From IMG/VR virus record IMGVR_UViG_3300037070_001066, positions 40,772-104,771 of that record: a stretch of DNA of 64,000 nt. One strand, given 5' to 3'. Source of the DNA: a virus. Under the pieces are notes generated by a model, which ran no database searches, was not told where the DNA came from, and saw nothing but the letters and a program-made list of their open reading frames with translations. The position numbers and the translations under genes are program-made. This document shows, in pieces, positions 1-64,000 of this stretch; within the stretch, counting starts at the first letter, position 1, and each line of letters opens with the position of its first letter.

Positions 1-312
1 GAATTCTCACTATTTTCATTCTCTAAAAAATATCCAGCACTAAGTTTAGGAGGTTCCACTTCTGTTTTGTTAGAAGTCTATGAGGTTACTGAAGAAATTT
101 TAAAGACAATAGATTACTATGAAGGGTGTAATGACATAGATCCTTATATGAATATCTATAATAAAGCAGAGATTGAAACTCCGTTTGGTGAATGTATTAT
201 CTATATCTACAACAGGATGGTAGTAAACAAGCCGCTTATTGAATCAGGTGATTGGTTTAGATTTAAAAAAGAAGTAAGACAACGAATAGAAGAAACAAGA
301 AAAATAGTATAA
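1..312 (+). CDS. Gamma-glutamylcyclotransferase (AIG2-like), 5' partial
   Basis: Frame is open from base 1 (EFSLFSFSKKYPALSLGGSTSVLLEVYEV...IDYYEG), matching the GGCT pattern YPAL..EVYEV..LD..EG, with C-terminal IESGDW. Adjacent to ATP-grasp/amidoligase genes. Confidence 0.8.
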   Translation, partial: EFSLFSFSKKYPALSLGGSTSVLLEVYEVTEEILKTIDYYEGCNDIDPYMNIYNKAEIETPFGECIIYIYNRMVVNKPLIESGDWFRFKKEVRQRIEETRKIV

Positions 313-315
313 ATC

Positions 316-1194
316 ATGGTAATAAACATTAATTCAAAAAAGAAAGTAGGAGATGTTCTATTATCAGTTGCATTAAGAACTGGTAAATATGTTCCAATGA
401 TTAGAAGCAGACATCCTTCTCATGCAGGTTTAAGAAGAGCTTTACCTAAACTTCCGTTTAGAAGTGTCATCAGACTAGGCTCTCTGACTGTATTAGAGGA
501 CGATAGCAGCAAGAAAGGGAACAGGGTGGAACTGAACAGTGCATTGGCTATAAAGAATAGCTCTAGCAAGCTTAAAATGAAGCAATGTTTTACTCAAGGA
601 GGCGTTAAAACAGCTGAATGGATATATTCTACAAGTGAGAATGATATCATAAATTGGCTGAAGGAATATCCAATTGTGGCTAAAAGCCATATGGGTTCTC
701 GCGGAAGAGGAAATACATTGTTGAAAACTGAAGCTGAAGTAAGAGCTTTTATTAGAAGCAAGGATCTTTCACATTACATTTTTGAAAAGTATTATAACTA
801 CAACAAGGAGTATAGATTGCATGTCAGTGCTGACGGTTGCTTTTATGCTTGTAGAAAAATGCTTAAGAATGAATTTAAAGATCATCCTAATGCGTGGCAA
901 AGACATGATGACAATTGTTCTTGGATACTTGAAGAGAATGAAATGTTTGACAAACCTACAAATTGGGCTAATATAATTGATCATTGCGTTAAAGCATTGA
1001 TTAGTTGTGGTCTTGATTTTGGAGCATGTGATTTGAGAGTTCAAAACAATATTGATAAAGAAGGAGTTAGAAGACTTCAACCTGACTTCATTGTTGTAGA
1101 GATTAATTCTGCGCCATCATTTGGTAAAGTTACTCTTGAAAAATACAAAGAAGTATTACCTCAACTTTTAGTTAAAAAACATGAAAATCGTTAA
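316..1194 (+). CDS. ATP-grasp ligase (phiEco32-like/RimK-related)
   Basis: Motifs PIVAKSHMGSRGRG, EYRLHV, GLDFGACD and VVEINSAPS. Confidence 0.85.
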   Translation: MVININSKKKVGDVLLSVALRTGKYVPMIRSRHPSHAGLRRALPKLPFRSVIRLGSLTVLEDDSSKKGNRVELNSALAIKNSSSKLKMKQCFTQGGVKTAEWIYSTSENDIINWLKEYPIVAKSHMGSRGRGNTLLKTEAEVRAFIRSKDLSHYIFEKYYNYNKEYRLHVSADGCFYACRKMLKNEFKDHPNAWQRHDDNCSWILEENEMFDKPTNWANIIDHCVKALISCGLDFGACDLRVQNNIDKEGVRRLQPDFIVVEINSAPSFGKVTLEKYKEVLPQLLVKKHENR

Positions 1195-1402
1195 AAAAGG
1201 AGATGAACCAACTTTTGTTCCTATAACCTTATATATTACTATAGAGAGCAAAGAGGAGCAAGAGACGTTATTATCATTATTTAAAACAATAACTTCTCAT
1301 GAGTTAACAACAATTGCTTTAAAGAATACAAAAGAACATCTTAACCAAAAGGTTATTAGCACATTTATAGGAGGTTTTTATAATTCATTATTAGATAAAT
1401 AA
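1181..1402 (+). CDS. Hypothetical protein
   Basis: 73-aa ORF overlapping the upstream stop and filling the operon; F.PITL.ITIES.EE N-terminus resembles small phage proteins. Confidence 0.6.
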   Translation: MKIVKKGDEPTFVPITLYITIESKEEQETLLSLFKTITSHELTTIALKNTKEHLNQKVISTFIGGFYNSLLDK

Positions 1403-1409
1403 AAAAAAC

Positions 1410-2150
1410 ATGAAAAAAATAATTGGAGTTTATGCTGATGTAGCAAATGGTAGAGTTGGTCAAACAGCTCCGTATATGCAATTCTTAGGTCAATTTGGTA
1501 ATGTACGTTTAATACTACCTACTGACAATTTAAGAGAGGTTGCAAAAAGTATTGATATGTTAGTATTGCCTGGAGGTTCTGATATAAATTCTGCCAAATA
1601 TAATCAAGCGCCAGATATTATGACAGGACGTCCTAATATGCATTTTGATTATTTAGATGCTAATCTGTTGCCTTTGGTAATTGAGATGAAGAAACCTATT
1701 TTAGGTATTTGTCGAGGTATGCAAGCATTAAATGTTCACTTTGGTGGTACATTAAATCAGCATGTTATTGGTCATCACCAAGGAGACAATCGTGCTGCTA
1801 CAAAGCAAGAAATTCAATTTGAAGACGGAAAGAAACCGCATATGATTAACTCTATGCACCATCAATCTGTTAACATTTTAGGAGATGGTTTTGAAATTGT
1901 AGCTTATAGCCAATGTTATCAAGGATGTTATTCTGAAAAGAAACATGTTAGAAACTGGTATTTTGTTGATGACAAGAAGAAGAAAGAATTCTTTGAATGT
2001 ATTGTCATCATTGAGATGATTAAGCACAAAAATCTTCCTATTGTTGGAGTTCAATGGCATCCAGAGGAGTTCAATTGTAAAGTTACAGTTGATTGTATTA
2101 ACACTTTATTAAAAGAATATGAAGAAAAAGTTAGCAGTCCTAGTAAATGA
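1410..2150 (+). CDS. Class I glutamine amidotransferase / peptidase C26 (PuuD-like)
   Basis: LPGGSD, PILGICRGMQ (catalytic Cys), NSMHHQ and GVQWHPE (His-Glu). Confidence 0.9.
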   Translation: MKKIIGVYADVANGRVGQTAPYMQFLGQFGNVRLILPTDNLREVAKSIDMLVLPGGSDINSAKYNQAPDIMTGRPNMHFDYLDANLLPLVIEMKKPILGICRGMQALNVHFGGTLNQHVIGHHQGDNRAATKQEIQFEDGKKPHMINSMHHQSVNILGDGFEIVAYSQCYQGCYSEKKHVRNWYFVDDKKKKEFFECIVIIEMIKHKNLPIVGVQWHPEEFNCKVTVDCINTLLKEYEEKVSSPSK

Positions 2151-2799
2151 TTCAGCAGATTATGAATCTTATGTTGCGTTCCTTAAACTAAAATATGATA
2201 TTGAGCTTGTAAAGCTTTCTTCTATTGCAAAGAAAGAAACGATTCCTGAGATTGATTTAATGTTGTTTACTGGAGGAGAAGATGTTGATCCAGCTTATTA
2301 CAATGAGAAACCTGGAAAAAGAACATTCTATAATCCTTCAAGAGACAATGATGAATCTAAAATGTTTAGAATGCTAAATCAAAAGATTCCAAAACTTGGA
2401 ATTTGTAGAGGAAGTCAATTCTTAACTGTAATGAGTGGTGGTAAATTAATACAACATGTGGAAAATCATGGTATTGGTGGAACTCATTCAATTACATTTG
2501 ATTATATTCATAATCATAAAATGCAGATTACGTCAACGCATCACCAAATGATGTATCCTTTTGATTTATCAAAGAAAGAATATATACTTTGTGCTTATGC
2601 AACCAACTATTTAAGTCCTATATACTTAAATGGTAATGACAGAAACATTGAAGTGCCTGAAGAATTCTTGGAGCCAGAGATTGTATTCTATCCTAGAAGT
2701 AATTCTTTAGCAATTCAAGGTCATCCTGAATCTGGTATTATGTCAGATGATGGAAAAATGTTTATATTGAACTATATAGACAATGTATTAAAGCTTTAA
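2119..2799 (+). CDS. Second class I glutamine amidotransferase / peptidase C26
   Basis: FTGGEDV, LGICRGSQ, STHHQ and IQGHPE. Confidence 0.9.
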   Translation: MKKKLAVLVNDSADYESYVAFLKLKYDIELVKLSSIAKKETIPEIDLMLFTGGEDVDPAYYNEKPGKRTFYNPSRDNDESKMFRMLNQKIPKLGICRGSQFLTVMSGGKLIQHVENHGIGGTHSITFDYIHNHKMQITSTHHQMMYPFDLSKKEYILCAYATNYLSPIYLNGNDRNIEVPEEFLEPEIVFYPRSNSLAIQGHPESGIMSDDGKMFILNYIDNVLKL

Positions 2800-2824
2800 C
2801 ATTAAACCTTTAAATTATAAAAAC

Positions 2825-3643
2825 ATGGAAAAAATTGTAGAAAACAAGCATGGAGTTACCTTAGGTAGTGATCCTGAGATTTTTATATGTAATGCTGAAG
2901 AGATCGTCTCAGCAGAAGGTTTAACAGGTGGAACGAAACACGATCCCGTTCCAATTAGCGAGGAAGGACATATGATTCAAGAAGATGGTATTGCTCTCGA
3001 GTATAACATACCAGCTTGCTCCACAGTAGAGGAGTTTATTGCTCATCATGAATTTGTTCAAGACTATTTTAAAGTTTTAATCGCCGCTCATGGTTATGAG
3101 TTTAGCAAAGAAAGAAGTGCGGATATTAATCCAATCTTCTTGCAAACTGAGCAAGCTCAAACATTTGGGTGTGAACCTGATTATAACGTTTATACTAGAA
3201 GCGAGAACGAAGCTCCTGAATCAGGACAGAATTTAAGATGTGTTGGAGGTCATATTCACATTGGATATCCAGATCCAGACCAAGACGTTACTGAGAAAAT
3301 TGTAATGATGTTTGACATGTTTGCAACCTTGCCATCTCTATTTAAAGACAATGATACGCGTCGTAGAGAATTGTATGGTAAAGCCGGTAGTTTTAGGTTT
3401 AAGATTTTTGGATTAGAATGTAGAGCATTGTCTAACTTTTGGATTCATACAAGAGAAGACATGACTTGGGTATGGAATCAAACAATGAGAGCTGTTAATT
3501 GTGTTCTTGACGGAGAGTCTGATGCTTTAATTGAAAAGTATTCTTCTGATGTTAGAAATGCAATTAATACTGCTGATTTAAAATTAGCAGCTGAATTGAT
3601 GATCATGATTGATCATGAAGTACAAAAAGAAGTGGTAGAATAG
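2825..3643 (+). CDS. phiEco32-like COOH-NH2 ligase type 2
   Basis: LGSDPEIF, EDGIALEYN, GCEPD, GGHIHIG, RRELYGKAGSFR and ECRALSNFW. Confidence 0.88.
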   Translation: MEKIVENKHGVTLGSDPEIFICNAEEIVSAEGLTGGTKHDPVPISEEGHMIQEDGIALEYNIPACSTVEEFIAHHEFVQDYFKVLIAAHGYEFSKERSADINPIFLQTEQAQTFGCEPDYNVYTRSENEAPESGQNLRCVGGHIHIGYPDPDQDVTEKIVMMFDMFATLPSLFKDNDTRRRELYGKAGSFRFKIFGLECRALSNFWIHTREDMTWVWNQTMRAVNCVLDGESDALIEKYSSDVRNAINTADLKLAAELMIMIDHEVQKEVVE

Positions 3644-3664
3644 ACAAACAAACAAGACTAAATA

Positions 3665-5632
3665 ATGGAAATAAAAATTTTATTACTACTATTATTAGCA
3701 CATTATATACTCTTCTTTCTATTTAGAGGGAAGGGTGATGTGCTCGCTTGCGGTATATTTGGATGGTCTGGAAGCAGAACTACAAGATTTAACAAGCAAA
3801 AATTTGATATTCTAGGACTTTTTAACAATTCAAGAGGTGGAGATTCATGTGGAGTGTCTACAGATGGAGAAATCTATTATGGTACACTTTTAAACAAAAG
3901 TTATGATGACTTTGTTGTTAACAAGAATTATCTTTCTCCTGTAAGAATTCCTGTTGTTATTGGACATTCTCGTAAAGCAAGTGTTGGAGCTGTAAGTGAA
4001 ACAAATGCTCATCCATTTGGATTTGGAGATTTAGGAGAAGGTCATGCTTTTATTGGGTGTCATAATGGTACTTTAAGCAATTATGAGGAACTTGGTAAAA
4101 AATATGAAGTCGAAACTTCTGTCTACAGTGAAAGAAATATGTTCCTAAGGACTAAAGTAGATTCTGAAATACTATTGGAGATACTATATAAAACTAAAGA
4201 TACGGAAGTATTACAAGAATATATAGGAGGAGCTGCTTTATTATTCCAAAATTTAGAAGAACCTAACACATTATTTGCATTTCATGGAGCTTCTAAAAAA
4301 GAAGTTGGAGATAGAGGTGAAACTTTATACGAAGAAAGACCTTTATATTACTATCAAGAAGCAAAAGATTCAGTTTACATTTCTTCAATAGAAGAAGCTT
4401 TAATATTCATAGGTGGAGAAAAAGACAAAACTGTTTTTGAATTTGATCACAATCTTTTGTACAAAATCAAAGATGGAAATGTTGATAAAGCTGTAACTTA
4501 TGAAGTGGACAGGAGAGGAGCTGGCCAAAAGAAACCCTATGGGGGTGCGGGTTTTTGCATGGGTGGGACGGCTACTGGGACTAATACTGCCAGAAACCAC
4601 GGTCCTGCCAAAAGGGGAAAGCGAAAAGAAAGAAGTAAATCTAGACGGTTCAAACAAATAGCAAATGTCGCAAATATATACGATGAAACTGTTATTGAGG
4701 GAGACTTTAAATCTGCAATATATTATAACAAATTAAGATATTGGAGAAATGGTCACTTAATAGATGGTGTTTTCACATATATTAAAGGATTTGGTTTGTA
4801 TAAGATCGGAGATCAAGCTTCTGATTCAAATAATAAATTGTATCAATTGATGGGAGAACACTTTAGTCTTGAAGATGGTATGTTTTTAGATACTGTTTAT
4901 TTAGAACAAAGACTCGCTCTTGATGAAACTATATTTGTACCATTTGAATTTAGTACAAAGGAACCACCTGTATTCTTCTTTCATAATGGAATCATGCTAG
5001 AAACAATGCATGACTTTGCTGCATTAAATGGAGAGTATGCAAGTAAATTTTCCTTTGAACATTTATCGCAAATGTCTAAATACCCTATCTGTAGAATGCG
5101 CAAGAATCGGCCAGACAATAACAGACAAGAAATACTTTATAATGGTCAGCCTTATACCAATAATTTTATACCTTTGCAATGTAATAATTGCTACAATATT
5201 GAAAATGGTAATTTAATCAATATAGATAGGTTAGAAGAAATTGTTGTGAAAGAAGCTGAAATTTGTTGTTCTGTTAAGATTCCTTCTACTAATGAGGTGA
5301 TACAGTTGCCCATGGAATTTGATGCTCCAATTATGGGGCCGAATAGTTTGATCAATGCATATCATCCTGCTAGACCAACTGTTGAATTTCTGGATGAAGA
5401 TCCTCCTATTGAAGATTATTTCCAAAAAAAGGGAGATGATGAAAAGGTTTTGAGCATCATTAATAAGCACATTATGCCAGTTTACACACAATTGCAAACT
5501 TGTAATGAGGATCTTAAAAATGAAGAAGATGAAACTATTCAAGAGCTTATTGACTTAAACAAGGATTACTTATTGAGTGTTGACTGTATTGTTGAATCAA
5601 AATCCAAAGAAAATGAAGGAGAAGCTAGTTAA
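3665..5632 (+). CDS. Class II (Ntn) glutamine amidotransferase with hydrophobic N-terminal leader and long C-terminal extension
   Basis: CGIFG at residue 29, RGGDSCG, GHSRKAS, NAHPF, HNGTL, VDSE and ERPL. Confidence 0.85.
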   Translation: MEIKILLLLLLAHYILFFLFRGKGDVLACGIFGWSGSRTTRFNKQKFDILGLFNNSRGGDSCGVSTDGEIYYGTLLNKSYDDFVVNKNYLSPVRIPVVIGHSRKASVGAVSETNAHPFGFGDLGEGHAFIGCHNGTLSNYEELGKKYEVETSVYSERNMFLRTKVDSEILLEILYKTKDTEVLQEYIGGAALLFQNLEEPNTLFAFHGASKKEVGDRGETLYEERPLYYYQEAKDSVYISSIEEALIFIGGEKDKTVFEFDHNLLYKIKDGNVDKAVTYEVDRRGAGQKKPYGGAGFCMGGTATGTNTARNHGPAKRGKRKERSKSRRFKQIANVANIYDETVIEGDFKSAIYYNKLRYWRNGHLIDGVFTYIKGFGLYKIGDQASDSNNKLYQLMGEHFSLEDGMFLDTVYLEQRLALDETIFVPFEFSTKEPPVFFFHNGIMLETMHDFAALNGEYASKFSFEHLSQMSKYPICRMRKNRPDNNRQEILYNGQPYTNNFIPLQCNNCYNIENGNLINIDRLEEIVVKEAEICCSVKIPSTNEVIQLPMEFDAPIMGPNSLINAYHPARPTVEFLDEDPPIEDYFQKKGDDEKVLSIINKHIMPVYTQLQTCNEDLKNEEDETIQELIDLNKDYLLSVDCIVESKSKENEGEAS

Positions 5633-7625
5633 AACAATTAAAGGAGAAGATCGTAATGAGAAAGACTGTAGACTTATTGATGGACAATACTATTATATAG
5701 GGGACATCCATAGAGAAAACTCTGGAGATATATATCTAATTAACAATAGATATATAAGAGCGTCTACTGAAAGAATCGTATTCGATCATTTTGAAGGTGA
5801 GTATAAGTTGAAAAATAGCAGTTTAACTCATGGTATAATTGATATTGAAGACGGAACTCCTGTATTTGGTTATTTCTCTAAAAATGATCTTTATAACGTA
5901 AAGGTTATAGTTAAGGATTTGAGCGAAAGAGTTGCAATTTCAGCAAATGTACTTGGATATGAATTCAGAGAAAGAAGATCTGATGGAGTGTTCTATCACA
6001 TTTCCCTTTTAGATGCTAATAAGTTTAACCTGCTTAGAGGTATTTCAAGAGAAATAAAAGAAAGCTTTCCTTATGATTCTAAAGGGTCTATTGCTAAAAT
6101 TACAAAAACATTTGAGTCTAATTACAAACCTGTTATTTGTAGAAATGCAGAAATTGTAGGTAAAACTTTAAAGGATTATACATTTGGATTAGAGTTTGAA
6201 ACATGTGCTGGAATAATACCTAATAATAAATTAGTATACTTGCCATTAATACCATTGAGAGATGGTTCAATTAGCGGTATAGAATATGCTACAATTCCAT
6301 TAAAAGGTCCAGTAGGAGTTCAAGCATTAATTGATTCTGTAGATGAATTGAAAAGAAGAACATCCTATAGTGATGAATGCTCTTTACATATACATGTTGG
6401 TGGTATGCCAAGAACGACTGAGTATATATTAGCATTCTACAAGACTATATCATTGTTGCAAAATGACATATTTTCAATGTTCCCGCTTTACAAGAAATAT
6501 AATTTTGGCGTTAAACGTAAAAACTATAGCGCGCCATTTCCATTTGAAGAGATTAACTTTAGAATGGATCCGATCATAAATTATAATGATAAAAAGCAGG
6601 TTAATAAGAATTTTGATCATTTGTTCACATATTTATCTGGAGGTGTAACTTTCGCAGAATATGGTAATGATTTAAGTCAAGTACTTGTACATCCTCAAGA
6701 TCCTCAAGGAGCTGCTAAATGGAATATTAAGCATAGATATTCTTTTGTAAACTTAATTCCTTTAATATTTGGAAATCATCAAACTATTGAATTTAGAATT
6801 CATACACCAACGTATGATATAAATAAAATATTGGATTTCTTGATGTTGAATATTTATATAATTGATTATGTTAACATAAACTATAAATTGATTCTTGCAG
6901 GCAAAGATACTTTATCTATCATGAGACCAAGCTTGCAGTTTATGTTAAATGATTATGTAAATAACATTGAAGGAAGTAGTAGAAAAACTATATTTAATGA
7001 GTTAAATCGTTATATTAGTGAAAGAAAACATGCTTCTGAAGACATTGCAAGAACAAAAGGTGTTGTTTACCAAGAAGAAGACTTAAGACTTCCTAAAGGT
7101 TTAGGATTTAATACCTACAAATACCATAGATCAAATGGATCTTATTTTTCAGCTTCATATCTTGAAGATATTCTATACGAAAGTAGTCTGAGTAGCTTTG
7201 ACAGCCCTTTTGCTGAGGCTTCTATTAAATTCGAAGATGTAAATCCTTCTGCTAAATTAAAACTTCGCAGTGATGTTGGAGTTTCTCCTAAAAGGAGGCC
7301 AAGAGATTTAGCTAGAGAGAAAGAAGTTTTAGAATCTTCAAGAAAAGCTCTTGAACAGATACAAGCATCTGAAAAAGAACGTTTAGATAAGGGGTTAGGT
7401 GGAGGTTTATATGAGCAAATGAGACAAGCTGCTGAAATTAGATATTCTCTTAAAGACAATGGAACTAGGCCTGTAATTTCAGATCCTGGAACTTTATCTG
7501 GACTTGGTGTATCTACTTTTGGAACTAGCGGCTCTGTTCAAGTTAAAGAAAGTTCTTATGATTGGACTCTTAAGGCTTCTAAGTCTAATGATGATTGGGA
7601 AGAATCTATACATAAACCAGAATAG
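5613..7625 (+). CDS. Putative amidoligase (glutamine synthetase-like COOH-NH2 ligase fold)
   Basis: FGLEFET, RDGSISGIEY, CSLHIHVG, RYSFVNL and TIEFRIH. ATG at 5613 preferred over TTG at 5577. Confidence 0.82.
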   Translation: MKEKLVKTIKGEDRNEKDCRLIDGQYYYIGDIHRENSGDIYLINNRYIRASTERIVFDHFEGEYKLKNSSLTHGIIDIEDGTPVFGYFSKNDLYNVKVIVKDLSERVAISANVLGYEFRERRSDGVFYHISLLDANKFNLLRGISREIKESFPYDSKGSIAKITKTFESNYKPVICRNAEIVGKTLKDYTFGLEFETCAGIIPNNKLVYLPLIPLRDGSISGIEYATIPLKGPVGVQALIDSVDELKRRTSYSDECSLHIHVGGMPRTTEYILAFYKTISLLQNDIFSMFPLYKKYNFGVKRKNYSAPFPFEEINFRMDPIINYNDKKQVNKNFDHLFTYLSGGVTFAEYGNDLSQVLVHPQDPQGAAKWNIKHRYSFVNLIPLIFGNHQTIEFRIHTPTYDINKILDFLMLNIYIIDYVNINYKLILAGKDTLSIMRPSLQFMLNDYVNNIEGSSRKTIFNELNRYISERKHASEDIARTKGVVYQEEDLRLPKGLGFNTYKYHRSNGSYFSASYLEDILYESSLSSFDSPFAEASIKFEDVNPSAKLKLRSDVGVSPKRRPRDLAREKEVLESSRKALEQIQASEKERLDKGLGGGLYEQMRQAAEIRYSLKDNGTRPVISDPGTLSGLGVSTFGTSGSVQVKESSYDWTLKASKSNDDWEESIHKPE

Positions 7626-7627
7626 AC

Positions 7628-8326
7628 ATGAAGGTAATCTATTACAAAGAAGATAGTAGCTTTAATTTGGCTGTTGATTATGGTAAAATGATTGGTAATG
7701 GTTGGTCTAGAAGATTGAAAGAATATCTTCACAGTAAGGATATGCAAGATACTATGTATGAAGTTTCTAAATTATACACTAACAAGCATTTAGCTATGTT
7801 TCCTGCAAAGGATCAAATTTTCGCTTCATTAGGTAAAATGGATCTTACTGAGATTAATGTTGCCATAATAAATTGTAATCCTACGTTTAATTATAGAAGT
7901 AATGGCGTTGCCTTTTCTAATACATCTAAGCACAGAGGAGATATCGACCTTCAATTGTCTAACTTATTTGATAAGATAAACATCTATGAAAGAAGAACAT
8001 CTTCTGCTGAGGATTACACTTTAGACCATTGGATAGAACAAAGTGTGTTTTTATTCAATGTATCATTAACTGGATTCACTAGTTATAACCAACGTTCTTT
8101 ATGGTTTGGATTCTCAAGAGCTGTTATTGAGACCATTAGTAGATGTAGGCAAGGATTAGTTTTCTTATTTATAGGTACAGAAGAACAATGCAAGCTTTAC
8201 AGCGAAAAAGTCGACCAACGAAAACATACGATTTTAAGACACGATACACTTAGCTATGACGCGCTAAATGAAGTCAACCTTGAAATCGATAGTATAGATG
8301 GTAAAGATTATAGAATTAAATGGTGA
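7628..8326 (+). CDS. Uracil-DNA glycosylase-like protein with degenerate catalytic motifs
   Basis: Family-1 UNG scaffold (FPAKDQIF, NGVAFS, LDHWIEQSVFLFNVSLT, LVFLFIG), but GQDPY reads NCNPT and HPSPLS reads HDTLS. Confidence 0.7.
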   Translation: MKVIYYKEDSSFNLAVDYGKMIGNGWSRRLKEYLHSKDMQDTMYEVSKLYTNKHLAMFPAKDQIFASLGKMDLTEINVAIINCNPTFNYRSNGVAFSNTSKHRGDIDLQLSNLFDKINIYERRTSSAEDYTLDHWIEQSVFLFNVSLTGFTSYNQRSLWFGFSRAVIETISRCRQGLVFLFIGTEEQCKLYSEKVDQRKHTILRHDTLSYDALNEVNLEIDSIDGKDYRIKW

Positions 8327-8765
8327 AGACTTCCTATTTATACAAGGGAATGTCCCGTCACTTAAAAATGCCAAGATAAAGACTACAAGAGGTATATTCT
8401 CATCGAAAACGGTGCAGAATTACCTTAGGTCTCTTGGTATCCAAAGATACTCTTCAAGTAAAAAGATCGTAGTAAAGTATGCACGCAAGGATAATGAATT
8501 CCAGAAGTGTTCAGCTTATTTCGATAAATACCTTGTTGAAGTTCCTCACGAAGTTGGGTTTCATTTCATTAGAGGTTCTAAGCACAGATTCGATTTCAAT
8601 AATGCTTCACAGATACTAGCAGATTTAATGACTGCTCATGACTTCATAGAAGATGATGATATGGATAATTTCCTTCCATATCCAATGAAAATCGATGGAA
8701 AAGCTTATTCCTACGATAAAGAGAATCCTGGAGTATTAATTAAAATACTTAATAAAAATGGATAA
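8298..8765 (+). CDS. RusA-like Holliday junction resolvase
   Basis: GNVPSLKN N-terminal motif and RFDFNN..QILADL....IEDDD acidic pattern. Confidence 0.65.
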   Translation: MVKIIELNGEDFLFIQGNVPSLKNAKIKTTRGIFSSKTVQNYLRSLGIQRYSSSKKIVVKYARKDNEFQKCSAYFDKYLVEVPHEVGFHFIRGSKHRFDFNNASQILADLMTAHDFIEDDDMDNFLPYPMKIDGKAYSYDKENPGVLIKILNKNG

Positions 8766-9006
8766 AACTATATCAAACATCAAAAGCCTAGCTTTATCTG
8801 TACTTAATTATGATGAATATGTCACATTTATGTCTTATATCTATAATGGTGAATACAATCTAGCTAGGTTGTTTTTAAAAAGCTATTATCATCACGATGA
8901 TGCTGAAAACCATAATAGATTAGAAGACATTCTGATCGATTTAATCATGAAGAAGGAAGATGAAGGAGGAGATGAAAGTGAACAAGCTAACAGAGATTCT
9001 GGATAG
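8758..9006 (+). CDS. Hypothetical protein
   Basis: 82-aa ORF overlapping both neighbours. Confidence 0.55.
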   Translation: MDKTISNIKSLALSVLNYDEYVTFMSYIYNGEYNLARLFLKSYYHHDDAENHNRLEDILIDLIMKKEDEGGDESEQANRDSG

Positions 9007-9982
9007 CAGTGAAACCATAGATTTATTTGTGTCCTATAGTAAATTATCTGATTTTGATCGAAATGGCCCTAGTTGCTTAGTCCACAAGACCAGTGGAGGT
9101 AAAGAAGCGGTTAAGCTTGGATCTTTAGTAGATGACTTGCTGTTTTTAGACAAATCAGCATTTGATGAAAAGTATTATCTATATGATGGTGACAAGCCAT
9201 CAGCCACATTAGGATTGTTATGTGATGTTATAACCAACAACTACATGGAGATACCTTCTAAAGAAGATGTCATCAAGATTGGTGTTACAAACAATTTCTG
9301 GACAAACATTAAAAAACCTGAATTATATTTAGCAAAATTCAATGTCCCAGAATTCTGGGATTATTTAGATACCATGTTTAAAGTTAGCAATAGAACCATT
9401 ATAACATCGTCTGAACTTAACACAGCAACAGATCTCGCTGAGATCCTTCGAACTCATCCGTATTCAAAGAGTATTCTTGACAATGAACTCGATAACTATT
9501 ACCAAGTTAAATTCCAATACGATTATAATGGTTTTAAAGTTAGGGGAATTATTGATATTTTAAGTGTAGACCATAAGAGTAAAAAAGTCGTTATGACTGA
9601 CTTGAAAACTGGAAAAGGGTCTTCTACAGAATTTGAAGAGAGCTTCGTTAAATGGAGATACTACTTTCAAGCCGCACTATATGTGAAAGCATTCCAAGAG
9701 ATTTGTGATGCATTGGAGCTTAAAGATTATACTCTAGAACCTTTTCAATTTCTATATATTTCTAGATCAGACAAAACACCTTTATTATTTATCACCACAG
9801 ACAAATGGATTAAAGCCGCTTGGAAAGGGTTCCGTATTAGTAAATACATATATAAAGGGATCGACGAGATATTAGAAGAAATATACTGGTGTTGGAAGAA
9901 CAAAGAATACATTATTCCAAAACGTGTAGCAGAAGCTAACGGAGTTGTTGAACTTAAAGATAATTTTATTGAAGTTGACTAG
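8960..9982 (+). CDS. PD-(D/E)XK exonuclease (RecE/exonuclease VIII-like)
   Basis: SYSKL, GSLVD, RGIID...TDLKTG and YYFQAALY. Confidence 0.8.
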   Translation: MKEEMKVNKLTEILDSSETIDLFVSYSKLSDFDRNGPSCLVHKTSGGKEAVKLGSLVDDLLFLDKSAFDEKYYLYDGDKPSATLGLLCDVITNNYMEIPSKEDVIKIGVTNNFWTNIKKPELYLAKFNVPEFWDYLDTMFKVSNRTIITSSELNTATDLAEILRTHPYSKSILDNELDNYYQVKFQYDYNGFKVRGIIDILSVDHKSKKVVMTDLKTGKGSSTEFEESFVKWRYYFQAALYVKAFQEICDALELKDYTLEPFQFLYISRSDKTPLLFITTDKWIKAAWKGFRISKYIYKGIDEILEEIYWCWKNKEYIIPKRVAEANGVVELKDNFIEVD

Positions 9983-10544
9983 TAAGAGTAGATATAACAA
10001 GTCCAAAACCTATCTTTTACCATTGATCTCTGAGGTCGTTGGTATAGAAAGTGACTTCATAGACTACTTGGAAGATACTTACTTGTTTGATGAACAAGGC
10101 GAATTTAAAAATTGTATTTTTATAAAGTATGAATCTGATTTTAGGAATCCTGATTTTACTTCATATGAGTATAAATTGACGAATAGTTCTTATTTTGTTA
10201 AGCACGTAGATATTGGAAATAAAGTAGTCTATGTTTTCAACTTTCCAGAAGAATATCTTCCTGAGTATAATCATTTTATAAACGGGGAATATTCAAGATT
10301 TGGAGAGGATGCTAAGATTTTAATCTTGCATTTTTGGACTCAAATGTATGGTAGAACTGCTTCTGGAATCAACGCGATTCTTAAGATAAAACAAGTACTA
10401 TATAGAGACAAAAAACTAAAGCAACAAATAGAAGAGCGTTTAAGTTCAGAGCACTGTCGCATTATCTTAGATGATAATGCTGAATTAGGGGATTTGGTTT
10501 TATTGGAAGATGAAACTTTTAAATTAAATGATAGTGATTTATGA
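9945..10544 (+). CDS. Hypothetical phage protein
   Basis: About 199-aa ORF in the operon between the nuclease and RNR; start uncertain. Confidence 0.6.
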   Translation: MLNLKIILLKLTSKSRYNKSKTYLLPLISEVVGIESDFIDYLEDTYLFDEQGEFKNCIFIKYESDFRNPDFTSYEYKLTNSSYFVKHVDIGNKVVYVFNFPEEYLPEYNHFINGEYSRFGEDAKILILHFWTQMYGRTASGINAILKIKQVLYRDKKLKQQIEERLSSEHCRIILDDNAELGDLVLLEDETFKLNDSDL

Positions 10545-10557
10545 AAGGGGATATTAA

Positions 10558-12426
10558 ATGAATTTGAACTTAGATAAGCAAATATTAAGTGATATAACGG
10601 TACATACAAAGTACGCGAAATACTTACCTGTAGAACAACGTAGAGAGACGTGGGCGGAATTAGTCAATAGGAATATGAACATGCACATTAAGAAGCATCC
10701 AACTTTAGAGGAGGATATCAAATATGTGTATGAACATTACGTAATGACGAAGAAAATCCTACCTTCCATGCGAAGTCTTCAGTTTGGTGGTAAAGCCATT
10801 GAGTTAAATAATAGTAGAATATATAATTGTGCATTCTTGCCTATTGATGATATACGGAGTTTCAGTGAAACAATGTTCTTATTGTTAGGTGGATGTGGAG
10901 TTGGATATAGTGTTCAAGGACATCATATCGATAAGTTACCTGAGATTAGGAAGCCTAACTATAGCCGTAGAAAGCGATATGTAGTACAGGATAGTATAAT
11001 TGGGTGGGCTGATGCTATAAAAACTTTATTTAAATCATATACTGGCTCTATTAATTCACATATTGAATTTGATTTATCAGATATAAGGCCAAAAGGAGCA
11101 CTTTTGGTGACAGCAGGTGGTAAAGCGCCAGGCCCGGAGCCTTTGCGTATTGCCCTTGTTAAAATAGAAGCAATTCTTCGAGAGAAGAATGACACTTCAA
11201 AACTTACAGACATTGAATGCCACAGAATTCAATGTTTTATCGCAGATGCTGTACTAGCGGGTGGCATAAGAAGAGCAGCTATGATAAGCTTATTCGATTT
11301 AGATAGTGATTCTATGTTAAATTGCAAAGCTGGTAGCTGGTGGGAGACTATGCCAGAATTAGGTAGAGCGAACAATTCAGTCGTATTACTTAGACATAAA
11401 ATTGATAAAAAGACTTTTGACAAAGTTTGGGAACGTATAGAAGTTTCAGGTTCCGGCGAGCCAGGTATATACCTTACTAATGACAAAGATTGGGGAACTA
11501 ACCCTTGTTGTGAAATTGCGCTTAGACCTTATCAATTCTGTAACCTATGCGAGATCAATATGTCTAACATACAATCACAGGCCGATCTTAATGAAAGAGC
11601 GAGTGCAGCTTCCTTCGTAGGCACGTTACAAGCCTCGTATACGGACTTTCATTACCTTCGTGATGTATGGAGAAAGAATACAGAAAAGGATGCCTTAATT
11701 GGTGTCTCAATGACTGGAATTGCATCAAAAAGTAATCTTGAATTAGACTATTCAGTAGCTAGTGAAATAGTTGTTGAACAGAACAGAGTTACAGCTGAAA
11801 GGCTTGGAATAAATCAGGCAGCTCGTACTACAGCAGTTAAGCCTGCAGGAACAACTTCGTTGGTCTTAGGTACGTCATCTGGAATCCATGCTTGGCATAA
11901 TGATTATTATATTCGTAGAATTAGATTAGGAAAGAATGAAGCAATTTATACTTACCTTTCTATCTATCATCCAGAGCTTCTAGAAGATGAATATTTTAAT
12001 CCTAAGTCACAAGCAATCATCGCTGTACCACAGAAGGCTCCTGAAGGGGCTATAACTCGTCATGAATCAACGATCGACCTATTAGAGAGGGTAAAGCTCA
12101 TTTCAAAAGAATGGGTTAAAACAGGGCACTTAAAAGGGCAAAACACGCACAATGTTTCTTGCACAGTATCTGTTAGACCTGACGAATGGAAAATAGTTGG
12201 AGAGTGGATGTGGGTTAATAAAGATTATTATAATGGACTTTCTGTATTGCCATTTGATGGTGGTACATATAAACAAACTCCGTTCGAGGATTGTTCTAAA
12301 GAGACTTATGACAATATGATGAAAACATTGAAAGGTGTAGATTTATCTAAAGTTGTAGAGCTTCAAGACAATACATCGCTGAATGAAAATTTAGCGTGTG
12401 GACCAGGAGGATGTGAAATATTGTAA
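10558..12426 (+). CDS. nrdJ: Class II (adenosylcobalamin-dependent) ribonucleotide reductase, monomeric RTPR type
   Basis: LPSMRSLQFGG, YNCAF, GGCGVG, TNPCCEI, TAVKPAGTTS and C-terminal ACGPGGCEI. No beta-subunit gene alongside. Confidence 0.9.
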   Translation: MNLNLDKQILSDITVHTKYAKYLPVEQRRETWAELVNRNMNMHIKKHPTLEEDIKYVYEHYVMTKKILPSMRSLQFGGKAIELNNSRIYNCAFLPIDDIRSFSETMFLLLGGCGVGYSVQGHHIDKLPEIRKPNYSRRKRYVVQDSIIGWADAIKTLFKSYTGSINSHIEFDLSDIRPKGALLVTAGGKAPGPEPLRIALVKIEAILREKNDTSKLTDIECHRIQCFIADAVLAGGIRRAAMISLFDLDSDSMLNCKAGSWWETMPELGRANNSVVLLRHKIDKKTFDKVWERIEVSGSGEPGIYLTNDKDWGTNPCCEIALRPYQFCNLCEINMSNIQSQADLNERASAASFVGTLQASYTDFHYLRDVWRKNTEKDALIGVSMTGIASKSNLELDYSVASEIVVEQNRVTAERLGINQAARTTAVKPAGTTSLVLGTSSGIHAWHNDYYIRRIRLGKNEAIYTYLSIYHPELLEDEYFNPKSQAIIAVPQKAPEGAITRHESTIDLLERVKLISKEWVKTGHLKGQNTHNVSCTVSVRPDEWKIVGEWMWVNKDYYNGLSVLPFDGGTYKQTPFEDCSKETYDNMMKTLKGVDLSKVVELQDNTSLNENLACGPGGCEIL

Positions 12427-12428
12427 GG

Positions 12429-12468
12429 TTAAAGGGTTGGGGGAATATTTCCCCCTTCCTAACTTTAA
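12429..12468 (+). terminator. Hairpin after nrdJ, probable terminator or processing stem
   Basis: GGGGGAA-TAT-TTCCCCC stem-loop at 12439-12455 with imperfect extension; U-tract is weak. Confidence 0.5.
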
Positions 12469-12479
12469 AAAAGATAATT

Positions 12480-12668
12480 ATGGAAATTTTATTTTTTGCT
12501 TTATTTGTAATTTACTCATTAATTACAGCCTTATGGGTGGCTAATCTTGCTGAATCTAAAGGCATTGAATTTTTAAATGCATTTTTGGTATCTTTCTTTT
12601 TAGGTCCAATCATTGGGTTACTGTATGTTGTTGTTAAATCTCTTGATTCAAATTGTAGTTGTAAATAA
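12480..12668 (+). CDS. Small two-helix membrane protein
   Basis: 62 aa with two hydrophobic segments (FFALFVIYSLITALWVA; FLVSFFLGPIIGLLYVVV). Confidence 0.7.
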   Translation: MEILFFALFVIYSLITALWVANLAESKGIEFLNAFLVSFFLGPIIGLLYVVVKSLDSNCSCK

Positions 12669-12712
12669 TTATTTTTAGTGGATGCACATGCGTCATTTAA
12701 ACATGTTATTCT

Positions 12713-13993
12713 ATGGAAGCAAATGAATTAAAGAATACTATACAAGATTTTGCTATTGAGAAATGGAAATCCAAAGATAAGGTTGGAACTATAGAAACAC
12801 CTTCATTAAACAGTAAAACTTTTATATTTCTGAAAGCTCTTTATACTATGCCTAAAGACGATAAGAAGACAATTCACTTGTTCTTATCTGAAACTATGAC
12901 TAGGGAAAAAGAAGCTTTGGCTGAGATAGTTAAGTTTGATGAAATTTTTAATTTAGATGTTTTAAGAGATTATAATCTGCAGTTCTTTTCATATGTTGGA
13001 GTTTCATCTTGGCAGAATAGAGAATTTGGCTTAGTTTGTTGTGATAAATTTCAAGAACAATTAACCGTTGGGAATTTTAAATTCCATCTAAATAATAAGT
13101 ATAAAGCTCTAATTGGAGTTACCAATTCTATAAACAAGTATAGTTTCTTTAGTATCAAATCTGATCTATTATTATCATCTTATTTCGATAAGAAAGTGGT
13201 TAGTAAAGAAGAAATGCTTGATAAAATTGCTCCTGTCTGCTTTAAATATAATATTAGAGGTGATTACAAGAAACCAGTCAAGAATAAATTGAACATCTTT
13301 GTTATTAAGAACAAATTAGATGCAACAAATCGTAATGTTAGACATGAAACTTTCAAATCTATAACTTACAAAACTGAAGAAGATTCATACAACCTTATAA
13401 TGAGTGAGATCAATGAACTTAAACTTAGGATTCCTGAAGAGGGAGAAGATTTGTTTGAGTTTACTGAAAATAAGATTGCAAGAATGAAGATACTTCTAAA
13501 TAGAAGAAACAAACTACTTTATACGCTAGGCTCTAAAAAGATATTAGCTGAAGGTCTTTTGTTTAGGCTAAGAGGAAGAACAATGATTTTTGGCAACAAT
13601 CTTCAATCATTGGAAATACTTACTGTAAGTAAGGTATTGTGTATGAAAAATACAGACGAAAGAAACTCTTTAATAAAGAGAACTTTTGATAATGGAAAAT
13701 TGAGAGCAATTAGCAACTATTGTGATATGGAAGAAAATCCTGATATATCAATGGCTGACAATTGTTTATTCAAAGATGTTCCACAATCAAAAGAAGACTT
13801 TGTTGAAAAGATTGCTAGCTTAAGAACTTTAAACAAGGAAAAAGCTGGTAATGTCTTTATTTTTGTAACTGAAGGAACACAAGAAGTTGCGTGGTTGAAT
13901 GAGTCTCTAAAAGGACTTAATGAACACAAATACATGCTTTGTGACAATTTAATTTCAACTTTTAACAAATATTCAATAATTGAAGACTACTAA
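12713..13993 (+). CDS. SF2 helicase-like protein, probably ATPase-inactive
   Basis: SF2 motif order is kept (Q motif, GTIE..., LVCCD, LIGVT, IFIFVTEGTQE), but Walker A reads TPSLNSKT, DExH reads DKFQ and motif VI reads EKIASLR. Confidence 0.65.
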   Translation: MEANELKNTIQDFAIEKWKSKDKVGTIETPSLNSKTFIFLKALYTMPKDDKKTIHLFLSETMTREKEALAEIVKFDEIFNLDVLRDYNLQFFSYVGVSSWQNREFGLVCCDKFQEQLTVGNFKFHLNNKYKALIGVTNSINKYSFFSIKSDLLLSSYFDKKVVSKEEMLDKIAPVCFKYNIRGDYKKPVKNKLNIFVIKNKLDATNRNVRHETFKSITYKTEEDSYNLIMSEINELKLRIPEEGEDLFEFTENKIARMKILLNRRNKLLYTLGSKKILAEGLLFRLRGRTMIFGNNLQSLEILTVSKVLCMKNTDERNSLIKRTFDNGKLRAISNYCDMEENPDISMADNCLFKDVPQSKEDFVEKIASLRTLNKEKAGNVFIFVTEGTQEVAWLNESLKGLNEHKYMLCDNLISTFNKYSIIEDY

Positions 13994-14294
13994 TATGATT
14001 ACAAAGGAAGAAAAAGATCAAGTGTACCAACACTTGGTTGAAAAGAATTATCATCACTATAATCTTTTAAAAGCTTCTGAAGAACTACAAGAGTTAGCTC
14101 TTATATTGACACAGAAGGTTAATAAGAAGAATAATGTGCCTGATCAAAAGATTATTGATGAAATAGGAGATGTGAAGATAAGACTTAAGGTTTTAGAGAA
14201 AATGTTTCCTAAAGAATTAATAGACGAAAGAGTAAATAAAAAATTAACTTCATTTCAAAGTTATATCCAAACTGAGAAATACAAAAACATTTAA
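13980..14294 (+). CDS. MazG-like nucleotide pyrophosphohydrolase
   Basis: KASEELQEL...IDEIGDV acidic helix pattern. Confidence 0.7.
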   Translation: MKTTNMITKEEKDQVYQHLVEKNYHHYNLLKASEELQELALILTQKVNKKNNVPDQKIIDEIGDVKIRLKVLEKMFPKELIDERVNKKLTSFQSYIQTEKYKNI

Positions 14295-14298
14295 AAAC

Positions 14299-15117
14299 AT
14301 GAGAACAGTAGAATGTAAAAAGTTAGGAAGCGTTACGTCTTTAACAGTTGGAAAAGTATATAATATCATTGAAGAAACTAATGATCGATTTTCTATTGAA
14401 AACGACAAAGGCGTTCAGATGAGGTATGGTAAGAATTTGTTTAATAATCCTGTAGAAGTTCCTGTAGAAGACAATCCATTATTAGGATTACCAGGAGCAC
14501 CTGTAAGAAGAGGTCCTGGAAGACCAAGAGGAAGAGCAGTAGGTCAAGAAGGTAGAATGCTTGCTCCAGAAATGGCTCAAGTTCCTGCTCCAGCACCTGC
14601 ACCTGTACCTGTTGTTAATCAAATTCAAATTAACACTTCTGCAAGCAATTCTAATGGACTTGTATCATTTAGAGTAGAGTCTATATTCTTGCAAGATGTA
14701 GTTCATACATATTCTACTGGGAATATTATCTCTACAAATGGTATTTCTGCATCTTGTGGTATTCAATCTTTAAGTGGTCTTGATGAATTAAGATATCATA
14801 TTACTCAATTAAGATCTGAATTTACGATCTTCGTAAATGAAAATCGAGGAAGATTTATATTAGCTGGAGATATTGACTTAAATTTACTATTTGAAGAAAT
14901 TGCTGTTGCATTGGTTCAAGACCTTGTAGCTTCTTATCAAGGAGGAGATGCAGACATCAAAGCAGGTATCTTGATTTTATCTACAACAGAAGATTCAATC
15001 AGACAAGAACCTTGTTTAAGAAGAGCACTTAATAATGCCTCTGCTGGAAACATTCCTGTTTACAATCCAAATAGCGGTAATGATATTGTTATGTGGAATA
15101 TACCTGTTGAGGCATAA
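14299..15117 (+). CDS. Hypothetical multidomain protein with AT-hook-like motif
   Basis: Small N-terminal beta domain (LTVGKVY...ENDKG), RRGPGRPRGR, a Pro/Ala linker and a C-terminal domain ending NPNSGNDIVMW. Confidence 0.7.
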   Translation: MRTVECKKLGSVTSLTVGKVYNIIEETNDRFSIENDKGVQMRYGKNLFNNPVEVPVEDNPLLGLPGAPVRRGPGRPRGRAVGQEGRMLAPEMAQVPAPAPAPVPVVNQIQINTSASNSNGLVSFRVESIFLQDVVHTYSTGNIISTNGISASCGIQSLSGLDELRYHITQLRSEFTIFVNENRGRFILAGDIDLNLLFEEIAVALVQDLVASYQGGDADIKAGILILSTTEDSIRQEPCLRRALNNASAGNIPVYNPNSGNDIVMWNIPVEA

Positions 15118-15154
15118 AATAAAAAGCCCTGTAGACAATTAAGTTTACAGGGCT
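15116..15154 (-). terminator. Intrinsic terminator-like hairpin with U-tract on the minus strand
   Basis: AGCCCTGTAGAC-AATTAA-GTTTACAGGGCT preceded by an A-run on the plus strand. Confidence 0.6.
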
Positions 15155-15195
15155 ATAATACCTTCTAAATAGATAATAACAAAAACAGTGACAAA

Positions 15196-15417
15196 ATGGC
15201 AAATCGTGTTTTATTTACAAATGTTAAGTACTGGGTTGGAGGTGGTAAAAGTGGGAAGCCTTTAAGGATTCGAAAACACCAAAACATTCATTTGACGATT
15301 CATATGCCAGTTGATGGAATAAAACCATATTACTTGGATATACTGTCTGATGGAAAATACATGTCTACAAAACTAACCAAAATTAAAATTAGAAATCATG
15401 AGCAACTACAAGAATAG
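15196..15417 (+). CDS. Hypothetical basic protein
   Basis: 73-aa ORF with A-rich leader, overlapping the next gene. Confidence 0.5.
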   Translation: MANRVLFTNVKYWVGGGKSGKPLRIRKHQNIHLTIHMPVDGIKPYYLDILSDGKYMSTKLTKIKIRNHEQLQE

Positions 15418-15652
15418 ATATACTAATAGATTGATTACGGAAACTGAATATTACAATTTGTTTCCATCTGAAAGAGGTGATTATGAAAGAATTAGTATTC
15501 ATGATGTTCCTCAAAGAGATTCTGGTGGAGATTTTATGACATCTGCTGTGATTGGAGCTGTAACAGATTCTGCATTCCTAGGAGGTTTTATTGGAGGAGA
15601 TATGCTAGGAGGAATTGTTGGAGATATAATTGACGGTGATTTAGGAGACTAA
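15398..15652 (+). CDS. Small glycine-zipper protein
   Basis: C-terminal GxxxG-rich run AVIGAVTDSAFLGGFIGGDMLGGIVGD; stop overlaps the next start (TAATG). Confidence 0.7.
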   Translation: MSNYKNRYTNRLITETEYYNLFPSERGDYERISIHDVPQRDSGGDFMTSAVIGAVTDSAFLGGFIGGDMLGGIVGDIIDGDLGD

Positions 15653-16143
15653 TGAGCGTCGTTAGATATATTTCTGACCTTCATCTTGGACACTTAAATA
15701 TGGCTACTAAAAGAGGCTTTAAAGACCAACATGAAATGAATGACCACATTATTAAGAGCTGGAACTCTGTAGTTGGAAGGAAAGATGTCACTTGGATACT
15801 TGGAGACATAACTATGGAGAAAGCGGTTCACTATCATATGTTAAACAGACTTAATGGACTTAAAAAAGTTGTATTAGGAAATCATGATAGACCAGAACAT
15901 GTGCCTCATTTACTAAATTACGTAAATAGTGTTTGCTCAATGAAATATCATAAAGATAAAGAATTTGGCAACGTTATATTTACACATGCTCCTATTCATC
16001 CTTGTGAATTAGACTATAGATTTACTATAAATATTCATGGTCATGATCACGAGAGAAATCTTAAGGATGAAAGATATATAAATATTTGTGCAGAATTTAT
16101 AGACTATAAACCTAAATTACTAAGTGAATTGATATGTCGATAA
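15652..16143 (+). CDS. Calcineurin-like metallophosphoesterase
   Basis: SDLHLGH, LGDI, LGNHD, THAP and IHGHDH. Confidence 0.92.
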   Translation: MSVVRYISDLHLGHLNMATKRGFKDQHEMNDHIIKSWNSVVGRKDVTWILGDITMEKAVHYHMLNRLNGLKKVVLGNHDRPEHVPHLLNYVNSVCSMKYHKDKEFGNVIFTHAPIHPCELDYRFTINIHGHDHERNLKDERYINICAEFIDYKPKLLSELICR

Positions 16144-16265
16144 TAAAATCAATAATTAATGGCAATGAAGTTTATGTATATTGGAATGGTGAATTGATTT
16201 ACAAGAAATGGTTTAATCAAGAACACGGTGTTGTTTTTCAAAATTACAAAAGATGGCATACATAG
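16134..16265 (+). CDS. Small hypothetical protein (43 aa), absent from the ORF track
   Basis: Manual translation MSIIKSIINGNEVYVYWNGELIYKKWFNQEHGVVFQNYKRWHT*; overlaps both neighbours and fills the gap exactly. Confidence 0.65.
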   Translation: MSIIKSIINGNEVYVYWNGELIYKKWFNQEHGVVFQNYKRWHT

Positions 16266-17335
16266 ACAGAGAATACCATAAATTGCTAAATGCAATTAAA
16301 AGAGATGGTTATACGTACGAAGATCCTAACAGAGAAGGAGTTTTTAGGACAGAGATTACAAGTTTTACAATAAGGCATTTGTTTAAAAATGGATTTCCAT
16401 TGATAAGTACAAGGGAGTTGAATTATAATAATATTATAGTCGAACTTCTTTGGTTTCTTAAAGGAGATACAAACATTAAATATTTAGTTGACAGAGGTTG
16501 TAATATTTGGAATAAAGATGCTTATAAGTATTATTTAAAAAAAGGAGGACACGCTTCTGAAAAAATGTTTAAAACTTTAGTATCACAACAAGATGAATTT
16601 GACTCAAGGATTAAAGATTATAAGTATGGTGATTTAGGTCCAGTTTATGGTAGACAGTGGCGTAATTTTAATGGAGTTGACCAAATAGCTAAGTTGATTA
16701 AAGGTCTTAAAGAAAAACCTTTAGGAACTGAACATATTGTAAACTCTTGGAATCCAGCAGATATTCCTGATATGGCTTTACCTCCTTGTCATTATGGATT
16801 TCAAGTTGTAGTTAGACCATTAACCGTATCTGAAAGGTTTCATGCAACTCCTGGTGCTAATCTAAAAGATGTTGATGTGTTTGTTGAGAACGCACATATT
16901 ATTTATTTAGATGGAATAGGGGCGCCTAAATATGGCTTCGAATTACACTGGGAACAAAGATCTGTAGATACCTTCTTAGGTTTACCCTATAATATAGCCT
17001 CCTACGCTTCATTAGCGTTGATCTTAGAGAAGATAACAGGTCATGTGGCACTAGGTATCCAAGGAAATTTAAAGAAGGTGCATTTGTACGATAATAGCCT
17101 CAATGCAGTAGCTCAACAATTGAAGAATGATCAGTATTTGAATGACGAATGTAAATTAGTATTTCCTGAAGACGAAGTTAATCCAGATGGACTTGATTTT
17201 AATCTTAGAATGGGATATTTAAGGGGGAATTTGAGCCTAAATGATTTCATTGAGGAAATGAAACCTGAGTGGTTTTCTATTGAAGGGTATTCACCTTATC
17301 CTTCAATTAATGTACCAATGTTAGCAAAAGATTAA
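16253..17335 (+). CDS. thyA: Thymidylate synthase ThyA (divergent)
   Basis: ELLWFLKG, LGPVYGRQWR, MALPPCH, QRSVDTFLGLPYNIASY and HLYDN. Confidence 0.92.
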   Translation: MAYIDREYHKLLNAIKRDGYTYEDPNREGVFRTEITSFTIRHLFKNGFPLISTRELNYNNIIVELLWFLKGDTNIKYLVDRGCNIWNKDAYKYYLKKGGHASEKMFKTLVSQQDEFDSRIKDYKYGDLGPVYGRQWRNFNGVDQIAKLIKGLKEKPLGTEHIVNSWNPADIPDMALPPCHYGFQVVVRPLTVSERFHATPGANLKDVDVFVENAHIIYLDGIGAPKYGFELHWEQRSVDTFLGLPYNIASYASLALILEKITGHVALGIQGNLKKVHLYDNSLNAVAQQLKNDQYLNDECKLVFPEDEVNPDGLDFNLRMGYLRGNLSLNDFIEEMKPEWFSIEGYSPYPSINVPMLAKD

Positions 17336-17337
17336 TT

Positions 17338-17391
17338 ATGTGGTGGATTGTTATTATTATAATTGTGTGGATATTATTATCTGAGGATTAA
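17338..17391 (+). CDS. Possible 17-aa hydrophobic micropeptide
   Basis: MWWIVIIIIVWILLSED* starts 2 nt after the thyA stop and ends just before the terminator. Confidence 0.4.
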   Translation: MWWIVIIIIVWILLSED

Positions 17392-17397
17392 AAATGG

Positions 17398-17443
17398 AAA
17401 AACCGCTAGAAGACCTTAATTGGTTGTCTAGCGGTTTTTTTTT
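17398..17443. terminator. Bidirectional intrinsic terminator between the convergent genome halves
   Basis: AAAAACCGCTAGA...TCTAGCGGTTTTTTTTT inverted repeat with A- and T-tracts on either side. Confidence 0.88.
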
Positions 17444-17456
17444 GACTTTTCAGAAG

Positions 17457-20400
17457 CTACTCTAATATCGTGTATAATTGATAATAATCTTTATCTAACT
17501 GAGACCATATTGGCACAAGTCTTTTAGTTGCTTTAACTAATTCATTCTTGTGTTTAGCGTCTTCATCTAAATATGAAAAGAAATTTTCATCATCCTCTGG
17601 GAAGAAGTTAATTGGAGTTACAACTTGTTGTATAAAGTCTAAACCTGTTTGTATTAATTTAATACCTGCAACAGGATTTGTTAAAATCTTAGCTGTCTCT
17701 CTAGGATCTCTAAATTGAGATAATTCAGACTCTAATCTTCTAAGTTGATATACTAAGAACCATAATTCATCATCATCAGGGGCTGCTGCTCCTGCAATTA
17801 ATGCTCCAATAGCTGGTAAAATTACAGATGTTAACATTATCTCAAGAGTTGCTTTCTTTAAATTAGCCTTCTCGTGGTCTGATAATGAGTTATATACATC
17901 TTTCATATACATCAATTGCATAGACTTCATTGATGGAACAACTCCATTTACGAAATATCTAGCTAAAGATGTGTAAATACCTTCAGTATATTCTTTCTTA
18001 GCAGAACTATAGTTTAATTCATCTTCAGTTAAGTCTTCTCTACTTTTAAGTGATGTAGATATACCTGTATATCTGTAAGCAAGAGCGCCTAAGAAGAAGT
18101 TTTTAAACATCATCACTAGTTTACCTGAGATAGTTTTAGACAATTCATTCTTAAAGTTATTATCATAAACACCATACAAGTCAAATACTTTGCTCTTAAT
18201 CAAAAGATTTATATGAGTTTTACCTCCTTTAGCATATTCAGTAGTAAGATTGTGTTTGGTAAATTTAACTTTATCGTCCATTACTAACTTACCTTTGTTG
18301 TCCATCTTAAGCATATCTAATAATGAAGAAGCTTTAGATTCATCTACAACTTTACCATTCTTATCTATAAATTTATTGTCAGAATTCATCACTTTAAGAG
18401 AGTCTAGTACGGCCATAGTAAGTATAGAGTTCATCATGTGCTCTCCAACTTCGTTTATACCATTCATATTCTTTCTAGAAGCTAACTTCTTTGCCAATGT
18501 ATTTCTAAGATATTCTTGTGTAGCAGGATCAAATCCTCCAAATACATCATACATTTCTAAAGTTTGATTTACAAAAGATGTTTTAACTGGATTACTTAAG
18601 TCAGACAATGTGTTAGGAAGTTCAGTTCCATAAAGTTTCTCAGCTTTAAGTAAATTCTTAGGACTAATAACGTCTCCTCCAAATGACTCTATAAACAATT
18701 GAGTGAATCCATTGAATAAGTTAGCAGTTCCTGATGCTACGTTTAGAGACATAGCAATACTTGCAGTAGCTCCATTTACGTAAGATACAATCTTATTTCC
18801 ATCTAAAGGACCTAATCTTCCTCCATGTTCATGAAATACATCATATATCATCCTGTCCATTAAACCTTTTATTCTCTTATATTCATTAGTAAATTCACCT
18901 GGAATAGTTACAACTGGCTGATTCTTGTTCCAAATATTCATTAAAGGAAGTCCAGTTTTAGTAGAAGTTTGAAAATACCTTTTACTTTTAGATACATCTG
19001 CCAACATAATAGCATTAGTTTCGACCTTACTTTTCTCTCTAAAGCTAATAACATTGAAATATTCTTTTCTCAGCATTGTAGCTACGTCTAAAGATTGAGT
19101 TTTTGGATCTATATCACCTCTATAATGAACTTTAACACCGCGAACAGACTCACCTGTTTTGTTATCTATAGCTTCACCATATCCAACATCATCTGGTTTA
19201 ATCTCAGTAGCATCTGTCCACTTTTGTTTAACTAAGCCTTTAAAGTCTTTCTCTACACCTCTTTCGAAATCAGATTTAGTTATAGATGGAAACTTATAGA
19301 AACTTACTTGGCCTGTCTTTCTAACAAGACTCCTACTTCCGCCTGTAGTTGTGTGACCTAATTTGGCTAAAGAAACTGCTTCTTTAAGCATTTCAGCACT
19401 AGCTCCAGTTGGTTTAGTATTTCTATATTTGTCTTTAGGATACCATTTAAGACCATGTTCATCAGATTGATCTCTAACTGTATGCTCTTTCATCCAGGCT
19501 TTAGTCTTCTGATACAATGCTTTGTATTCATCATTCTTCATGAAATCTTTAGCCATTACAGCTCCTTCTGCTTTAAGTTTATCCTTCAATTCACTAAGCT
19601 CTAATTCCATAGGTTTGTATTCTTCTAAATAGATATCTCTAAATTTTACACTATAAATACCTTTAAAGAAGTAATTACCATCTTTGTCTTGCTCATATAT
19701 ATCTTTATATAACTCAGACGGAGCAAGGTTACCTTTTTCTTTAACTAAATCATTAAAAACATTTTTAAGAGCTAAATCATAATCTTTGTACAAATCTATA
19801 ATAGTATCTCTTGCTGCACTAATCATATTAGTGATTATTTGTATAAGTTTACTGTTAGTATTTAAAGGGTCTTCAAAGTTCTTTTTAAATGAACTTATGT
19901 CGAATGCTGGATTGTATACAATTTTCTCTGCAGCTTTAATTAAATCTTCTTCAAATAAATCTTTATCTCTAGTAGTCAACATTCTAGATGCATATTCAAT
20001 TCTAGATTCACCAGTTATTTTCTTATCTACATATTCTTTGTAAAGTCTATTTCTGTGATCTGTCTCTACTTGTGTATTAAACTTTGGATTAGCAAGAAAT
20101 TTAACAGCTTGTTCGTTTTTTATAGCGTGAAACTGAGATTTAAGTGATTTACTTTCACCTGCAGCATAAGATATAATCTTTCTTATAGAATTAAAATCTT
20201 CAACTTCCTCTTCAGTTAAGTCTTTTTTAAGGACAGAGGCTCCAACAAGTTTACTTATATCATCAATAAGATCATATGCGGCTAGATACTCTTCATAACT
20301 ATTTATAGTCTTAAGTAGATCTTCGTCTCTATAGTCTTTTGTTTTCTTATGAAGTCTTTCTAAACCTTTTGTAACTTGAATAACAGTTTTGTTTAATGTA

Positions 20401-21593
20401 TTAGCATAACCTAAAATAACTTTAACTTTTTGAGTCTCAGACATTTTGTCCATCTCTTTAATTAAAGCATCTATATTCTTCAAGTGATCTTTTTTGTCTT
20501 TCCTTGATATAGGTTTTTTTGTCTTAGCAGTTCTAGCTCTAGCTTGAGCAATTCTATCTTTAGTTTCTTTTACAAGCTCATCAAGTTTGTTTTCAAAACT
20601 AGTCATCTCTGGTTTAACAAATTCAAGCTCTTTAGCAAACACACCTTTATATTGAGTCTCTTCATTTTCATCCTGAACATTTTGTTCATTGAAGTCCATT
20701 ATCGTGTTGAATAAGGTTGTATATTCACTATTTAGTGGTATATTGAAAAATCTTCTTATTGCGTTAATGAATTGATTCCACAATCCTTCAGATTCAGATT
20801 TAACTTGATCTCTAAATTCAGGATTAGAATAAAACTCAGCAACAAATTCAAATTCATTTTTAAATCCATATTCCTCTGCTAAATCACTATCTTTGTATTT
20901 CTTCATAAACTTGTCAACAACTTCAACAAGTTCTTTCTCTGCAAGAGTTCTATTCTTAGGATCTTTAGCTAAAGCATCAGCAGTAATACTATGAACAACT
21001 TCATGAAGAAAAGCTACAACAACATCTTTCTCACTAAGACCTTTAATTCTCTCTGAAGAAACTTGAATTTTCTTAGATACTGGGTCATATTGCATAACTG
21101 CAGAAGTAGATATCATGACTTCTTCATCAACTAATTCAACTTTTGCTTTCGATCCACCCATAATACGTGCCGCTCTAGTAGCTAAATCTTGCGCGTAAGG
21201 CGTTAAATCAGAAATTCCAGTACTTATATTAGATAAAATATTATCGACGCTTAAATCGCCTTTAAATAGGTTTTCAGTAAATACTTCAACTTCAGGATCA
21301 TATGAAATTTCTTCATCAAGAGTATTTGGAGCATTTTCATCAACTAAATCATGAAAATTTACTTCATCTGACAATCCTATCTCACTAATTGGTTCTGTTA
21401 ATTTTTGTTCAGGTTTTGCATTTTCTTTAACAACTGATGCAGTATGTAGTTCGTCTACTGTAGGAAACTTTTCAAGTCCATTTACTTCTTGCCACAAAGA
21501 TATCTTAGCAGCAGCAATTAGGGGACTAACCCCTAACTCGCTAGCCAAATCAATAACAGCATGACTCTTATGATTAACACAATGTATTGCCAT
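17457..21593 (-). CDS. Large virion cargo/ejection protein with zincin metallopeptidase domain
   Basis: 1378 aa; HEVVH at 20991-21005 with downstream EFVAE; helical C-terminal part with a hydrophobic segment; downstream of the vRNAP gene as in crAss-like phages. Confidence 0.75.
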   Translation of the reverse strand: MAIHCVNHKSHAVIDLASELGVSPLIAAAKISLWQEVNGLEKFPTVDELHTASVVKENAKPEQKLTEPISEIGLSDEVNFHDLVDENAPNTLDEEISYDPEVEVFTENLFKGDLSVDNILSNISTGISDLTPYAQDLATRAARIMGGSKAKVELVDEEVMISTSAVMQYDPVSKKIQVSSERIKGLSEKDVVVAFLHEVVHSITADALAKDPKNRTLAEKELVEVVDKFMKKYKDSDLAEEYGFKNEFEFVAEFYSNPEFRDQVKSESEGLWNQFINAIRRFFNIPLNSEYTTLFNTIMDFNEQNVQDENEETQYKGVFAKELEFVKPEMTSFENKLDELVKETKDRIAQARARTAKTKKPISRKDKKDHLKNIDALIKEMDKMSETQKVKVILGYANTLNKTVIQVTKGLERLHKKTKDYRDEDLLKTINSYEEYLAAYDLIDDISKLVGASVLKKDLTEEEVEDFNSIRKIISYAAGESKSLKSQFHAIKNEQAVKFLANPKFNTQVETDHRNRLYKEYVDKKITGESRIEYASRMLTTRDKDLFEEDLIKAAEKIVYNPAFDISSFKKNFEDPLNTNSKLIQIITNMISAARDTIIDLYKDYDLALKNVFNDLVKEKGNLAPSELYKDIYEQDKDGNYFFKGIYSVKFRDIYLEEYKPMELELSELKDKLKAEGAVMAKDFMKNDEYKALYQKTKAWMKEHTVRDQSDEHGLKWYPKDKYRNTKPTGASAEMLKEAVSLAKLGHTTTGGSRSLVRKTGQVSFYKFPSITKSDFERGVEKDFKGLVKQKWTDATEIKPDDVGYGEAIDNKTGESVRGVKVHYRGDIDPKTQSLDVATMLRKEYFNVISFREKSKVETNAIMLADVSKSKRYFQTSTKTGLPLMNIWNKNQPVVTIPGEFTNEYKRIKGLMDRMIYDVFHEHGGRLGPLDGNKIVSYVNGATASIAMSLNVASGTANLFNGFTQLFIESFGGDVISPKNLLKAEKLYGTELPNTLSDLSNPVKTSFVNQTLEMYDVFGGFDPATQEYLRNTLAKKLASRKNMNGINEVGEHMMNSILTMAVLDSLKVMNSDNKFIDKNGKVVDESKASSLLDMLKMDNKGKLVMDDKVKFTKHNLTTEYAKGGKTHINLLIKSKVFDLYGVYDNNFKNELSKTISGKLVMMFKNFFLGALAYRYTGISTSLKSREDLTEDELNYSSAKKEYTEGIYTSLARYFVNGVVPSMKSMQLMYMKDVYNSLSDHEKANLKKATLEIMLTSVILPAIGALIAGAAAPDDDELWFLVYQLRRLESELSQFRDPRETAKILTNPVAGIKLIQTGLDFIQQVVTPINFFPEDDENFFSYLDEDAKHKNELVKATKRLVPIWSQLDKDYYQLYTILE

Positions 21594-21599
21594 ATATTT

Positions 21600-21962
21600 T
21601 TATTTTAAAAATTTTAATTTATATAGCGTACTATATATTAATTCTAATATGTCATCAATTATTTGTTGTAGATATCCGCAGTCACTTAAAGACTCTCTAA
21701 AGGATTTAAAAGACTCAATAAATCCTTCTAAATAAGAAATTGGACTAATGCTTTCAGAAATAGAAAACGACTTATAGCCTTTTATAATTCCATATTCTCC
21801 TTGGTAAGACTCAATGAATCTATCTCTAAGATCTACAATATCTCTATATAATCCATCTAAAGCTTTATGCTCTGCAAAACTAGATGTTTGCAAGTGAGCA
21901 ATATGTGCATTTACTTCTATTGCAAATAGGTTAGACACAAACTCTTGTACTTTATTTTCCAT
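21600..21962 (-). CDS. Ferritin/Dps-like four-helix protein
   Basis: AHIAHLQTSSFAEHKALDGLY...DRFIESYQG and C-terminal IDDI...TLYKL. Confidence 0.75.
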   Translation of the reverse strand: MENKVQEFVSNLFAIEVNAHIAHLQTSSFAEHKALDGLYRDIVDLRDRFIESYQGEYGIIKGYKSFSISESISPISYLEGFIESFKSFRESLSDCGYLQQIIDDILELIYSTLYKLKFLK

Positions 21963-24900
21963 AACATTCTATTAATTTTTCTTTTTCATCGTCACTTAAC
22001 GCCATGAATGACTCCTTAGTCATAGTAGGATCTGCTTGTTGGAAAGCCTTAGAATGCTTATTCCATGAATCTTCAATAAACTTATCATAATCTTGTTCAG
22101 TAGTCTCTTCTCCAGTTAAATTCAATGCTCTTGAGGCATTTCCTTCAATAGTCTCAGCTTTGTTACTAATTCCAATTACAGTAGTTTTAGCTCTAGTTAA
22201 AGCCGTATAAATACTTCTAGATTTAGATTTTGCTGATAAAGGACCAACACTATTGATGTCTTGGATATCTACTATAACACTATCATATGTAGAACCTTGA
22301 GATTTATGTGAAGTTATAGCATAAGCATAATCTATGTTAGCAAAAGACTTTTTAAGTCCCCATGCTTGTGCATACATTTGCTTTCTTAATGCTCCAGGAG
22401 GCATTTGTTTAGCCTTAGCGAACATCTCAGCTACTCTTTCATTAAACTCAACTTTAGATTCATCTGCAAGTACTGGAAATGACATATCAGTATTAGTTCC
22501 ATCACCACGCTCTACAGTAACTGCATAAGCTTGAAAACCATTATATGTAGTCTTTCTAACACCTTTTATAGAGAATTCATCACTATTAGATACCTTAGTT
22601 CTAGAATCAACATCAAAGTTGTCTTGGAACATTATAATATCATTCTCAATTAATTGAGGCACATCTTCTCCGAATACAGCTTTTCTAATATCATTATTGT
22701 AAGCAGTTCTTGTAGCGTTTCTATATGTAACAACTTTGATTACATTAGGGTTTTGCTCAAGTATACCTCTTTTAAATGAGTCTACTACATCTTCAAATAT
22801 ATGACCAAATGATCTTACAAATACTAAATTACCTTTAGGAGATAATGTATCTTTCATAACTCCATCTGGAACAGGATCTTGTTGAGAAGTTTCTAACTCA
22901 GAGTTATCCCAATAATAATCTGCAAATGGAAGTATAGGAGACTCTTCTCCTTGACGAACACGTTCAGTTAGGCTAGCTTTATTCTCAGAATCAAATACAG
23001 GACTAATGCTATCTAAATCAGTTTTAGACCATCCATGATAATAAGGATTTTTAAGATCTCTAATAGGAGGCAATTGACCTCTATCTCCCAAGAACACTAA
23101 TTTAGCAGATCTTCTTTTCATCTCCATCATCATCTCAATAGCCTCTTCATTAACCATAGAAGCTTCATCTATAATAATAATATCATGTTTAGTAATCTTA
23201 GCATCTTCAGAAAATGAATCAGTAAACTCACCTGTCTCAACATCCATAGTCTTGCCTAATATACCAGCTATACTTCCACTTTCAATCTTCCCAGGATATC
23301 TATTGTCAAGCTTCTCTGATAAAACTAACTTAGCTTTATGAGATAATGCTGCAATTAAAATCTTTTTACCTGCATTTACAAATGGGGCAATAGCTTCTTG
23401 TACAATAGTAGTTTTACCAGTACCAGCCTTACCTTCAATTACAAGTATCTCTCCTGGATTACCATTCTTAACAAACTCTTGAATTACGTTAATTGCATTC
23501 TCTTGTTGTTCATTTGCAGGTTTAAATACTTGCTTATTATTAATGCTGTCATAAGGAGGGTTTGTTATAATATCAACTTTAGGTGTTGCAAGAATACCAT
23601 GTTCAGCTAAACTAAGTATGTTCCTTCTTTCAGAAGATTCATCTACCCATTTCATTATCTTATTATTAGTAAGAGAAATAATTGTATTATTAGGAGTAAC
23701 AACATAATCACTACCTAAGTAAGTAACAAATTTACCTTTCTCTTTTCTACTTGTAAGTTTAGATTTAGATACAGACAGCTTAGCTAAAGCACCTTCCATT
23801 CCTGGATTATATATTTGAACAGTTCCTATTGCATTAAATTGAGTAACTATATATGGAACTCCATTATAATCTACAAATCTACCAATTTCTAAAGGATATT
23901 CGCTAATAGGTTCAATTTTCTTGATATTAGTACCAGCTTCTCTTTTAACTGCTTCATATTCTTCTTCGGTTAACTCATGAGGAACAACATCTGCATCAGC
24001 TGCGTCCATTATAGCCTCTTCAGTTCTTTTATACAAATCTCTAATGGCTTGTTTTGCAGCTTCTTCTTTTTTAGTTCCTAAATACTCTTGTCTAGGAGTC
24101 CATTTATTAGTAGATTTATCTAAAGTATTATAATTTTCTATATCTCTAGTTCCAACACCTGCAAAATCCTTAGTCAAAATAGGTGGTTTATGTAGTTCAA
24201 AATACTTACCATTCCATCTATTCCACTTTTCAGTTTTAGTGTCCCATACGTAAACAGGTTTTCTTAACTTAATACCTAATTGAACTGCAGTATTAGTTCC
24301 TCCATGTACAGCTGTTGAATTGAATTTATCATTAATATCTAAAGGAGCTACAGCAAATACAGCATCAGAATTAGCTACTTGATAGTAATTTCTAACTTGA
24401 AGATTGCCTTGAACTGTATTTGGGAATTTTTTACCAAGCAATCTCTCAACTTCAATCCTAGCAGTTTCCATTTGTTCATCTGTTAATACAGTTGCTTCTA
24501 CTTTGCTATTTTTAAGTTTTTGAGATAGTCCAGTATTTTTGCCCTCTCTATAATGTTTATGTTCAGTAACACCAAATTCTCTACCAATAATATCAAAGTA
24601 TGTATCTGCACCATAAGCTCCACCACTATGATTAGTTATTTCAGACATAGAAGATACTTCTAGTACAGGTTCTTTTAATACTATAGAATCTTTTATATCT
24701 TCAACTTTACGATATACTGGAGCAAGTTCTTTAACTTCAACAGGTTTCCCTGGCTCTTCAATTCTTTCATCAACCTCTGATAATTCAAAGTTAGGATTAA
24801 AGTTTTCTCTTTCAGTTACAACCATATTCATTAAATAGTCAATTTCTTCTTTATTACTTAATTCTGGTCTCTTAATGAATCTATCTCCATATTCTATAAC

Positions 24901-27900
24901 AACACTTCCTTTAAGTTTCTTACCAAGAGGATTTACTCTTGTATAAATTCCTTTGTTTTCAGAATCATATCCTTCAAGTTTATAAATATGATTATCATCT
25001 AATTGAACATAGAATCTAGACTTACCAGATTCTTTCTTAATGAAGCCAGATTCTTTATCTCTAGTAACCATTTCATTCTCGAATACTAAAGGAACATATT
25101 TGTACTTATGTGTATTGTTTAAATAGAATTTATCTATGAAATCTTCTTGATTTGCTCTAGAAAATTTAGGAACAAAGTAATTTACACCTTCATTTATCAT
25201 ATATTCATGAGGAATATATGTATAGAACTGATTAGAGTTCATTCTAAATCCTGAAGTAAGAAATGAATACTTTATTAAATCTTCAGCAAATTGAACATGG
25301 TCTAATCTTAAATCTCTCCATGAATCAGTAAACTTCTCTTCAAATGATGTAGATTTCTTTCTATTATTCAAAGATATGATCTTAACTTTACCATCTCTTT
25401 TAATTTGAAGCTCATCTAAGATCATATACTTACCTCTATATTCCTTTCTAAATTCATCAAATTTAGCAGGAAGATTATTAAGTAAATCTCTAGACTCTTC
25501 TTCAGATAAGTTAAATGGATTAAAGTTAGACATTACATAAGTGTAGTAGTTTTTCTCTAAATCTGTAGTAAGCTCTTCATTTGTAGCAGGCATACTATAT
25601 AAATCATCAGAAATTGTATTAAACATTTTCTGAACTTTCTCCTGTCCTTGAGGAAATAAACTTGGATTAGATTGGACTATTCTCATCATCTCTTTAAGAG
25701 ATTCAAAGTAATGTCCTAATGTAGTATTGTCAAACTTAGATTGAAGTCCATTTAAAGCCTTGTAATTATCATTCTCTTCTTTACCTAAAATATATTGTTT
25801 TAAGTTAAAAATAGAATATAATGAGTTAATATTTTTACCCATACCATTAGTGTCTAATTTAGAGACATCAACATTCTCTTTCATAGTTTTACTAACTTCT
25901 TGCAATTCTAAGAACTTTTTATATACAGCTAATTGAAATGGACCATCTGGCTTGCCAGTAATTTGTTCTCTAAAGAATTGTAAGTCATATTCTTTACTAG
26001 TTATATTAACAGTTTCTTCCTTAAAGATTTCATTATGAGCATCTCTAATCTCATCCAATATTGGATTTATTTCATCAAATGTAGCTTTCTTTCCAAGAAC
26101 TTTTTTAATCTCACTAACTCCTTTATCTAGTGCCTTATCATTAAGAATCCCATCTGCTTTCATTTTTTGATAAACAACTCCATAAGGAAATCCTTTTTCA
26201 TCTTGAAGCTTGATAAGATTTTCTAATACAAGATTTCTTTTAAATTTAGTCTTAGTGTCTCCACTATTCTTAGATGTAATTGATTCAAGACTAGATTGAT
26301 ACTGAACATATTGCTTTATTATTGGCTGAGCCATAAATGCAGTAACATACAAAGGATGTGTGCCTGATCTTAACAATAAGTTTCCTATATTAGTTGTAGA
26401 TGTAGTCCAGTTTCCTCTAGTAATATAAGGGTCTTTGGCTATATCCACAAATGCATTAAGAATTGCAGTTAATGAATCGCCTATCTTAACTTTACTAATT
26501 TCGTTAGCAAGTTCTTCAGATCCATTCATTGCTTTAAGATAATACTCTAAATCAGATGGACTTAATTGTTCAGAAAACTCTTTATCAAATACTGTCTCTC
26601 TAATATTATTTCTAACTTCACTATGTCCCCAACCAATGTAGTATTTATTTAGACTTAAATTACCTATTCTATTAATATCAACCAAAGCGTTAGCTTCTTG
26701 ACCAACACCTGCTTTACCCCCAATAAATTCATATCTAAGTTTGATATCACTAACAGCGTCAAAGTGAAACATAGGTTTACTTGTATCAGCCTTCACAAGG
26801 TCTTTTATCTCGTTCTCAATGAACTTAATATCTACGGGCTTCATAACATCCTTAATTACTTTTGGATTCGTTAAAACAGCCTTATATAGCTCCACAAGCC
26901 TATTCTGAACAGCTTCCTTAGATTGTTCTTCATTGGACAACTCTGGATTGTATTCAGTGTACTTAAGTTTGCCTTCTGATAATGTATAGTTAGACATCAT
27001 AATGAACATCTTATCAATATCAAAATCCGATCCAGTTTTAGTTGTAATACCTGTGTAAGCTACAATTGTATCGCCATTCTCTTCAGGAAGGATTCCTACT
27101 ATTTGTAATGCATCATTAGATGAAAGTCCTTGATTTGGAATACGATATCCTACTATATTACTTAAAATTCTATCATCTATAATCCCTTCAACTTTATTAC
27201 CATCTTCATCTGTATATCCAAATAATTCTTCAGCTTTATATTTTTTGTAGTCAGGAATATATTTAGCAATAAACGATCCTGATATTAATATACCTCCTGG
27301 TCTAATCTTAGTTTTACCAGTATCTTCATCTACATATATTGTAGGTTCAAATGTGGTATCTCCATTGTTTAATACAGGACTCCATATAATACCTTTGTCT
27401 CCATTTTCTTTAGATATGCCAAAGTTAGACATCTGAATGAATGCTCCACCATTAGTTTTAATCTTAATCAGCCTATCATTCATAATAGAAGAATAGATGC
27501 TTATGATCTTGTCTATAGACTGTGGCATTCCATATAAAGTAACTTGTTTATTAAGAGCATCAATTATATTTTTAGATCCACCTCTTTTTTCAAGCTCTTT
27601 AACTAAAGCGTTATATAATCCTTTTACATTGTTTATCTTACCACTCTTACCTATACTAAACTCTTTGTTAACTTCTTCAAGTCCTTTACCTATAAGGCCT
27701 TTAACTATGTCAGAAATTCCATCTGAAATCTCCTTTCCAGTTACATCTTTTCCATCTAAATAGAAACCTTTTTGTTTTGCATTAAACTTTAGACCTGCAA
27801 ATATATTCTTTTGAATTTGAGATCCTACATCAGTTTGTTTAAATGTTTTAATAGGAAGATCTTGTTGCAATTTCCATCCATAATTAGACAGACTTACCTT

Positions 27901-30900
27901 ATTAAAAGTAACATTATCTATCTCTCCTTTAGCATTATGAATAGTAGTTGGAGTAGGAGAACCTACTTTAAATCCATCTATTGTAATAAGCTCATCAACA
28001 CCTTGCTCTTGCATTCCATTAAACAACTTCTCTAGTCCAGTATTTTTAACTAAACCTCTAGTTAATACAGCTTGAGAGTATTTAAGGTATGTAGGAGTTT
28101 TTCCATTCATATAAAAGTAAACACCCTTTAATGGTTGTGCCATTATCTTAAGTTCGTCTTTAGTATAGATTGGATGTGTATCTGATGTCATTTTCTCATA
28201 CACAGCATTGTGAGTTTTATTATCCCACTTACCAAGTCTTTCAAGTAAGAATCTCCATCTTTGAGGAGTTATCCAAGCTTGAGCATCAGCAGAGTTAATT
28301 TTTTTGTATGGTTTAGCACCATCTTCTCCAAGCATTTCAACTAACTTATCAAATACAGGAGATTCTATTTCTATACTATTAATTGTAGCAGCAGTAAAAG
28401 TTTCTTCTCCCTCTTTCAATCTCAATTGAAGTCCATCAGTATATGTACCAGGAATACGTTTCTTATAATCAACCATGTTTTTATAGAAAGCAACATCTCC
28501 TGTAAACAGTTTAGAGTACTCTATATTTTGAATTAATCCGTTAATATAGAAGTCAGATGCTGCAGATGTAACTGCATTAGTTGTATCTCCAAAATTATTT
28601 TCTAAATACTTTTTAAAAACGTCTTTATCTATTCTTTTATTAGAATAACCGTCTTTATTTATTTCTACAACTTCTTGGTTAATCAATGAGAATACAGTTT
28701 CTTGTATACCACCTTGTAGCATATCATTAATATATGCTTCTATCTCAGATCTTAACTCTGGATTAGTAGACAAGTCAGCAGTATGTTTAATACTACCATC
28801 ACTGTTATATAACTTACTTTTAATTTCATTAACAGCACTATTGTCAGATTTCTCTGAGAAAGATAACTCTGGAAAGTATTGAGAATTAAATGCATTACCA
28901 TTCTTTGAGTAAATATCTGAACCTGCTTTGTAATGATAATGTATTCTAAGATTCTCAGGGTTCTCACCAGCAACATCTACTTCAGCATTAGCCTCCTTCA
29001 TTCTATTGAATTCAGAGTTAAAGTAGTTGAAGAACAATCTTAATGTTCTATCATTAATAGAAACCTCATCATTTCTAATAGTAGTTGTATCTACAAATAG
29101 TCCAGTTCTAATTTGAAGATCTGTAGTCTTATCAGCAGGAGTTGTTGTTCTTACATATGAATTTGATAATACCTTATTTAAGTTATCATTAAAGTAATCA
29201 TTGTAAGATATATCACTTGCAGACACATAGTCTCCGTCTTTCTCTTGAAATGTATTGAACACGCCTAAATTTAAACTATCAAGTCTTTCTTTAGATACTT
29301 TTCTTCTTTCTTCTTTTAGTCCATCTTTAAGAACTTTTTTATTTCCAAATTCATCTTTAGGATTAATATCTAATGCTAGTAAGTATTTTGCAAGTTCAGA
29401 TCCTTTATTATATGCAGATTGGTCATACCAATTTCTTAACAATTCAGGATTTTTCTTCCATTGTAAAATTCTAGTAGAGATATATGACGGATATGAAAAC
29501 AACCATTTATTCTTACCTGAAGTCCATATACTTGCATCAGAACCTTCTGACAAAAAGAAAGACTCTGCTTTAGCTAACTCTTTAAATATACTTTGAGTTT
29601 CAAAAGGATTGTTAAAATCTTTATGAGCTTTTTTAAAATAGTTTAAAGATTTCTTTAGAACATAACTAGTTCTTTGAACAGATTTAGTTAACTTACCTTT
29701 CTGATGTTCAATATTGAATGATTTGGATCCATTATCATCTAAATAGTTAATAAAACCATTCTTTGTCAATTCAACTCCTAACTCTCTAGTTAAAGCAACA
29801 TATTCATTAGAGTATTTAGTAAATTCCTCTTCGGACATATCTTTAGAAACTAAATTAAGAAGTGAATCTAGCTCACTTATAATACCTTCTAAATTAGCTT
29901 TAGCTCCTTCTTTAAATGAATTATCTTCTTTCAAGAAACTTAGTCTAAAGTTATTACCCCATTCTGATTCAACAATAGATGCCTTAGATCCAGACTCTGA
30001 AACTTCTTTCACGTCTAACTTAAATGTCTTTTCGACATTGCTAGTTTCCGTATCTACAACTTTAGTTCTTATCTCAGATACAAGAAAGTTTTGCTTATGT
30101 AAGTTAAATGCTTGAGCAAATTGATTCTTATCGCTTTCAGTAAATCTCTTATCGTTAAAGAATCCAATCAATTGATTTAGGTATTCTTTTTTGTAGGCTA
30201 TTTTCTTAATCTGAGTTCTTTGCAATTCAAACATATCTTCACCAGGAAGAGCAACTTGATTTGAAATGTTGTTTAAAAGAGTTGAGTATACATCATTAAA
30301 TGGAACAAACGTAGGTTCATTCCATACAGGATCTCTTTCTTCGTTGTTTTCAAGCAAAGACAATCTAAGTTTAATGTTGTTACTTAAAGAATTCTTACTG
30401 TCTTGTTCAAATGAAGCTTTGTTGAATACAGGATCTTTACCTTCTTCACTTATCGTTTGTAAGTCAGAAGCTTCGTCGTTATCAACTCTTTTAATACTTA
30501 TCTGTTTGTAAAAATTGTCAATTCTATCTACATATTCATCTAAATAATCTAATGACTTTCCGAGAGATCTAGACATAAATTTCCCTTTAGGACCTTCTGT
30601 TTGAAGAGAAGCTATCTTCTTTTTTATTTCAGATTCAACATGATCTCTTAATCTAGGAAGTTTTTCTCCTTCTTCGAATTCAATGTTATTGAAGTTAATA
30701 TTAGGAGATTGTTTAAAGTAATTTAAAGCAAGTCTAGAAACAATTCTATCCATTTGTTTATAGTCAAAAACAGAACGAAGTCCTCTTTTTTCTATTGGAT
30801 ATGGTATCTGTTCATCATTTTTACTAATGAAGTAATACTTTTTAGACTCTTCACTATAAAACAATTTAGGTTCTCCATTATCGTAAACTCTTTTACTGAA

Positions 30901-31092
30901 TGAAGGATCTCCTTCTTTATATCCTTCAACCCAATCTCCAAATTCTTCTACAAATGCAGATTGTTCACCAGGAACAACATCAAAATAAGCATAAGCTTCC
31001 TCAGCTTTAAACTCATTACTATAGATATGCTCTAATGTTTTAATCAATTTCGATTCAGAACCATTTGTTCTTGTGATCTTTTTACACGCCAT
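21952..31092 (-). CDS. Virion RNA polymerase (crAss-type double-psi beta-barrel) fused to SLOG-like and SF1B helicase domains
   Basis: ADAQAWI, GYRIPNQ and catalytic GSDFDIDK (~27.0 kb); SGGAYGAD...RNYYQV...GGTNTAV; GKAGTGKT, IIIDEASM, GDRGQLPP, RVRQ, TSHKSQGSTY and YTALTRAK. Confidence 0.9.
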   Translation of the reverse strand: MACKKITRTNGSESKLIKTLEHIYSNEFKAEEAYAYFDVVPGEQSAFVEEFGDWVEGYKEGDPSFSKRVYDNGEPKLFYSEESKKYYFISKNDEQIPYPIEKRGLRSVFDYKQMDRIVSRLALNYFKQSPNINFNNIEFEEGEKLPRLRDHVESEIKKKIASLQTEGPKGKFMSRSLGKSLDYLDEYVDRIDNFYKQISIKRVDNDEASDLQTISEEGKDPVFNKASFEQDSKNSLSNNIKLRLSLLENNEERDPVWNEPTFVPFNDVYSTLLNNISNQVALPGEDMFELQRTQIKKIAYKKEYLNQLIGFFNDKRFTESDKNQFAQAFNLHKQNFLVSEIRTKVVDTETSNVEKTFKLDVKEVSESGSKASIVESEWGNNFRLSFLKEDNSFKEGAKANLEGIISELDSLLNLVSKDMSEEEFTKYSNEYVALTRELGVELTKNGFINYLDDNGSKSFNIEHQKGKLTKSVQRTSYVLKKSLNYFKKAHKDFNNPFETQSIFKELAKAESFFLSEGSDASIWTSGKNKWLFSYPSYISTRILQWKKNPELLRNWYDQSAYNKGSELAKYLLALDINPKDEFGNKKVLKDGLKEERRKVSKERLDSLNLGVFNTFQEKDGDYVSASDISYNDYFNDNLNKVLSNSYVRTTTPADKTTDLQIRTGLFVDTTTIRNDEVSINDRTLRLFFNYFNSEFNRMKEANAEVDVAGENPENLRIHYHYKAGSDIYSKNGNAFNSQYFPELSFSEKSDNSAVNEIKSKLYNSDGSIKHTADLSTNPELRSEIEAYINDMLQGGIQETVFSLINQEVVEINKDGYSNKRIDKDVFKKYLENNFGDTTNAVTSAASDFYINGLIQNIEYSKLFTGDVAFYKNMVDYKKRIPGTYTDGLQLRLKEGEETFTAATINSIEIESPVFDKLVEMLGEDGAKPYKKINSADAQAWITPQRWRFLLERLGKWDNKTHNAVYEKMTSDTHPIYTKDELKIMAQPLKGVYFYMNGKTPTYLKYSQAVLTRGLVKNTGLEKLFNGMQEQGVDELITIDGFKVGSPTPTTIHNAKGEIDNVTFNKVSLSNYGWKLQQDLPIKTFKQTDVGSQIQKNIFAGLKFNAKQKGFYLDGKDVTGKEISDGISDIVKGLIGKGLEEVNKEFSIGKSGKINNVKGLYNALVKELEKRGGSKNIIDALNKQVTLYGMPQSIDKIISIYSSIMNDRLIKIKTNGGAFIQMSNFGISKENGDKGIIWSPVLNNGDTTFEPTIYVDEDTGKTKIRPGGILISGSFIAKYIPDYKKYKAEELFGYTDEDGNKVEGIIDDRILSNIVGYRIPNQGLSSNDALQIVGILPEENGDTIVAYTGITTKTGSDFDIDKMFIMMSNYTLSEGKLKYTEYNPELSNEEQSKEAVQNRLVELYKAVLTNPKVIKDVMKPVDIKFIENEIKDLVKADTSKPMFHFDAVSDIKLRYEFIGGKAGVGQEANALVDINRIGNLSLNKYYIGWGHSEVRNNIRETVFDKEFSEQLSPSDLEYYLKAMNGSEELANEISKVKIGDSLTAILNAFVDIAKDPYITRGNWTTSTTNIGNLLLRSGTHPLYVTAFMAQPIIKQYVQYQSSLESITSKNSGDTKTKFKRNLVLENLIKLQDEKGFPYGVVYQKMKADGILNDKALDKGVSEIKKVLGKKATFDEINPILDEIRDAHNEIFKEETVNITSKEYDLQFFREQITGKPDGPFQLAVYKKFLELQEVSKTMKENVDVSKLDTNGMGKNINSLYSIFNLKQYILGKEENDNYKALNGLQSKFDNTTLGHYFESLKEMMRIVQSNPSLFPQGQEKVQKMFNTISDDLYSMPATNEELTTDLEKNYYTYVMSNFNPFNLSEEESRDLLNNLPAKFDEFRKEYRGKYMILDELQIKRDGKVKIISLNNRKKSTSFEEKFTDSWRDLRLDHVQFAEDLIKYSFLTSGFRMNSNQFYTYIPHEYMINEGVNYFVPKFSRANQEDFIDKFYLNNTHKYKYVPLVFENEMVTRDKESGFIKKESGKSRFYVQLDDNHIYKLEGYDSENKGIYTRVNPLGKKLKGSVVIEYGDRFIKRPELSNKEEIDYLMNMVVTERENFNPNFELSEVDERIEEPGKPVEVKELAPVYRKVEDIKDSIVLKEPVLEVSSMSEITNHSGGAYGADTYFDIIGREFGVTEHKHYREGKNTGLSQKLKNSKVEATVLTDEQMETARIEVERLLGKKFPNTVQGNLQVRNYYQVANSDAVFAVAPLDINDKFNSTAVHGGTNTAVQLGIKLRKPVYVWDTKTEKWNRWNGKYFELHKPPILTKDFAGVGTRDIENYNTLDKSTNKWTPRQEYLGTKKEEAAKQAIRDLYKRTEEAIMDAADADVVPHELTEEEYEAVKREAGTNIKKIEPISEYPLEIGRFVDYNGVPYIVTQFNAIGTVQIYNPGMEGALAKLSVSKSKLTSRKEKGKFVTYLGSDYVVTPNNTIISLTNNKIMKWVDESSERRNILSLAEHGILATPKVDIITNPPYDSINNKQVFKPANEQQENAINVIQEFVKNGNPGEILVIEGKAGTGKTTIVQEAIAPFVNAGKKILIAALSHKAKLVLSEKLDNRYPGKIESGSIAGILGKTMDVETGEFTDSFSEDAKITKHDIIIIDEASMVNEEAIEMMMEMKRRSAKLVFLGDRGQLPPIRDLKNPYYHGWSKTDLDSISPVFDSENKASLTERVRQGEESPILPFADYYWDNSELETSQQDPVPDGVMKDTLSPKGNLVFVRSFGHIFEDVVDSFKRGILEQNPNVIKVVTYRNATRTAYNNDIRKAVFGEDVPQLIENDIIMFQDNFDVDSRTKVSNSDEFSIKGVRKTTYNGFQAYAVTVERGDGTNTDMSFPVLADESKVEFNERVAEMFAKAKQMPPGALRKQMYAQAWGLKKSFANIDYAYAITSHKSQGSTYDSVIVDIQDINSVGPLSAKSKSRSIYTALTRAKTTVIGISNKAETIEGNASRALNLTGEETTEQDYDKFIEDSWNKHSKAFQQADPTMTKESFMALSDDEKEKLIECYGK

Positions 31093-31104
31093 TTTTTATA
31101 GTTT

Positions 31105-31140
31105 ATGTAAATATACAATTTTTTTATTTAATATGCAAAT
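31105..31140 (-). promoter_or_regulatory. Bacteroidetes-type promoter upstream of the vRNAP gene
   Basis: Minus strand ATTTGCATAT-N14-GTATATTTACAT, i.e. TTTG-N20-TATATTTA, close to the -33 TTTG / -7 TAnnTTTG consensus. Same boxes recur at 50601-50636. Confidence 0.65.
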
Positions 31141-34100
31141 TAAAATCCACATATTTGTTTTATATCGTCAATAGACTTGTTATTTTTCTTAGCAACATCT
31201 ATTAGCTCATTAAAAGTCTTATTAAGATTCTCTGAAGAGAAAGATTCATCAGAAGTGTATTTATCTAAAACGTTGAATTTGTCAGCAAGACTAAATATAA
31301 CTTCTGCCTTAGTATCATCATCAACTTTATTAAATAAAATTTCTAATTCATTGACATTAGTTTTAACATCTTGTTTACTATTAGGAGCTTCTTCTTTCTT
31401 TTTCTTGGCATTAAGCATATCTTGAAATAATTGACTAGTTCTAGCAACTTTACCTTCTTCATTAGACTCTACAGTAATCTCCTTCTTAACTTCCTCTTTA
31501 ACTTTCTTAGCAACAGGTTTGCTATTTTTAACGTCCTGATTAAGATATATATTACTATATCCTTGAAATGTAGGTTGATTAACTACAGCATTTGTTGTCA
31601 ATAGTGGCATATTCTTATTTAGAAGGTATTCTACATATGCTGGGTTATTGAAAACAAACTGACCTGGAGCATCTCTAGTTATAAGAATGTTATGTCTCTT
31701 ATATTGAACATATCTCATTATAGCCTCTCTAGCTTCAGGAGAAGCTAACTCTTCTTTAGTTATAGACAATTTATGTTCAAATCCAGAACCATCTAATAAA
31801 TGCATTGCTAATGAACCTAGAATTAAATTACCGTCAGGCATTAAATTAAAACCAGTTTTAGGATTTAAACTTTTATGATATATGATTAAGTCTAATAACC
31901 TAGAAAGACTTTCATTCCTTTCATCACCTTTAGCAGTTCTTTTAACAAATCCTATCTCACCTTTCAAAGCTTCTTGTAATGAAGCACTAAGATCTGGATC
32001 TATTTCATCTAATTGTTTAAAGAATTGTCCTACAGTTAAAGCTTGAAAACTAGTCTTCTTGCCTATAGACTGAGATACTTGACTTAAAGATTTAACAATC
32101 TCATATACAGCTTCAGCTTTCTCTTCATTTATTCTAGACACATTTAGCTTTAAAGGGAATGGAGTTCCATTGTTTTGATTGACCATAAGGAAAACTTCTC
32201 CCTTAGACTTTATACCAATATTAGTTTGCATAATATGATCTTTGTCTAATGTACTAACTAAGTTTCCTTCCCAGTTAACATAACCAGTATTCTTTTGAAA
32301 ATATTCAATCTTCTGAGCTTTAGTCATACCATCAAATACCTGTAAATCAAGTACACTGTTCATTGGAACAGGACCATCCTCTTCTCTCTGAGTTATTTTA
32401 AGGACTCCAGGGAACTGATCTATTACGTTTGATGATATACCATCAAAACCTTTATTTAATACAGCCTGAGCGATTATATTGCGTCTGAGAGGCATAGTTT
32501 GCTTCTCTAGTATCTCTTGAGAATCAGGATGAGCTTGATTGTCTTCAGTTTTGTTTTCTATAAAAGAATGTACTTTTTTCTCTTTACCATCTTTCTTGTA
32601 TGTAAACGTAACTCTAATAGGTAATTCATCTTCAAGTAACTTAATGTCGCTTGCTGTGGCAATACCAGAAACTAAATTATTAAATGCAGCTTCGACTTCT
32701 TTAGTAGTTGTCTTAATTACTTTACCAACATTATTAGGATCTGCTATAGAACTTACAAATGAGAAAGTTACTCCGTCACCAGATTTATCTCTAGGAGTTC
32801 TTTCATATTCAACGAAAGATTCTAAATTAGGATATAAAGCTTTGCCAGTTTTTCTTTTTGTACTAATAACTTTAGCTCCAGCTTGAGGAGAATCTAAATC
32901 ATCGTCAATTTCTTTCTCAGTTTTGTTAGCTCCAGTTTCAACTTCTTCATCTTCAACTTCATCTTCTCTAGTAGGTAATGATTCAGATTGATAATCTCCT
33001 TCTTCATCTTCAGTTACAGGAGGAACTACGATTTCTACAACTTCTTCAGGTTCGTCTATCTTTTGAGTTTCTTCTAGTTCTGTTTGAATGTTTTTCTCTA
33101 CCTCTTTTTCTACAGCCTCTTCTTCGTTTAATTGATCTTCTTTTTCTTTAATCTTCTGAGCTATAACAGGATTCTTGACTAGAGGATTAACCTTCCTATC
33201 TTTAAGATTCTGTATATCTTCCCAAAACTCTCGTTCATTATTTAATGAATTAAGAGCTTGCTTATTAATTACAGCCTTATTTATCCTATTAAGTTTATCT
33301 TTAGTGTCTTTTAAATCAGATTTAGCTTCTTGTAAGTTTTTAGATGTTCTAAGAAACTCATCTCTAACATACTTATAATCTTCCATATTAGTACCAGGCT
33401 TAATCTTGCCTAACATGTCTGCATATGTCTCAAGTATACCTTTAAGTACAGTTCTATATCCATCTAATGAATCTACAGCTTCTTCAAGTTCTTCAACTCT
33501 ACGTTCTGTACCTAATTGATGTGTTAACAAAACTCCTAAGTCTTGACGATGATCTTTAAATAGATCTGAACTTTTATTTAAGTAATCTACAATATCCTGA
33601 ATGGTTTCTAATTCAAGATTATTCACTTGATTATACCTGTCAAAGATATAGTTAATTTCTTTATTTAGTTGTTTAAGTTCACCTTCAAGGTCATTGATAG
33701 CTTTTTCATACCTAGAGATGTCTTTATTAACCTCTTCTAGCTGGTTTTCAGCCTCTCTAATGAGTTGTTTTAATATTTTGGCATTACGACCTCTAGGAGA
33801 TTTATTCTCTTCTTGTAGAGCCTTAATTAAAGCCTTCTGAATTGATATAAGATTGTTTAACTCGTCTTGATGTTTAGATAAAGTCTCTTGAACTTCTTCA
33901 GCATGACTATAATATTCGTCTAATACATCTTCTAAAGTATCTTTAAAAGCTTCTTGCTCTTCAATTCTTCCTGACAATGTATCTTCTATATCATCTATTA
34001 AGTCATTAATTGCAGATGAAGTCATATTCAATGCTTTCAACTTATCTAAATTTGACTTTAAATTAGAAGTAGAATCATCATTTGATATACTTTTAGAAAC

Positions 34101-36578
34101 TTGACTAACAACATGTTCTTCTGTTGCTCTATCATAATCTTCATTAGATACATGAGCAGGAAGCATCAACATATTTAACTCATCTTTTGATTGAGCAGAA
34201 TCAACATTGTCTATAAACTCTTGAGCCTTAGCAACAGCTTCAGGTGAAGATGCATTTTCTTCAGCTTTCTCATGACCTATGAACTTATTAAAAGCTTCTT
34301 GAATATTGTCTCCACCTTTCCAAATATCAGCAATATCTTTCTTATGTTTTTCAACTTCTAATTTTTTAGCTTGATAATCTTTATCTATATTTTTAATTAA
34401 TTCATTTGATTCTAAGGCTTCTTTTGTTTTAGTAGCTCTTTCTTCTAATTTTTCATCAGTTACTAATCCTGGTTTCATTTTACTAGTAGGGAATTCAGAA
34501 GTAGGATCATATAATTCATCTACTCCAGCTTCATCATAAGCTTTTCTTCTTTTATCTTCTAGTTTTTTTAAGTCATTTTCAGCGTTTCTAAGGGCATATT
34601 TTGAGTTAAGGTAACTTGCACTAAGTCTTTCAAAGAATTGTTCCTTATGCGCCTCCGTACCATCTCTATTGTCAAGTCTAATGACGTCTCTACTAAAGTC
34701 TTGAAACCTTTCTTTTTGAGACTGTAACCATTTAGCGCTTTCTAATGTTTCTTTAACAAAGTTTTTAGAGTTATCTTTAGAGTCAGACTTAGCATCTCTT
34801 TCTACAATTTCATTGAATTGAGCATCTTGATTAAGCTTTTGTTCTAACGCTTTTAAGCCAGCCTCTCCATTATGAATAGCTGGCATTATTAAATTAAATA
34901 TTGCTTGTCTCTTAATTTGATCAACAACTTCTGTATTGCCAGATTGAACAGCTAAATCGAAAAGTGCAGATTGTCTCTCTGTAAAGTTTAAATTCTTGGC
35001 AACTCTTCTTACTTCTTTGTTGTCTAAAATTCTTTCAGTAGTTTCTTCACCATTTTCATCTAACTTGTATTCAAAAGAACCGTCTTCTTTCTTTTTGTAT
35101 ATGTTATTTTCAAATGTAGTGTTGAAATTTAATATCTCACTATCTATGTTATCAAGAATTGCATTAGTTCTTTTTCTATTTTTAACATCTTCTTTTCTTC
35201 CTTGATAAGACATCATTGGTCCTCCAAGAACTCCTCCTAAGAATATAGCTTTCTGTCCTTCTACTGTAGATAAAGTATTGGCATACTCTTTAGTAAACTC
35301 TCCAATTAAGTCAAATGAATTAGCATCTTTCTTTCCCAATTCACCTCTCATTGCTTTGTTTACAAACATATTCTCTACAGTGGTTTGAGAACCTTCTTCC
35401 CACAAACCTTCAGATACTCCTGCTTCTCCCCATCTTAGAGCAGCTTTACCAGCTCTTTTTGCAATACCTTTAATTCCTACTTCAGCAGTTTTTTCAAACT
35501 TCTCTGCAGCTTTACCCCATATGGCCTTATGCATTATAGCATTAGGCCCTAACAAGATAGCGACGTTAGATACAAATGTGTCTCGCATTGCTAAAGCACG
35601 TTGAGCGCTAAAAGCTTTTTCTGCCTCTTCACCTATATTTTGAGATAATTCATTATATTGGTCTATGCTTATTTGACCTGATCTTCTTTGTTGATCAAGC
35701 TCTGTCATTCTTTTTTTATTGTATGTTTCTACAAATTGTGGCTTTTTAGCATCTAAATCATCACCAACACCTTTAGCCTCAGCTCCTGCTTCTAATAATG
35801 TATTTCCTGTTACAGATAATGCTGTGTCTATATTTCTACCAGTCATTCCCATAAGCTTAGCAACTTGTGTGCCTTCTTCAGCTTTACCTGCCATATTAGT
35901 TAACCATCCTAATTTCTTAGAATTAGCTGCAGATTCAACAAGTTTACTTCCTAAGCCTAACTTTTCAAATGCCATTCCAGGGGCCATCATTCCTACAAGA
36001 AATCCAAGTCCATCAGCACCATCAGTTGCCCAAAAAGCTGTGGAAGATATATTGTCCCAAAGGTTACCTTCTTTCATTGCTTTAGACGCATAAACAGGAA
36101 GTAAATCTTCATTTACATTCTTGTTTAATTTATCTACACTTTTAACCCATTCATTATTAAATATAGTGTCAAAACCTTCACCATCTTCAGCAAAAGGAGC
36201 TGCAATAGCACCAGCAATTACTCCAGGAATTTTAGCAACCTCAGCTGCAGCTTTAGCTACTGCTCTTGTAGGAAGTTTACCTAATTGCTCCCATCCAGAT
36301 TGGTTCTCAGCTCGTATATCTTCATATGGATCTTCAGCGTTTAAATTAGCGAATTGATCAAGTAATGGATTTGTGCCAGGAGTTACTTCATCTTGATTAG
36401 ACGAATTAATATTAACACTATGTCTTTCTGTATCAAAAGCATTAGAAGTAGCTGTTCTTAGTTTGCCTTTTTGAGATGACCATTGTTTATACGCATTTGT
36501 ATTAGCAAGACTATCTAAAAACTTATCATCATAACTACTTGCTGTCTTCTTTCCTTTAGGCGGATCTATTTCACTCAT
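31140..36578 (-). CDS. Large virion cargo/ejection protein (about 1812 aa)
   Basis: N-terminal Gly/Ala-rich hydrophobic segments (e.g. SEGLWEEGSQ region), long coiled coil and acidic linker; directly upstream of vRNAP. ATG at 36578 preferred over the track start at 36608. Confidence 0.75.
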   Translation of the reverse strand: MSEIDPPKGKKTASSYDDKFLDSLANTNAYKQWSSQKGKLRTATSNAFDTERHSVNINSSNQDEVTPGTNPLLDQFANLNAEDPYEDIRAENQSGWEQLGKLPTRAVAKAAAEVAKIPGVIAGAIAAPFAEDGEGFDTIFNNEWVKSVDKLNKNVNEDLLPVYASKAMKEGNLWDNISSTAFWATDGADGLGFLVGMMAPGMAFEKLGLGSKLVESAANSKKLGWLTNMAGKAEEGTQVAKLMGMTGRNIDTALSVTGNTLLEAGAEAKGVGDDLDAKKPQFVETYNKKRMTELDQQRRSGQISIDQYNELSQNIGEEAEKAFSAQRALAMRDTFVSNVAILLGPNAIMHKAIWGKAAEKFEKTAEVGIKGIAKRAGKAALRWGEAGVSEGLWEEGSQTTVENMFVNKAMRGELGKKDANSFDLIGEFTKEYANTLSTVEGQKAIFLGGVLGGPMMSYQGRKEDVKNRKRTNAILDNIDSEILNFNTTFENNIYKKKEDGSFEYKLDENGEETTERILDNKEVRRVAKNLNFTERQSALFDLAVQSGNTEVVDQIKRQAIFNLIMPAIHNGEAGLKALEQKLNQDAQFNEIVERDAKSDSKDNSKNFVKETLESAKWLQSQKERFQDFSRDVIRLDNRDGTEAHKEQFFERLSASYLNSKYALRNAENDLKKLEDKRRKAYDEAGVDELYDPTSEFPTSKMKPGLVTDEKLEERATKTKEALESNELIKNIDKDYQAKKLEVEKHKKDIADIWKGGDNIQEAFNKFIGHEKAEENASSPEAVAKAQEFIDNVDSAQSKDELNMLMLPAHVSNEDYDRATEEHVVSQVSKSISNDDSTSNLKSNLDKLKALNMTSSAINDLIDDIEDTLSGRIEEQEAFKDTLEDVLDEYYSHAEEVQETLSKHQDELNNLISIQKALIKALQEENKSPRGRNAKILKQLIREAENQLEEVNKDISRYEKAINDLEGELKQLNKEINYIFDRYNQVNNLELETIQDIVDYLNKSSDLFKDHRQDLGVLLTHQLGTERRVEELEEAVDSLDGYRTVLKGILETYADMLGKIKPGTNMEDYKYVRDEFLRTSKNLQEAKSDLKDTKDKLNRINKAVINKQALNSLNNEREFWEDIQNLKDRKVNPLVKNPVIAQKIKEKEDQLNEEEAVEKEVEKNIQTELEETQKIDEPEEVVEIVVPPVTEDEEGDYQSESLPTREDEVEDEEVETGANKTEKEIDDDLDSPQAGAKVISTKRKTGKALYPNLESFVEYERTPRDKSGDGVTFSFVSSIADPNNVGKVIKTTTKEVEAAFNNLVSGIATASDIKLLEDELPIRVTFTYKKDGKEKKVHSFIENKTEDNQAHPDSQEILEKQTMPLRRNIIAQAVLNKGFDGISSNVIDQFPGVLKITQREEDGPVPMNSVLDLQVFDGMTKAQKIEYFQKNTGYVNWEGNLVSTLDKDHIMQTNIGIKSKGEVFLMVNQNNGTPFPLKLNVSRINEEKAEAVYEIVKSLSQVSQSIGKKTSFQALTVGQFFKQLDEIDPDLSASLQEALKGEIGFVKRTAKGDERNESLSRLLDLIIYHKSLNPKTGFNLMPDGNLILGSLAMHLLDGSGFEHKLSITKEELASPEAREAIMRYVQYKRHNILITRDAPGQFVFNNPAYVEYLLNKNMPLLTTNAVVNQPTFQGYSNIYLNQDVKNSKPVAKKVKEEVKKEITVESNEEGKVARTSQLFQDMLNAKKKKEEAPNSKQDVKTNVNELEILFNKVDDDTKAEVIFSLADKFNVLDKYTSDESFSSENLNKTFNELIDVAKKNNKSIDDIKQICGF

Positions 36579-36579
36579 C

Positions 36580-38559
36580 TTATTTCTTTTTAGCTTGATT
36601 CTTGGCAATTCGTATCATCAATGCTTCTCTTGCATCTGAATCTACTTCTGCTCTTTGAACTAATTCTTTAGTTGGAATATTAGCGTATTGATTTTCTATT
36701 AATGCATTAGAAACTTCTGATCCTTGAAAATTACCAGTAACTTCATTTCTACCTCCCTTATCTTTCCAGAAATCAGCTATAGCTCCAGATAAAGATTTAT
36801 ATCCAGCTGCTGATCCTGCATCAAAAGAGTTAGAGAATTTTTTAAGTCTAAATGTTACAGTAACAGGTTTCTCTGCTCCTCCATATTGATCGTCTTCTCC
36901 TTGAATTCCTTTTAAATCATAATCACTAGCACCTTTTCCAGTGTTAAATGTCATTGTAATCTCAGGAGTTTTACTATCTCCATATGTTTTAATATTGTTT
37001 ATTTTAAATGATTTTGGATCACCATTTTTCAACAACTCTTGTATGTTAGAAACATCTTTACTATTAACATCTTTTCTATTACCACTAGGAGTTGAAATAC
37101 TTGTTAAATCTAATACGTTTCCTAAACTAGGAATACCTCTTAATGTATTATAAACACCTTCATTATGTAAATTCCAAATACTTTCCTCTTTAGGATTAGT
37201 TGGCATATATGAATAGTTATGTCTAGTTGAAGAAGATTCTTTCCAAGCAGCATTTTTTATTTCAGTATATTGACCATCTATTTGCCTAAGATCATTTCTT
37301 AATTTAGCTGTTTTAATTCTTGAACTCTTACCATTAAAGGTTGGAGCATTATATTCTATTTCAGCTAAATAATCATTATCACTCATTCCAGGTTTTCTTG
37401 GAACTTTGAATTCTTCTCCAAGTTTTTTAGCTTCTTCTTGTATTTTCTTTCTCTTCATATTAAGAGCAACATATTCTTTATTCTGATTTAATTTAGAATC
37501 TGCATTTCTTCTTAATTCATTTAAGTCTTCTAATTTAGCGGCATCTGCTGCACTAAGAGCTCCTTTTGATCCAGAAAGTCTTTTGATTTCAGTAAGAGCA
37601 TCTGTGTAAGTTTTGTTGTCTACAGCATTACTTTGTAATGTACTATCATTACTTATAATGGTTCCACTTCCAAAACCTTCTTCTGCTTTAGGATTTAAGG
37701 ACTCTGGTATGCTAAAATTTTCTCCTCTAGTGTCTTCGCTTCCTGTAGATACCATAGAACCAAATTTACCTTTAGCTTGATTTTGTAAGTTTTGTAAATC
37801 TAGTCCAGCATGTTCTGCCCACTTACGTCCTTCTCCTTCTTTTTCAAACCATCTGGCATTAAATGCCTTAATAGCGTCATTAACTTGAGGAACATTAGTT
37901 GAAGTTGTAAGATTACCTTTTCTATCAGCAAACATCATTTTACCTGTAGTAGAGTCTTGGAACACTCTATACCCGCTATTAGCTAATGCTGTAGAGTTAT
38001 GTCCTAAGATAGACTTAGCTTCCAATATATCTTTATCAAAGTCTTGCTTAGCAGGTGCTCCGTAAGCTCCTATATTAGATATTTTGTTATTACTATCAAA
38101 TCCTGTATAGTTATCTTTAGCATATTTAGCCCAATTCTCTTCAGCTCTAGCTTTACCTATTCCAGATTTATCTACAGCATCTTTAATATAAGCTTCTTTT
38201 TCTTTTGCATAAATTTCTTTAGCTGTATTAATTCTACCAATCTCTCCAGTAGGAGAAACTAAATCTTGTATTTCTCTATTTAGTCCTAAGGTCTTGCCTA
38301 TCATATCAGGATTAACTCCTTGAGAAGCAAGTTCTGCAGCAGTGGCGTCCATTTTACCTTCAATACCTTTCTTTAACTCAAGAGCTCTTTGATAATGAAC
38401 GTCTAACGGATCTACCTTAGCTAATCCACTACGTATTGCTTCTTGCTGAGCTATTACAGCATCATGCTGCTTCCGCTTCATGGCAGGAAGCATGGCTATT
38501 TCTTCCAAAGTTAGAGGAGTGTATGCGCTAGGCGATAAATTTGTGTAACGGTTAGCCAT
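36580..38559 (-). CDS. Putative virion cargo protein (659 aa)
   Basis: Cys-free helical protein in the cargo gene block; N-terminus MANRY...YTPL. Confidence 0.65.
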   Translation of the reverse strand: MANRYTNLSPSAYTPLTLEEIAMLPAMKRKQHDAVIAQQEAIRSGLAKVDPLDVHYQRALELKKGIEGKMDATAAELASQGVNPDMIGKTLGLNREIQDLVSPTGEIGRINTAKEIYAKEKEAYIKDAVDKSGIGKARAEENWAKYAKDNYTGFDSNNKISNIGAYGAPAKQDFDKDILEAKSILGHNSTALANSGYRVFQDSTTGKMMFADRKGNLTTSTNVPQVNDAIKAFNARWFEKEGEGRKWAEHAGLDLQNLQNQAKGKFGSMVSTGSEDTRGENFSIPESLNPKAEEGFGSGTIISNDSTLQSNAVDNKTYTDALTEIKRLSGSKGALSAADAAKLEDLNELRRNADSKLNQNKEYVALNMKRKKIQEEAKKLGEEFKVPRKPGMSDNDYLAEIEYNAPTFNGKSSRIKTAKLRNDLRQIDGQYTEIKNAAWKESSSTRHNYSYMPTNPKEESIWNLHNEGVYNTLRGIPSLGNVLDLTSISTPSGNRKDVNSKDVSNIQELLKNGDPKSFKINNIKTYGDSKTPEITMTFNTGKGASDYDLKGIQGEDDQYGGAEKPVTVTFRLKKFSNSFDAGSAAGYKSLSGAIADFWKDKGGRNEVTGNFQGSEVSNALIENQYANIPTKELVQRAEVDSDAREALMIRIAKNQAKKK

Positions 38560-39112
38560 TTGTTAAAAATTTAAAAGTTGTTTTATTAATTGTTTGCCCT
38601 CTTAAATATTGACTTAATGTAATCATTACAAAGCCATTTTCATTTGCACAATCTGCAATCGAGTCCCAAATTTTCCCAGTCTCAGTGCAAATAACTTTTT
38701 TAGCCATTCCACTATTTTTTTTAAGATTTTCTTTATGATATTCAGAATGTTTTATTCCTTTATTCCATGAAGGTTTTCCTAATTTATTTTTTGACATTTT
38801 CTTTTTAGATTTATCTGAATGTTTTAATCCAAAAGAACCTTCTCCTCCTAATGTTATATTACATAAAGTTCCGGTTCTAGAAGTTTTTCTTCCATAATAA
38901 TCAATTAAAATAATCTCTAATTCTTTAGCATCTTCTAATTCCATATCTTTTTTCAATATTTCAACTAAATAATCAGGATATTTTTTAATTGTTTTAGACC
39001 AAATATCATTTCTATGTCTTCTTTCATATGGTCTTTTTATATTACCTATGCCTATATAAAAGACTTCTCCATTTGGTTTTATATGTCTATATATGCAATA
39101 TCTATTTGCCAT
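38552..39112 (-). CDS. Free-standing GIY-YIG homing endonuclease with NUMOD3/NUMOD1-like repeats
   Basis: CIYRH...FYIGIG..KR, E..LI, NITLGGEG, HSDKSKKKMS, SWNKGIKHS and KKVICTETGKIWDSIADCA. Confidence 0.8.
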   Translation of the reverse strand: MANRYCIYRHIKPNGEVFYIGIGNIKRPYERRHRNDIWSKTIKKYPDYLVEILKKDMELEDAKELEIILIDYYGRKTSRTGTLCNITLGGEGSFGLKHSDKSKKKMSKNKLGKPSWNKGIKHSEYHKENLKKNSGMAKKVICTETGKIWDSIADCANENGFVMITLSQYLRGQTINKTTFKFLTNG

Positions 39113-42100
39113 AACTTCTTCTTGTTAAAAATCCACCATATGCTGAAACGGTAACTTCTTTACCTTCTGCATTTAAATATTTGTCTCCAGCTTTAAGTGT
39201 AGGAGGAGTTTTTCCTAATGCAGCTTCTTTCATTTTAGAAATCTCTTCTGGAGTTGCAACTTTACCTGTCTTTTTATTTACAAGATAATTACCTCTTCTA
39301 TCGTATCCATACATATTAGCAACTTGATCCATTCTGTCATTTTCTAATCCAATTGCTCCAATATCATTACCTATTTGAGATGTAAACTTAGATCTTTGTG
39401 AATCATAATTTGCAATATCTTTATCATAAGTTTCTCTATCATAGTCAGATTTACCTGCATTATATTGAGCAATTTGACTTTTGTATTGTTGTTCTTGCAT
39501 TGCTCTGTTTATTCTAATATTCTCAAGACCTTCTTGCGTTTTAGATATAGCCTCATTTTGCTGTGCGCCTATACCTAACATTGCTGCTCTTTGTTGTGCT
39601 TGACTACCTCCCATTTGACCTAAAGCTCTATACTTATTATTGTATGCAGCATTTATATCTCTCATTGCTCTAGCTTCATCTACTTGAGGCACATTGTAAG
39701 CATCATTAAGTCTAGCAGAATATGTTCCTGTAGGTTTAGTTATTTTATCTCTTTCTATGTAGTTAGATATAGCAGGATATAATCTCATTGCTGAATTAGC
39801 TGCGCCTTTTAAATCTCCAGCATTTTCACCTAAAAATGAACTTGCATTTGGATTACTTGCATTTGCACTTATATTACCAAAATCATTTTGTAAAGTATTT
39901 CTATTTAAATATTGACTAGCTAAATCATCAGTTATGCCTTTATCTGTTAAAATACCTTCTTCGCCATATTTACCTCCTCCTAAATATTTCTTTTTAATCA
40001 ATCCACCATTCTTGGCATAAGTAGGAGTAGTCTTGTCTTTATTTTGAGCTATTGTGTTTACTGCTTTCACTATATTATCATTATCATATGTTCTATAAAA
40101 ATTTTCAGATTCAGCACCTGCTGCTTTAGTTCTAGCTTCAAGATCTGCTCCGTCTTTGATAACTTCTCCAGGTTTTAAACCAAGTTTAGTTCTAAATTGA
40201 TGAAAGTTCCCATAAGTCTCTTCAGGAGTTTGCATGTATCTTTTTACATCTCTCTTGGCATTTTTCACCTTTTGATCATAAGGACTTCCTAAAACTTTCT
40301 GAGTTGCTGGTCCTAAGATAGAATCAACTCCCATTCCATGTGCAATCTCATGATCTACTACACCTTTACCTGCTCCTTTTTCAAATACTGTATTCTCATT
40401 TGGATATCTAGAGAATTGAGCTTGAGTTCCATCTCCAGGAGTTCCTGCGCTTATTGGCACATTTAGACCGTGAGCTATTAAAGGATTTAATACATTAGAA
40501 TCCATTCCTGTATTCTGAGTAAATCTTCTTCTAGTTTCAGGATTGTTGTACCAGTTTTGAATATTATTTCTTGCAGAGATAACTTCTTGGTCGTTGCCTG
40601 TGTATGGTTTTATTTTTTCATTTAAACCAATTCTTCTAGGTTCTTTTCTAGTTCCTGAAGCAGTTGCTTGAACTATTCCAGTTGTGCTTGGTATTGCATA
40701 CATTCCATATTCTTGTGGCAATGTAGGTCTAGACATTTTGTTTACACCAAGTATATCATTAGGTTTATTGTAGAAATCATTAGCATTATATTTAGGAGGA
40801 TTTATATGACCACCATCTGCAAAACTATCTTTAACAGTTGAATATCTTTCTTTTAATTCTATTTTAGGATTTATTTTTCTAGCTTTTTTAGCATATTCAT
40901 CAATCATTCTTTTTTCCCTGCTGCCTTGATCAATTGTTTCTGACAACATTTGAGGAACTCCTCCTGGTAATATTCCTATAATATCAGCAGGATTGTAAGA
41001 TTTATTATTATTATACGAGTCATAAATACCATACATAGATCCAACATTACCTGGAAATTTTGAAAGGACACCTCTATTTAACAATTTACTTGACACTTGC
41101 AATGCGTCTGCACCTCTTTGTACTGTATTAGTATCGTCTTCTGAAGTAACTTTTCCTCCACTTGCATATTTAGAAGGCTTATGTGTAATATAACCACCCA
41201 TTGCAGCTACACGTTCTTCTGCAGGACCACCTATACCTGTCCATGCACTTGAATTAGGCATACCCGCATTAACTTTATTAATCAACATATCTTGGCCTTC
41301 AGCTATATTCTTTTTAGCCTTTTGTGAACCAAAATATCCTGACGCTCCACCTATAACTGCACCTGCTGCTGCACCCCAAGGCCCAAACATCATACCAGCT
41401 GAAGCTCCTTGTACAGCTCCTGACGCTATAGCACTACCAGCCTTTGGTGAAGTATTACCAGTTTTAGCAGTATTGTATAGATCAAATGCTGTTCCAGCTG
41501 CTTTCATATAACTTCCAGCACCACTTAACATCCCTGACGTAGCATCAGCTCCGCCTGCAGCAGCTCCGGCTCCAGATCCAGTTAAACTAGTTGGCATAGC
41601 AGGAGCCTCAATAGACTGAGGCATAGATTTACTTTGATCATACATACTACTAAACATACTACCATAAGAACCTCCATTATCAAATGATTGTTGTTCTCCA
41701 GCATATTCTTCCATTCCTTCAGGAACTTCTGTATTTTCAGGAGCAACTTGCTGAGAGTTCATCTGCATAGCTTGTTCTAGTTGCTCTTGCTGAATTCTCT
41801 TTTGTTCAGCTAACTGTGTGGCTCTTTTTGTAAACGCATCTAAAGTTTCTTTATCAGCTTTACTACCAGCTTTATCTTTAAACTTACCACTAAGTTTACC
41901 CATGTATTCACCAGCAGTTACAGGAACTCTACTAGATGGTAGTCCAGCTGCTTTAATCTCTTCAGGAGACCATACTTGTCTATCTGAAAATATATACTTA
42001 GATCCTGTAGGTTTTTCTGTAGGAACGCCACTTTGATCAAGATTTACAGAAGTCTCTCCTTGCTCAACTAATGAATCTTCACCTAAAGGAATTCCTGAAT

Positions 42101-42218
42101 GTGGGTTAGACTCATGACTTCCACCGACATTATATGTAGTAAAAGGCCCTCCATTATCATATGTCTTTCTAGGATTTAGATAATCATTATATTTGTCTTT
42201 AATGTTATTATTCTGCAT
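39102..42218 (-). CDS. Virion cargo protein with glycine-zipper segment and zincin-like domain
   Basis: GGSHE...VEQGE...YIFSD N-terminal domain, GPWGAAAGAVIGG zipper, HEIAH at 40338-40352; follows the muzzle-like gene. Confidence 0.7.
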   Translation of the reverse strand: MQNNNIKDKYNDYLNPRKTYDNGGPFTTYNVGGSHESNPHSGIPLGEDSLVEQGETSVNLDQSGVPTEKPTGSKYIFSDRQVWSPEEIKAAGLPSSRVPVTAGEYMGKLSGKFKDKAGSKADKETLDAFTKRATQLAEQKRIQQEQLEQAMQMNSQQVAPENTEVPEGMEEYAGEQQSFDNGGSYGSMFSSMYDQSKSMPQSIEAPAMPTSLTGSGAGAAAGGADATSGMLSGAGSYMKAAGTAFDLYNTAKTGNTSPKAGSAIASGAVQGASAGMMFGPWGAAAGAVIGGASGYFGSQKAKKNIAEGQDMLINKVNAGMPNSSAWTGIGGPAEERVAAMGGYITHKPSKYASGGKVTSEDDTNTVQRGADALQVSSKLLNRGVLSKFPGNVGSMYGIYDSYNNNKSYNPADIIGILPGGVPQMLSETIDQGSREKRMIDEYAKKARKINPKIELKERYSTVKDSFADGGHINPPKYNANDFYNKPNDILGVNKMSRPTLPQEYGMYAIPSTTGIVQATASGTRKEPRRIGLNEKIKPYTGNDQEVISARNNIQNWYNNPETRRRFTQNTGMDSNVLNPLIAHGLNVPISAGTPGDGTQAQFSRYPNENTVFEKGAGKGVVDHEIAHGMGVDSILGPATQKVLGSPYDQKVKNAKRDVKRYMQTPEETYGNFHQFRTKLGLKPGEVIKDGADLEARTKAAGAESENFYRTYDNDNIVKAVNTIAQNKDKTTPTYAKNGGLIKKKYLGGGKYGEEGILTDKGITDDLASQYLNRNTLQNDFGNISANASNPNASSFLGENAGDLKGAANSAMRLYPAISNYIERDKITKPTGTYSARLNDAYNVPQVDEARAMRDINAAYNNKYRALGQMGGSQAQQRAAMLGIGAQQNEAISKTQEGLENIRINRAMQEQQYKSQIAQYNAGKSDYDRETYDKDIANYDSQRSKFTSQIGNDIGAIGLENDRMDQVANMYGYDRRGNYLVNKKTGKVATPEEISKMKEAALGKTPPTLKAGDKYLNAEGKEVTVSAYGGFLTRRSYGK

Positions 42219-42855
42219 TTGCTAAATATATAAAATTAGTATTATTTTTTCTAGAACCACTTAATTTTCTAGACATATTTTTTGGATTTAAATTATTTTC
42301 AATACAACATTCGCTTAAAGAATTCCATATTTTTTTGGTGTCCAAGCATATTACTTGTTTAGATGCTGGATTATCCTTTCCAGTTTTTCCATACATTCCA
42401 TTTTTATCTCCTTTTTTTGCTTCAGATATATTTTTACGAACATCTATTGTTCTTTCTGGTCTTTTTTTACCTTTTCTTGATAAACTCATTTTTTCACAAC
42501 ACTCTTTTGATCTTTTTTTCCCTTTATTAGAATTACTTATTTTTAATCTAGACTCTTCACTTAATCTAATTGGTAAAATATCTGTTTCTGTTAAAACGCA
42601 GTTTAATCCATTTTCACTTAAAACATTGTAATAGTCTTGCCAATATCTTTCTTTAATGTTTAAATCATCAAAAATACATTCATCAATAAATTCAAAAACA
42701 TGATTATCGTATCCATATTTGTATAAAGAGCTATACAATTTAGGTTGACCTTTACAACTTAAGTTTTTATAATATGAAATCCTCTTTTCATAATTAGAAC
42801 TTTGTCCTATATATATCTTTCCAGATGGACTTGTTATTTTATATATCCCTATCAT
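42208..42855 (-). CDS. Free-standing GIY-YIG homing endonuclease
   Basis: MIGIYKITSPSGKIYIGQS...R, ERYW, GLN and NUMOD3-like repeats. ATG at 42855. Confidence 0.9.
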   Translation of the reverse strand: MIGIYKITSPSGKIYIGQSSNYEKRISYYKNLSCKGQPKLYSSLYKYGYDNHVFEFIDECIFDDLNIKERYWQDYYNVLSENGLNCVLTETDILPIRLSEESRLKISNSNKGKKRSKECCEKMSLSRKGKKRPERTIDVRKNISEAKKGDKNGMYGKTGKDNPASKQVICLDTKKIWNSLSECCIENNLNPKNMSRKLSGSRKNNTNFIYLANAE

Positions 42856-42871
42856 ATTAATATATTTATAC

Positions 42872-42908
42872 AAAAAATGGGAAGAAAGTTTTTAGCTCTC
42901 CCCCCATT
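42872..42908 (-). terminator. Hairpin plus U-tract just upstream of the GIY-YIG gene
   Basis: Minus strand ATGGGGGGAGAG-loop-TTTCTTCCCAT-TTTTT; stem includes G-U pairs. Confidence 0.55.
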
Positions 42909-42935
42909 GTATTTGGTTGTTTAGTAAGTTGTTCT

Positions 42936-42968
42936 GCAAAGATAATACATTTTTGTTTGCAAACCAAA
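42936..42968 (-). promoter_or_regulatory. Canonical Bacteroidetes housekeeping promoter
   Basis: Minus strand TTTG-N20-TATCTTTG, a full match to -33 TTTG / -7 TAnnTTTG. Confidence 0.75.
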
Positions 42969-43013
42969 CTTTTTAGGAGTTATTTTATTATAAAATATTT
43001 GATAACGCATTAA

Positions 43014-46000
43014 TTACACAGTATAGTACACGTTTAGTGGGTGTAAAATCAACTTATAATCAATATTACCAGGATTATTATAGGTTTGATCAAAGTCAAT
43101 TTCTAATTTAATCCATGGAGCTCTTATTCTATTACGTCCTTCTCTAGGTATTAATGCATTCCAATCTCTAAACTTACGTCTAAGATTATTATTACGTCCT
43201 AATATTAAGTCCTCATATCCTGAATCTTGATAATCATTATATGCTCGTATATGAGATATTGTTTTGTCAGGAGCGTCTAACCCACTAAATGTATTATATA
43301 CCTCAGATTTGAAATTGATATTATCAAATACACAATCTAAAAGTGGTTCTGGATTCACATTGAATATAACAGAAGATTTATACTTAGTTCCAAAGAACTC
43401 ATTATAGTTTCCTTCATATTGTCTATACAATCTTAAGTCAGTTGGATCAATTGCTATTAATACAGATCCTTTACTTATATACATTGTAGGTAGATAATCA
43501 TAGAATGATACAAATGATGCAGACTTCTCATTATAAGACAACGTAAAGTCTAGTCCATTAGGTTGATGAAATGTCATCAGTACATCATCATTGATATAAT
43601 CATACCCAGAAGATATACCATCTAGCAATAAAGGATTATCTGTTTTAAGCTCATTTGCGACCACATTATTTAAAAAGAATGTATGGAGACCTTTTATATC
43701 AGATAGTGGCTCTATGCCACCTTTAAATACCTGAAACGACTGGTTTAACGTATCATAGTAGTATACACCTGAAGGCGCGACTACAACTCCCCATTTATTT
43801 AATGTTCCAGAGTTAGTTGAAGCATAACTATAGTTGTTCAGAACTTGACCTGTACCTAACTCAATTGCAAGACCATCTTGACCTTGAACTTGAACTCTAG
43901 GATTAATAGATAAGAAAGCAAATGCTTTATCTTGTAACGCATATAAGTAGTCATTGAAGCTAATCAATGCATTAATAGCTCCATATTTACCATCTAAAGT
44001 TAATACTTCATTTTGCAATATATCTGTCCAACTATCAATTATTTCTCCTGCAGACTTCTCTTTAGACGCAATTACATTAGTGTCAAATCCATCTACCTTC
44101 TTAACATTGAAATCTAACTCTCGTTTTGATATCAGGTTAGGTAATTGTGAATAAACTTTATTGTATTTATGATATTCAGCATCTAAATAATGAAATTTAC
44201 TATCCCATGTTGTGAAACTTGCATCGTTTCTATTCTTCATATCTACAGTAGATTCTGAAGCAAACTCAACTATCTCTTGCCATGATGGAACACCTTGTGA
44301 GAATGTAGCAGGAGTCTTAGGAATAACTCTAAGGAATTTAAAGAAGTTTACGAATGTATCTCCAGGTGAAACGATTAAGTTTACAGGAGTTAATTCATCA
44401 AAGTTTTTAAAATCCCCTATCTCTATATATTTAGTTCTTTTCTTATCTTCCCAACTGTTACCTCCATATATATTACCTAAATATATTTGATCTCTTGGCT
44501 TTATAATTTCACCTACAATTCCTAAATTTGTTATACCTGATCCAAATGCAGCATCTGTAAATAAGTTTTCAGCTAATGGCCTGTCATACCAGTTAGTTGC
44601 TGTAGGAGTTTTATCTAATACAAATGTTATACATCTGTTATTGTCACTATTCCCTGAAATTATAGCTCTACCATATTTACCTCCTTCTGCATAATAATTA
44701 TTTTTATCTGAGCGTATGTCTAGAAATGTGTTAATATACTTATACTTAGAATCACCATTGTATGACGTCACATTCTGCCCTTTAACGGTCAATTCTGGCG
44801 TCCCATATATATTATATACACTTTGTGTAGTTGATGGCTTAAACGCGTCCGTAGGAGGTGCAGGAGCCGCTAATGTAGCTGATATCGCATTGTTAATTGA
44901 GTCAACACCTACTAACATAGGAGATCCACTTACATCTCTGATTTCTGCATGTATATCTACATCGAAGACCATGTCAGCAGTTGGTACAATTTTAAAGTAA
45001 TAATGATATTCTTTATAGATTCCACCAAAGTCTGGTTGATCTATTATAGGTAATGATACAACTGAGTTGCCTACACCAGTAAATGATGCTAAAACATTGT
45101 TTCCTTCAGAGTCAGCACATATAGCTGCAGTATAACTTATTGCTCCATTAGTTGGAGTTAATGTATATGTAAGTACAAATTCTCTATCATTATCAACTGC
45201 AATAAAAGTTATATCTCTATTGTTAGATTGAAATCTAATAGCTTCTGCAGGATAAGGAGGAATTGCTGGCATTGGCGGACTTGGAGGAACTGTAGACAAT
45301 ACAAATGGAACCAAGAATGAAACTATGTAGTTGTTTGCAGTAAATGTGTCATTAATGGAAACATTGCCATAACCTCTATACCAACTCAAAAATGCAACCC
45401 TATTTGGATCACTTCCTGCAGGATGACATATAAGACCTAAATTTGTAGGAGATTCTCCATTACCAGTTATTGTGACTTTTGTATCTGCATATGTTAAAGA
45501 CAATCCATTAAGTCCTTTACCTTCGTCTATAAGCTCTTGATTCTCTTTAAATGACTTACCCCATACAGCATTATATTTATTTTCAAGACCACCTTTCATT
45601 CTAAATTGATATCCCTGACTTAATTGAATAGATTCGTTAAATACAATTTCTGGAGAGTATAGTTGATACATTGCATTATACTGGTAAAATCTACCCCTAG
45701 TATCATCGTCTCCTTGATTAGCTCTTTGAATTTCATTGTCAGTACTCATTTTCACATTACACATTTCTTGTAAGTTTTGAGAAAGTTCTAGTGGTCTTGT
45801 GTTAGACCCAAAATGTCTGCTAAAGTCATTAAAGAAAGGGCCTATATTTCTAAATAGAATGTTAGGAAGTTTTGGTATAGAGTCGGCTTTAGTTTTTAAA
45901 TATGTAAGGTCAGCTGCATTTGGTAGATTGACATTTTTAGTGTTTTTGTCATTAATCATAACTGGAGTTACAAGTCCATTAGCCACAATAGTCTTATCAT

Positions 46001-47612
46001 TAACAGTTCTTTCTGCAATTAAAACTCTATAACCTACTGGCTTATCGTATTCAGTTTCAAAGTTACTAGCGTCGTTTAGCCAAACGAAAAATTCTGGTTT
46101 GAGTGTAAATATCAAAGCATTATAAAAACCTCTTAAATTGCCCTCTCTGGCCTTGAAATCAGCTACCCAACTAGGTAGCGAGTATTGTCCAAATCCATTT
46201 ACAAATTCTATTCCTAATCTATATATCTCATCATCCTTAAAGTATCTTGCATCTGCGCTATACACAGTTGTTTGATGAAGCTCATATTTTAAATACAAAC
46301 CTTCTCCTCCAAACGTTATACCATTCTTTTGAAACTTATATATACTATAGTCTAGATTGACAGAATCATTCTTTTCATCTGGTCCTAGAAATGTACTTGG
46401 ATTAACAACTGTAGGATCGCCTGTAAGGCCTCCTACATCTGGTGTAAGATCTCCAGGTAACCATAACTTTACATTGTCATAAACTGTAGATAATCCTCCT
46501 GCGGTAAAGCTATATGCTCTTGTATCTAAATTAACATCATAATTTCTTTCCTCATAGTTAGCTAAAAACATTCTATTGTCTTTAGAGTTAATATGTCTTG
46601 GTATAAGTATATCAGATCCAAGGAAAAGAAACTCTTCTAGTGATATTGATGTTATAACATTACCATCATCAAACACTTCTATTTCTCTAGATGAAGGAAC
46701 TTCTCTGTCATCTATAATAGATATTGTAGGAGATTGATTGTATGAAGTATATTTAATTGCGTATACTTTTATATGTGTGTAGTCTTCATCTATATCTCTA
46801 ATTGAAACTACTGGAGTAGATCCTACAACTTCGTTTAAAGCACCACCACCTAATGCATCTTTATCTAAAGACACTAATTGACTAAGCGGACTTAATCTAG
46901 TTTGAGATGAGTTAACTCTATATAAGTTGTAAGCATATTGTATCATACCTGCAGTATGTATACCTCCAGTAAGTATTCTAACTATAATTGGTTGTGACAC
47001 ATCATATTGTCCTACCATGTCAATAGTAGTTAAAGATACGTCTATTAAATTCTCTAGATCTTCGTTCTCAATAGAATGCTCTATGTTAATGAATCTCATT
47101 TGATGAACTCCATCTACCCAATATACTTTATCTATCGCTTTGTTTTCAAAGTTGTTTATAGCTTGAATAGGATAGTCTCTTTTAAATCCCATACTTCTTA
47201 AATATAGAAGAGTGATCTCATATCCAGGTTTCTCTATATCTATTTTCCAGATACAATCAAAGCCATTCTCATCAGATGTGAATAGTATTGCATAATGTCT
47301 TGTAGTAGTGTGCCCTATAATGTATTGAGGTCCTGACGAACCTGTTAAATCATCTAATTCATCTGTTGTAAATGGCAATTCTTCATCTAAGTATGTTATT
47401 TTACTATTTGTATGGTCTACTGTAACTATTGGTATGGTGTAAATAAACTTGTTGCCTTTCTCATTTGATATTGCACCTGTAGATTGAGAATCTGTTGCTA
47501 CAATCCTTATGTTTTTACCTTCGAAATAGAAGTTACTTCTAAATAGAGATTGGGCAACATCTTGATTCATCCCTTGGTAATTAAATTGTGTTGCTTTATT
47601 TGCCATCTTCAA
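43014..47612 (-). CDS. Tail muzzle / stabilization protein (crAss-type)
   Basis: 1532-aa beta-rich protein; N-terminal GMNQD...NIRI, VYWVDG and C-terminal RRKFRDW...RIRAPW; lies between ring protein and cargo genes. Confidence 0.75.
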   Translation of the reverse strand: MKMANKATQFNYQGMNQDVAQSLFRSNFYFEGKNIRIVATDSQSTGAISNEKGNKFIYTIPIVTVDHTNSKITYLDEELPFTTDELDDLTGSSGPQYIIGHTTTRHYAILFTSDENGFDCIWKIDIEKPGYEITLLYLRSMGFKRDYPIQAINNFENKAIDKVYWVDGVHQMRFINIEHSIENEDLENLIDVSLTTIDMVGQYDVSQPIIVRILTGGIHTAGMIQYAYNLYRVNSSQTRLSPLSQLVSLDKDALGGGALNEVVGSTPVVSIRDIDEDYTHIKVYAIKYTSYNQSPTISIIDDREVPSSREIEVFDDGNVITSISLEEFLFLGSDILIPRHINSKDNRMFLANYEERNYDVNLDTRAYSFTAGGLSTVYDNVKLWLPGDLTPDVGGLTGDPTVVNPSTFLGPDEKNDSVNLDYSIYKFQKNGITFGGEGLYLKYELHQTTVYSADARYFKDDEIYRLGIEFVNGFGQYSLPSWVADFKAREGNLRGFYNALIFTLKPEFFVWLNDASNFETEYDKPVGYRVLIAERTVNDKTIVANGLVTPVMINDKNTKNVNLPNAADLTYLKTKADSIPKLPNILFRNIGPFFNDFSRHFGSNTRPLELSQNLQEMCNVKMSTDNEIQRANQGDDDTRGRFYQYNAMYQLYSPEIVFNESIQLSQGYQFRMKGGLENKYNAVWGKSFKENQELIDEGKGLNGLSLTYADTKVTITGNGESPTNLGLICHPAGSDPNRVAFLSWYRGYGNVSINDTFTANNYIVSFLVPFVLSTVPPSPPMPAIPPYPAEAIRFQSNNRDITFIAVDNDREFVLTYTLTPTNGAISYTAAICADSEGNNVLASFTGVGNSVVSLPIIDQPDFGGIYKEYHYYFKIVPTADMVFDVDIHAEIRDVSGSPMLVGVDSINNAISATLAAPAPPTDAFKPSTTQSVYNIYGTPELTVKGQNVTSYNGDSKYKYINTFLDIRSDKNNYYAEGGKYGRAIISGNSDNNRCITFVLDKTPTATNWYDRPLAENLFTDAAFGSGITNLGIVGEIIKPRDQIYLGNIYGGNSWEDKKRTKYIEIGDFKNFDELTPVNLIVSPGDTFVNFFKFLRVIPKTPATFSQGVPSWQEIVEFASESTVDMKNRNDASFTTWDSKFHYLDAEYHKYNKVYSQLPNLISKRELDFNVKKVDGFDTNVIASKEKSAGEIIDSWTDILQNEVLTLDGKYGAINALISFNDYLYALQDKAFAFLSINPRVQVQGQDGLAIELGTGQVLNNYSYASTNSGTLNKWGVVVAPSGVYYYDTLNQSFQVFKGGIEPLSDIKGLHTFFLNNVVANELKTDNPLLLDGISSGYDYINDDVLMTFHQPNGLDFTLSYNEKSASFVSFYDYLPTMYISKGSVLIAIDPTDLRLYRQYEGNYNEFFGTKYKSSVIFNVNPEPLLDCVFDNINFKSEVYNTFSGLDAPDKTISHIRAYNDYQDSGYEDLILGRNNNLRRKFRDWNALIPREGRNRIRAPWIKLEIDFDQTYNNPGNIDYKLILHPLNVYYTV

Positions 47613-47627
47613 AATGTATAAATATTA

Positions 47628-48389
47628 TCATCGGAATTTTCTAAGGCGTTCCTTCTCACCCATTTTTTTGTAAAAGTTTTCGTGCATTGTTGTATTAAGA
47701 ATAAGCCTATTGATACCATTCATGATAGATTCCATTCCATCGTAGTTTGGCATTTGCAATGATGTGTAAGCTGAAGGCATGTAGAAGTATCTCTTTTGTT
47801 GTATGTATTCAAAAGCCTTGTCAGTTATTTTGCCCATCAACCATACTGGTTCTAAGTATCTTGATAATATATAGTATTCCATTGCTAGAGCCACCTTCTC
47901 ATTATCAGGTATAAGTGGGAATCCATCTTCATCTGTAGCAAGACCTTTATAAGCCATCTCTATACAACCATCTCTCATAGATGTAAAGATAACTCCATTC
48001 TGAAGTTTATATGTGAACTCAGCTCTTCTATGATTTCCTCTTAAATTGAACTCAGTATCTTGTTCACCTGCATGTTCCATTGGATCAAAGTGATAGATAT
48101 CCGTAGCTTCTCTCATTGCTATAAATCTAGACGCATGAGACGTTTCTGGCTCACTGGTGTCAAGATAACGTACTCCATCTACTTTAAGTATATCGCATGG
48201 AATTGGTGCCTTATAATTGACTAAATCAACTGAATAAAGCTTGTTTTCTTGTGCCGCTGGAGCTCCTAATAGTTTTAAGAATTCCATTGCATATTCTGCT
48301 GCTTCTTCATATGTTAGTTCCTCACATAATCCATGCTTCATTACTTTCCACATTATTGTACCTAATGAGGTATAATGTCCATTTGTCAT
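47628..48389 (-). CDS. Tail ring / tubular protein
   Basis: IPCD...YKGLATDEDGFPLIPD motif; gene directly before the muzzle gene. Confidence 0.7.
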   Translation of the reverse strand: MTNGHYTSLGTIMWKVMKHGLCEELTYEEAAEYAMEFLKLLGAPAAQENKLYSVDLVNYKAPIPCDILKVDGVRYLDTSEPETSHASRFIAMREATDIYHFDPMEHAGEQDTEFNLRGNHRRAEFTYKLQNGVIFTSMRDGCIEMAYKGLATDEDGFPLIPDNEKVALAMEYYILSRYLEPVWLMGKITDKAFEYIQQKRYFYMPSAYTSLQMPNYDGMESIMNGINRLILNTTMHENFYKKMGEKERLRKFR

Positions 48390-48408
48390 TGTATTATTTA
48401 TTTAGTTG

Positions 48409-48927
48409 TTAATATAGAAGAAACGAGTCATATTTATCTTTATCTTCATCCTTTATTCTTTTAGCTAATCTCCTTGAAAAGTATCTAGAAGATTTATAAC
48501 TATAGTATTTCTTATTCATAAAAGGATATACATTCTTTTTAAATGATACTTTGAAGACATATTTAGATGTATGGTTGTTTAGATACCTAACAAGAAGCTT
48601 CTTTTCTTTAGCCTCTTCATCTTCATCCCATAGTTTGTTAGTAGCAACCCAGTCAACTGGTGTAGGATTATACAACTTACCATCTTTAATCCTAGGAACA
48701 CTTTTAGTTTTCTTTATAGATAGTGTAGCTCCAACATGTGGTAAGGCATACTCTAAATTATTCTCTATAATAAGGTCAATAAGTCCTATATTAAATTTAC
48801 TAACTATCTCAGAGAACTCTCCTTTAGATATCTTTATTCCAGGATTATCCTTCTTAAAGAACTTATAGTAGTCTCTCATGCCATAATGTACAGGTATCTT
48901 ACCTTCTGTTCGTTTGTTCTTGCTCAT
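48409..48927 (-). CDS. IHF/HU-like basic DNA-binding protein
   Basis: Very basic; LPHVGATLSIKK, VDWVAT and F.RRLAKRI; position in the tail operon matches crAss-like synteny. Confidence 0.55.
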   Translation of the reverse strand: MSKNKRTEGKIPVHYGMRDYYKFFKKDNPGIKISKGEFSEIVSKFNIGLIDLIIENNLEYALPHVGATLSIKKTKSVPRIKDGKLYNPTPVDWVATNKLWDEDEEAKEKKLLVRYLNNHTSKYVFKVSFKKNVYPFMNKKYYSYKSSRYFSRRLAKRIKDEDKDKYDSFLLY

Positions 48928-49600
48928 CGTCTGAATCGTTTTCTCTGTCTTGAGGCGTATTAACGCTTATTGTAAGTTCTTTTATGATTTCAGCTTTAAT
49001 GAAATCTATATAGTGTGGTTGTAATGGATAGTTTGTTGTATACATATCATAACACGGTTTAGCATCATCACATCCACAACATGTACTATAATCCATCAAT
49101 GCCAAAGGATCTTCAAATATTCCTGTAACAGTTACGCATTCAATTAAGTTTAACTCTGCTTGTTTACCAACTATATAAATATACATATCATTATCTAAGA
49201 ATGCATATACAGTATTGAATGGAGAGTACTTGCTATACACGGCTTTCTGTTTAGTTGTAAAGCTAAAAGGAACTGCTAGTCTAGTAGTCGGTTTAATGGC
49301 AATTATAGCTGATTTAAGGTGCAAATCTAATGGAGTTGGTATTTTATCTACAGTTCTTAAAATAGTCTCGCAATCGTACTCTAAACCACATTCATTGGCA
49401 GATACAACTTCAGTTGCCATACAGAGTGTTTGTGTTACAGATATATCTGTAGTATGTTGGTAATTGTTAAGATCTTGTCTTAGATATCTAGCTCTCTTTA
49501 TATTATATAGATGTATAATATATCTATCGTCTATATCTCCATCATCTGAAAACTGTCTTAATTGTTCACGGACATCGTAAACGATTCTTTCTATGATCAT
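48899..49600 (-). CDS. Tail ring protein
   Basis: 233 aa, Cys-containing; GIFEDP and YPL motifs; synteny. Confidence 0.6.
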   Translation of the reverse strand: MIIERIVYDVREQLRQFSDDGDIDDRYIIHLYNIKRARYLRQDLNNYQHTTDISVTQTLCMATEVVSANECGLEYDCETILRTVDKIPTPLDLHLKSAIIAIKPTTRLAVPFSFTTKQKAVYSKYSPFNTVYAFLDNDMYIYIVGKQAELNLIECVTVTGIFEDPLALMDYSTCCGCDDAKPCYDMYTTNYPLQPHYIDFIKAEIIKELTISVNTPQDRENDSDDEQEQTNRR

Positions 49601-49612
49601 ATTTATTTAAAT

Positions 49613-49648
49613 TAAAAAAGCTCCCCAACATTTGAGTCAAGAAGCTTT
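49613..49648 (-). terminator. Intrinsic terminator after the exonuclease gene
   Basis: Minus strand AAAGCTTCTTGAC-loop-GTTGGGGAGCTTT-TTT. Confidence 0.6.
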
Positions 49649-49653
49649 ATATA

Positions 49654-50580
49654 TTATTGGTTTGATTTATATTTTAAATAACTTGTATTTGACATATTAA
49701 AATATTGTCCAGTTTCAAGATCTTTCATTGTATGTTTAATAGTTCCTGCAGGTGTAGTAGCTACACTTATGTGTTCTAAATTACTAGTTCCACTATATGG
49801 AGAAGTTTCTTTAGACCTTTCATTCAATACTCCTGCATGATAATAAGGACCTTCATGATACATTAATTTGCAGTAAACTTTCTCAAGTAGCTCTACATCT
49901 TTATTACAATACTCAATCATCTTATTTAAAGCATCATCTGATTTTCTAAGAATAATATCATCCCATAAAGACATATCTGTTTTAATCTTATTACCAAATC
50001 CTAAGAACTCAGAAATGTAATCAAGTTTATTTGAATTGAAGTTAAACTTACGTCTACATACTTTTAATGTATCAAACTGCTTGTAATCAATCTTCATTGG
50101 AATATTGTGTAGTAATGCTCTTGTTCTAATCCAAGGTAGATCATATCCATCTCCATTATGAGCTACAATAAGATCTGCTTTATTTAGAACTTCAACAAAT
50201 CTTTCTACTAATATAGCATCATCTTGTTTACTATTCCACGCAATTGAGTGAACTTTATCTTCACCTAACCATTTATATGATACACATATAATCTTACGTT
50301 CACTTATAATGTCACCTGGTTGTATAGTCATATTATAACCCACTCTCCAAGACTTTACAATATTATAAGAAGTTTCAATATCATAGAATAACACCTTAAG
50401 TTTTTCTATAGGAGAATATCCTTTTTTAAATTCTGCATTCACTTCTCTCAAAGCTGTTTTACAGTTATTTGTAGTGGTAGTAAATCCTTTATTATTTAGA
50501 TGGTTTCTTAATCTCTTAGATCCTTCTTTCAAATAGCCTGGCTTATTCCTTAAAAATTCCTTAATTTCATTCAGTTCCAT
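49654..50580 (-). CDS. DnaQ/RNase H-like 3'-5' exonuclease (DEDDy type)
   Basis: ExoI FYDIETS, ExoII AHNGDGYD and ExoIII YCNKDV. ATG at 50580 preferred because the longer track start overlaps the promoter. Confidence 0.82.
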   Translation of the reverse strand: MELNEIKEFLRNKPGYLKEGSKRLRNHLNNKGFTTTTNNCKTALREVNAEFKKGYSPIEKLKVLFYDIETSYNIVKSWRVGYNMTIQPGDIISERKIICVSYKWLGEDKVHSIAWNSKQDDAILVERFVEVLNKADLIVAHNGDGYDLPWIRTRALLHNIPMKIDYKQFDTLKVCRRKFNFNSNKLDYISEFLGFGNKIKTDMSLWDDIILRKSDDALNKMIEYCNKDVELLEKVYCKLMYHEGPYYHAGVLNERSKETSPYSGTSNLEHISVATTPAGTIKHTMKDLETGQYFNMSNTSYLKYKSNQ

Positions 50581-50600
50581 ATGTTTATTTTTTAAGATAA

Positions 50601-50636
50601 ATGTAAATATACGAAATATATTTAACATATGCAAAT
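50601..50636 (-). promoter_or_regulatory. Bacteroidetes-type promoter upstream of the exonuclease gene
   Basis: ATTTGCATAT-N14-GTATATTTACAT, with boxes and spacing identical to 31105-31140. Confidence 0.65.
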
Positions 50637-50651
50637 ATTTGCTTACTTATT

Positions 50652-51614
50652 TTAACAATAAGCTGTTTCTAAAATATTACCACTAGCATCAACTCTGAAA
50701 CTTTGCATTGTAGTTATACAGCTATGCCATCTATTGTCGCCACCTCCATTAAATCCAACATGTAAAGCGAAATCTGTACAAATTCTGTTTCCTACATATA
50801 AAACTCCTTCTGAATTTGGTGTAGAACAATACCACACTCCTGTTTGAGTGCTATCACAATAATGTAAAGTAGTACTTGATCCACCATGATTATATACTCC
50901 TACTCCACAAGTAGCAGAATCTGTAACATATCCATTAACTATTTTCCATAAGTAACCAGTACTTATATCTTTATACCAGTTTTGTTGTAATTCATCTTGA
51001 CCAAAAGGTATCGTAAATGCGGCATCATGAAATACTTTTTTAGTAATTCCTAATTCAGGAGAAGGAGAATAACCTATTGGCATAACTTGAGTTTCTGTAC
51101 AAGCTTCTACAGGATCAGAATATCCAAATCCAAATCCAGTTTGATATACTAGACATGAAAATTCAGCTAAAACCAATCCATCATCATTTACATAATATGA
51201 CTTCCGTTGAGGGACAGCTTGAAACCAAGTTCCATCTCCAAACAAAGGACCTGTTAAATTGCTATTATGATATAATATTGTTGTGTTTACTACTATAGTA
51301 GGTGTGCTAGTATATAAAACCATTGTTGGCTCTAAAAATTCACAAGCTTCCCATTCACTACCTATTCCATTAACTGGAGTAAAGTCCCATTTAGTCAAAC
51401 CTACTGCTACATCAATATAATTTGTACAATTACCCGCTGATTTAATTCTAACATAATTTGAAAAATCAGGAACAACTGATGAAGTATATCCTGCAACCAA
51501 AGAAGATTTAGGAACGCCTGTTGCAAAAGCAGTAGTATATCCATCTAAATTAGAATACAAATTAAAAGGACCTACGTCTGTTCCTGCAGCTGTTAATGTT
51601 ATTATTGCTGTCAT
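50652..51614 (-). CDS. Cys-containing putative fibre/decoration protein with repeated ~80-aa modules
   Basis: Ig-like N-terminus followed by about three modules, each flanked by Cys (AC...SC, AC...TC, YC...YC). Confidence 0.55.
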   Translation of the reverse strand: MTAIITLTAAGTDVGPFNLYSNLDGYTTAFATGVPKSSLVAGYTSSVVPDFSNYVRIKSAGNCTNYIDVAVGLTKWDFTPVNGIGSEWEACEFLEPTMVLYTSTPTIVVNTTILYHNSNLTGPLFGDGTWFQAVPQRKSYYVNDDGLVLAEFSCLVYQTGFGFGYSDPVEACTETQVMPIGYSPSPELGITKKVFHDAAFTIPFGQDELQQNWYKDISTGYLWKIVNGYVTDSATCGVGVYNHGGSSTTLHYCDSTQTGVWYCSTPNSEGVLYVGNRICTDFALHVGFNGGGDNRWHSCITTMQSFRVDASGNILETAYC

Positions 51615-51631
51615 AGTTTAAATTTTTTTTA

Positions 51632-52624
51632 TTAGCATAAACGCTTAAAGTCCCATTTTGTTCCTCCTGCTGGTCCTGTTACTCTTATTTTTACTGTATT
51701 ATTAATATTAAAATCTGCTGTTGTGTATTTCCACCAAATAAGTTGAGTATAAAGACCTCCTGGCCAAGGTATAGTAGATCCAGTTTCTGCTCTATATTCA
51801 GCTTCTCTTGATGGAGTATTTCCACTATGAACATTACTTTCTGAACCAATAAACTGTGGTACATTTCTTGATTGACTAGTTTGTGGAATATTGTTACTAG
51901 GCTCTGTTCCCCATGAATTGTCAAAAGGTCCTGCATTTGTTCCTGTCATCCCAGATGTTGCTTTTTTAACTCCATTATGTATTATTTCTATTTTATCAGG
52001 TTCCTGATTTGGATTCATAGCAATAGTAATAAATCCTCCTCCTTGAGATAGCCCAATACTTGTATCTTGAATACCTTCTCCTCCAGAAGGAGTAACTGTA
52101 TTACATCCAGCATCAACTAATGATGTCATAGTTATTGGATTACTAAACCCAGTACTACCAGTTTTAATTGCCCTGATTTGATAATTATAAGGTGTGCCTG
52201 ACACTACTGCATTATCAGTATAACTTCCTGTTGAAGCGGATACTGTAGTAAGTAAGTCACCACCTTTAAAAATTTGATAAAAAGTAACACCTCTTGTTGA
52301 ATTAGGCACTAAATCCCATGAAAAAGATAATGACGTATAGTTAACTGCGCCTGCAGTTAAATTGAATGAAACTAATTCAACAGGACCAACAGTTATTTGT
52401 ATAGCACCTGCCAAGATACAATCATATGCAGGATTAGGTGGATAACACCACCAATCATCAGGAAGAATATATGGACCTCCTTGATTAGCTTTAAGTTTAG
52501 GTGTTGAATTAGGCACAGCTAGTGCCCATAAAGCACCCCATTCTATGTATTGTACACCAATACCAAGGCCGTTTGGGCCCATTATATCATCTGTACTTAT
52601 TGGTCCGCTACAATTTAGTGCCAT
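51632..52624 (-). CDS. Putative fibre-associated protein with fibronectin type III domain
   Basis: LSFSWD...YQIFK...SYTDNAV.SGTPYNYQIRA FN3 pattern. Confidence 0.6.
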   Translation of the reverse strand: MALNCSGPISTDDIMGPNGLGIGVQYIEWGALWALAVPNSTPKLKANQGGPYILPDDWWCYPPNPAYDCILAGAIQITVGPVELVSFNLTAGAVNYTSLSFSWDLVPNSTRGVTFYQIFKGGDLLTTVSASTGSYTDNAVVSGTPYNYQIRAIKTGSTGFSNPITMTSLVDAGCNTVTPSGGEGIQDTSIGLSQGGGFITIAMNPNQEPDKIEIIHNGVKKATSGMTGTNAGPFDNSWGTEPSNNIPQTSQSRNVPQFIGSESNVHSGNTPSREAEYRAETGSTIPWPGGLYTQLIWWKYTTADFNINNTVKIRVTGPAGGTKWDFKRLC

Positions 52625-52625
52625 A

Positions 52626-55600
52626 CTACTTAGATTCTAATGTTAATACTCTTTGTTCCAACTCTTTAATCGCTTCAACTAATACAGCAACCATTGCTTG
52701 GTAATTAACTGATTTTATTTTTTCTTCTGAATCATCAGTTTTAACCAACTCAGGAAATACTTTCTCTAAATCTTGTGCAATGAAGCCAATTTGATTTTTA
52801 TCTTCATTATCAGTTCTATCAAAATTAACACCTTGAGTTTTCAATACTTTTGACAATGAGTTTTCAAGTGGCTTTATGTTTGTTTTTAGTCTAATATCTG
52901 AAGAGGCTGTTACTGTTCCATTAACACTAAGTCCGGAAGCAGTTATAATCATTCTTTGAACAGGTGTGTTCCCAACCCAAAAAGCAATTCCTTGAGCTAC
53001 AGATGATAAGCCTAAACCAACACCGCTTTGTGGAAATATACAATAACCTACGCCAGATGGAGGCGCAAGTAAACCACCTCCACTAAATTGTATGTTACCA
53101 GTAAAATCAGCAATACCATCATAACTTAATCTTAGTCTTTCGCCTCCGTTAACATAAACTATAAAAGGAGCTAGACCATCTCCGTAAAGAACATTTGCGT
53201 ATGGTATGCTTCCAAGCGATGTTCCTGTAGAATTATTTTTTCCAAAGTAAAAATTACCATTATCATTTCTTGTATTTATAAAAGACGTTTCTGTAGATTG
53301 ATTAAAAGTAGCTCCACCATAAACTTGTAGCTTTCCTCCAATATCAGAAGTCATTCCAATTAAAACATTTCCTGATGAATTAACTCTTAATCTTTCAAGA
53401 CCAGTTGTATGAATGATAAAATCATTACCGGTTACCCCTATAAATGGAGTATAAGTTGTATTTGCTGCTTCAAATAATATACCTGATAAATTTGTAGTTC
53501 CATTTGTACTAGATAACAACAAAGGTTCAGAATAAATACCTTTAATATGTAACGACCTATTTGGAGTATCAGTTCCGATACCAACATTACCACCCATTAA
53601 CGCTAATGAGTTAGTGAAGTTAATATATCCAGTAGATTTAACACTATCTGTAATTCCAATTTCTGCATAGCCACCAGACGTATTACTTGCTCTTATAGAA
53701 GTAGCGCCATCAGTAGGTTTTCTTACATCAAGTTGAGCTAATGGACTATTAGTTCCAATACCAACACTTCCGTTAGAATTAATAAACATTTTATTACTAC
53801 CGTTAATATTGAAATACAAAGCCCCTGTACCACCTACACTATCAATAGCTGCACCGCCTCCACCTAATGCGTTTAAACGAATAGTTGAACTATATGCACC
53901 AGCAGAACTACTAAGAGTTAATATAGCATCAGCTGTAGCATGAATATGTAAGTTAGTACTTGGTGTTATAGTTCCAATACCAACATTACCACCTAATGGA
54001 TTTAAAATTAATTGTCTTGGAACATCAGAATTATCAATAACACCTTGTATAGAAGGCTCGCCACCATCAGCACCAAATACCAGTCCTCTATTTGTAGAAG
54101 TTGAACTTACTTTAAACCCTAGGTTACTAGTTGTTGATACGTGAAGTTTGTAAAAAGGTGAATTTGTTCCAATCCCAACATTGGCTCCGTCATCGTACAT
54201 TACTCCAGTACCTAAATTTGAAGCTGATCCCCATTTTGCTATATAATTTGGTGACCCAGAACCTGAAGGTTTAGAATTCCAAATTCCTATGTCTGTTGTA
54301 GTAACATGTTGAAATGCAACATTATCATTCTTTCCTGTTAAAGCATCATGAGCAGTTACTCCTACAGAAGAACTTGAAGATGTTGCTGTTATTGGTCTAA
54401 AATAGAAATCATTTGGATCTCCTAATAGCGAACCATTTGCTGGGGTACCAGCTCTTAAATAGAATGTACCTAAAGCTATACTGTCTCCTGCAGGTAATAC
54501 ATCTGCAAATACTGTTGACGTTAAACCAGCTATTGCATCATCTCTATTTGCAAAGATTGCGTTTACTCCAAATGCAGGAGCATTACTTGTAGAAGCTTTG
54601 GTTTGTATAACCATTGTTCCAGTTACAGTGACAAGTAATTTATATACTTGGTAATTAGTATTTGCAACGGCTCCTGCTCCTACAGTACCTCCAGCATTAT
54701 ACCATTGTGTTGGATTGATAACTGTTGATAAAGCAATACTAGTTGCTAATGAAGATAAGTTTGGCAATGCAAATAAGAACTGCATTGGAGTAGGATTAAC
54801 TGTGTCTGCAATAGTTAAATAGTTTGGGTCTAATTTGTTGTTAGCATAGTTAATTGAATTCTTACTAAAAGTAACTCCTCTGTTCCCAAATGATATAGAT
54901 GCTGCTCCAGATGGAACTATTGTTCCTGAAGAAAGGACAAGTCTGTCTCTATTGTTGACTCTATTATTAGCTAAATCAGGAAAGTATTTAAACGAAACAA
55001 TGCTATAAACTCCTGCTGTATTTGCAACAATCATACGAGCTAGATAACAAGTATCTTGGTCATAAACTTTAGAACCTTGAAATACTGCATTGCCTAACTT
55101 GTTTATCCCTACATAGAATACACCTCTTGTATTAACAGCTAAAGGAGTATTAGTAGCATTAACTACAAATGATTTATTCCCAAAACTTAATAAAAAGTTT
55201 GCTATTTTATTTGCAGGAGTATCAACTACTATCTCATTAATGAAAAGTATATTGTCAACTGCAGTTATATTTAATGTATCAGCAGGAGATATAGATAATA
55301 CAGATACATCTGTATCTGGTCTACTTCTACCTGTTTGATATAAGTTTTTAAAATCTGTCTTATCAGTCTTAACTAAAGCTATTAATGAAGTCTCAGTTTG
55401 ATCTAATTGAGTCTGAACATTTGATCCTGTAAGATAATCTACATGAGGAGTTGCTGGTACTTGTAATGCTGTTGTATTATGAGGATTAGACATATTTGCA
55501 ATATGTGCATCCAATACAGATTTATCTCCTTTTAAAAGTAATCCTTCATACACAGCTTCTCCACTAGGAGCATGTGTTGTATCTCCATCAGTAATTGTTT

Positions 55601-55859
55601 GCGTAATAATAGCACTACCTCCTAAATCAGTCCAATTCAAAGCATTGGTCCAGTTTGGATCAGTAACATCTAATCCATCAAATCTTGCAGTAGTTCCTGA
55701 TTGAGATACAATGTGTCCAATAGTTCTTTTGTTAATTGGAATAGTATTTCTTTCGCTTATAGATGAAACTGCAAGAGCTCCACCTTTAAGTGAACTAGAA
55801 TTCATTAAAGGATTTGCTGTGTTGTTATGTTCGAGTATGTCTGGATAAAAAATTGCCAT
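52626..55859 (-). CDS. Tail fibre with C-terminal intramolecular chaperone (peptidase S74)
   Basis: GNVGIGT repeats; SSDIRLKTNI...GFIAQDLEKVFPELV...VNY...LVEAIKEL. Confidence 0.88.
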   Translation of the reverse strand: MAIFYPDILEHNNTANPLMNSSSLKGGALAVSSISERNTIPINKRTIGHIVSQSGTTARFDGLDVTDPNWTNALNWTDLGGSAIITQTITDGDTTHAPSGEAVYEGLLLKGDKSVLDAHIANMSNPHNTTALQVPATPHVDYLTGSNVQTQLDQTETSLIALVKTDKTDFKNLYQTGRSRPDTDVSVLSISPADTLNITAVDNILFINEIVVDTPANKIANFLLSFGNKSFVVNATNTPLAVNTRGVFYVGINKLGNAVFQGSKVYDQDTCYLARMIVANTAGVYSIVSFKYFPDLANNRVNNRDRLVLSSGTIVPSGAASISFGNRGVTFSKNSINYANNKLDPNYLTIADTVNPTPMQFLFALPNLSSLATSIALSTVINPTQWYNAGGTVGAGAVANTNYQVYKLLVTVTGTMVIQTKASTSNAPAFGVNAIFANRDDAIAGLTSTVFADVLPAGDSIALGTFYLRAGTPANGSLLGDPNDFYFRPITATSSSSSVGVTAHDALTGKNDNVAFQHVTTTDIGIWNSKPSGSGSPNYIAKWGSASNLGTGVMYDDGANVGIGTNSPFYKLHVSTTSNLGFKVSSTSTNRGLVFGADGGEPSIQGVIDNSDVPRQLILNPLGGNVGIGTITPSTNLHIHATADAILTLSSSAGAYSSTIRLNALGGGGAAIDSVGGTGALYFNINGSNKMFINSNGSVGIGTNSPLAQLDVRKPTDGATSIRASNTSGGYAEIGITDSVKSTGYINFTNSLALMGGNVGIGTDTPNRSLHIKGIYSEPLLLSSTNGTTNLSGILFEAANTTYTPFIGVTGNDFIIHTTGLERLRVNSSGNVLIGMTSDIGGKLQVYGGATFNQSTETSFINTRNDNGNFYFGKNNSTGTSLGSIPYANVLYGDGLAPFIVYVNGGERLRLSYDGIADFTGNIQFSGGGLLAPPSGVGYCIFPQSGVGLGLSSVAQGIAFWVGNTPVQRMIITASGLSVNGTVTASSDIRLKTNIKPLENSLSKVLKTQGVNFDRTDNEDKNQIGFIAQDLEKVFPELVKTDDSEEKIKSVNYQAMVAVLVEAIKELEQRVLTLESK
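53340..54190 (-). repeat. Five degenerate GNVGIGT-type fibre repeats
   Basis: ANVGIGTNSP, GNVGIGTITP, GSVGIGTNSP, GNVGIGTDTP and GNVLIGMTS; boundaries approximate. Confidence 0.75.
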
Positions 55860-55860
55860 G

Positions 55861-56841
55861 TTATGTAATTGCTAAAGTTGTACCTGATGCAAACGCTTTG
55901 TCTGAATTAGATTTATAAACTGTCATATTTAAAACCACTCCTTTAGAGTTGGTATAACTGAAACTTCCAATATTAGTGAAAGCTGATAACACTGATAATG
56001 CTCCGTTCATTATTATGTTGGATAGATTACCATATGTGCTTGCATAAGCGATATAAGTAAAGTTTCCTGTAACATCATTATATGCTCCTGCTGTATAGTT
56101 TGCTGCTTTACCTCCAACTAAAACTGATTGTTGTAATGCATTTATAACACTAGCTACTTGAGCAGGCGTAGAAGCGCCAGTCAATACAGTGTTTGATGCT
56201 CCAAAAAAATGTCTAAAGAACCATGTTCTTGTTGTAGATACACTTGATATAGGAACGTTGTTATCATCTGTACCAGATATAGTCCATGTTTTAGTTACAG
56301 AAGAATTGCTTGTCGAAGGAGCAGATCCTAAGTATGGAGAAGTTTCTGCCATAATACTTCTGTTATATCCATCTCCAGTTATGAATCTATTTTTAGGTTG
56401 ATTACCTAAACTGTCATTTACAGCTGTATATGTTATAGACAAACTATTAAGTATCTCTCCAACTTCTATTGGATTAGAGTTAGGAGCAGCTGTTAATGTA
56501 ATGCCTGTGTACGCAGGCTTAACATACTCAAGAGCAATGTCTTTGAATAATTCAATAATAGTCATTCCTGTTGAATGAATAGTTGTTACACCTTCATATT
56601 TACCTAAAGTTTTTCCTGCAGATAATACAACAGGTATATCTTCAGTAAATGTAGATCCAACTTGTATTTTCTCAAAATCTCCAGGAGATAGTAATCCAGC
56701 ATTAATGCTATTAGCTAAAGGAATAGTCGCGTCTTCTCCTCCTGTATTGGTAACTATACCATCTATAGGGGAAGCTATGTATCCAAGATCTATAAACGTT
56801 AATCCTGAATTTGATAATATATTTACTACTTTAGCGCACAT
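55861..56841 (-). CDS. Putative structural/fibre protein
   Basis: Thr/Ser/Gly-rich beta protein with ATIPLA...AGLLS.GD motif, in the fibre block. Confidence 0.6.
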   Translation of the reverse strand: MCAKVVNILSNSGLTFIDLGYIASPIDGIVTNTGGEDATIPLANSINAGLLSPGDFEKIQVGSTFTEDIPVVLSAGKTLGKYEGVTTIHSTGMTIIELFKDIALEYVKPAYTGITLTAAPNSNPIEVGEILNSLSITYTAVNDSLGNQPKNRFITGDGYNRSIMAETSPYLGSAPSTSNSSVTKTWTISGTDDNNVPISSVSTTRTWFFRHFFGASNTVLTGASTPAQVASVINALQQSVLVGGKAANYTAGAYNDVTGNFTYIAYASTYGNLSNIIMNGALSVLSAFTNIGSFSYTNSKGVVLNMTVYKSNSDKAFASGTTLAIT

Positions 56842-57242
56842 TATATTGTCTCTATTATGTATTGAACATATACTTTTGAATTAGCTTTAACTGTAAATGT
56901 GTAAACTGTTTGATTTAAGGTAGACACTTCTAAATTAAGACTTGATCCTGCTGGAAATGTAACATTATCTACTCCTACTTGTTTATATATTCCACCTTCC
57001 ATTACATTGATTGATATAGAGTGAAATGTGTTTACTGGATAGGATACAACTAAGTCTGCTAATGGTTCGAATATCTCATCAACAACAGTACTATAATCTG
57101 CTCCACCATTTGCACAAGAACTTACAGCAGCAACTAAATCTACTAATTTTCTTAAATCTGAATTCTTTATTTTATTACAATCTTGAAAGGCTATAAGTAA
57201 TTCATTTATTACTTGGTCGATTTCATTACACTCTATAACCAT
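56841..57242 (-). CDS. Putative structural protein
   Basis: 133 aa with Cys-containing N-terminal helices; translationally coupled to the next gene. Confidence 0.6.
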   Translation of the reverse strand: MVIECNEIDQVINELLIAFQDCNKIKNSDLRKLVDLVAAVSSCANGGADYSTVVDEIFEPLADLVVSYPVNTFHSISINVMEGGIYKQVGVDNVTFPAGSSLNLEVSTLNQTVYTFTVKANSKVYVQYIIETI

Positions 57243-57267
57243 CTTGTTTTATTTTAAATTATTTATT

Positions 57268-58095
57268 TTATATCTGTACAACTTCTAAATGAATTTTTAA
57301 GTTCTGAGCTCCAGTAGAACTCTCTCTTAGTCCAAAGTCAAATTGTGTTGCAGTTATTACTTTTAGAACTCCTTGTAATACTCTACTATCTGCATCATAA
57401 GGAGATGCCGCTAAAGTTTCTACACATTGTCTAAAGAAGTAACTTGTATTAGTCATAGAATTAGCTACAGTACATCTAACTACAGTCAATCCAGCTACAT
57501 CATTAAACGTAACTTCTGCAACAGTTATATCTCCAAATACAGGCAAAAACGTTCCTACAGGTGTGCTTCCTAAATTCAATCCACTAAATCCACCAACATT
57601 AAATACTTTGTTTACTGGACTAGTACCTGGAATTCCTTGTGGACCTATAGGTCCTTGTGGACCAGTAGCTCCTTGAGGCCCAGTTGCGCCAGTATTACCA
57701 GTATCTCCTTTTGGTCCAGTCGCTCCAGATCCTGCAGGTCCAGTTGGCCCTGTTGGTCCTTGAATACCTTGAGGCCCTTGAGCGCCTGTTGGTCCAGTTT
57801 GAGATGGAAAGAAATTGAATATTCTATTAGAATAGTCTATACCAAAAGAAGTTACTCCATCAGGATATGTAAAGTTAGTTGAACGTAGCCCTACTTCAGC
57901 ACCTACAACTTCTCTCCATTCCCATCTAGATTTCTCTTCTATACATAGCACAACTAATCCTTCAGGATATACATATGCTAAATTATCATTAACACCTAAA
58001 TCTTTAAGTGCTGCTTCGCTTAATGAATACTCTTTTACACTCAGTGGTATTTGGTTCTGTGTTCTTAAGCCTAAAGGTATATTTGCGTAATCCAT
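57268..58095 (-). CDS. Collagen-like fibre protein
   Basis: Central Gly-X-Y run between globular N- and C-terminal domains. Confidence 0.8.
57622..57795 (-). repeat. Collagen Gly-X-Y repeat (about 19 triplets, one GS interruption)
   Basis: [58 protein letters not shown]. Confidence 0.9.
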
Positions 58096-58742
58096 TATAT
58101 TTGTTTTATTTTAAATTTCATAGTTCCAATAGAGTATAAATTATTACCAATAAATATTCTAGTTTTTAGTTCGTCATTATAATGAGATTGAAATCCTTCA
58201 GTTACATTATTTCCAAGAACATCATATATTTCGTATTCAGTATCTTCTTCTGAGCAGTTCAATGCGAATGCAATTAAACCTATATCTTCATATACTATAT
58301 CAATACCTTCAGCAAATACTTCTCTAGTTGCAGCATCTTTTGTTTCTAAGTAAGTGCCTGAAGCAACTAAATCAAGAATGTTTTGATAGGTGATACCTAG
58401 AGACTCTTGCCAATATACTACAGAAGGAACTGGAAGAACAACAACTTGTTCATTCTTGTCTGCTACAACAAACTTAGTATCTAAATTAACTGGGAATCCA
58501 GTAACTGTTTTTACTTTGCATATATATTTAGAATTATTATACAAAGTTATGTATAAGCATTCTAGTTGTTTTCTTTGTTTATTAGAGATAGTGACATTGC
58601 ATTCATTTAAAAGATTGAATATTAAGTTTAATACATATAAATCTTCTGATTCAAGTTTTCCGTTTAGTCTTGCTTGATTGTGTAGTTTTTTTAATGAAGC
58701 ATTCAGAACTAACGCATGGTTGTTTTCTGTTATTTCTATCAT
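58095..58742 (-). CDS. Putative tail hub / fibre attachment protein
   Basis: 215 aa with Cys-containing helical N-terminus; assignment by synteny only. Confidence 0.5.
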
Positions 58743-59323
58743 TACTCTATCTGTTTAAATCCGCCACATGTAGTGCATTTACTTGACTCACATGACACGC
58801 AATTATTATTTAGACTACAAAGCTTCTTCAGCATATTTATGTTGTTCATAGCGTCTGAATAGAAGCCTAATTCTATACTTTTAAGTGTTGCATCAATTAG
58901 TAATCCTACTTGAATTACTAAATTTGAATTTAAATTTGGTTGATAGTTTGTACAGTTAGCTGTATTAGCTTTCATAAATTCATTCAACAAACATATGTAG
59001 TAATCGTATAAGTTATAAGTAATGGCCAATGCAGGAGAACCACATGTAGAACAGTTTTCTTCTGGAACATTATCAGTTATTTCAACGAACCATAAGTCCT
59101 TGAAAAAGTCAGTTGATAACTCTGTATTCGTATATATAAGAACTTCTTTATTGTTAGTTCCTACAATTTTGTAAGAACCATCTATAGCTAGAGAATAGTC
59201 TTTAAAGGTATTCATGTTCCAGAATTTTATAGATACAATTTGATAACCTACTAATGTTTCTACATCTAAGGCTATTTGACTACCATCTTCTATTATTGAA
59301 AAGTTATTTACAATTATTGCCAT
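58742..59323 (-). CDS. Cys-rich putative tail hub protein
   Basis: NCSTCG, KKLC and CVSCESSKCTTCG; follows the auxiliary capsid-like gene. Confidence 0.55.
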   Translation of the reverse strand: MAIIVNNFSIIEDGSQIALDVETLVGYQIVSIKFWNMNTFKDYSLAIDGSYKIVGTNNKEVLIYTNTELSTDFFKDLWFVEITDNVPEENCSTCGSPALAITYNLYDYYICLLNEFMKANTANCTNYQPNLNSNLVIQVGLLIDATLKSIELGFYSDAMNNINMLKKLCSLNNNCVSCESSKCTTCGGFKQIE

Positions 59324-59340
59324 TTATATATTTTTTAGTC

Positions 59341-59373
59341 AAAAAAAAAGGAGAGGAAAAATATCCTCCCCTT
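59341..59373 (-). terminator. Intrinsic terminator
   Basis: Minus strand AAGGGGAGGA-TATTTT-TCCTCTCCTT followed by a T-run. Confidence 0.8.
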
Positions 59374-59394
59374 AATTTCATTAGGTTATTGTTA

Positions 59395-60390
59395 TTACGG
59401 TGTTGGTGTTACAGGTACTGGAATTCTTCCATCAACTGCAGTAGCAATTTCTGCCAATATTAAGTCAGCAACTGTAGAAGAAATTCCATCAGGAGTTTCA
59501 GCAAAAATTGTCAATACTTTGTATTGTCTTTCAACACTAGTCTCTTTACGCGGCATGTAGTAAATGATATTGATAGTATCATAAAATGCAGCCTTGTCTG
59601 CGTAATAAGGAGTATCAAAGTTTGCAGGATAACCTACTTCTCTTGCAGGATCATACTTGTATCCTTTAACGAACCATTCGTAGTTAACTGCTTGTTTACC
59701 AGTTCCATTTCCAGGATTAGGTTGAACAGTAGTAGCTACTGTAAGTAATCCTAAGTTAACTGCAAGAGCAGTCAAACTATAAGCATTACTAAATGATTTC
59801 CCAAGCGCACTAAATTCAATTTGTTTTCCGATAATTTTACCAGGAACAACGTCTTGATATTTACCAGTAACAGTGAATTGTGCTGCACCTACTGTTGCTA
59901 CTACAAACTCAGAGTTTCCTCTTTTAATTAAATTTTGATTCAAAGATAGAACTAGTCCATCACGAATTGTAGTAGTAGTGTCTCCAGCTCCTGACACATA
60001 AAATCCTTGGATAACTGCAAAGTTTTCAGGAGACAATGATCCACCATCATTATATAAAACAATCTCTGCTTCATATGTAACTTCTGGTGTTGCTGTAACA
60101 ACTGTATAGGTTACTTGCTTTTGTACTTCAGCCACATAGTTATGTGCTGTAACTTTTTCTATATACTGTGAATAGATAGTATCTGAGAATTCAAAATTTA
60201 AATTCTTTACAGGATCACCTGCGGTTCCCTGATAAAATTTAATAGTAGAATTTGCAGTTACTGGAGATCCAGATGCAGAAAAGGCTTGAATATATCCAGG
60301 TAAGGCGTTAATTAAAAAGGCCTGTAAGTTTACGGCTCCAGCATATGTATCCCCAATTATAACTTCGCCAACTTGATTTGGTCCAAACAT
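59395..60390 (-). CDS. Auxiliary capsid-like structural protein
   Basis: 331 aa; MF..NQV N-terminus, G.GKQ..YEWF.KG motif and YDTINI.Y; synteny with crAss-like capsid modules; has its own terminator. Confidence 0.6.
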   Translation of the reverse strand: MFGPNQVGEVIIGDTYAGAVNLQAFLINALPGYIQAFSASGSPVTANSTIKFYQGTAGDPVKNLNFEFSDTIYSQYIEKVTAHNYVAEVQKQVTYTVVTATPEVTYEAEIVLYNDGGSLSPENFAVIQGFYVSGAGDTTTTIRDGLVLSLNQNLIKRGNSEFVVATVGAAQFTVTGKYQDVVPGKIIGKQIEFSALGKSFSNAYSLTALAVNLGLLTVATTVQPNPGNGTGKQAVNYEWFVKGYKYDPAREVGYPANFDTPYYADKAAFYDTINIIYYMPRKETSVERQYKVLTIFAETPDGISSTVADLILAEIATAVDGRIPVPVTPTP

Positions 60391-60418
60391 AATTTATTTT
60401 GTTTTAATTTTATTATTA

Positions 60419-61156
60419 TTACTCATTTCTTTGATCGAGTTGAATCTTTGATTCAAGGTTCGAAGGTTTATAATCTCTTAAGGCCAGTTCTACTGCCCTG
60501 TCTAAAATTTCTCTATGAATTTCTTCATTGAGTTCACATGGAGTTTCTGCAGTTATATTATCAATTGAAAGTCCTTCATCTGGGAATGCCGCTTCTAGAT
60601 CTGTTAAAACTATTGGCATTGGATACTTTATGTATCTGACCTTATACTCTACAATATTGTAAGGACTTATTAATTCAACAACTTTTTTGTTACTTAATTC
60701 AGAATAGTCCATTCTCCAAACATGTTCTTGATCAGGTCTTTTAAATGGGTTTTTAATATTCGTATTAAATTCATCATGTGTTTTAGGATATACATCAATG
60801 TATTTCCCATTCAAACAATCGTCAGTAGATACTTTTGCTAGCTCTTGCACAATTACAAATACATTATTTGGTATTCCGAAAAACTGTGATTCTGGTACTA
60901 TACCTAGTGTGCTGATAAGCTTATCAATAGATGCATAGGCAACCAATAACTCTCTTAGATCATTTCTTCTTTTTTCTGAATTTTCAAATCCGTCTCTATA
61001 TTTATTTCCTAAAGGATTATAATAGTTCTTTACTAACTCTAATTGCGCTTTAGTTAAGAATACACTAATCTCATAGTCATCTAGGCCTGGAGCACTATTA
61101 GTCGCAATCGCATTATAATGAATAAGAAACTCATTTTTTAACTCAGAATTTGTCAT
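60419..61156 (-). CDS. Tail ring / head-tail connector protein
   Basis: YEISVFLTKAQ, GFENSEKRR.DL, YIKYP.PI and CEL...HREI...AVELA. Confidence 0.7.
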   Translation of the reverse strand: MTNSELKNEFLIHYNAIATNSAPGLDDYEISVFLTKAQLELVKNYYNPLGNKYRDGFENSEKRRNDLRELLVAYASIDKLISTLGIVPESQFFGIPNNVFVIVQELAKVSTDDCLNGKYIDVYPKTHDEFNTNIKNPFKRPDQEHVWRMDYSELSNKKVVELISPYNIVEYKVRYIKYPMPIVLTDLEAAFPDEGLSIDNITAETPCELNEEIHREILDRAVELALRDYKPSNLESKIQLDQRNE

Positions 61157-61158
61157 AT

Positions 61159-62022
61159 TTATTTAGCGTTTAAAATTTTAGCTTCTATAAAGCCTCTAAC
61201 GTCTTGATGCTTTGGATTATCTAAATAATTAATGGCATTATCAAATGTAGCAACTTGACTATTTTCACATAAATCTAATCCATCTTCAGTTTTGTATTTG
61301 TTACCATGTTTGATAATAATACCTTTCTCTTCAGCTGTATGTAGTAATAATTTAGTTTCAAATTTAGTGTCATTCAACAATGCAATAAATCCTGCTGGTT
61401 TAGTATCAATAAATTCTTCAACTTTAGTTTGTAACCATTTTAAAGGCGATTCTTTTGATATAGGTTTGTTTGTTAACAATTTCAATATACCAACAAGCTT
61501 TTCTCTATCATCCTCGATTTTACCATAAAGTTTAAAAGCATTTTTCTTATTGTCATAACCAACTTTCTTTTCAGTTATTTCTTCATCTGGTGTAGTTATT
61601 ACAAAACGATATGTTTGTTTGTCATTTCTCTCTGCCCATGATTGAGCAATATCATCTTTCAAGAACAACATAATCTTATAAGATATGTAATCCAGTGGAT
61701 TACCTAGATTAAATCTATTGTCATCTTTATATAAAGATACGAAATGTTCATTCCAGAACTCTCCATAAACAGACAAGTCTAACCCTGTTAACTCTTCGAT
61801 TGCGGCTTTCTCTTCTTTAGTAAGAACATTTGCAATTGAACCATTTCTTAACAGAGGTGCTTGATATTTATTTACAGCTCCTTCTAACATACCACCTGCA
61901 ATAACGTGATCATCATTCACGCTAGATGCCATTCCTTGTCGTCTTTTAATAAACTTAACTACAATCTCTTTTTGAGGTAATTCAAATTTATCTAAGACTT
62001 CTTCTTTTGCTTCTCTTCCCAT
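61159..62022 (-). CDS. Conserved crAss-like protein downstream of the major capsid gene
   Basis: 287 aa; FW...L.NPLDYI.YK motif; synteny. Confidence 0.6.
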   Translation of the reverse strand: MGREAKEEVLDKFELPQKEIVVKFIKRRQGMASSVNDDHVIAGGMLEGAVNKYQAPLLRNGSIANVLTKEEKAAIEELTGLDLSVYGEFWNEHFVSLYKDDNRFNLGNPLDYISYKIMLFLKDDIAQSWAERNDKQTYRFVITTPDEEITEKKVGYDNKKNAFKLYGKIEDDREKLVGILKLLTNKPISKESPLKWLQTKVEEFIDTKPAGFIALLNDTKFETKLLLHTAEEKGIIIKHGNKYKTEDGLDLCENSQVATFDNAINYLDNPKHQDVRGFIEAKILNAK

Positions 62023-62036
62023 TTTCTCCCTATTTA

Positions 62037-62060
62037 AGAAAAGGGGAATTGCTTCCCCTA
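62037..62060 (-). terminator. Terminator after the major capsid gene
   Basis: Minus strand AGGGGAA-GCAA-TTCCCCT-TTTCTT (GNRA tetraloop). Confidence 0.8.
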
Positions 62061-62072
62061 ATCAATTTATTA

Positions 62073-63575
62073 TTATCCTAAAATTGTTGGTTTCAATGTA
62101 AGAGTTCTTGATGGATCTTTTACCATTGCACCTGTACCACACATTGCTGTCATAGTAGCAGAATCTTCCATTAATTGCATAATTCCACCTCTACGTCCAG
62201 AGAATGGATCTCTAATACCCGCCATGTACCCACGTAACTCATCGTCACCACGTACTTTAATTTTCTGGATATTAGGTTCTTCCATTGAGCCGATATACAA
62301 GATGTCATATCTGTAAGATTCAGCTACACCTCCGTCTGGGTGAAGGATTTTATTACGAACTTTATCATCATACATTGGATCAACTTCCAACATTACGTGA
62401 ATGTTATTAGGAGCTCTCCATTCTACGAATTGGAACCCTGCAATAAATGCGTTATCGTTAAATTTAGAAGAAACTTTTCCGATTGCATTTTGATTTGTGT
62501 TATCGAACAATTCTTTCCAACCAGATGCTGCTTGTGTTGCTGCTCTATTGAATTGAGCTGCTCCACGTTCTCCAGTTCTCATCATGAACTTTCTTTCACT
62601 GAAATCTAACTTACCTTCTGACAACTCAGACAATACATCTTCTAAAAGACGAATTGTAAATTTGTTGTAAGAGATAGTGTTAGATACCTCCATTTGTTCA
62701 CGAATTCCAGAACCTGCTTTAATCTCGATATTAGAATTACCTTTGTTCAAGTAACGTCCTTTTTCATCACGGTTAGTTCTACCAAACATAATAGTACGTG
62801 ATTTAATTCTTGAGAATGCTTTTTCAAACTGCCAATATACTTCTTGCATCCAAGTAGTAGATTTGTGAACTTTTCCTGTATTAGGATCACGTGTCTCAAT
62901 ACCTGCAAAATATACAGGCTCTACTTTACAATCAATCATTGCTCCAGACACTTTATGTTCCATACGTAATGTAGAAACTGAGTTTCTCATTAAGTAAGGA
63001 GAAGTGAACTGGATTCCAGCACCTTGAATAGACAACTCGTCTTCAGCATAAGCAGACTCGATAGAGAATCTGTTACCTGGAGTGAACTCGTCAAATGGAA
63101 TACCTGCTAAGGATTCTTGACCACCCCACACTTCACAGGTATATGTATAACTAGTTCCGTTTTCATATGGCTCTTCTAAAATTCTTACCTGATAAGTGTC
63201 AGGTCTTGGACCTGCAATTACATGCATTTTAGTAAACCATTTTTCAGCGAAAGTCAATTGGAATTGAGTACGACCAGCACCTACATTCCCTGTTATAACA
63301 TTTACACCATCAACTTGTGCGTAGCCAGCGATAGGGATGTTTCTCTCATCACTACCAACTACTTTCCATACAAAATCATCTGCTGTATTTAATACTTTCT
63401 CAGGGAACAAAGACAAGGTTGTGTCAAGGTTTTTCATCCCTGAGTTTTGTAGCAATACAGTTGTCAATGGAGAAATCAATTGTGGTTGTGTACCAAAAAT
63501 TGCTCCAATGTGATTTTTTAATGTAAGGCCAGACCATGCCTTGCCTTTAATCATTACAAACTTGCCTAAACTCAT
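62073..63575 (-). CDS. Major capsid protein (crAss-like)
   Basis: 500 aa; W.GLT..NH.G N-terminus, GSGIREQ, TGERGA..F, AGFQF.E...PN and DPMYDD; strong downstream terminator. Confidence 0.88.
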   Translation of the reverse strand: MSLGKFVMIKGKAWSGLTLKNHIGAIFGTQPQLISPLTTVLLQNSGMKNLDTTLSLFPEKVLNTADDFVWKVVGSDERNIPIAGYAQVDGVNVITGNVGAGRTQFQLTFAEKWFTKMHVIAGPRPDTYQVRILEEPYENGTSYTYTCEVWGGQESLAGIPFDEFTPGNRFSIESAYAEDELSIQGAGIQFTSPYLMRNSVSTLRMEHKVSGAMIDCKVEPVYFAGIETRDPNTGKVHKSTTWMQEVYWQFEKAFSRIKSRTIMFGRTNRDEKGRYLNKGNSNIEIKAGSGIREQMEVSNTISYNKFTIRLLEDVLSELSEGKLDFSERKFMMRTGERGAAQFNRAATQAASGWKELFDNTNQNAIGKVSSKFNDNAFIAGFQFVEWRAPNNIHVMLEVDPMYDDKVRNKILHPDGGVAESYRYDILYIGSMEEPNIQKIKVRGDDELRGYMAGIRDPFSGRRGGIMQLMEDSATMTAMCGTGAMVKDPSRTLTLKPTILG

Positions 63576-63603
63576 TTAATTTTAATTTTAATTTATTATT
63601 TAT

Positions 63604-63999
63604 TTATAACACTAATTCAGAACCAAAAGTGCCTCCGTAAGTATTAGGATCTGTCATGAAGTCTGGTGTCTTACCATCTCCTTCGAAACTAGTTTTACGT
63701 AAAGCTTTCTCTAAGTTCTTCGTTGCCTTAGATGTAACATTAGCTTGAAACTTACCTAAATCAGTAAATCCATTAGTTAACTCATAAAAGTAATACATCT
63801 TGGTATCAAATTTAATTGGGTCTAATGAACGTTCTTTCATTAACTTGTTTTCAAGCTCACCTGTATTTGGGTTCTTACTTACAATTTCAGTCATACTTTT
63901 ATAAACAGCATTCTGCATTGCTTTTGTATTTGGAACACCTTTTACTATTTCTGGAGAGTCAAAAATATAACTCTTAATAGCCGTGTCAATTTGCTCTTG
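63604..63999 (-). CDS. Protein upstream of MCP (possible scaffold-like), 5' partial
   Basis: Frame stays open from the track ORF to the window edge (QEQIDTAIKSYIFDSPEIVKG...). Confidence 0.6.
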   Translation of the reverse strand, partial: QEQIDTAIKSYIFDSPEIVKGVPNTKAMQNAVYKSMTEIVSKNPNTGELENKLMKERSLDPIKFDTKMYYFYELTNGFTDLGKFQANVTSKATKNLEKALRKTSFEGDGKTPDFMTDPNTYGGTFGSELVL

Positions 64000-64000
64000 T

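Follow-up and report, generated by a model that had tools for sequence, protein, structure and literature searches.

A crAss-like phage version of a known amidoligase cassette with a proposed role in gamma-glutamyl amide or peptidoglycan modification, with a second C26 paralogue

What is the run of ligase and amidotransferase genes carried by a marine-type crAss-like phage, is it a new system, and on what might its enzymes act? The DNA analyzed is a stretch of 64 000 nucleotides (IMG/VR record IMGVR_UViG_3300037070_001066, positions 40,772 to 104,771), here called the window. A first-pass annotation made from the sequence had described an expanded cluster of seven enzymes at its left end. The gene calls are right, yet the system is already known: it is an intact copy of the phage 'gamma-glutamyl amide/peptidoglycan-modification' cassette, which since 2009 has been reported from hundreds of phages and is therefore not new. 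A second, divergent C26 paralogue is the only addition to the known gene set. New here are only the C26 tandem and certain accessory domains specific to crAss-like phages.

Organization of the cassette

Seven enzyme genes and one small ORF lie back to back on the plus strand in positions 1-7625 of the window, in the order GGCT, ATP-grasp, ORF73, C26a, C26b, COOH-NH2 ligase type 2, class-II GATase and Amidoligase_2. Profile searches upheld all seven enzyme assignments of the first-pass annotation. The features are as follows.

1..312, plus strand: GGCT/AIG2-like (GGACT family) gamma-glutamyl cyclotransferase, C-terminal 103 aa of 140 aa; the full gene is L003:15661-16083 (PF06094, phrog_2520)
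316..1194, plus strand: RimK-like ATP-grasp carboxylate-amine ligase, 292 aa (phrog_2599)
1181..1402, plus strand: ORF73, 73 aa, of doubtful status, between the ATP-grasp and C26a genes
1410..2150, plus strand: C26a, Peptidase_C26/class-I GATase, 246 aa, divergent paralogue (PF07722, 7.3e-32)
2119..2799, plus strand: C26b, Peptidase_C26/class-I GATase, 226 aa (PF07722, 7.8e-20)
2825..3643, plus strand: COOH-NH2 ligase type 2, 272 aa (PF14395, phrog_3815)
3665..5632, plus strand: class-II (Ntn) glutamine amidotransferase, 655 aa (GATase_6, 6.2e-10), with leader 3665-3748, Ntn domain 3749-4519, disordered basic linker, middle domain 4670-5239 and helical hairpin ~5429-5626
5613..7625, plus strand: Amidoligase_2 protein, 670 aa (PF12224, phrog_2443), with N-terminal beta-rich domain 5613-6002, GS/GCL/PafA-fold ligase core ~6171-7112 and variable disordered tail

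The cluster had been called a tight operon that might extend to the left. The gaps are indeed short (-32 to +25 nt), but the same tight spacing runs on into the flanking genes, with the primase upstream and UDG, RusA and exonuclease downstream. The cassette therefore lies within a long co-directional block and is not a separate operon. On the left the GGCT gene does begin 110 nt outside the window, at genome position 40661, but nothing further belongs to the cluster: it ends there because a DNA primase gene immediately precedes.

By its capsid protein and gene order the phage classes as crAss-like, in agreement with the earlier call. The major capsid protein has 60.1% identity with that of Cellulophaga phage phi14:2 and 45-46% with those of gut crAss-like phages, and the gene order of phi14:2 matches that of the window.

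The enzymes and their catalytic residues

The first-pass annotation had made its reading depend on the catalytic residues, and those checked were found in all seven enzymes. The full-length GGCT (PF06094 6.3e-14; phrog_2520 2.1e-13) aligns with E. coli YtfP (1xhs, 1.5e-08), and in its conserved E-V-Y motif the Glu, the presumed catalytic residue, is retained. The ATP-grasp protein matches phrog_2599 (8.6e-34) and is 52% identical to phi14:2 g038; its score with Pfam ATP-grasp is 26.5 bits, just below the cut-off of 27, and that with TIGR00768 rimK_fam (1.3e-09) is also under the cut-off. The typical ATP-grasp Lys and Asp/Glu-Asn metal motifs are seen on inspection by eye. For the amidoligase the score with PF12224 is 22.2 bits (cut-off 22) and that with phrog_2443 is 2.6e-23. 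The Pfam scores of both ligases are marginal, and it is PHROGs, synteny and fold that carry the two assignments.

Alignment with 13 relatives places the amidoligase start at ATG 5613, not GTG 5577, and its invariant residues are E194, E196, D217, E224, H259, H261, E393, R395 and H397. A profile of this alignment found no sequence match in the PDB. The core of the AF2 model gave tied structural matches with Dop (Z 10.8), PafA (9.8), GshF (9.7), and GS and YbdK (9.5). Characterized members of the GS/GCL/YbdK/PafA/Dop group generally activate the gamma-carboxylate of glutamate.

The COOH-NH2 ligase (PF14395 27.3 bits, cut-off 25; phrog_3815 6.6e-72) is found in 316 phage records. Among 23 diverse phage homologues 36 alignment columns are invariant, many with charged residues; they include D16, E18, the FGCEPDYN block, GGH, R180, K186 and E198. 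The PDB contains no protein related to this ligase in sequence, and its profile gave no significant match with that of the amidoligase (E 0.095).

In the class-II GATase Cys29 aligns with Cys1 of PurF, and C29, R103, N134, G135 and D166 are invariant among homologues. The Ntn domain of the AF2 model matches PurF (Z 23.6), GlmS (23.3), EgtC (20.5) and AsnB (19.9), all four matches beginning at model residue 28-29. Ahead of the nucleophile lies a hydrophobic leader of 28 aa, whose cleavage would be needed for Ntn activity. Given this, and that half of the homologues have no leader, it does not act as a stable membrane anchor. The middle domain is crAss-specific; it is present in 338 clusters at 50% identity, in every case as part of such a GATase.

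The C26 proteins are 27% identical to each other. Alignment of C26a with Lin1909 (3fij) and GuaA brings its Cys nucleophile (GICRGMQ) and the triad's His-Pro-Glu into register with theirs; both elements are also found in C26b (GICRGSQ), for which the PDB matches are 3fij and SpuA (7d4r). C26b lies directly upstream of the COOH-NH2 ligase and is the copy common to all C26-bearing crAss-like relatives, whereas C26a forms a separate clade on a long stem with support of 100/100. The two are old paralogues, and since their distinct clades have matching branching orders where resolved, both have been long retained.

Occurrence of the cassette in other phages

The cassette was first reported from phiEco32, LUZ24/PaP3 and RIO-1-type phages (Iyer 2009; Hardies 2013), and further accounts of it are given in PMC5498523, PMC4819975, PMC3890496, PMC11945000 and PMC10580990. 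The link to phiEco32-like clusters made at first pass is borne out by the same families and gene couples. Like the window, phiEco32, LUZ24-PaP3 and RIO-1-PA11 have COOH-NH2_lig, Amidoligase_2, class-II GATase, ATP-grasp and GGCT, often with a C26/class-I GATase, in three gene couples placed among early and replication genes. The order differs, being [C26]-ligase-(~200-aa gene)-amidoligase-GATase-ATP-grasp-[GGCT] in the podoviruses and GGCT-ATP-grasp-C26-ligase-GATase-amidoligase in the crAss-like phages. In the crAss-like copies the ~200-aa gene is absent; instead their amidoligase has an extra beta domain at its N-terminus, and their GATase an extra middle domain and helical hairpin.

The cassette is already annotated in two closer relatives, phi14:2 (g037-g041; Crassvirales, Steigviridae) and the uncultured gut phage cr108_1 (gp_22626-22632), in the same slot between primase and UDG. 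The window and both phages share the order GGCT (unannotated in cr108_1), ATP-grasp, COOH-NH2 ligase, Ntn-GATase and amidoligase, and the window proteins are 33-52% identical to those of phi14:2. C26 genes number none in phi14:2, one in cr108_1 ('putative amidotransferase', ahead of the COOH-NH2 ligase) and two in the window. The description 'expanded' thus holds against phi14:2, but a seven-gene cassette of like kind is known in RIO-1-like podoviruses (PMC5498523), and a C26 gene stands beside the ligase in cr108_1 as well as in many of the loci surveyed below. Where the window has ORF73, cr108_1 has two unknown genes of ~300 aa, and the slot in relatives holds one or two proteins of ~135 aa of an unnamed family. 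ORF73 has no Pfam, PHROG or NCBIfam match, and no homologue was found by tblastn or blastp in 55 related loci.

Among 55 viral loci the genes are strongly co-conserved, as the first-pass reading required. In 48 of them all four core genes are found, and of the seven exceptions four or five are truncated at contig ends. The genes make three fixed couples. The amidoligase adjoins the Ntn-GATase in 49/49 loci, C26 adjoins the COOH-NH2 ligase in all 41 loci that have both (41 of the 55), and ATP-grasp adjoins GGCT in 17/21. C26 genes are present in 42/55 loci and GGCT in 21/55. From these counts the 'writers', namely the Ntn-GATase and the three ligases, are nearly always present, and the 'erasers' are optional. 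A complete write-and-erase pathway, as was proposed, is consequently an overstatement; the three ligases, the GATases and GGCT are all there, but the putative erasers are often missing and the C26 and Ntn enzymes may equally well donate ammonia. For C26 this would be as in MurT/GatD, instead of hydrolysis, two roles that sequence does not separate.

A proposed reaction scheme

In the literature searched no product, substrate or phenotype is established for any cassette member, as the first-pass annotation had said of the product. We think it rather likely that the window carries the crAss-like (Steigviridae/Asinivirinae-type) form of the phage cassette for gamma-glutamyl amides or unusual peptide bonds, acting as follows. 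The cassette would be co-expressed with the replication genes. Its three cytoplasmic ATP-dependent carboxylate-amine ligases (RimK-like ATP-grasp, COOH-NH2 ligase type 2 and Amidoligase_2) would make one amide bond each, and together yield either a short peptide-like product with some gamma-glutamyl linkages or a peptide-like extension of an acceptor that bears an amine. The Ntn-GATase most likely hydrolyses glutamine, passing ammonia to an acyl-phosphate from its partner amidoligase to give a carboxamide. The PuuD/SpuA-like C26 pair and the GGACT-like cyclotransferase would remove or recycle gamma-glutamyl groups, in roles that are accessory because many lineages are without them. The acceptor is probably a small amine or peptide, a class that includes peptidoglycan precursors; a protein would be an unlikely acceptor, and a nucleotide or DNA a very unlikely one.

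The nature of the acceptor

The candidate targets listed at first pass (cell envelope, host proteins, a small anti-defence metabolite, a nucleotide) are reasonable. One possible target, which we advance tentatively, is the cell wall. The ligases would add residues to the stem peptide in the cytoplasm (UDP-MurNAc-peptide or lipid II) or amidate those on it, and the altered wall would block superinfection or prepare lysis. According to PMC5498523, PMC11945000 and PMC10580990, a peptidoglycan target was suggested by Iyer 2009 and Hardies 2013. The hosts of cassette phages cover Pseudomonadota and Bacteroidota, and the target should therefore be widely conserved, like a stem peptide with gamma-D-Glu. 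The two GATase-ligase couples parallel two wall amidation systems that place a carboxamide on the stem peptide, one of GatD (a class-I GATase) with MurT and the other the class-II GATase system AsnB/LtsA. However, the cassette ligases lie outside the Mur-ligase and AsnB-synthetase families, and the cassette proteins gave no match to Mur-ligase, racemase or D-amino-acid enzyme families. Characterized C26 and GGACT relatives act on gamma-L-glutamyl groups and are not known to act on D-isoglutamyl groups. The membrane-like leader on some Ntn-GATase copies might suit work at the envelope, but the need to remove it for Ntn activity and its patchy occurrence argue against this, and the cassette is placed among replication genes, not lysis genes.

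It is also conceivable, at less than even chances, that the product is a free small molecule, such as a gamma-glutamyl or amidated oligopeptide or a gamma-glutamylated amine (e.g. a polyamine), serving DNA packaging, redox supply or counter-defence. Three pairings of activities have metabolic counterparts: GS-fold ligase and C26 hydrolase in PuuA/PuuD (and PauA/SpuA), ATP-grasp and GGCT in BtrJ/BtrG of butirosin synthesis, and GCL-like ligase and ATP-grasp in glutathione synthesis. The PDB matches of the C26 enzymes include the polyamine-pathway hydrolases SpuA (7d4r) and PuuD (6vtv), with weak NCBIfam matches to PuuD and gamma-glutamyl-CDP-amidate hydrolase. Yet this likeness is at the family level only, far under equivalog cut-offs, and PuuA is no orthologue of the COOH-NH2 ligase. 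The cassette has no linked gene for a polyamine oxidase, an aminotransferase, a transporter, tailoring or precursor supply, and optional erasers fit poorly with a pathway using a transient gamma-glutamyl handle.

Protein tagging, in which RimK- or PafA-like ligation would place glutamate or a peptide on a host or phage protein and the hydrolases would remove it, seems unlikely. The ATP-grasp protein is RimK-like, and the top matches on superposition of the amidoligase core are Dop and PafA (~230-240 residues, rmsd 4.4-4.8), but GS, GCL and YbdK tie with them. Proteasome genes and a Pup-like or ubiquitin-like small protein are absent here; ORF73, without homologues, ends in LLDK, and the ORFs of the genome have no C-terminal peptide in common. 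In crAss001 the primase-UDG slot holds a ThiF (E1-like) gene beside a weak JAB-peptidase match, a different conjugation-type set, and no ThiF was found in the window's genome. The slot may however be a hot spot for accessory genes, because in FpV4 and cr113_1 the primase is followed directly by UDG or resolvase.

Hypermodification of a nucleotide or DNA base, with glutamyl or amide groups attached for DNA protection or to make a nucleotide-derived effector, is the least probable reading: the cassette does lie beside the primase in a replication and nucleotide-metabolism block in two unrelated phage groups (PMC3890496), and amidoligase and amidotransferase domains occur near thymidine-hypermodification genes in viromes (Lee et al., PMC8989533), but near the cassette no kinase or glycosylase-like transferase of known hypermodification pathways was seen, and the ThyA-family gene scores 203 bits against the curated thymidylate-synthase cut-off of 108 and so gives no pointer to a hydroxymethyl-pyrimidine precursor. 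The adjacency of UDG is inherited gene order and not a functional link, because UDG follows the primase also in crAss-like phages that are without the cassette.

Gene content and genomic setting of the cassette

The virus record is a single sequence of 104,771 bp that is rated complete by CheckV, and the window is its right-hand 64 kb. In its major capsid protein the phage shares 60.1% identity with the Cellulophaga phage phi14:2, and 45-46% with cr111_1, cr108_1 and the PhiCrAssBcn phages. The gene order primase-...-UDG-RusA-exonuclease-RNR (UDG, uracil-DNA glycosylase; RNR, ribonucleotide reductase) is the same as in phi14:2 and cr108_1. Capsid identity and synteny of the replication module both bear out the earlier description of this phage as crAss-like. 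At the DNA level the cassette region matches only phi14:2 and the Proteus phage Privateer.

The open reading frames of the cassette (window 1-7625) lie back to back on the + strand, with intergenic gaps of -32 to +25 nt. They are as follows.

Genes of the cassette, with window coordinates, strand and family match
1-312, +, GGACT/AIG2-like gamma-glutamyl cyclotransferase (GGCT); PF06094, 6.3e-14 for the full 140-aa protein
316-1194, +, RimK-like ATP-grasp ligase; phrog_2599, 8.6e-34; Pfam 26.5 bits, slightly below the cut-off of 27
1181-1402, +, ORF73, 73 aa; no family match
1410-2150, +, C26a, Peptidase_C26/class-I glutamine amidotransferase (GATase); 7.3e-32
2119-2799, +, C26b, Peptidase_C26/class-I GATase; 7.8e-20
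2825-3643, +, COOH-NH2 ligase type 2 (PF14395); 27.3 bits, cut-off 25; phrog_3815, 6.6e-72
3665-5632, +, class-II GATase (Ntn-GATase), 655 aa; GATase_6, 6.2e-10
5613-7625, +, Amidoligase_2 protein (PF12224); 22.2 bits, cut-off 22; phrog_2443, 2.6e-23

Alignment with 13 relatives places the start of the amidoligase at ATG 5613 rather than at the upstream GTG 5577. The family scans, together with the survey of 55 loci described below, confirm that the seven enzymes were correctly assigned and that their genes are well conserved. The first-pass annotation also suggested that the cluster might extend to the left. The GGCT gene does start 110 nt left of the window, but the gene directly upstream of it encodes a DNA primase (phrog_12622, 4.6e-59), so there is no further leftward extension. 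On the 3' side the cassette is followed in order by genes for a UNG-family protein, RusA, a PD-(D/E)XK exonuclease, ribonucleotide reductase and a ThyA-family protein. The ATP-grasp and GGCT genes are thus both located between primase and UDG and are co-directional with them, and the cassette is part of a single long co-directional replication block. Scans for consensus promoters and terminators gave matches at chance level only, Bacteroidota-type promoters being outside the consensus set.

Relationship to known cassettes

The cassette is a further member of a kind that has been known for more than 15 years, and for which annotations exist in genomes of crAss-like phages. At least 316 phage genomes on deposit encode the COOH-NH2 ligase; 121 of these are from Pseudomonas and 94 from Escherichia phages, phiEco32 among them, and the uncultured gut crAss-like phage cr108_1 has it as well. 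The phiEco32 enzyme is 35% identical to that of the window. Like the cassettes of the phiEco32/LUZ24/RIO-1 type, that of the window has a COOH-NH2 ligase, an Amidoligase_2 protein adjoining an Ntn-GATase, an ATP-grasp ligase and a GGCT. In the cr108_1 record the interval from primase to UDG already carries the annotations 'ATP-grasp', 'putative amidotransferase', 'putative COOH-NH2 ligase' and 'glutamine amidotransferase'. Homologues of the C26 enzymes were found in PA11/TC6/O4, CVT22, CW02, Vibrio and phiM6-type phages. The cassette genes have been listed for LUZ24-like phages (PMC3890496, PMC11945000) and for OM43 phages (PMC10580990), and all of these descriptions derive from Iyer et al. 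2009. We found no experimentally determined product in the literature on these phage cassettes. The present copy has modest variations, namely the second C26 paralogue and accessory domains specific to crAss-like phages.

A constant core and three gene couples

We surveyed 55 viral loci that contain a COOH-NH2 ligase, annotated by iterated profiles built from the proteins of the window. The amidoligase is present in 51 of these, the ATP-grasp ligase in 50 and the Ntn-GATase in 49. The four core genes occur together in 48 of the 55 loci, and of the other seven, four or five are truncated by contig ends; the genes are therefore co-conserved across phages. C26 enzymes are found in 42 loci and GGCT in 21, although GGCT, as a short protein, may have been undercounted. 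The constant core therefore comprises the ligases and the Ntn-GATase, whereas the enzymes that might act as erasers (the C26 enzymes and GGCT) are optional.

Within the cassettes there are three fixed gene couples. The amidoligase and Ntn-GATase genes are adjacent in all 49 loci that have both, as are those of C26 and the COOH-NH2 ligase in all 41. The ATP-grasp and GGCT genes adjoin in 17 of 21. These couples are independent of the overall gene order. The podovirus-type and Privateer-type cassettes have the order [C26]-ligase-(conserved gene of ~200 aa)-amidoligase-GATase-ATP-grasp-[GGCT]; that in crAss-like phages is primase-GGCT-ATP-grasp-(variable small ORFs)-C26-ligase-GATase-amidoligase-UDG.

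The conserved gene of the podovirus-type cassettes (L016-L058, e.g. L035:10760-11413) encodes a family of ~200-220 aa between the COOH-NH2 ligase and the amidoligase, with an R-Q-Y/W-R/K-R-G motif. It is probably the counterpart of UFV-P2 ORF22. We compared 36 sequences from ~35 loci with the crAss-like cassettes and found no counterpart there; hmmsearch returned nothing, and hhalign a 10-residue motif match with E = 0.5-0.6. The proposal that this gene corresponds to one of the extra domains of the crAss-like enzymes is thus unsupported.

Catalytic residues and folds

Every enzyme has the catalytic residues that were checked. Both C26 paralogues retain the triad, with its nucleophilic cysteine in GICRG and its His-Pro-Glu; these residues align with those of Lin1909 (3fij), GuaA, SpuA (7d4r) and PuuD (6vtv). 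Both score higher with the Peptidase_C26 model than with the GATase model (111 vs 58 bits and 72 vs 32 bits). In the Ntn-GATase, Cys29 is aligned with Cys1, the nucleophile at the N-terminus of PurF, and R103, N134-G135 and D166 are invariant among 15 homologues. Its AF2 model (mean pLDDT 69) superimposes on PurF with Z = 23.6 and rmsd 2.4 over 214 residues, beginning at residue 28-29, and also on GlmS (23.3), EgtC (20.5) and AsnB (19.9). GGCT aligns with E. coli YtfP and retains the Glu of the E-V-Y motif, which we take to be the catalytic residue.

In the amidoligase E194, E196, D217, E224, H259, H261, E393, R395 and H397 are invariant in the alignment of relatives. The core of the AF2 model (mean pLDDT 70) resembles Dop (Z = 10.8), PafA (9.8), GshF (9.7) and YbdK (9.5) as well as glutamine synthetases and glutamate-cysteine ligases, the structural matches all being tied in the range Z = 9.5-10.8. 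As far as is known, characterized members of the GS/GCL/PafA superfamily activate the gamma-carboxylate of glutamate as an acyl phosphate. Across 23 diverse homologues from phages the COOH-NH2 ligase has 36 invariant columns, of which many are charged. Sequence searches of the PDB with the COOH-NH2 ligase profile and with the amidoligase profile gave no match for either. Comparison of the two profiles gave E = 0.095 with a probability below 1%, and so does not show homology between these ligases.

Features specific to the crAss-like lineage

Eight crAss-like relatives have the two C26 genes of the window. Four have the C26b type alone in the cassette, one of which has a C26a-type gene elsewhere, and in one relative the second C26 copy lies between GGCT and ATP-grasp. 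There are no C26 genes in phi14:2. A maximum-likelihood tree unites the C26a-type sequences in a long-stemmed clade with support of 100/100, and the C26b type is a weakly supported sister group (86/77). The two groups have identical internal branching where this is resolved, and the copies in the window are 27% identical. The two genes are thus a long-standing, stably maintained pair rather than the result of a recent duplication.

The Ntn-GATase has a leader of 28 aa (window 3665-3748) ahead of the catalytic Cys29, which is hydrophobic and predicted to be helical. Six of the 15 homologues compared likewise have extra residues before the cysteine, mostly as a similar hydrophobic helical leader of ~28 residues (phi14:2 and the viral loci L004, L006, L007, L012 and L024), and eight start with Met-Cys. 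Since Ntn activity requires removal of the leader, the most plausible interpretation is that of a propeptide, which is probably cleaved off.

The crAss-like amidoligases have an N-terminal beta-rich domain of ~130 residues (window 5613-6002 in the present copy; pLDDT ~90), whose structural neighbors in the ESM Atlas are confined to other viral amidoligase-type clusters. The crAss-like Ntn-GATases are extended by a middle domain of ~190 residues (window 4670-5239 in the present copy) and, at the C-terminus, by a helical hairpin. When 1.8 billion representative proteins were searched with a profile of the middle domain, it was detected in 338 clusters. It is essentially always behind the Ntn domain in the same fusion architecture, and so provides no functional lead. 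The C-terminal half of the GATase gave TM scores of only 0.24-0.27 against the ESM Atlas. These accessory domains may be substrate adaptors.

Between ATP-grasp and C26a, close relatives encode an unnamed protein family of ~131-164 aa, often as two paralogues (L005:7526-8349, L006:7783-8601, L007:7788-8595, L008:8173-8589, L017:3060-3461 and L004:7152-7646). An N-C-Q motif is common to its members, as is a strand resembling (I/L)L(I/L)D(I/V)K. The window has no member of this family, and ORF73 occupies its place.

Inserts split three cassette genes in relatives, namely those of C26a in L004 (7648-9336), the COOH-NH2 ligase in L017 (4871-6127) and the amidoligase in L008 (12751-15470). One of the three inserts contains a GIY-YIG-like ORF. 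A GIY-YIG-like ORF of 245 aa also lies between ATP-grasp and C26a in L008. The sequences suggest traffic of homing endonucleases or introns through conserved cassette genes.

The primase-UDG junction is a variable site

In crAss001, which belongs to the same subfamily, the interval between primase and UDG (L060:7017-12239, gp79-gp75) has a different gene set, and the amidoligase cassette is absent. It encodes a ThiF/E1-like enzyme (8e-16), a protein with a weak Prok-JAB match (4.9e-4, below the cut-off) and three unknown genes. UDG directly follows primase in the Flavobacterium phage FpV4, and a resolvase does so in cr113_1. The junction is therefore a variable site for gene sets of the ATP-dependent conjugation type, and the amidoligase cassette an accessory insertion there. 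In FpV4 a gene annotated as 'thiamine biosynthesis' (ThiF-like) is located just past UDG. A search of the whole record found no ThiF in the genome of the window.

UDG was rejected as a functional partner of the cassette. Its adjacency reflects inherited gene order, as seen in crAss001 and FpV4, and does not in itself indicate a DNA-related function.

Probable mechanism and possible acceptors

By family, three of the seven enzymes are ATP-dependent carboxylate-amine ligases, the Ntn-GATase is an amidohydrolase of the glutamine type, and the two C26 enzymes and GGCT are cleavers of the gamma-glutamyl type. In the most likely mechanism each ligase would form a single amide bond in a short product or extension with partly gamma-glutamyl linkages, the Ntn-GATase would supply ammonia to the adjoining amidoligase, and the C26 enzymes and GGCT would trim or recycle gamma-glutamyl groups. 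By analogy with GatD and MurT, the C26 enzymes may instead be ammonia donors for the COOH-NH2 ligase. The first-pass annotation proposed a complete write-and-erase pathway. Ligases and cleavers are indeed both present, but many lineages do not have the C26 enzymes or GGCT, which we therefore read as accessory, and this weakens the proposal.

The acceptor of such a product could be a peptidoglycan precursor, and an equally tentative candidate is a free small molecule, for instance a gamma-glutamylated amine or peptide. A protein acceptor is rather unlikely, as this genome has neither a Pup-like gene nor a shared C-terminal peptide. Pupylation by PafA and Dop uses a small tag protein, Pup, ending in Gln or Glu, whereas ORF73 ends in LLDK. 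ORF73 was rejected as a conserved tag or carrier, having no homologue in the 55 loci. Nor did we find a shared acidic C-terminal peptide or an SSB-like tail among the ORFs of the genome.

A nucleotide or DNA acceptor is improbable. The cassette does lie beside primase in two unrelated phage groups, but the ThyA-family gene scores above the curated equivalog cut-off for thymidylate synthase (203 vs 108 bits), which argues against DNA modification. Thymidine hypermodification clusters of the 5-HMUDK/aGPT-Pplase type combine a hydroxymethylase with genes for a DNA kinase and a glycosylase-like transferase, and the comparison made here covers the ThyA-family gene. It is more doubtful still that the cassette places gamma-glutamyl or amide groups on nucleotides or on bases of DNA, or makes a nucleotide-derived counter-defense molecule. 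In a milder and likewise doubtful variant, it would be a module for protein conjugation that can be exchanged for the ThiF/JAB-type set of crAss001. Were the nucleic-acid reading true, phages would have a chemically new class of nucleic-acid modification, made by ligases of the GS-fold and ATP-grasp types.

The question of the product dates from 2009, and its answer would matter for the many phages that carry the ligase, which include therapy-relevant Pseudomonas and E. coli phages. The present copy is no easier test case, since the tractable phages phiEco32, LUZ24 and phi14:2 have the same core. What our analysis adds is the couples, the constant core, the insertion between primase and UDG in crAss-like phages and the lineage-specific accessory domains. 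The three couples, and the universal core as against the optional erasers, are useful constraints for tests in a tractable phage.

Other genes of the genome

The UNG-family protein following the cassette (window 7628-8326) matches the NCBIfam ung model at 1.9e-18, far under the equivalog cut-offs, and has no Pfam UDG match at 0.01. The ThyA-family protein (window 16253-17335) has 360 aa, ~90 aa above a typical ThyA, and profiles match it in two or three stretches, which implies an insertion. To the left of the window (L003:4552-6243, genome 29552-31243) is a gene for a protein of 563 aa from the NAPRTase/NAMPT family, with a match to PF04095 (6.9e-33) and a NAMPT_N domain, a possible candidate for NAD+ salvage. 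Some phages use NAD+ salvage genes against NAD-depleting defenses. Further right (L003:9792-10382, genome 34792-35382), within the replication module and upstream of a DnaB-like helicase, is a homing-endonuclease-like ORF with GIY-YIG and NUMOD3 domains.

Follow-up and report, generated by a model that had tools for sequence, protein, structure and literature searches.

Terminal cysteines at the protein junctions of the crassvirus RNA polymerase cargo: a conserved pattern consistent with head-to-tail disulfide linkage

The cargo locus and its cysteines

The window analyzed here is a 64,000-nucleotide stretch of viral DNA (positions 40,772 to 104,771 of IMG/VR record IMGVR_UViG_3300037070_001066), with a crassvirus context that is apparent from matches to Crass_capsid (E = 1e-165), crAss_MUZ (E = 4e-200) and crAss_AuxCP (E = 6.5e-27); a near-identity DNA search of the phage collection yielded no match to it. 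By homology, three giant genes on the minus strand are identified as the crassvirus RNA polymerase cargo trio, here denoted A, vRNAP (virion RNA polymerase) and C, that is, the first, middle and last members of the putative chain discussed below. The relevant features are as follows.

17457..21593, minus strand: protein C, last member, 1378 aa, single Cys5 (translation; homologues crAss001 gp49 and phi14:2 gp076)
21432..21593, minus strand: N-terminal head module of C, residues 1-54 (AlphaFold2, pLDDT 92-97; head alignment)
21579..21581, minus strand: codon of C Cys5, TGT (translation)
21600..21962, minus strand: 120-aa gene, DUF5856/phrog_858, not a chain member, one internal Cys (profile match)
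21952..31092, minus strand: vRNAP, middle member, 3046 aa, Cys3 and Cys3043 its only cysteines (translation, homology)
21964..21966, minus strand: codon of vRNAP Cys3043, TGT, residue -4 (translation)
22156..23538, minus strand: predicted Dda/RecD-like SF1 helicase domain fused to vRNAP, residues 2519-2979, Cys-free (phrog_325, E = 2e-77)
24247..24651, minus strand: predicted DprA/SLOG-like domain in the C-terminal extension of vRNAP, residues 2148-2282, Cys-free (phrog_768, E = 3.8e-9)
27013..27027, minus strand: catalytic Asp triad of the two-barrel RNA polymerase, D1356/D1358/D1360, DFDID-type motif (invariant alignment columns)
31084..31086, minus strand: codon of vRNAP Cys3, TGT (translation)
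31140..36578, minus strand: protein A, first member, 1812 aa from the ATG (translation; homologues crAss001 gp47 and phi14:2 gp078)
31143..31358, minus strand: C-terminal tail module of A, residues 1741-1812 (AlphaFold2, pLDDT 85-95)
31149..31151, minus strand: codon of A Cys1810, TGT, residue -3 (translation)
36580..38559, minus strand: 659-aa cargo protein outside the chain, no Cys (translation)
39102..42218, minus strand: 1038-aa cargo protein, Cys-free (translation; weak PF25725 match)

Judging by its sequence, vRNAP is a two-barrel RNA polymerase homologous to phi14:2 gp66, with the DFDxD-type catalytic motif described for that protein (preprint 10.1101/2020.03.07.982082); a tblastn comparison with the phi14:2 vRNAP gave 31% identity, covering 94% of residues 1-2100. 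The helicase domain additionally matches Pfam AAA_30, AAA_19 and UvrD_C_2, and the DprA/SLOG-like domain gave a tblastn match to the DprA-like gene of cr130_1. The match of the 1038-aa protein to PF25725, the domain of crassvirus cargo protein 1 (crAss_CARG1; E = 3e-4), is weak and falls below the curated cut-off. Mass spectrometry has detected homologues of the trio in the virions of phi14:2 and crAss001, and early transcription of phi14:2 is resistant to rifampicin (preprint 10.1101/2020.03.07.982082). Packaging and delivery to the host, demonstrated only for the homologues, would by this similarity extend to A, vRNAP and C.

Altogether, A, vRNAP and C contain 4 cysteines in 6,236 residues of translated ORFs, compared to approximately 75 expected at the rate of the non-cargo ORFs of the window (1.21% Cys; Poisson P ~2e-27), and four cysteines placed at random would all come to lie within 5 residues of a terminus with a probability of approximately 5e-10. 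All four are encoded by TGT. Across the five cargo proteins (7,933 residues), there is not a single internal cysteine. The preliminary description, compiled by eye, had placed one Cys third from the C-terminus of A, two in vRNAP (Cys3 and the fourth residue from the end) and one, Cys5, in C, and had listed the 659-aa and 1038-aa proteins as Cys-free; translation agrees with each of these statements to the base, and the computed count found no internal cysteine that had been missed. The contention that the outer virion proteins are Cys-rich holds on average but not individually, the range being 0 to 4.7% with 0 for the auxiliary capsid protein. Likewise, the cysteines do lie at termini that face each other in gene order, but the vRNAP and C genes are not strictly adjacent because the 120-aa gene separates them. 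Elsewhere in the window, a 326-aa ORF (55861-56841) has a single Cys, at position 2, and in two ORFs of approximately 320-330 aa Cys is the last residue.

It had also been proposed that each terminal cysteine belongs to a small module, and AlphaFold2 models bear this out for the two tips that were folded. In A, the last helix (1803-1810) ends at Cys1810 and closes a confidently predicted helical bundle of approximately 70 residues that is preceded by a low-confidence linker. In C, Cys5 lies in a coil and is followed by a confident three-helix domain (residues 11-52) and a disordered linker (55-98); in the window, a histidine adjoins this cysteine (M-A-I-H-C), with H8 and H11 further on. When the model of C residues 1-220 was compared with PDB structures using Foldseek, only weak zincin-like matches emerged, and a PDB sequence search with C found nothing.

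Conservation of the terminal cysteines in Crassvirales

The pattern recurs throughout the homologues of the three proteins. Both tips carry a cysteine in all 91 distinct unfused vRNAPs, at positions 3-5 and -1 to -7; in 100 of 103 homologues of A, Cys is confined to the last 12 residues, with none at the N-terminus; and all 74 distinct homologues of C have an N-terminal tip Cys at position 2-6, as do all 18 database homologues of this protein. A C-terminal tip Cys was found in just one C homologue, an extra internal member of locus L064 (see below). Internal cysteines are exceedingly rare, namely 15 in 223,902 residues of the vRNAP set, 9 in 174,108 of the A set and 13 in 109,039 of the C set, a rate of approximately 0.005-0.012%. 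Given that the giant proteins of some gut lineages have 8-39 internal cysteines while retaining the terminal ones, the ban on internal Cys is not absolute. Upstream of A, the counterparts of the 659-aa protein lack cysteine in almost all related loci, and among the other ORFs of these loci only 5 of 223 have a cysteine within the first 10 residues.

The terminal cysteines are conserved in spite of extensive divergence around them. Cys3 is one of approximately 68 invariant columns among vRNAPs that are 23-59% identical, with variable residues next to it, and the C-terminal Cys of vRNAP is nearly invariant; Cys1810 of A is invariant in an alignment of 44 homologues (24-70% identity), again with variable flanks. 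No conserved docking motif was detected at the tails, where only the Cys is conserved. On the N-terminal side, a recurrent head of approximately 50 residues (C-[IV]-N ... W/F-Q ... N-G ... F-P) occurs on different C bodies and also on the extra chain member of L064. Comparison of vRNAP heads with C heads using hhalign gave a probability of 19%, so no shared head domain is claimed.

The characterized phages follow the same rule. In phi14:2, gp078 has its Cys at the last residue, gp077 at positions 3 and -2, and gp076 at position 3; in crAss001, the positions are -3 in gp47, 5 and -9 in gp50, and 5 in gp49. Because crAss001 gp47 is encoded on the opposite strand, gene adjacency is not required. 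The rule holds also in crAss002, a Carjivirus and two Suoliviridae, cr118_1 and cr1_1; the classified phages checked were drawn from the Suoliviridae and Intestiviridae of the phage collection. Thus, orthologue counts show that the terminal cysteines are conserved order-wide, and the comparisons identify the tip-cysteine pattern as a real rule of Crassvirales. In practice, the rule serves to correct start codons (crAss002 gp33 and the Carjivirus RNA polymerase are annotated as starting 32 and 22 codons, respectively, upstream of an M-S-C start) and to recognize members of the chain in new genomes when their family is unknown.

Natural fusions and fission

Genomes in which these genes are split or fused differently, which the preliminary description had singled out as informative, show that the cysteine pair is lost at fusions and gained at a fission. 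In the nine A-vRNAP fusions, the N-terminal Cys is absent and the C-terminal one retained; in the two vRNAP-C fusions, only the N-terminal Cys is retained; and at the fused joint of locus L075 the Cys tips are absent. The reverse case is L064, where the C-terminal portion of approximately 600 residues that belongs to the single-chain vRNAP of relatives is found in a separate protein of 1167 aa, collinear with the vRNAPs of L066 and L078 (E = 1e-73 to 1e-85). The upstream vRNAP piece ends with Cys -2, the 1167-aa protein has Cys4 on a C-type head and Cys -2 at its end, and the last protein has Cys4.

Among the 65 loci that contain at least two such giant ORFs, none of them cut by the end of the locus, the linear-chain rule holds directly in 55; in the other 10, the departure is accounted for by partners located beyond the locus, by ORFs split by introns, by a Cys-free cargo protein that was included on account of its length or, once, by a frameshift. 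Three apparent counter-examples, L014, L015 and L067, in which the vRNAP ORF is broken inside DFDxD and there is no Cys at the break, were dismissed because the break proved to be caused by a group I intron that carries a LAGLIDADG ORF and not by a true split of the protein. The terminal cysteines thus track protein junctions. Given the near-universal conservation, the strict polarity, the loss at natural fusions and the gain at a natural fission, these comparisons strongly support the prediction that the four cysteines are functional and pair the A tail with the vRNAP head and the vRNAP tail with the C head.

A possible head-to-tail disulfide chain

The reading we consider best is that the paired termini are linked head to tail by disulfides, to which we assign a probability of roughly 0.6 on the basis of sequence and of analogy with a solved case. 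A, vRNAP and C have been purged of internal cysteines, like the ejected proteins of N4 and T7, and the remaining thiols lie 1-7 residues (rarely up to 32) from the ends directed toward the next protein. Under this model, the tail Cys of A would form a bond with the vRNAP head Cys in the virion, and the vRNAP tail Cys would do so with the head Cys of C. Since such bonds would be located at the very tips and run from C-terminus to N-terminus, they would yield a chain that has no branches and the same polarity as one polypeptide, comparable to both the natural fusions (A-vRNAP and vRNAP-C) and the vRNAP of N4, a single protein of 3,500 residues. This chain might leave the capsid as one thread and be separated into its parts by host thiol reductants in the cytoplasm; stoichiometric packaging, ordered threading through the tail and reductive release, all put forward in the preliminary description, would be further consequences of the model. 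Of the covalent chain proposed there, the pairing of facing termini is supported by conservation, polarity, fusions and fission, but the disulfide itself is only plausible: the same signature is a solved disulfide in phage A4 (see below), and crassvirus virions contain disulfides in the tail and portal vertex (PMC10172136).

On reducing SDS-PAGE, crAss001 virions show bands of approximately 150 and 270 kDa (PMC6235969), so the link, if present, is reducible and is not a peptide bond; peptide ligation of the chain members is ruled out by these separate bands. Intramolecular cyclisation of vRNAP (Cys3 to Cys3043) was rejected as a general function given that the fused forms retain just one Cys. 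Several observations speak against the chain. The termini are disordered in the crystal of the phi14:2 vRNAP (preprint 10.1101/2020.03.07.982082), and the cargo is not resolved in the crAss001 map; the cytoplasm in which virions assemble is reducing, and the habitat of gut phages is, in addition, anaerobic; and there is no universal docking motif, with vRNAP and C heads not demonstrably homologous. Tails that form amphipathic helices co-occur with C-[IV]-N heads, and acidic N-P-x-C tails with M-S-C-x-I-K heads. This match was discarded as independent evidence of co-evolution because tail and head are encoded adjacently, so that linkage and phylogeny could explain it.

A broader and more tentative version, which we regard as somewhat less probable than its negation, is an order-wide 'split polyprotein' whose Cys-tipped modules would re-join cut or fused pieces into one unbranched N-to-C thread of 5,000-7,000 residues; this thread, with its members packaged at 1:1:1, might be drawn through the tail in one piece and divided into its working parts by host thiol reductases.

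Alternative explanations

The conservation data already contradict one alternative, namely that the terminal cysteines are neutral remnants which persist only at sites where they do not affect unfolding. Cysteine is known to be selected against in the interior of ejected proteins (PMC11445570), but tolerance does not yield invariance: the cysteines are kept at 23% identity while their neighbors change, the N4 ejection proteins have no Cys at all, and cysteines are scarce near the N-termini of the other ORFs in related loci. This explanation is therefore extremely improbable. Alternatively, the tip cysteines might not pair with each other but bind other targets, for example a lipid, another copy of their own protein, or a thiol of the capsid or portal, or their role might be confined to the time after ejection, for instance in the periplasm. 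The window ORF with Cys at position 2 and the two ORFs that end in Cys lend some substance to this idea, as do gp14 and gp6.7 of T7, where the single Cys at position 2 has no obvious partner tail. Such binding, however, would leave unexplained the polarity (A has no N-terminal Cys, and C has no C-terminal Cys, the extra L064 member excepted), the equal numbers of tail and head cysteines in every complete locus, and the appearance of one new tail Cys together with one new head Cys at the fission, and is accordingly unlikely.

The two remaining alternatives accept the pairing and differ in what the link is or does. In one, which we consider slightly less unlikely than binding to other targets, the disulfides would only staple a folded, static cargo core within the capsid, with no injectable thread, and might have to be broken or rearranged before exit. 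In support of this option, the helix that the A4 bond stabilizes is docked in an ordered pentamer encircling the portal axis (PMC12002296), and the modeled tail and head modules are folded rather than bare peptides. A mere staple, however, needs neither the strict tip position nor the C-to-N polarity, the virion interior has no reductant to open the bonds before exit, and the natural A-vRNAP and vRNAP-C fusions show that the phage life cycle tolerates permanent covalent continuity in that order. In the other, the same termini would be joined by a bridging metal ion or other thiol chemistry. This possibility was already raised in the preliminary description; the evidence of pairing is independent of the chemistry of the link, and the C head in the window offers potential ligands in the histidine beside the Cys and in H8 and H11. 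Yet each tip has a single thiolate with no second conserved ligand, the histidines are limited to a few lineages, and the one solved case of the signature is a disulfide, which makes a metal clasp the less probable of these two options and rather improbable overall.

Implications

Crassviruses are the most abundant human gut phages. How their RNA polymerase cargo of approximately 700 kDa is stored and delivered has been called an open question (crAss001 atlas, PMC10172136; 2026 N4 paper, PMC13434306), and the sequence rule, a tip cysteine where two cargo proteins meet and none elsewhere, yields a concrete hypothesis for its delivery. The disulfide chain, if real, would explain the free fusing and splitting of cargo genes, the Cys-free state of recruited domains such as the vRNAP helicase, and how ejection order and stoichiometry could be set.

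Comparison with known systems

The direct homologues, the phi14:2 vRNAP gp66 (PDB 6VR4) with its two neighbors and crAss001 gp47/gp50/gp49, display the same tip-Cys pattern in the same gene neighborhood with muzzle, capsid and Cys-free cargo genes; the vRNAP of the window differs from them in its additional C-terminal DprA/SLOG-like domain and Dda-like helicase. The papers on phi14:2 and crAss001 that were consulted do not mention cysteines or disulfides in these cargo proteins, and we found no paper on crassviruses that describes the tip-Cys pattern. The expectation in the preliminary description that the idea was without precedent is not quite accurate, given the published Cys suppression in N4-like phages and the gp27-gp26 link of A4.

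Cysteine suppression in ejection proteins is conserved in Schitoviridae (N4 gp50-gp52; DEV gp71-gp73) (PMC11445570), and the cargo proteins analyzed here show Cys suppression of the published kind. The similarity extends to the presence of a giant, Cys-suppressed virion RNA polymerase that is ejected into the host, but the N4 enzyme is one polypeptide of the non-homologous, T7-like single-subunit type and lacks tip cysteines. In the sequences checked, gp50 (3500 aa), gp51 and gp52 of N4 contain no Cys, which implies that the terminal cysteines are an addition accompanying separate chains. The T7 core (gp14, gp15, gp16) likewise consists of ejected proteins whose passage through the tail requires unfolding, and gp15 (747 aa) and gp16 (1318 aa) have no Cys, but there is no head-to-tail Cys pairing. 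In AB toxins, such as diphtheria toxin, an interchain disulfide is reduced by the cytosol after membrane translocation. The likeness lies in a covalent thiol link that keeps the parts joined outside the cell until the reducing cytosol opens it; the toxins are nevertheless unrelated, and their bond joins two fragments of one precursor rather than the tips of serial gene products.

The closest precedent is A4, that is, the cyanopodophage Anabaena phage A-4L (Saffermanviridae), where the cryo-EM structure of the pre-ejectosome shows the C-terminal helix of gp27 docked in gp26, with gp27 Cys1715 (residue -3) disulfide-bonded to gp26 Cys5 (PMC12002296). In the sequences, Cys -3 is the only cysteine of gp27 (1717 aa), and Cys5 is the only one of gp26 (1114 aa), the next gene product, so that the tip-Cys signature and the C-to-N polarity are those of the trio in the window. 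The A4 system differs in having one link between two proteins, with no RNA polymerase in the chain, and the bond was presented as a local stabilizer, not as a family-wide rule that follows fusion and fission (PMC12002296). A4 gp26 and gp27 have no similarity to A, vRNAP and C in BLAST comparisons (E above 0.3), and a Foldseek search of the PDB gave no match of the C head to the A4 proteins; the resemblance is thus one of mechanism rather than ancestry, an analogy and not homology. If the crassvirus chain exists, it would represent a general, portable way to deliver multi-protein enzymes through a phage tail, of which the A4 bond would be another instance.

The cargo module

The gene content of the following row is typical of a crassvirus cargo module. 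Farther on, the same strand encodes a muzzle protein of crassvirus type (E 4e-200) together with the major (E 1e-165) and an auxiliary capsid protein.

17457-42218, minus strand, crassvirus-type cargo gene row

The 3046-aa virion RNA polymerase (vRNAP; 21952-31092, minus strand) shows 31% identity to its counterpart in Cellulophaga phage phi14:2, with 94% of the first 2,100 residues covered, and retains the catalytic Asp triad; its last ~900 residues are an added DprA/SLOG-like domain and a Dda-like SF1 helicase. The 1812-aa protein encoded upstream (A; 31140-36578, minus strand) is a homologue of crAss001 gp47 and phi14:2 gp078, and the 1378-aa protein encoded downstream (C; 17457-21593, minus strand) is a homologue of crAss001 gp49 and phi14:2 gp076. 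In one detail the preliminary description needs correction: the genes for vRNAP and C are separated by a 120-aa DUF5856 gene.

Both the DprA/SLOG-like domain and the complete Dda/RecD-like SF1 helicase of the vRNAP C-terminus (22156-24651, minus strand) are Cys-free, in contrast to the free-standing helicase of N4, which contains 6 Cys in 439 aa. This fusion is present in many relatives, some of which carry an additional AlkB-like domain (PF13532). Two Cys-rich GIY-YIG-type homing endonuclease genes (38552-39112 and 42208-42855, both minus strand) are located among the Cys-free cargo genes, and the product of the former starts with M-A-N-R-Y, the same five residues as that of the 659-aa gene that follows it.

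Distribution and conservation of the cysteines

Protein A contains a single Cys, residue 1810, the third from the C-terminus; vRNAP contains two, Cys3 and Cys3043 (fourth from the end); C contains only Cys5; and the 659-aa and 1038-aa cargo proteins contain none, exactly as in the preliminary description. Given the mean of 1.21% Cys in the remaining ORFs of the window, ~75 Cys are expected in the 6,236 residues of the three proteins, compared to the 4 observed (Poisson P ~2e-27), and the probability that four random positions all lie no more than 5 residues from a terminus is ~5e-10. Elsewhere in the window, the sole Cys of a 326-aa structural-region protein (55861-56841, minus strand) is residue 2, and in two other such proteins of ~320-330 aa (51632-52624 and 50652-51614, minus strand) the last residue is Cys.

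Database searches yielded 77 homologues of vRNAP, 58 of A and 18 of C, and 80 further loci came from a scan of viral contigs; the following counts were taken after duplicate removal. Every one of the 91 unfused polymerases carries Cys near both ends, at position 3-5 and at -1 to -7 (counted from the C-terminus); in all 74 C homologues, a Cys occupies one of positions 2-6; and in 100 of the 103 A homologues, the Cys lies within the last 12 residues, with none at the N-terminus. The exceptions are a protein with Cys at -32, a frameshifted copy, and a 1874-aa homologue (P0123) that lacks the tail Cys and is instead extended at its C-terminus by a segment with four Cys and a PEBP domain (PF01161). 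Polymerase Cys3 and A Cys1810 are invariant in alignments at 23-70% identity in which the neighboring residues vary, and the internal Cys rate among the homologues is ~0.005-0.012%. Some giant gut-phage homologues contain 8-39 internal Cys with the tip Cys still present. Five vRNAP homologues of 3,800-4,900 aa (P0046, P0047, P0055, P0058, and P0059) combine 14-39 internal Cys with tip Cys at both ends (position 3-6 and -1 to -8), so the ban on internal Cys is relaxed in some lineages.

The same pattern is found in cultured or classified phages from three families, namely phi14:2, crAss001, crAss002, one Carjivirus, and two Suoliviridae. The A homologue of crAss001 is encoded on the opposite strand, which implies that the pattern is a property of the proteins rather than of gene adjacency. 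An in-frame ATG opening the sequence M-S-C is located 32 codons downstream of the annotated start of crAss002 gp33 (L085:17307-30044) and 22 codons downstream of that of the Carjivirus RNAP gene (L084:16893-29168), one of the two annotated starts being non-ATG; by the tip-Cys rule, the M-S-C codons are probably the true starts.

Fusions and fission of the cargo proteins

The tip cysteines follow protein junctions. In nine fusions with an A-like region ahead of the polymerase, the N-terminal Cys is missing and the C-terminal one is retained; in two polymerase-C fusions, only the N-terminal Cys remains. At the joint of one such fusion (locus L075), the stretch corresponding to a tail and a head is of similar length and lacks the Cys tips. 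In another locus, L064, the part corresponding to the last ~600 residues of the polymerase in close relatives, where it is a single chain, forms a separate 1167-aa protein, collinear with those polymerases (30-32% identity, E 1e-73 to 1e-85). Here, the upstream polymerase piece ends with Cys at -2, the 1167-aa protein has Cys4 on a C-like head module and Cys at -2, and the last protein of the chain has Cys4; no Cys was found at the equivalent internal position of the unsplit relatives.

Under the resulting chain rule, the first member has only a tail Cys, inner members have both and the last member only a head Cys. Of the 65 loci that encode two or more such giant ORFs with no ORF truncated at a locus end, 55 conform to it directly; in the other 10, a chain partner lies beyond the locus, a frameshift is present (once), ORFs are split by introns, or a cargo protein without Cys was included because of its length. 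The expectation that the tip cysteines would be conserved in orthologues and track the junctions, including those of split and fused genes, was borne out.

A Cys-less break of the polymerase ORF was considered as a counter-example and rejected because it is a group I intron with a 214-aa LAGLIDADG ORF (two partial matches to Rfam RF00028, E 2e-6 and 6e-4, both below the gathering score).

L014:11654-12597 (viral locus; also in L015 and L067), group I intron in the vRNAP gene, inside the catalytic DFDxD motif

In locus L008, three Cys-rich genes (781, 500, and 440 aa; 16891-22075) lie between those for vRNAP and C, and the tip-Cys pattern of both proteins is unaltered.

Structure of the tips

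AlphaFold2 models, built with alignments from related loci, place the terminal Cys of the A tail and the C head on small set-off modules, as anticipated. In A, a low-confidence linker is followed by a confident helical bundle (1741-1810), the last helix of which ends at Cys1810; in C, Cys5 is in a short coil, followed by a confident three-helix head (11-52) and a disordered linker (55-98). This ~50-residue head type is shared by C proteins with otherwise dissimilar bodies and by the additional L064 protein; apart from the Cys, the tails have in common only that they tend to be rich in Lys and acidic residues. Residues ~100-210 of C (approximately 20934-21300, minus strand) form a domain with an H-E-x-x-H motif (here H-E-V-V-H), the model of which weakly resembles minimal zincin metallopeptidases (selecase and abylysin; Foldseek E 0.1-0.9); a Pfam search with this domain gave no match.

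Interpretation and comparison with known systems

The best reading of these observations is that tail and head Cys are disulfide-paired in the virion, joining A, the polymerase and C. The product would be unbranched and would have, as a whole, the polarity of one polypeptide, and the placement of Cys at the tips, together with the absence of others, would suit a chain that has to be free of loops and side branches to pass a narrow channel. The natural fusions show that covalent continuity in the A-polymerase-C order is workable. The three proteins could then be packed 1:1:1, threaded in order and separated by host reductants. The timing of bond formation in crassviruses would have to accommodate assembly in the cytoplasm, which in gut phages takes place under anaerobic conditions. 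Of the chain proposed in the preliminary description, the conserved tips tracking the junctions stand; the bond itself in crassviruses, 1:1:1 packing, ordered threading and reductive release are inferred.

Less probably, the same cysteines serve as static staples within a folded core, hold a metal clasp between the tips, or engage other partners through their thiols; that they are neutral leftovers is contradicted by their conservation. The disulfide chain is favored by that conservation and by a precedent. In the cryo-EM structure of cyanopodophage A4 (Anabaena phage A-4L), the C-terminal helix of the ejection protein gp27 is docked in gp26, with a disulfide between Cys1715 of gp27 and Cys5 of gp26 (PMC12002296). 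In the A-4L genome, the single Cys of gp27 (1717 aa) is the third residue from the end and Cys5 is the only Cys of gp26 (1114 aa), so in the sole solved case the tip-Cys signature corresponds to a real head-to-tail disulfide. The A4 proteins have no detectable relationship to those of crassviruses.

On reducing gels, the proteins of crAss001 virions run as separate bands at ~150 and ~270 kDa (PMC6235969), so any link would be reducible; disulfides have been reported to stabilize the tail and portal vertex of this phage (PMC10172136). The Cys of the cargo trio are unmentioned in the latter study, the phi14:2 polymerase preprint and the 2026 N4 paper, and a literature search, covering part of the journals, found no description of the tip Cys in the trio.

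Cys suppression in ejected proteins has been described for N4-like phages, with passage through the oxidizing periplasm suggested as the cause (PMC11445570). By our count, N4 gp50, gp51 and gp52 and T7 gp15 and gp16 contain no Cys; T7 (L086) gp14 (196 aa) and gp6.7 (88 aa) have one each, at position 2. In N4, the same end is reached by a single 3,500-residue protein without Cys.

Follow-up and report, generated by a model that had tools for sequence, protein, structure and literature searches.

A predicted crAss-type virion RNA polymerase joined to a SLOG domain and an intact SF1B helicase in one gene of an uncultured phage

Crassvirales dominate among human gut phages and are common in the sea. 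For their virion RNA polymerases (vRNAPs), a central question is how transcription starts on an incoming duplex genome. The only purified enzyme, gp66 of phage phi14:2, works well only on single-stranded DNA; as the original prediction had correctly stated, it transcribes single-stranded or denatured DNA, and it hardly uses native duplex (bioRxiv 10.1101/2020.03.07.982082). QDE-1, which is related to gp66, requires RPA and a helicase (same source). The window analyzed here, a stretch of 64,000 nucleotides, is part of the 104.8-kb genome of an uncultured crAss-like phage (CheckV completeness 100%). One of its genes, P0001, is by its sequence a fusion of a predicted vRNAP, a SLOG domain and an intact SF1B helicase, and it raises the question of what this extension does for the polymerase.

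The reading frame and its polymerase body

P0001 occupies positions 21952-31092 of the (-) strand as a single open frame of 3,046 amino acids with zero internal stops (translation table 11), and it is described here as a polyvalent crAss-type vRNAP. The motifs quoted in the original prediction were all located within it, and the parsing into vRNAP, SLOG domain, beta domain and intact SF1B helicase, in that order, was right in every part. The strengths of the profile matches exclude a match of motifs to chance (E 1.3e-229 for the polymerase body against PDB 6VR4, chain 6vr4_A, and 2e-77 for the helicase against PHROG_325, 'Dda-like helicase'). The linker described as acidic also exists, but its acidity is only mild, with 19 D/E and 15 K/R over aa 2040-2130.

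That a chimeric assembly, a missed stop or a frameshift fused two genes has a negligible probability. The identical protein was found on three contigs, the full-length architecture is common to 18 relatives at 51-79% identity (alignment A2), three independent IMG/VR contigs (L010, L011 and L013) each encode it in one frame, and GC content and GC skew are uniform over the whole gene. No point favoring an assembly or frameshift artefact was found. The helicase is present in at least 380 clusters of giant proteins, and in 113 of the top 119 it is joined to a crAss-type polymerase core. Together with the three contigs, this survey of fusions rules out the assembly error that the original prediction had considered. 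The domain orders among the relatives are several: R-H-S (71), R-S-b-H (15) and H-R (6). By these counts, the fusion architecture is common among uncultured relatives and much less unusual than had been assumed. The related loci were retrieved with alignment A2 as the query, while a search with the single C-terminal protein returned nothing; a megablast search with the gene returned zero matches among 50,697 phage records. In the literature, no explicit account of a helicase or SLOG fusion to a crAss-type vRNAP was found, although Figure 3 of Yutin et al. 2021 (PMC7886860) may show such domains.

Related giants exist among the uncultured Crassvirales in RefSeq. A 4,946-aa ORF of cr118_1 (NC_055872), a giant of the vRNAP block, is annotated 'exonuclease V', and ORFs of cr113_1, cr109_1 and cr130_1 are annotated 'DprA-like'. 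They share the helicase or the SLOG family with P0001, but they belong to different families (Suoliviridae) and differ in size and domain order. Public annotation names these whole giants after an accessory domain, and the combination is unrecognised.

The gp66-type polymerase body corresponds to aa 1-2057 (24922-31092, (-) strand). It is homologous to phi14:2 gp66 (tblastn to g066, 94% coverage, 31% identity, E 3e-178). The DFDID catalytic motif, at aa 1356-1360 (27013-27027, (-) strand), agrees with the DFDxD pattern, is invariant across 18 relatives and has its counterpart at aa 1361 of gp66. The upstream neighbor (31140-36608, (-) strand) is a homologue of the virion protein gp67 (tblastn to g067, 31% identity, E 1e-55), and the downstream neighbor (17457-21593, (-) strand) is a homologue of the RNAP-associated virion protein gp65 (tblastn to g065, 25% identity over 1,280 aa, E 3e-95). 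The polymerase is thus adjoined by the gp67-like and gp65-like proteins of a crAss-like vRNAP gene block, in the gene order gp67-gp66-gp65 of phi14:2, where the annotation of all three comes from virion MS/MS proteomics. Unlike P0001, gp66 has 2,180 aa, stops right past the polymerase body and is devoid of SLOG, SH3-like and helicase parts. The genome of P0001 also differs from that of phi14:2 by a 120-aa DUF5856 gene between the polymerase and the gp65 homologue.

The SLOG domain and its slot

The SLOG-fold domain extends over aa 2126-2320 (24133-24717, (-) strand), is structured from about aa 2143, and includes the motifs SGGAYGAD (24604-24627), RNYYQVANSDAV (24358-24393) and GGTNTAV (24283-24303), all on the (-) strand. 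Alignment A1 shows conservation of both SGGAYGxD and GGTNTA, with G139, G140 and T141 as invariant positions. The SLOG call was borne out by the PHROG_768 ('DprA-like') profile, with 3.8e-9 on the whole protein and 2.2e-12 in the genome search, and by an AlphaFold (AF2) model (pLDDT 82.7), for which all of the top structural matches belong to the SLOG superfamily. When just the SLOG segment was scanned, Pfam gave no match, including to cpYpsA (PF12694), a family that matched weakly in 6 of 17 relatives (best E 0.0065) and not on the P0001 sequence. Since the alignment profile produced only noise against PDB sequences (E 0.6-0.9), structure comparison was needed. The closest structure was cpYpsA, 3imk (VIA-align Z 11.5, rmsd 3.5 over 132 residues; Foldseek probability 0.99). 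The matches after it had Z 5-7.5 and comprised DprA (Z 6.3-7.5, with 3maj at 7.5 and 3uqz at 7.2), MCP 2iz5 (7.3), YpsA 2nx2 (7.2), ShosA (6.9) and LOGs (5-6), and also TM1055. The domain was placed in the YpsA-like clade, with cpYpsA as its nearest member. Like the cpYpsA/YpsA-like SLOGs (3imk, PF12694; PMC9503650), it has a Rossmannoid fold, an SGGAYGxD loop after strand 1 and a GGT motif; unlike them, it reaches no Pfam model threshold.

Two more specific assignments were rejected. LOG phosphoribohydrolases carry the motif PGGxGTxxE with a catalytic Glu. The aligned segment here is GGTNTAVQ, in which a Gln is nearly invariant at the position of that Glu, and LOG structures matched at only Z 5-6, so the domain is not a LOG hydrolase. 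Nor is it DprA proper: the Pfam family DNA_processg_A was unmatched at E<=10, only the broad PHROG_768 matches, and DprA structures score below 3imk.

A role like that of DprA is a separate matter. The SLOG domain might bind the displaced or template single strand from the helicase and pass it to the polymerase. The PHROG_768 'DprA-like' match (2e-12) and the DprA structural matches are compatible with such a function, as is the use of single-stranded or hairpin templates by the two classes of vRNAP in which this SLOG occurs, a well-established property of the N4 vRNAP. Against it, the cpYpsA-type structure scores well above DprA, the DprA Pfam family is unmatched, enzymes of unrelated chemistry replace the SLOG domain in close relatives, and forms with polymerase and SLOG but no helicase exist (L022 and L026). 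We regard this role as improbable.

The replacement of the domain is best seen in the closest relative, P0002. Its identity to P0001 per 100 aa is 0.65-0.94 in the polymerase, falls to 0.19-0.28 in a slot at about aa 2107-2385 (23938-24774, (-) strand) and rises to 0.74-0.91 afterwards. The boundaries of this swappable cassette, which includes the linker, the SLOG domain and a helical extension, were mapped at the protein level. The slot is occupied by DUF7831 in P0002, by AlkB-like and SLOG domains in P0004, and by NADAR in P0018. An injected accessory that can be exchanged accounts for this behavior no less well than the fixed part of a 'transcription machine' that had been proposed. Viral SLOGs have been assigned to the YpsA-like clade and linked with NADAR and Macro domains, an association with NADAR also seen in the relatives of P0001, and sporadic SLOG-SF1 helicase fusions have been noted (Iyer et al. 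2022, PMC9503650).

The SLOG subfamily comprises 1,835 representative clusters, mostly within virion polymerases of two unrelated kinds, a concentration not mentioned in the literature on viral SLOGs that was found. The second kind is the non-homologous N4-type vRNAP, to which the same family is fused in Pylas gp65, Alteromonas PT15-A5 and 11-12 metagenomic clusters. The N4-borne SLOGs are not one clade: on a FastTree tree that long branches make rough, 11 rows need 11 changes, at least five of them forced by supported branches, and an origin from one transfer was rejected.

The SH3-like barrels and the helicase

The slot is followed by the segment originally described as a small beta domain. 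It proved to be real and to consist of two tandem SH3-like (KOW/Tudor/Agenet-type) barrels at about aa 2395-2479 (23656-23910, (-) strand; AF2 pLDDT 80.8). Foldseek and VIA matched them to the KOW domains of uL24/eL14 and Spt5/NusG and to Tudor/Agenet domains with Z 7-8.4, and an internal repeat, G[RK]FV.Y.G..Y.VT, was recognized. The barrels are kept in 18 of 18 relatives and always accompany the helicase in the P0001 subclade. Weak Pfam matches on the beta segment (CBM_5_12, E 0.017; DUF4178, 0.053) were rejected as noise, as was an AcrF31 match (E 0.077) on the acidic C-terminal tail, aa 2980-3046 (21955-22155, (-) strand).

The Dda/RecD-like SF1B helicase lies between barrels and tail, at aa 2519-2979 (22156-23538, (-) strand). 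As predicted, its motifs are intact, and canonical residues were found in motifs I (GKAGTGKTT, 23407-23433), Ia (23332-23352), II (IIIDEASM, 23155-23178), III (GDRGQLPPI, 23062-23088), IV (LTERVRQ, 22951-22971), V (22282-22314) and VI (22186-22209), all on the (-) strand. The motif residues are invariant in the 18 relatives of alignment A2, where mean column identity is 57%. Besides PHROG_325, the domain matched the Pfam families AAA_30 (73.4 bits, cut-off 27), UvrD_C_2 (38.2, cut-off 27.4) and PIF1 (29.1, cut-off 25.9), as well as the structures 9kwf_B (6e-30), 8jx6 (6e-18) and Dda 3upu (1e-9). Residues 8-426 of the 434 in 9kwf_B align with aa 428-868 of the C-terminal query, a full-length core. 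T4 Dda and RecD/RecD2 (3upu, 3e1s, 1w36_D; nearest 9kwf_B and 8jx6) have all seven SF1 motifs as in P0001; unlike them, the P0001 helicase is fused, is cysteine-free, is preceded by two SH3-like barrels and is followed by an acidic tail with a cysteine. SF1B helicases such as Dda, RecD2 and Pif1 have an established 5'->3' polarity. By family membership, we infer ATP-driven 5'->3' translocation and unwinding for the P0001 helicase.

This is the only AAA_30 helicase in the 104.8-kb genome, in which the other helicase candidate is just one weak DnaB_C-like ORF and no SNF2 helicase was found. The whole phi14:2 genome has no AAA_30 helicase, no SF1B helicase over the Pfam cut-off was found in phi14:2 or in most relatives with the polymerase only, and none lies within 10 kb of the polymerase genes in fusion-free relatives. 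A relocated replication helicase was rejected on these grounds; the distribution makes the helicase an optional accessory of the polymerase and, as far as gene content tells, it is dispensable in close relatives. Fused and stand-alone helicases are intermixed on the tree, which takes at least five transitions, and the stand-alone metagenomic helicases nearest to that of P0001 share 40-47% identity with it. A Bacteroidota-type promoter for its separate expression was not found inside the ORF; the whole window has four matches, no more than chance. The sole AAA_30 helicase, the lack of one over the Pfam cut-off in phi14:2 and most polymerase-only relatives, the 113 of 119 fusions, the invariant motifs and the lack of an internal promoter suggest that the helicase probably belongs with the polymerase and not with replication.

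Packaging and possible roles of the extension

Only two cysteines are present in P0001, C3 (31084-31086) and C3043 (21964-21966) in the acidic tail. Exactly two, at residue 3 and about three residues from the C-terminus, are found in P0001 and 16 of 17 close homologues, whatever lies between them, and phi14:2 gp66 also has two terminal cysteines. Fused helicase domains are cysteine-free in 46 of 118 cases, that of P0001 included; the corresponding number for stand-alone homologues is 0 of 97 (median 3 cysteines). The whole block of giant proteins contains four cysteines in about 7,900 aa versus 0.9% genome-wide. Because it is cysteine-free like cargo proteins and lies within the conserved terminal-cysteine pair, the SLOG-SH3-helicase extension most likely travels inside the virion. 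Homology, synteny and composition indicate that P0001 is most likely packed in the capsid with its gp67- and gp65-like neighbors.

Alternatively, the giant ORF could encode a polyprotein from which cleavage, for example by the protease-like neighbor of the gp65 type, frees the helicase for early replication or recombination. Cleavage of fused vRNAP-block polyproteins was proposed by Drobysheva et al. (bioRxiv 10.1101/2020.03.07.982082). The repeated transitions between fused and stand-alone helicases and the scarcity of other helicases in the genome agree with this idea; with the weak DnaB_C-like ORF as sole other candidate, a replication role after release may exist. However, whatever the architecture, the extension ends with the C-terminal cysteine at its far end, and the helicase shows the cysteine depletion of cargo, which would be unexpected for a piece cut off as an ordinary cytoplasmic enzyme. 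Moreover, most fusion-free relatives replicate without such a helicase over the Pfam cut-off. Cleavage followed by release is therefore very improbable.

Our tentative reading, to which we give somewhat less than even confidence, is that P0001 is a polyvalent crAss-type vRNAP whose injected helicase opens the duplex for the polymerase, with the SLOG domain as an optional accessory. The polymerase body, of about 2,060 residues and of the gp66 two-barrel type, would be ejected into the cell and would transcribe the early genes. Between it and the conserved C-terminal cysteine tail, about 950 residues appear to have been inserted, made of an exchangeable cassette, here the cpYpsA-like SLOG, and a fixed unit in which the helicase follows two SH3-like barrels. 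After ejection, the helicase may load on the non-transcribed strand and move 5'->3', which would be the same physical direction as that of the polymerase moving 3'->5' on the template. With both motors so oriented, the helicase would open up or clear the DNA duplex as it enters, leaving the polymerase with a single-stranded template, the kind preferred in its family. The SLOG domain, for its part, would most likely bind, without hydrolysis, either a nucleotide or ADP-ribose-type ligand or single-stranded DNA, and would be an optional first-minute accessory or counter-defence module outside the core of transcription. The original prediction had likewise suggested that the helicase could open duplex DNA or draw the genome in, and that SLOG could bind single-stranded DNA or nucleotides. 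Since early transcription in phi14:2 and many close relatives proceeds with no such helicase, the polymerase cannot depend on it for its activity on the incoming genome. The variable domain order among relatives also argues against a single fixed polymerase-helicase geometry.

A serious rival, although we consider it doubtful, is an injected counter-defence kit in which cassette and helicase are early effectors and the virion polymerase is only their vehicle. The SLOG domain would bind or process ADP-ribose-derived immune signals, and the helicase would either clear the entering DNA of restriction, Cas or nucleoid proteins or protect it, like the packaged P1 DarB methylase-helicase. The exchange of the cassette at a fixed slot between near-identical flanks, the recurrence of the SLOG family on N4-type vRNAPs in more than one clade, the helicase being optional among close relatives, and the YpsA-like affinity, NADAR/Macro links and SF1 fusions of viral SLOGs (PMC9503650) all speak for it. 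Packaged polyvalent proteins, with N4 vRNAP hubs and P1 DarB among them, have been described (Iyer et al. 2017, PMC5512222), and by analogy with DarB the neighboring NADAR, AlkB-like and SLOG cassettes would fit such a toolkit. On the other hand, the SH3-helicase unit is constant in the P0001 subclade and only the cassette varies, which makes the helicase unlike an arms-race module, and the few injected copies could not serve as a stoichiometric signal sponge.

The likeness to polyvalent proteins (PMC5512222) also holds for the duplex-opening reading. P0001 combines unrelated domains in one giant among virion genes, in a set that varies between close relatives, and polyvalent proteins likewise are giant, multi-domain and virion-associated, and have variable accessory domains with a presumed role during the first minutes after infection. 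As proposed here for P0001, the helicase of DarB is packaged with DNA. It is, however, an SF2 helicase of the SWI2/SNF2 type joined to a methylase, whereas that of P0001 is SF1B without a partner methylase, and the hub of the N4-type proteins is a T7-like polymerase rather than a crAss-type two-barrel one.

In RecBCD, the RecB and RecD motors have opposite polarities and run on the two strands. By analogy, polymerase and helicase might form a two-motor machine that unwinds and perhaps reels in the genome while transcribing; the polymerase would run 3'->5' along the template strand, the helicase 5'->3' along its complement, and the SLOG domain would gate or protect this step. Taken jointly with repeated capture of the SLOG family by crAss-type and N4-type virion polymerases, this reading is rather unlikely.

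The many natural fusions of a polymerase with an intact SF1B helicase give a direct handle on the question of how crAss-like vRNAPs start on a duplex genome. The cysteine pattern offers a means of telling from sequence which add-ons travel within the particle. The slot that accepts SLOG, DUF7831, AlkB-like or NADAR cassettes suggests that virion polymerases are carriers of exchangeable first-minute tools, and a carrier role is also suggested by one SLOG subfamily recurring on virion polymerases of two unrelated kinds. In this way, the idea of the polyvalent protein would be extended to Crassvirales.

Polymerase gene and its genomic setting

The 104,771-bp source record (IMG/VR; completeness by CheckV, 100%) is a crAss-like phage. 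Its genes include those for a major head protein of crAss type (PHROG_11589, 4e-137), for tail fibre and for virion proteins, and a series of giant genes lies on the minus strand. The giant open reading frame at 21952-31092 (minus strand) has 3,046 codons with no interruption in the standard bacterial code, and its GC content and GC skew are even; no Bacteroidota-type promoter was found within it. Residues 1-2057 of its product, P0001, form a gp66-type virion RNA polymerase (vRNAP) body that shares 31% identity with g066 of Cellulophaga phage phi14:2 (94% of the query covered) and matches the solved gp66 structure, 6VR4, with an E value of 1.3e-229. The original prediction of a polymerase core with a DFDID motif at about 27.0 kb was borne out: the motif occupies residues 1356-1360 (27013-27027, minus strand) and is invariant in 18 relatives, and gp66 itself carries it at residue 1361. 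The gene is flanked by homologues of gp67 (31140-36608, minus strand) and gp65 (17457-21593, minus strand). In phi14:2, gp67, gp66 and gp65 all carry annotation from virion proteomics.

A 120-aa DUF5856 gene (PF19174, 1e-21; PHROG_858; 21600-21962, minus strand) lies between the polymerase frame, whose end it overlaps by 11 nt, and the gp65 homologue; phi14:2 lacks a gene there. Two homing-endonuclease-like ORFs within the giant-gene block (38552-39112 and 42208-42873, minus strand, both PHROG_314, the latter also matching a GIY-YIG family) flank a 1,038-aa gene (39102-42218) with a weak, sub-threshold match (E 3e-4) to Crassvirus cargo protein 1 (PF25725). Near the giant genes, the minus strand fits the Bacteroidota -33/-7 promoter pattern only once, at 42937-42968, upstream of 42208-42873, so that the block 17457-42873 may be one late operon, the count of this pattern across the window being not above chance.

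Domains of the C-terminal extension

A Dda/RecD-like SF1B helicase occupies residues 2519-2979 (PHROG_325 "Dda-like helicase", 2e-77). Its Pfam matches are AAA_30 (73 bits, cut-off 27), AAA_19, UvrD_C_2 and PIF1, and among solved chains the closest are 9kwf_B (6e-30, end-to-end alignment), 8jx6, T4 Dda and RecD/RecD2. The seven SF1 motifs are all present, as had been proposed, and are invariant in 18 relatives in which mean column identity is 57%; the domain is therefore under purifying selection, and it looks catalytically intact. Fused and stand-alone helicases interleave on the tree, with at least five transitions, and that of P0001 belongs to a supported clade made up of 18 fused forms. 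The small beta domain noticed between SLOG and helicase corresponds to two tandem SH3-like barrels (residues ~2395-2479; model pLDDT 80.8). Its generic structural matches are KOW, Tudor and Agenet domains (Z 7-8.4), and the model predicts a fold, not a function. The pair accompanies the helicase in all subclade members, SLOG or no SLOG.

A Pfam scan of the SLOG segment matched no model, and a SLOG sequence profile found nothing among PDB sequences. The SLOG-like call nevertheless stands, based on PHROG_768 "DprA-like" (3.8e-9 with the whole protein, 2.2e-12 in the genome search) and on an AlphaFold model made from 16 short homologues (pLDDT 82.7, pTM 0.80). The structure closest to this model is 3imk (Foldseek probability 0.99, VIA-align Z 11.5), a cpYpsA-family protein deposited under "putative molybdenum carrier". 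DprA, MoCo carrier protein, YpsA, TM1055, ShosA and LOG enzymes follow (Z 5-7.5), all runner-up structures being SLOG-superfamily members, and weak Pfam cpYpsA matches occur in 6 of 17 relatives. "DprA" was rejected as the family name because there is no Pfam match and 3imk ranks above DprA. LOG enzymes have the motif PGGxGTxxE, with a catalytic Glu. The SLOG sequence GGTNTAVQ aligns with it and has a nearly invariant Gln in place of that Glu, which makes a binding role more likely than LOG-type hydrolysis.

An exhaustive profile search recovered 1,835 representative clusters of the SLOG family, 293 of them at E<=1e-30. Of the best 135 new representatives, 47 are proteins of 1,500 aa or more with a crAss-type polymerase core, another 11-12 carry N4-type virion polymerase segments and 23 are short stand-alone forms. 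Among cultured phages, the domain is found in Klebsiella phage Pylas gp65 (3,819 aa; residues ~981-1142, nucleotides 12001-12483 of its locus; 41% identity to that of P0001) and in Alteromonas phage PT15-A5 (12001-12297 of its locus; 35% identity). In both it sits just upstream of the polymerase domain of N4-type (Schitoviridae) vRNAPs, an arrangement repeated in a further 11-12 metagenomic clusters. In a rough FastTree phylogeny the N4-borne copies are scattered and do not form one clade (11 rows, 11 changes, at least five forced by supported branches), which points to repeated capture of SLOG by virion polymerases.

Frequency, cassette slot and probable packaging

The C-terminal 947 residues were used to search proteins of 1,675-5,331 aa. 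At least 380 clusters matched and, among the matches listed, most are on 90-105-kb contigs. A crAss-type core and the helicase occur together in 113 of the best 119 clusters. With R for polymerase core, S for SLOG, b for barrels and H for helicase, the orders in these 113 are R-H-S (71), R-S-b-H as in P0001 (15), R-b-H (10), R-H (8), H-R (6) and R-S-H (3). This survey of C-terminal fusions indicates that the polymerase-helicase architecture is ordinary among uncultured Crassvirales. An assembly error was ruled out, since the exact P0001 sequence is present on three contigs and 113 of the best 119 clusters are fused.

Compared with its closest relative, P0002, P0001 shows identities per 100 residues of 0.65-0.94 over the polymerase, 0.19-0.28 at residues 2101-2400 and 0.74-0.91 over the SH3-helicase unit. 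In other giant proteins this slot holds DUF7831 (P0002), an AlkB-like 2OG-Fe(II) oxygenase plus SLOG (P0004) or NADAR (P0018). DUF7831 replaces SLOG at residues 2131-2265 of P0002; DUF7831 (PF25176) and PF08902 recur with helicase, NADAR and SLOG in vRNAP-block giants, many of 1.7-2.5 kaa. Another helicase-bearing giant, P0114 (4,977 aa), has Hom_end and LAGLIDADG_3 Pfam domains, which suggests an intein or homing endonuclease within this vRNAP-block gene. The phi14:2-like IMG/VR relatives show four architectures: polymerase only (most loci), polymerase plus SLOG (L022, L026), polymerase plus SH3 and helicase (L011), and all parts (L010, L013 and the window).

P0001 contains just two Cys, at residue 3 and ~3 residues from the C-terminus, as do 16 of 17 close homologues. 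In phi14:2, Cys is found only at the last residue of gp67, at residues 3 and 2179 of gp66 (2,180 aa) and at residue 3 of gp65, and 13 IMG/VR relatives (2,188-3,095 aa) have the same pattern regardless of the C-terminal add-on. Across the three giant cargo-type proteins (17457-36608, phi14:2 and L011-L027) Cys occurs almost only at the facing termini, independently of length (2,188-3,396 aa), and 17 metagenomic homologues conform to this as well. Since the terminal Cys are kept whatever the add-on, the extension is inserted within the cargo protein's conserved end-to-end frame. Of the ~7,900 residues encoded by the giant-gene block 17457-42218, 4 are Cys, versus 0.9% genome-wide. Helicase domains are Cys-free in 46 of 118 fused forms, including P0001, and in none of 97 stand-alone homologues (median 3 Cys). 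From the terminal Cys and the Cys depletion we infer, short of proof, that the extension travels in the virion. Cleavage that would free the helicase is improbable.

Possible roles of the helicase

Apart from the fused helicase, the genome encodes no AAA_30 helicase; a DnaB_C-like ORF is weak (19 bits, below the cut-off), and a search for an SNF2 helicase found none. No AAA_30 helicase was found in phi14:2. Six of eight polymerase-only relatives searched gave no helicase match or one under the Pfam cut-off, and in the other two the sole match was marginal (29-32 bits), in ORFs of 219-246 aa, too short for a full SF1B helicase. In polymerase-only loci no such helicase was found less than 10 kb from the polymerase gene, and in L011 the sole match falls within a 2,911-aa open frame. 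The helicase is therefore an optional accessory, present in the P0001 lineage only on the polymerase; a later replication role keeps some small likelihood.

The best-supported reading, though a tentative one, is that P0001 is a polyvalent virion polymerase with the helicase as a transcription helper. The fixed SH3-helicase unit would assist an ssDNA-preferring polymerase on incoming duplex, and the SLOG cassette would supply an optional nucleotide or ADP-ribose-type binder. SF1B helicases such as Dda, RecD2 and Pif1 translocate 5'->3'; on the non-template strand this is the direction of transcription, a geometry that favours cooperation. In the study of phi14:2 gp66 (bioRxiv 10.1101/2020.03.07.982082), the enzyme transcribed single-stranded or denatured DNA and native duplex hardly at all, and its authors note that the related QDE-1 requires RPA and a helicase. 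The absence of the helicase from phi14:2 and many relatives, the variable domain order and the sharing of the slot with NADAR and AlkB-like modules argue against a required transcription role. They fit the counter-defence logic laid out for polyvalent proteins (PMC5512222) and viral SLOG domains (PMC9503650), and a purely counter-defensive helicase and cassette are a less likely but serious alternative to the transcription helper.

Each building block is known already: the crAss-type vRNAP; the concept of polyvalent proteins, with N4 vRNAPs as hubs; and YpsA-like SLOGs of viruses, sporadically fused to SF1 helicases. The vRNAP plus add-on combination is visible in public annotation, where RefSeq giant ORFs are labelled by the add-on ("exonuclease V" in cr118_1; "DprA-like" in cr113_1, cr109_1 and cr130_1), and the literature searched does not state it for crAss-type polymerases. 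New relative to that literature are the Cys argument for packaging, the cassette boundaries, the architecture census and a SLOG subfamily shared by two unrelated virion polymerases.
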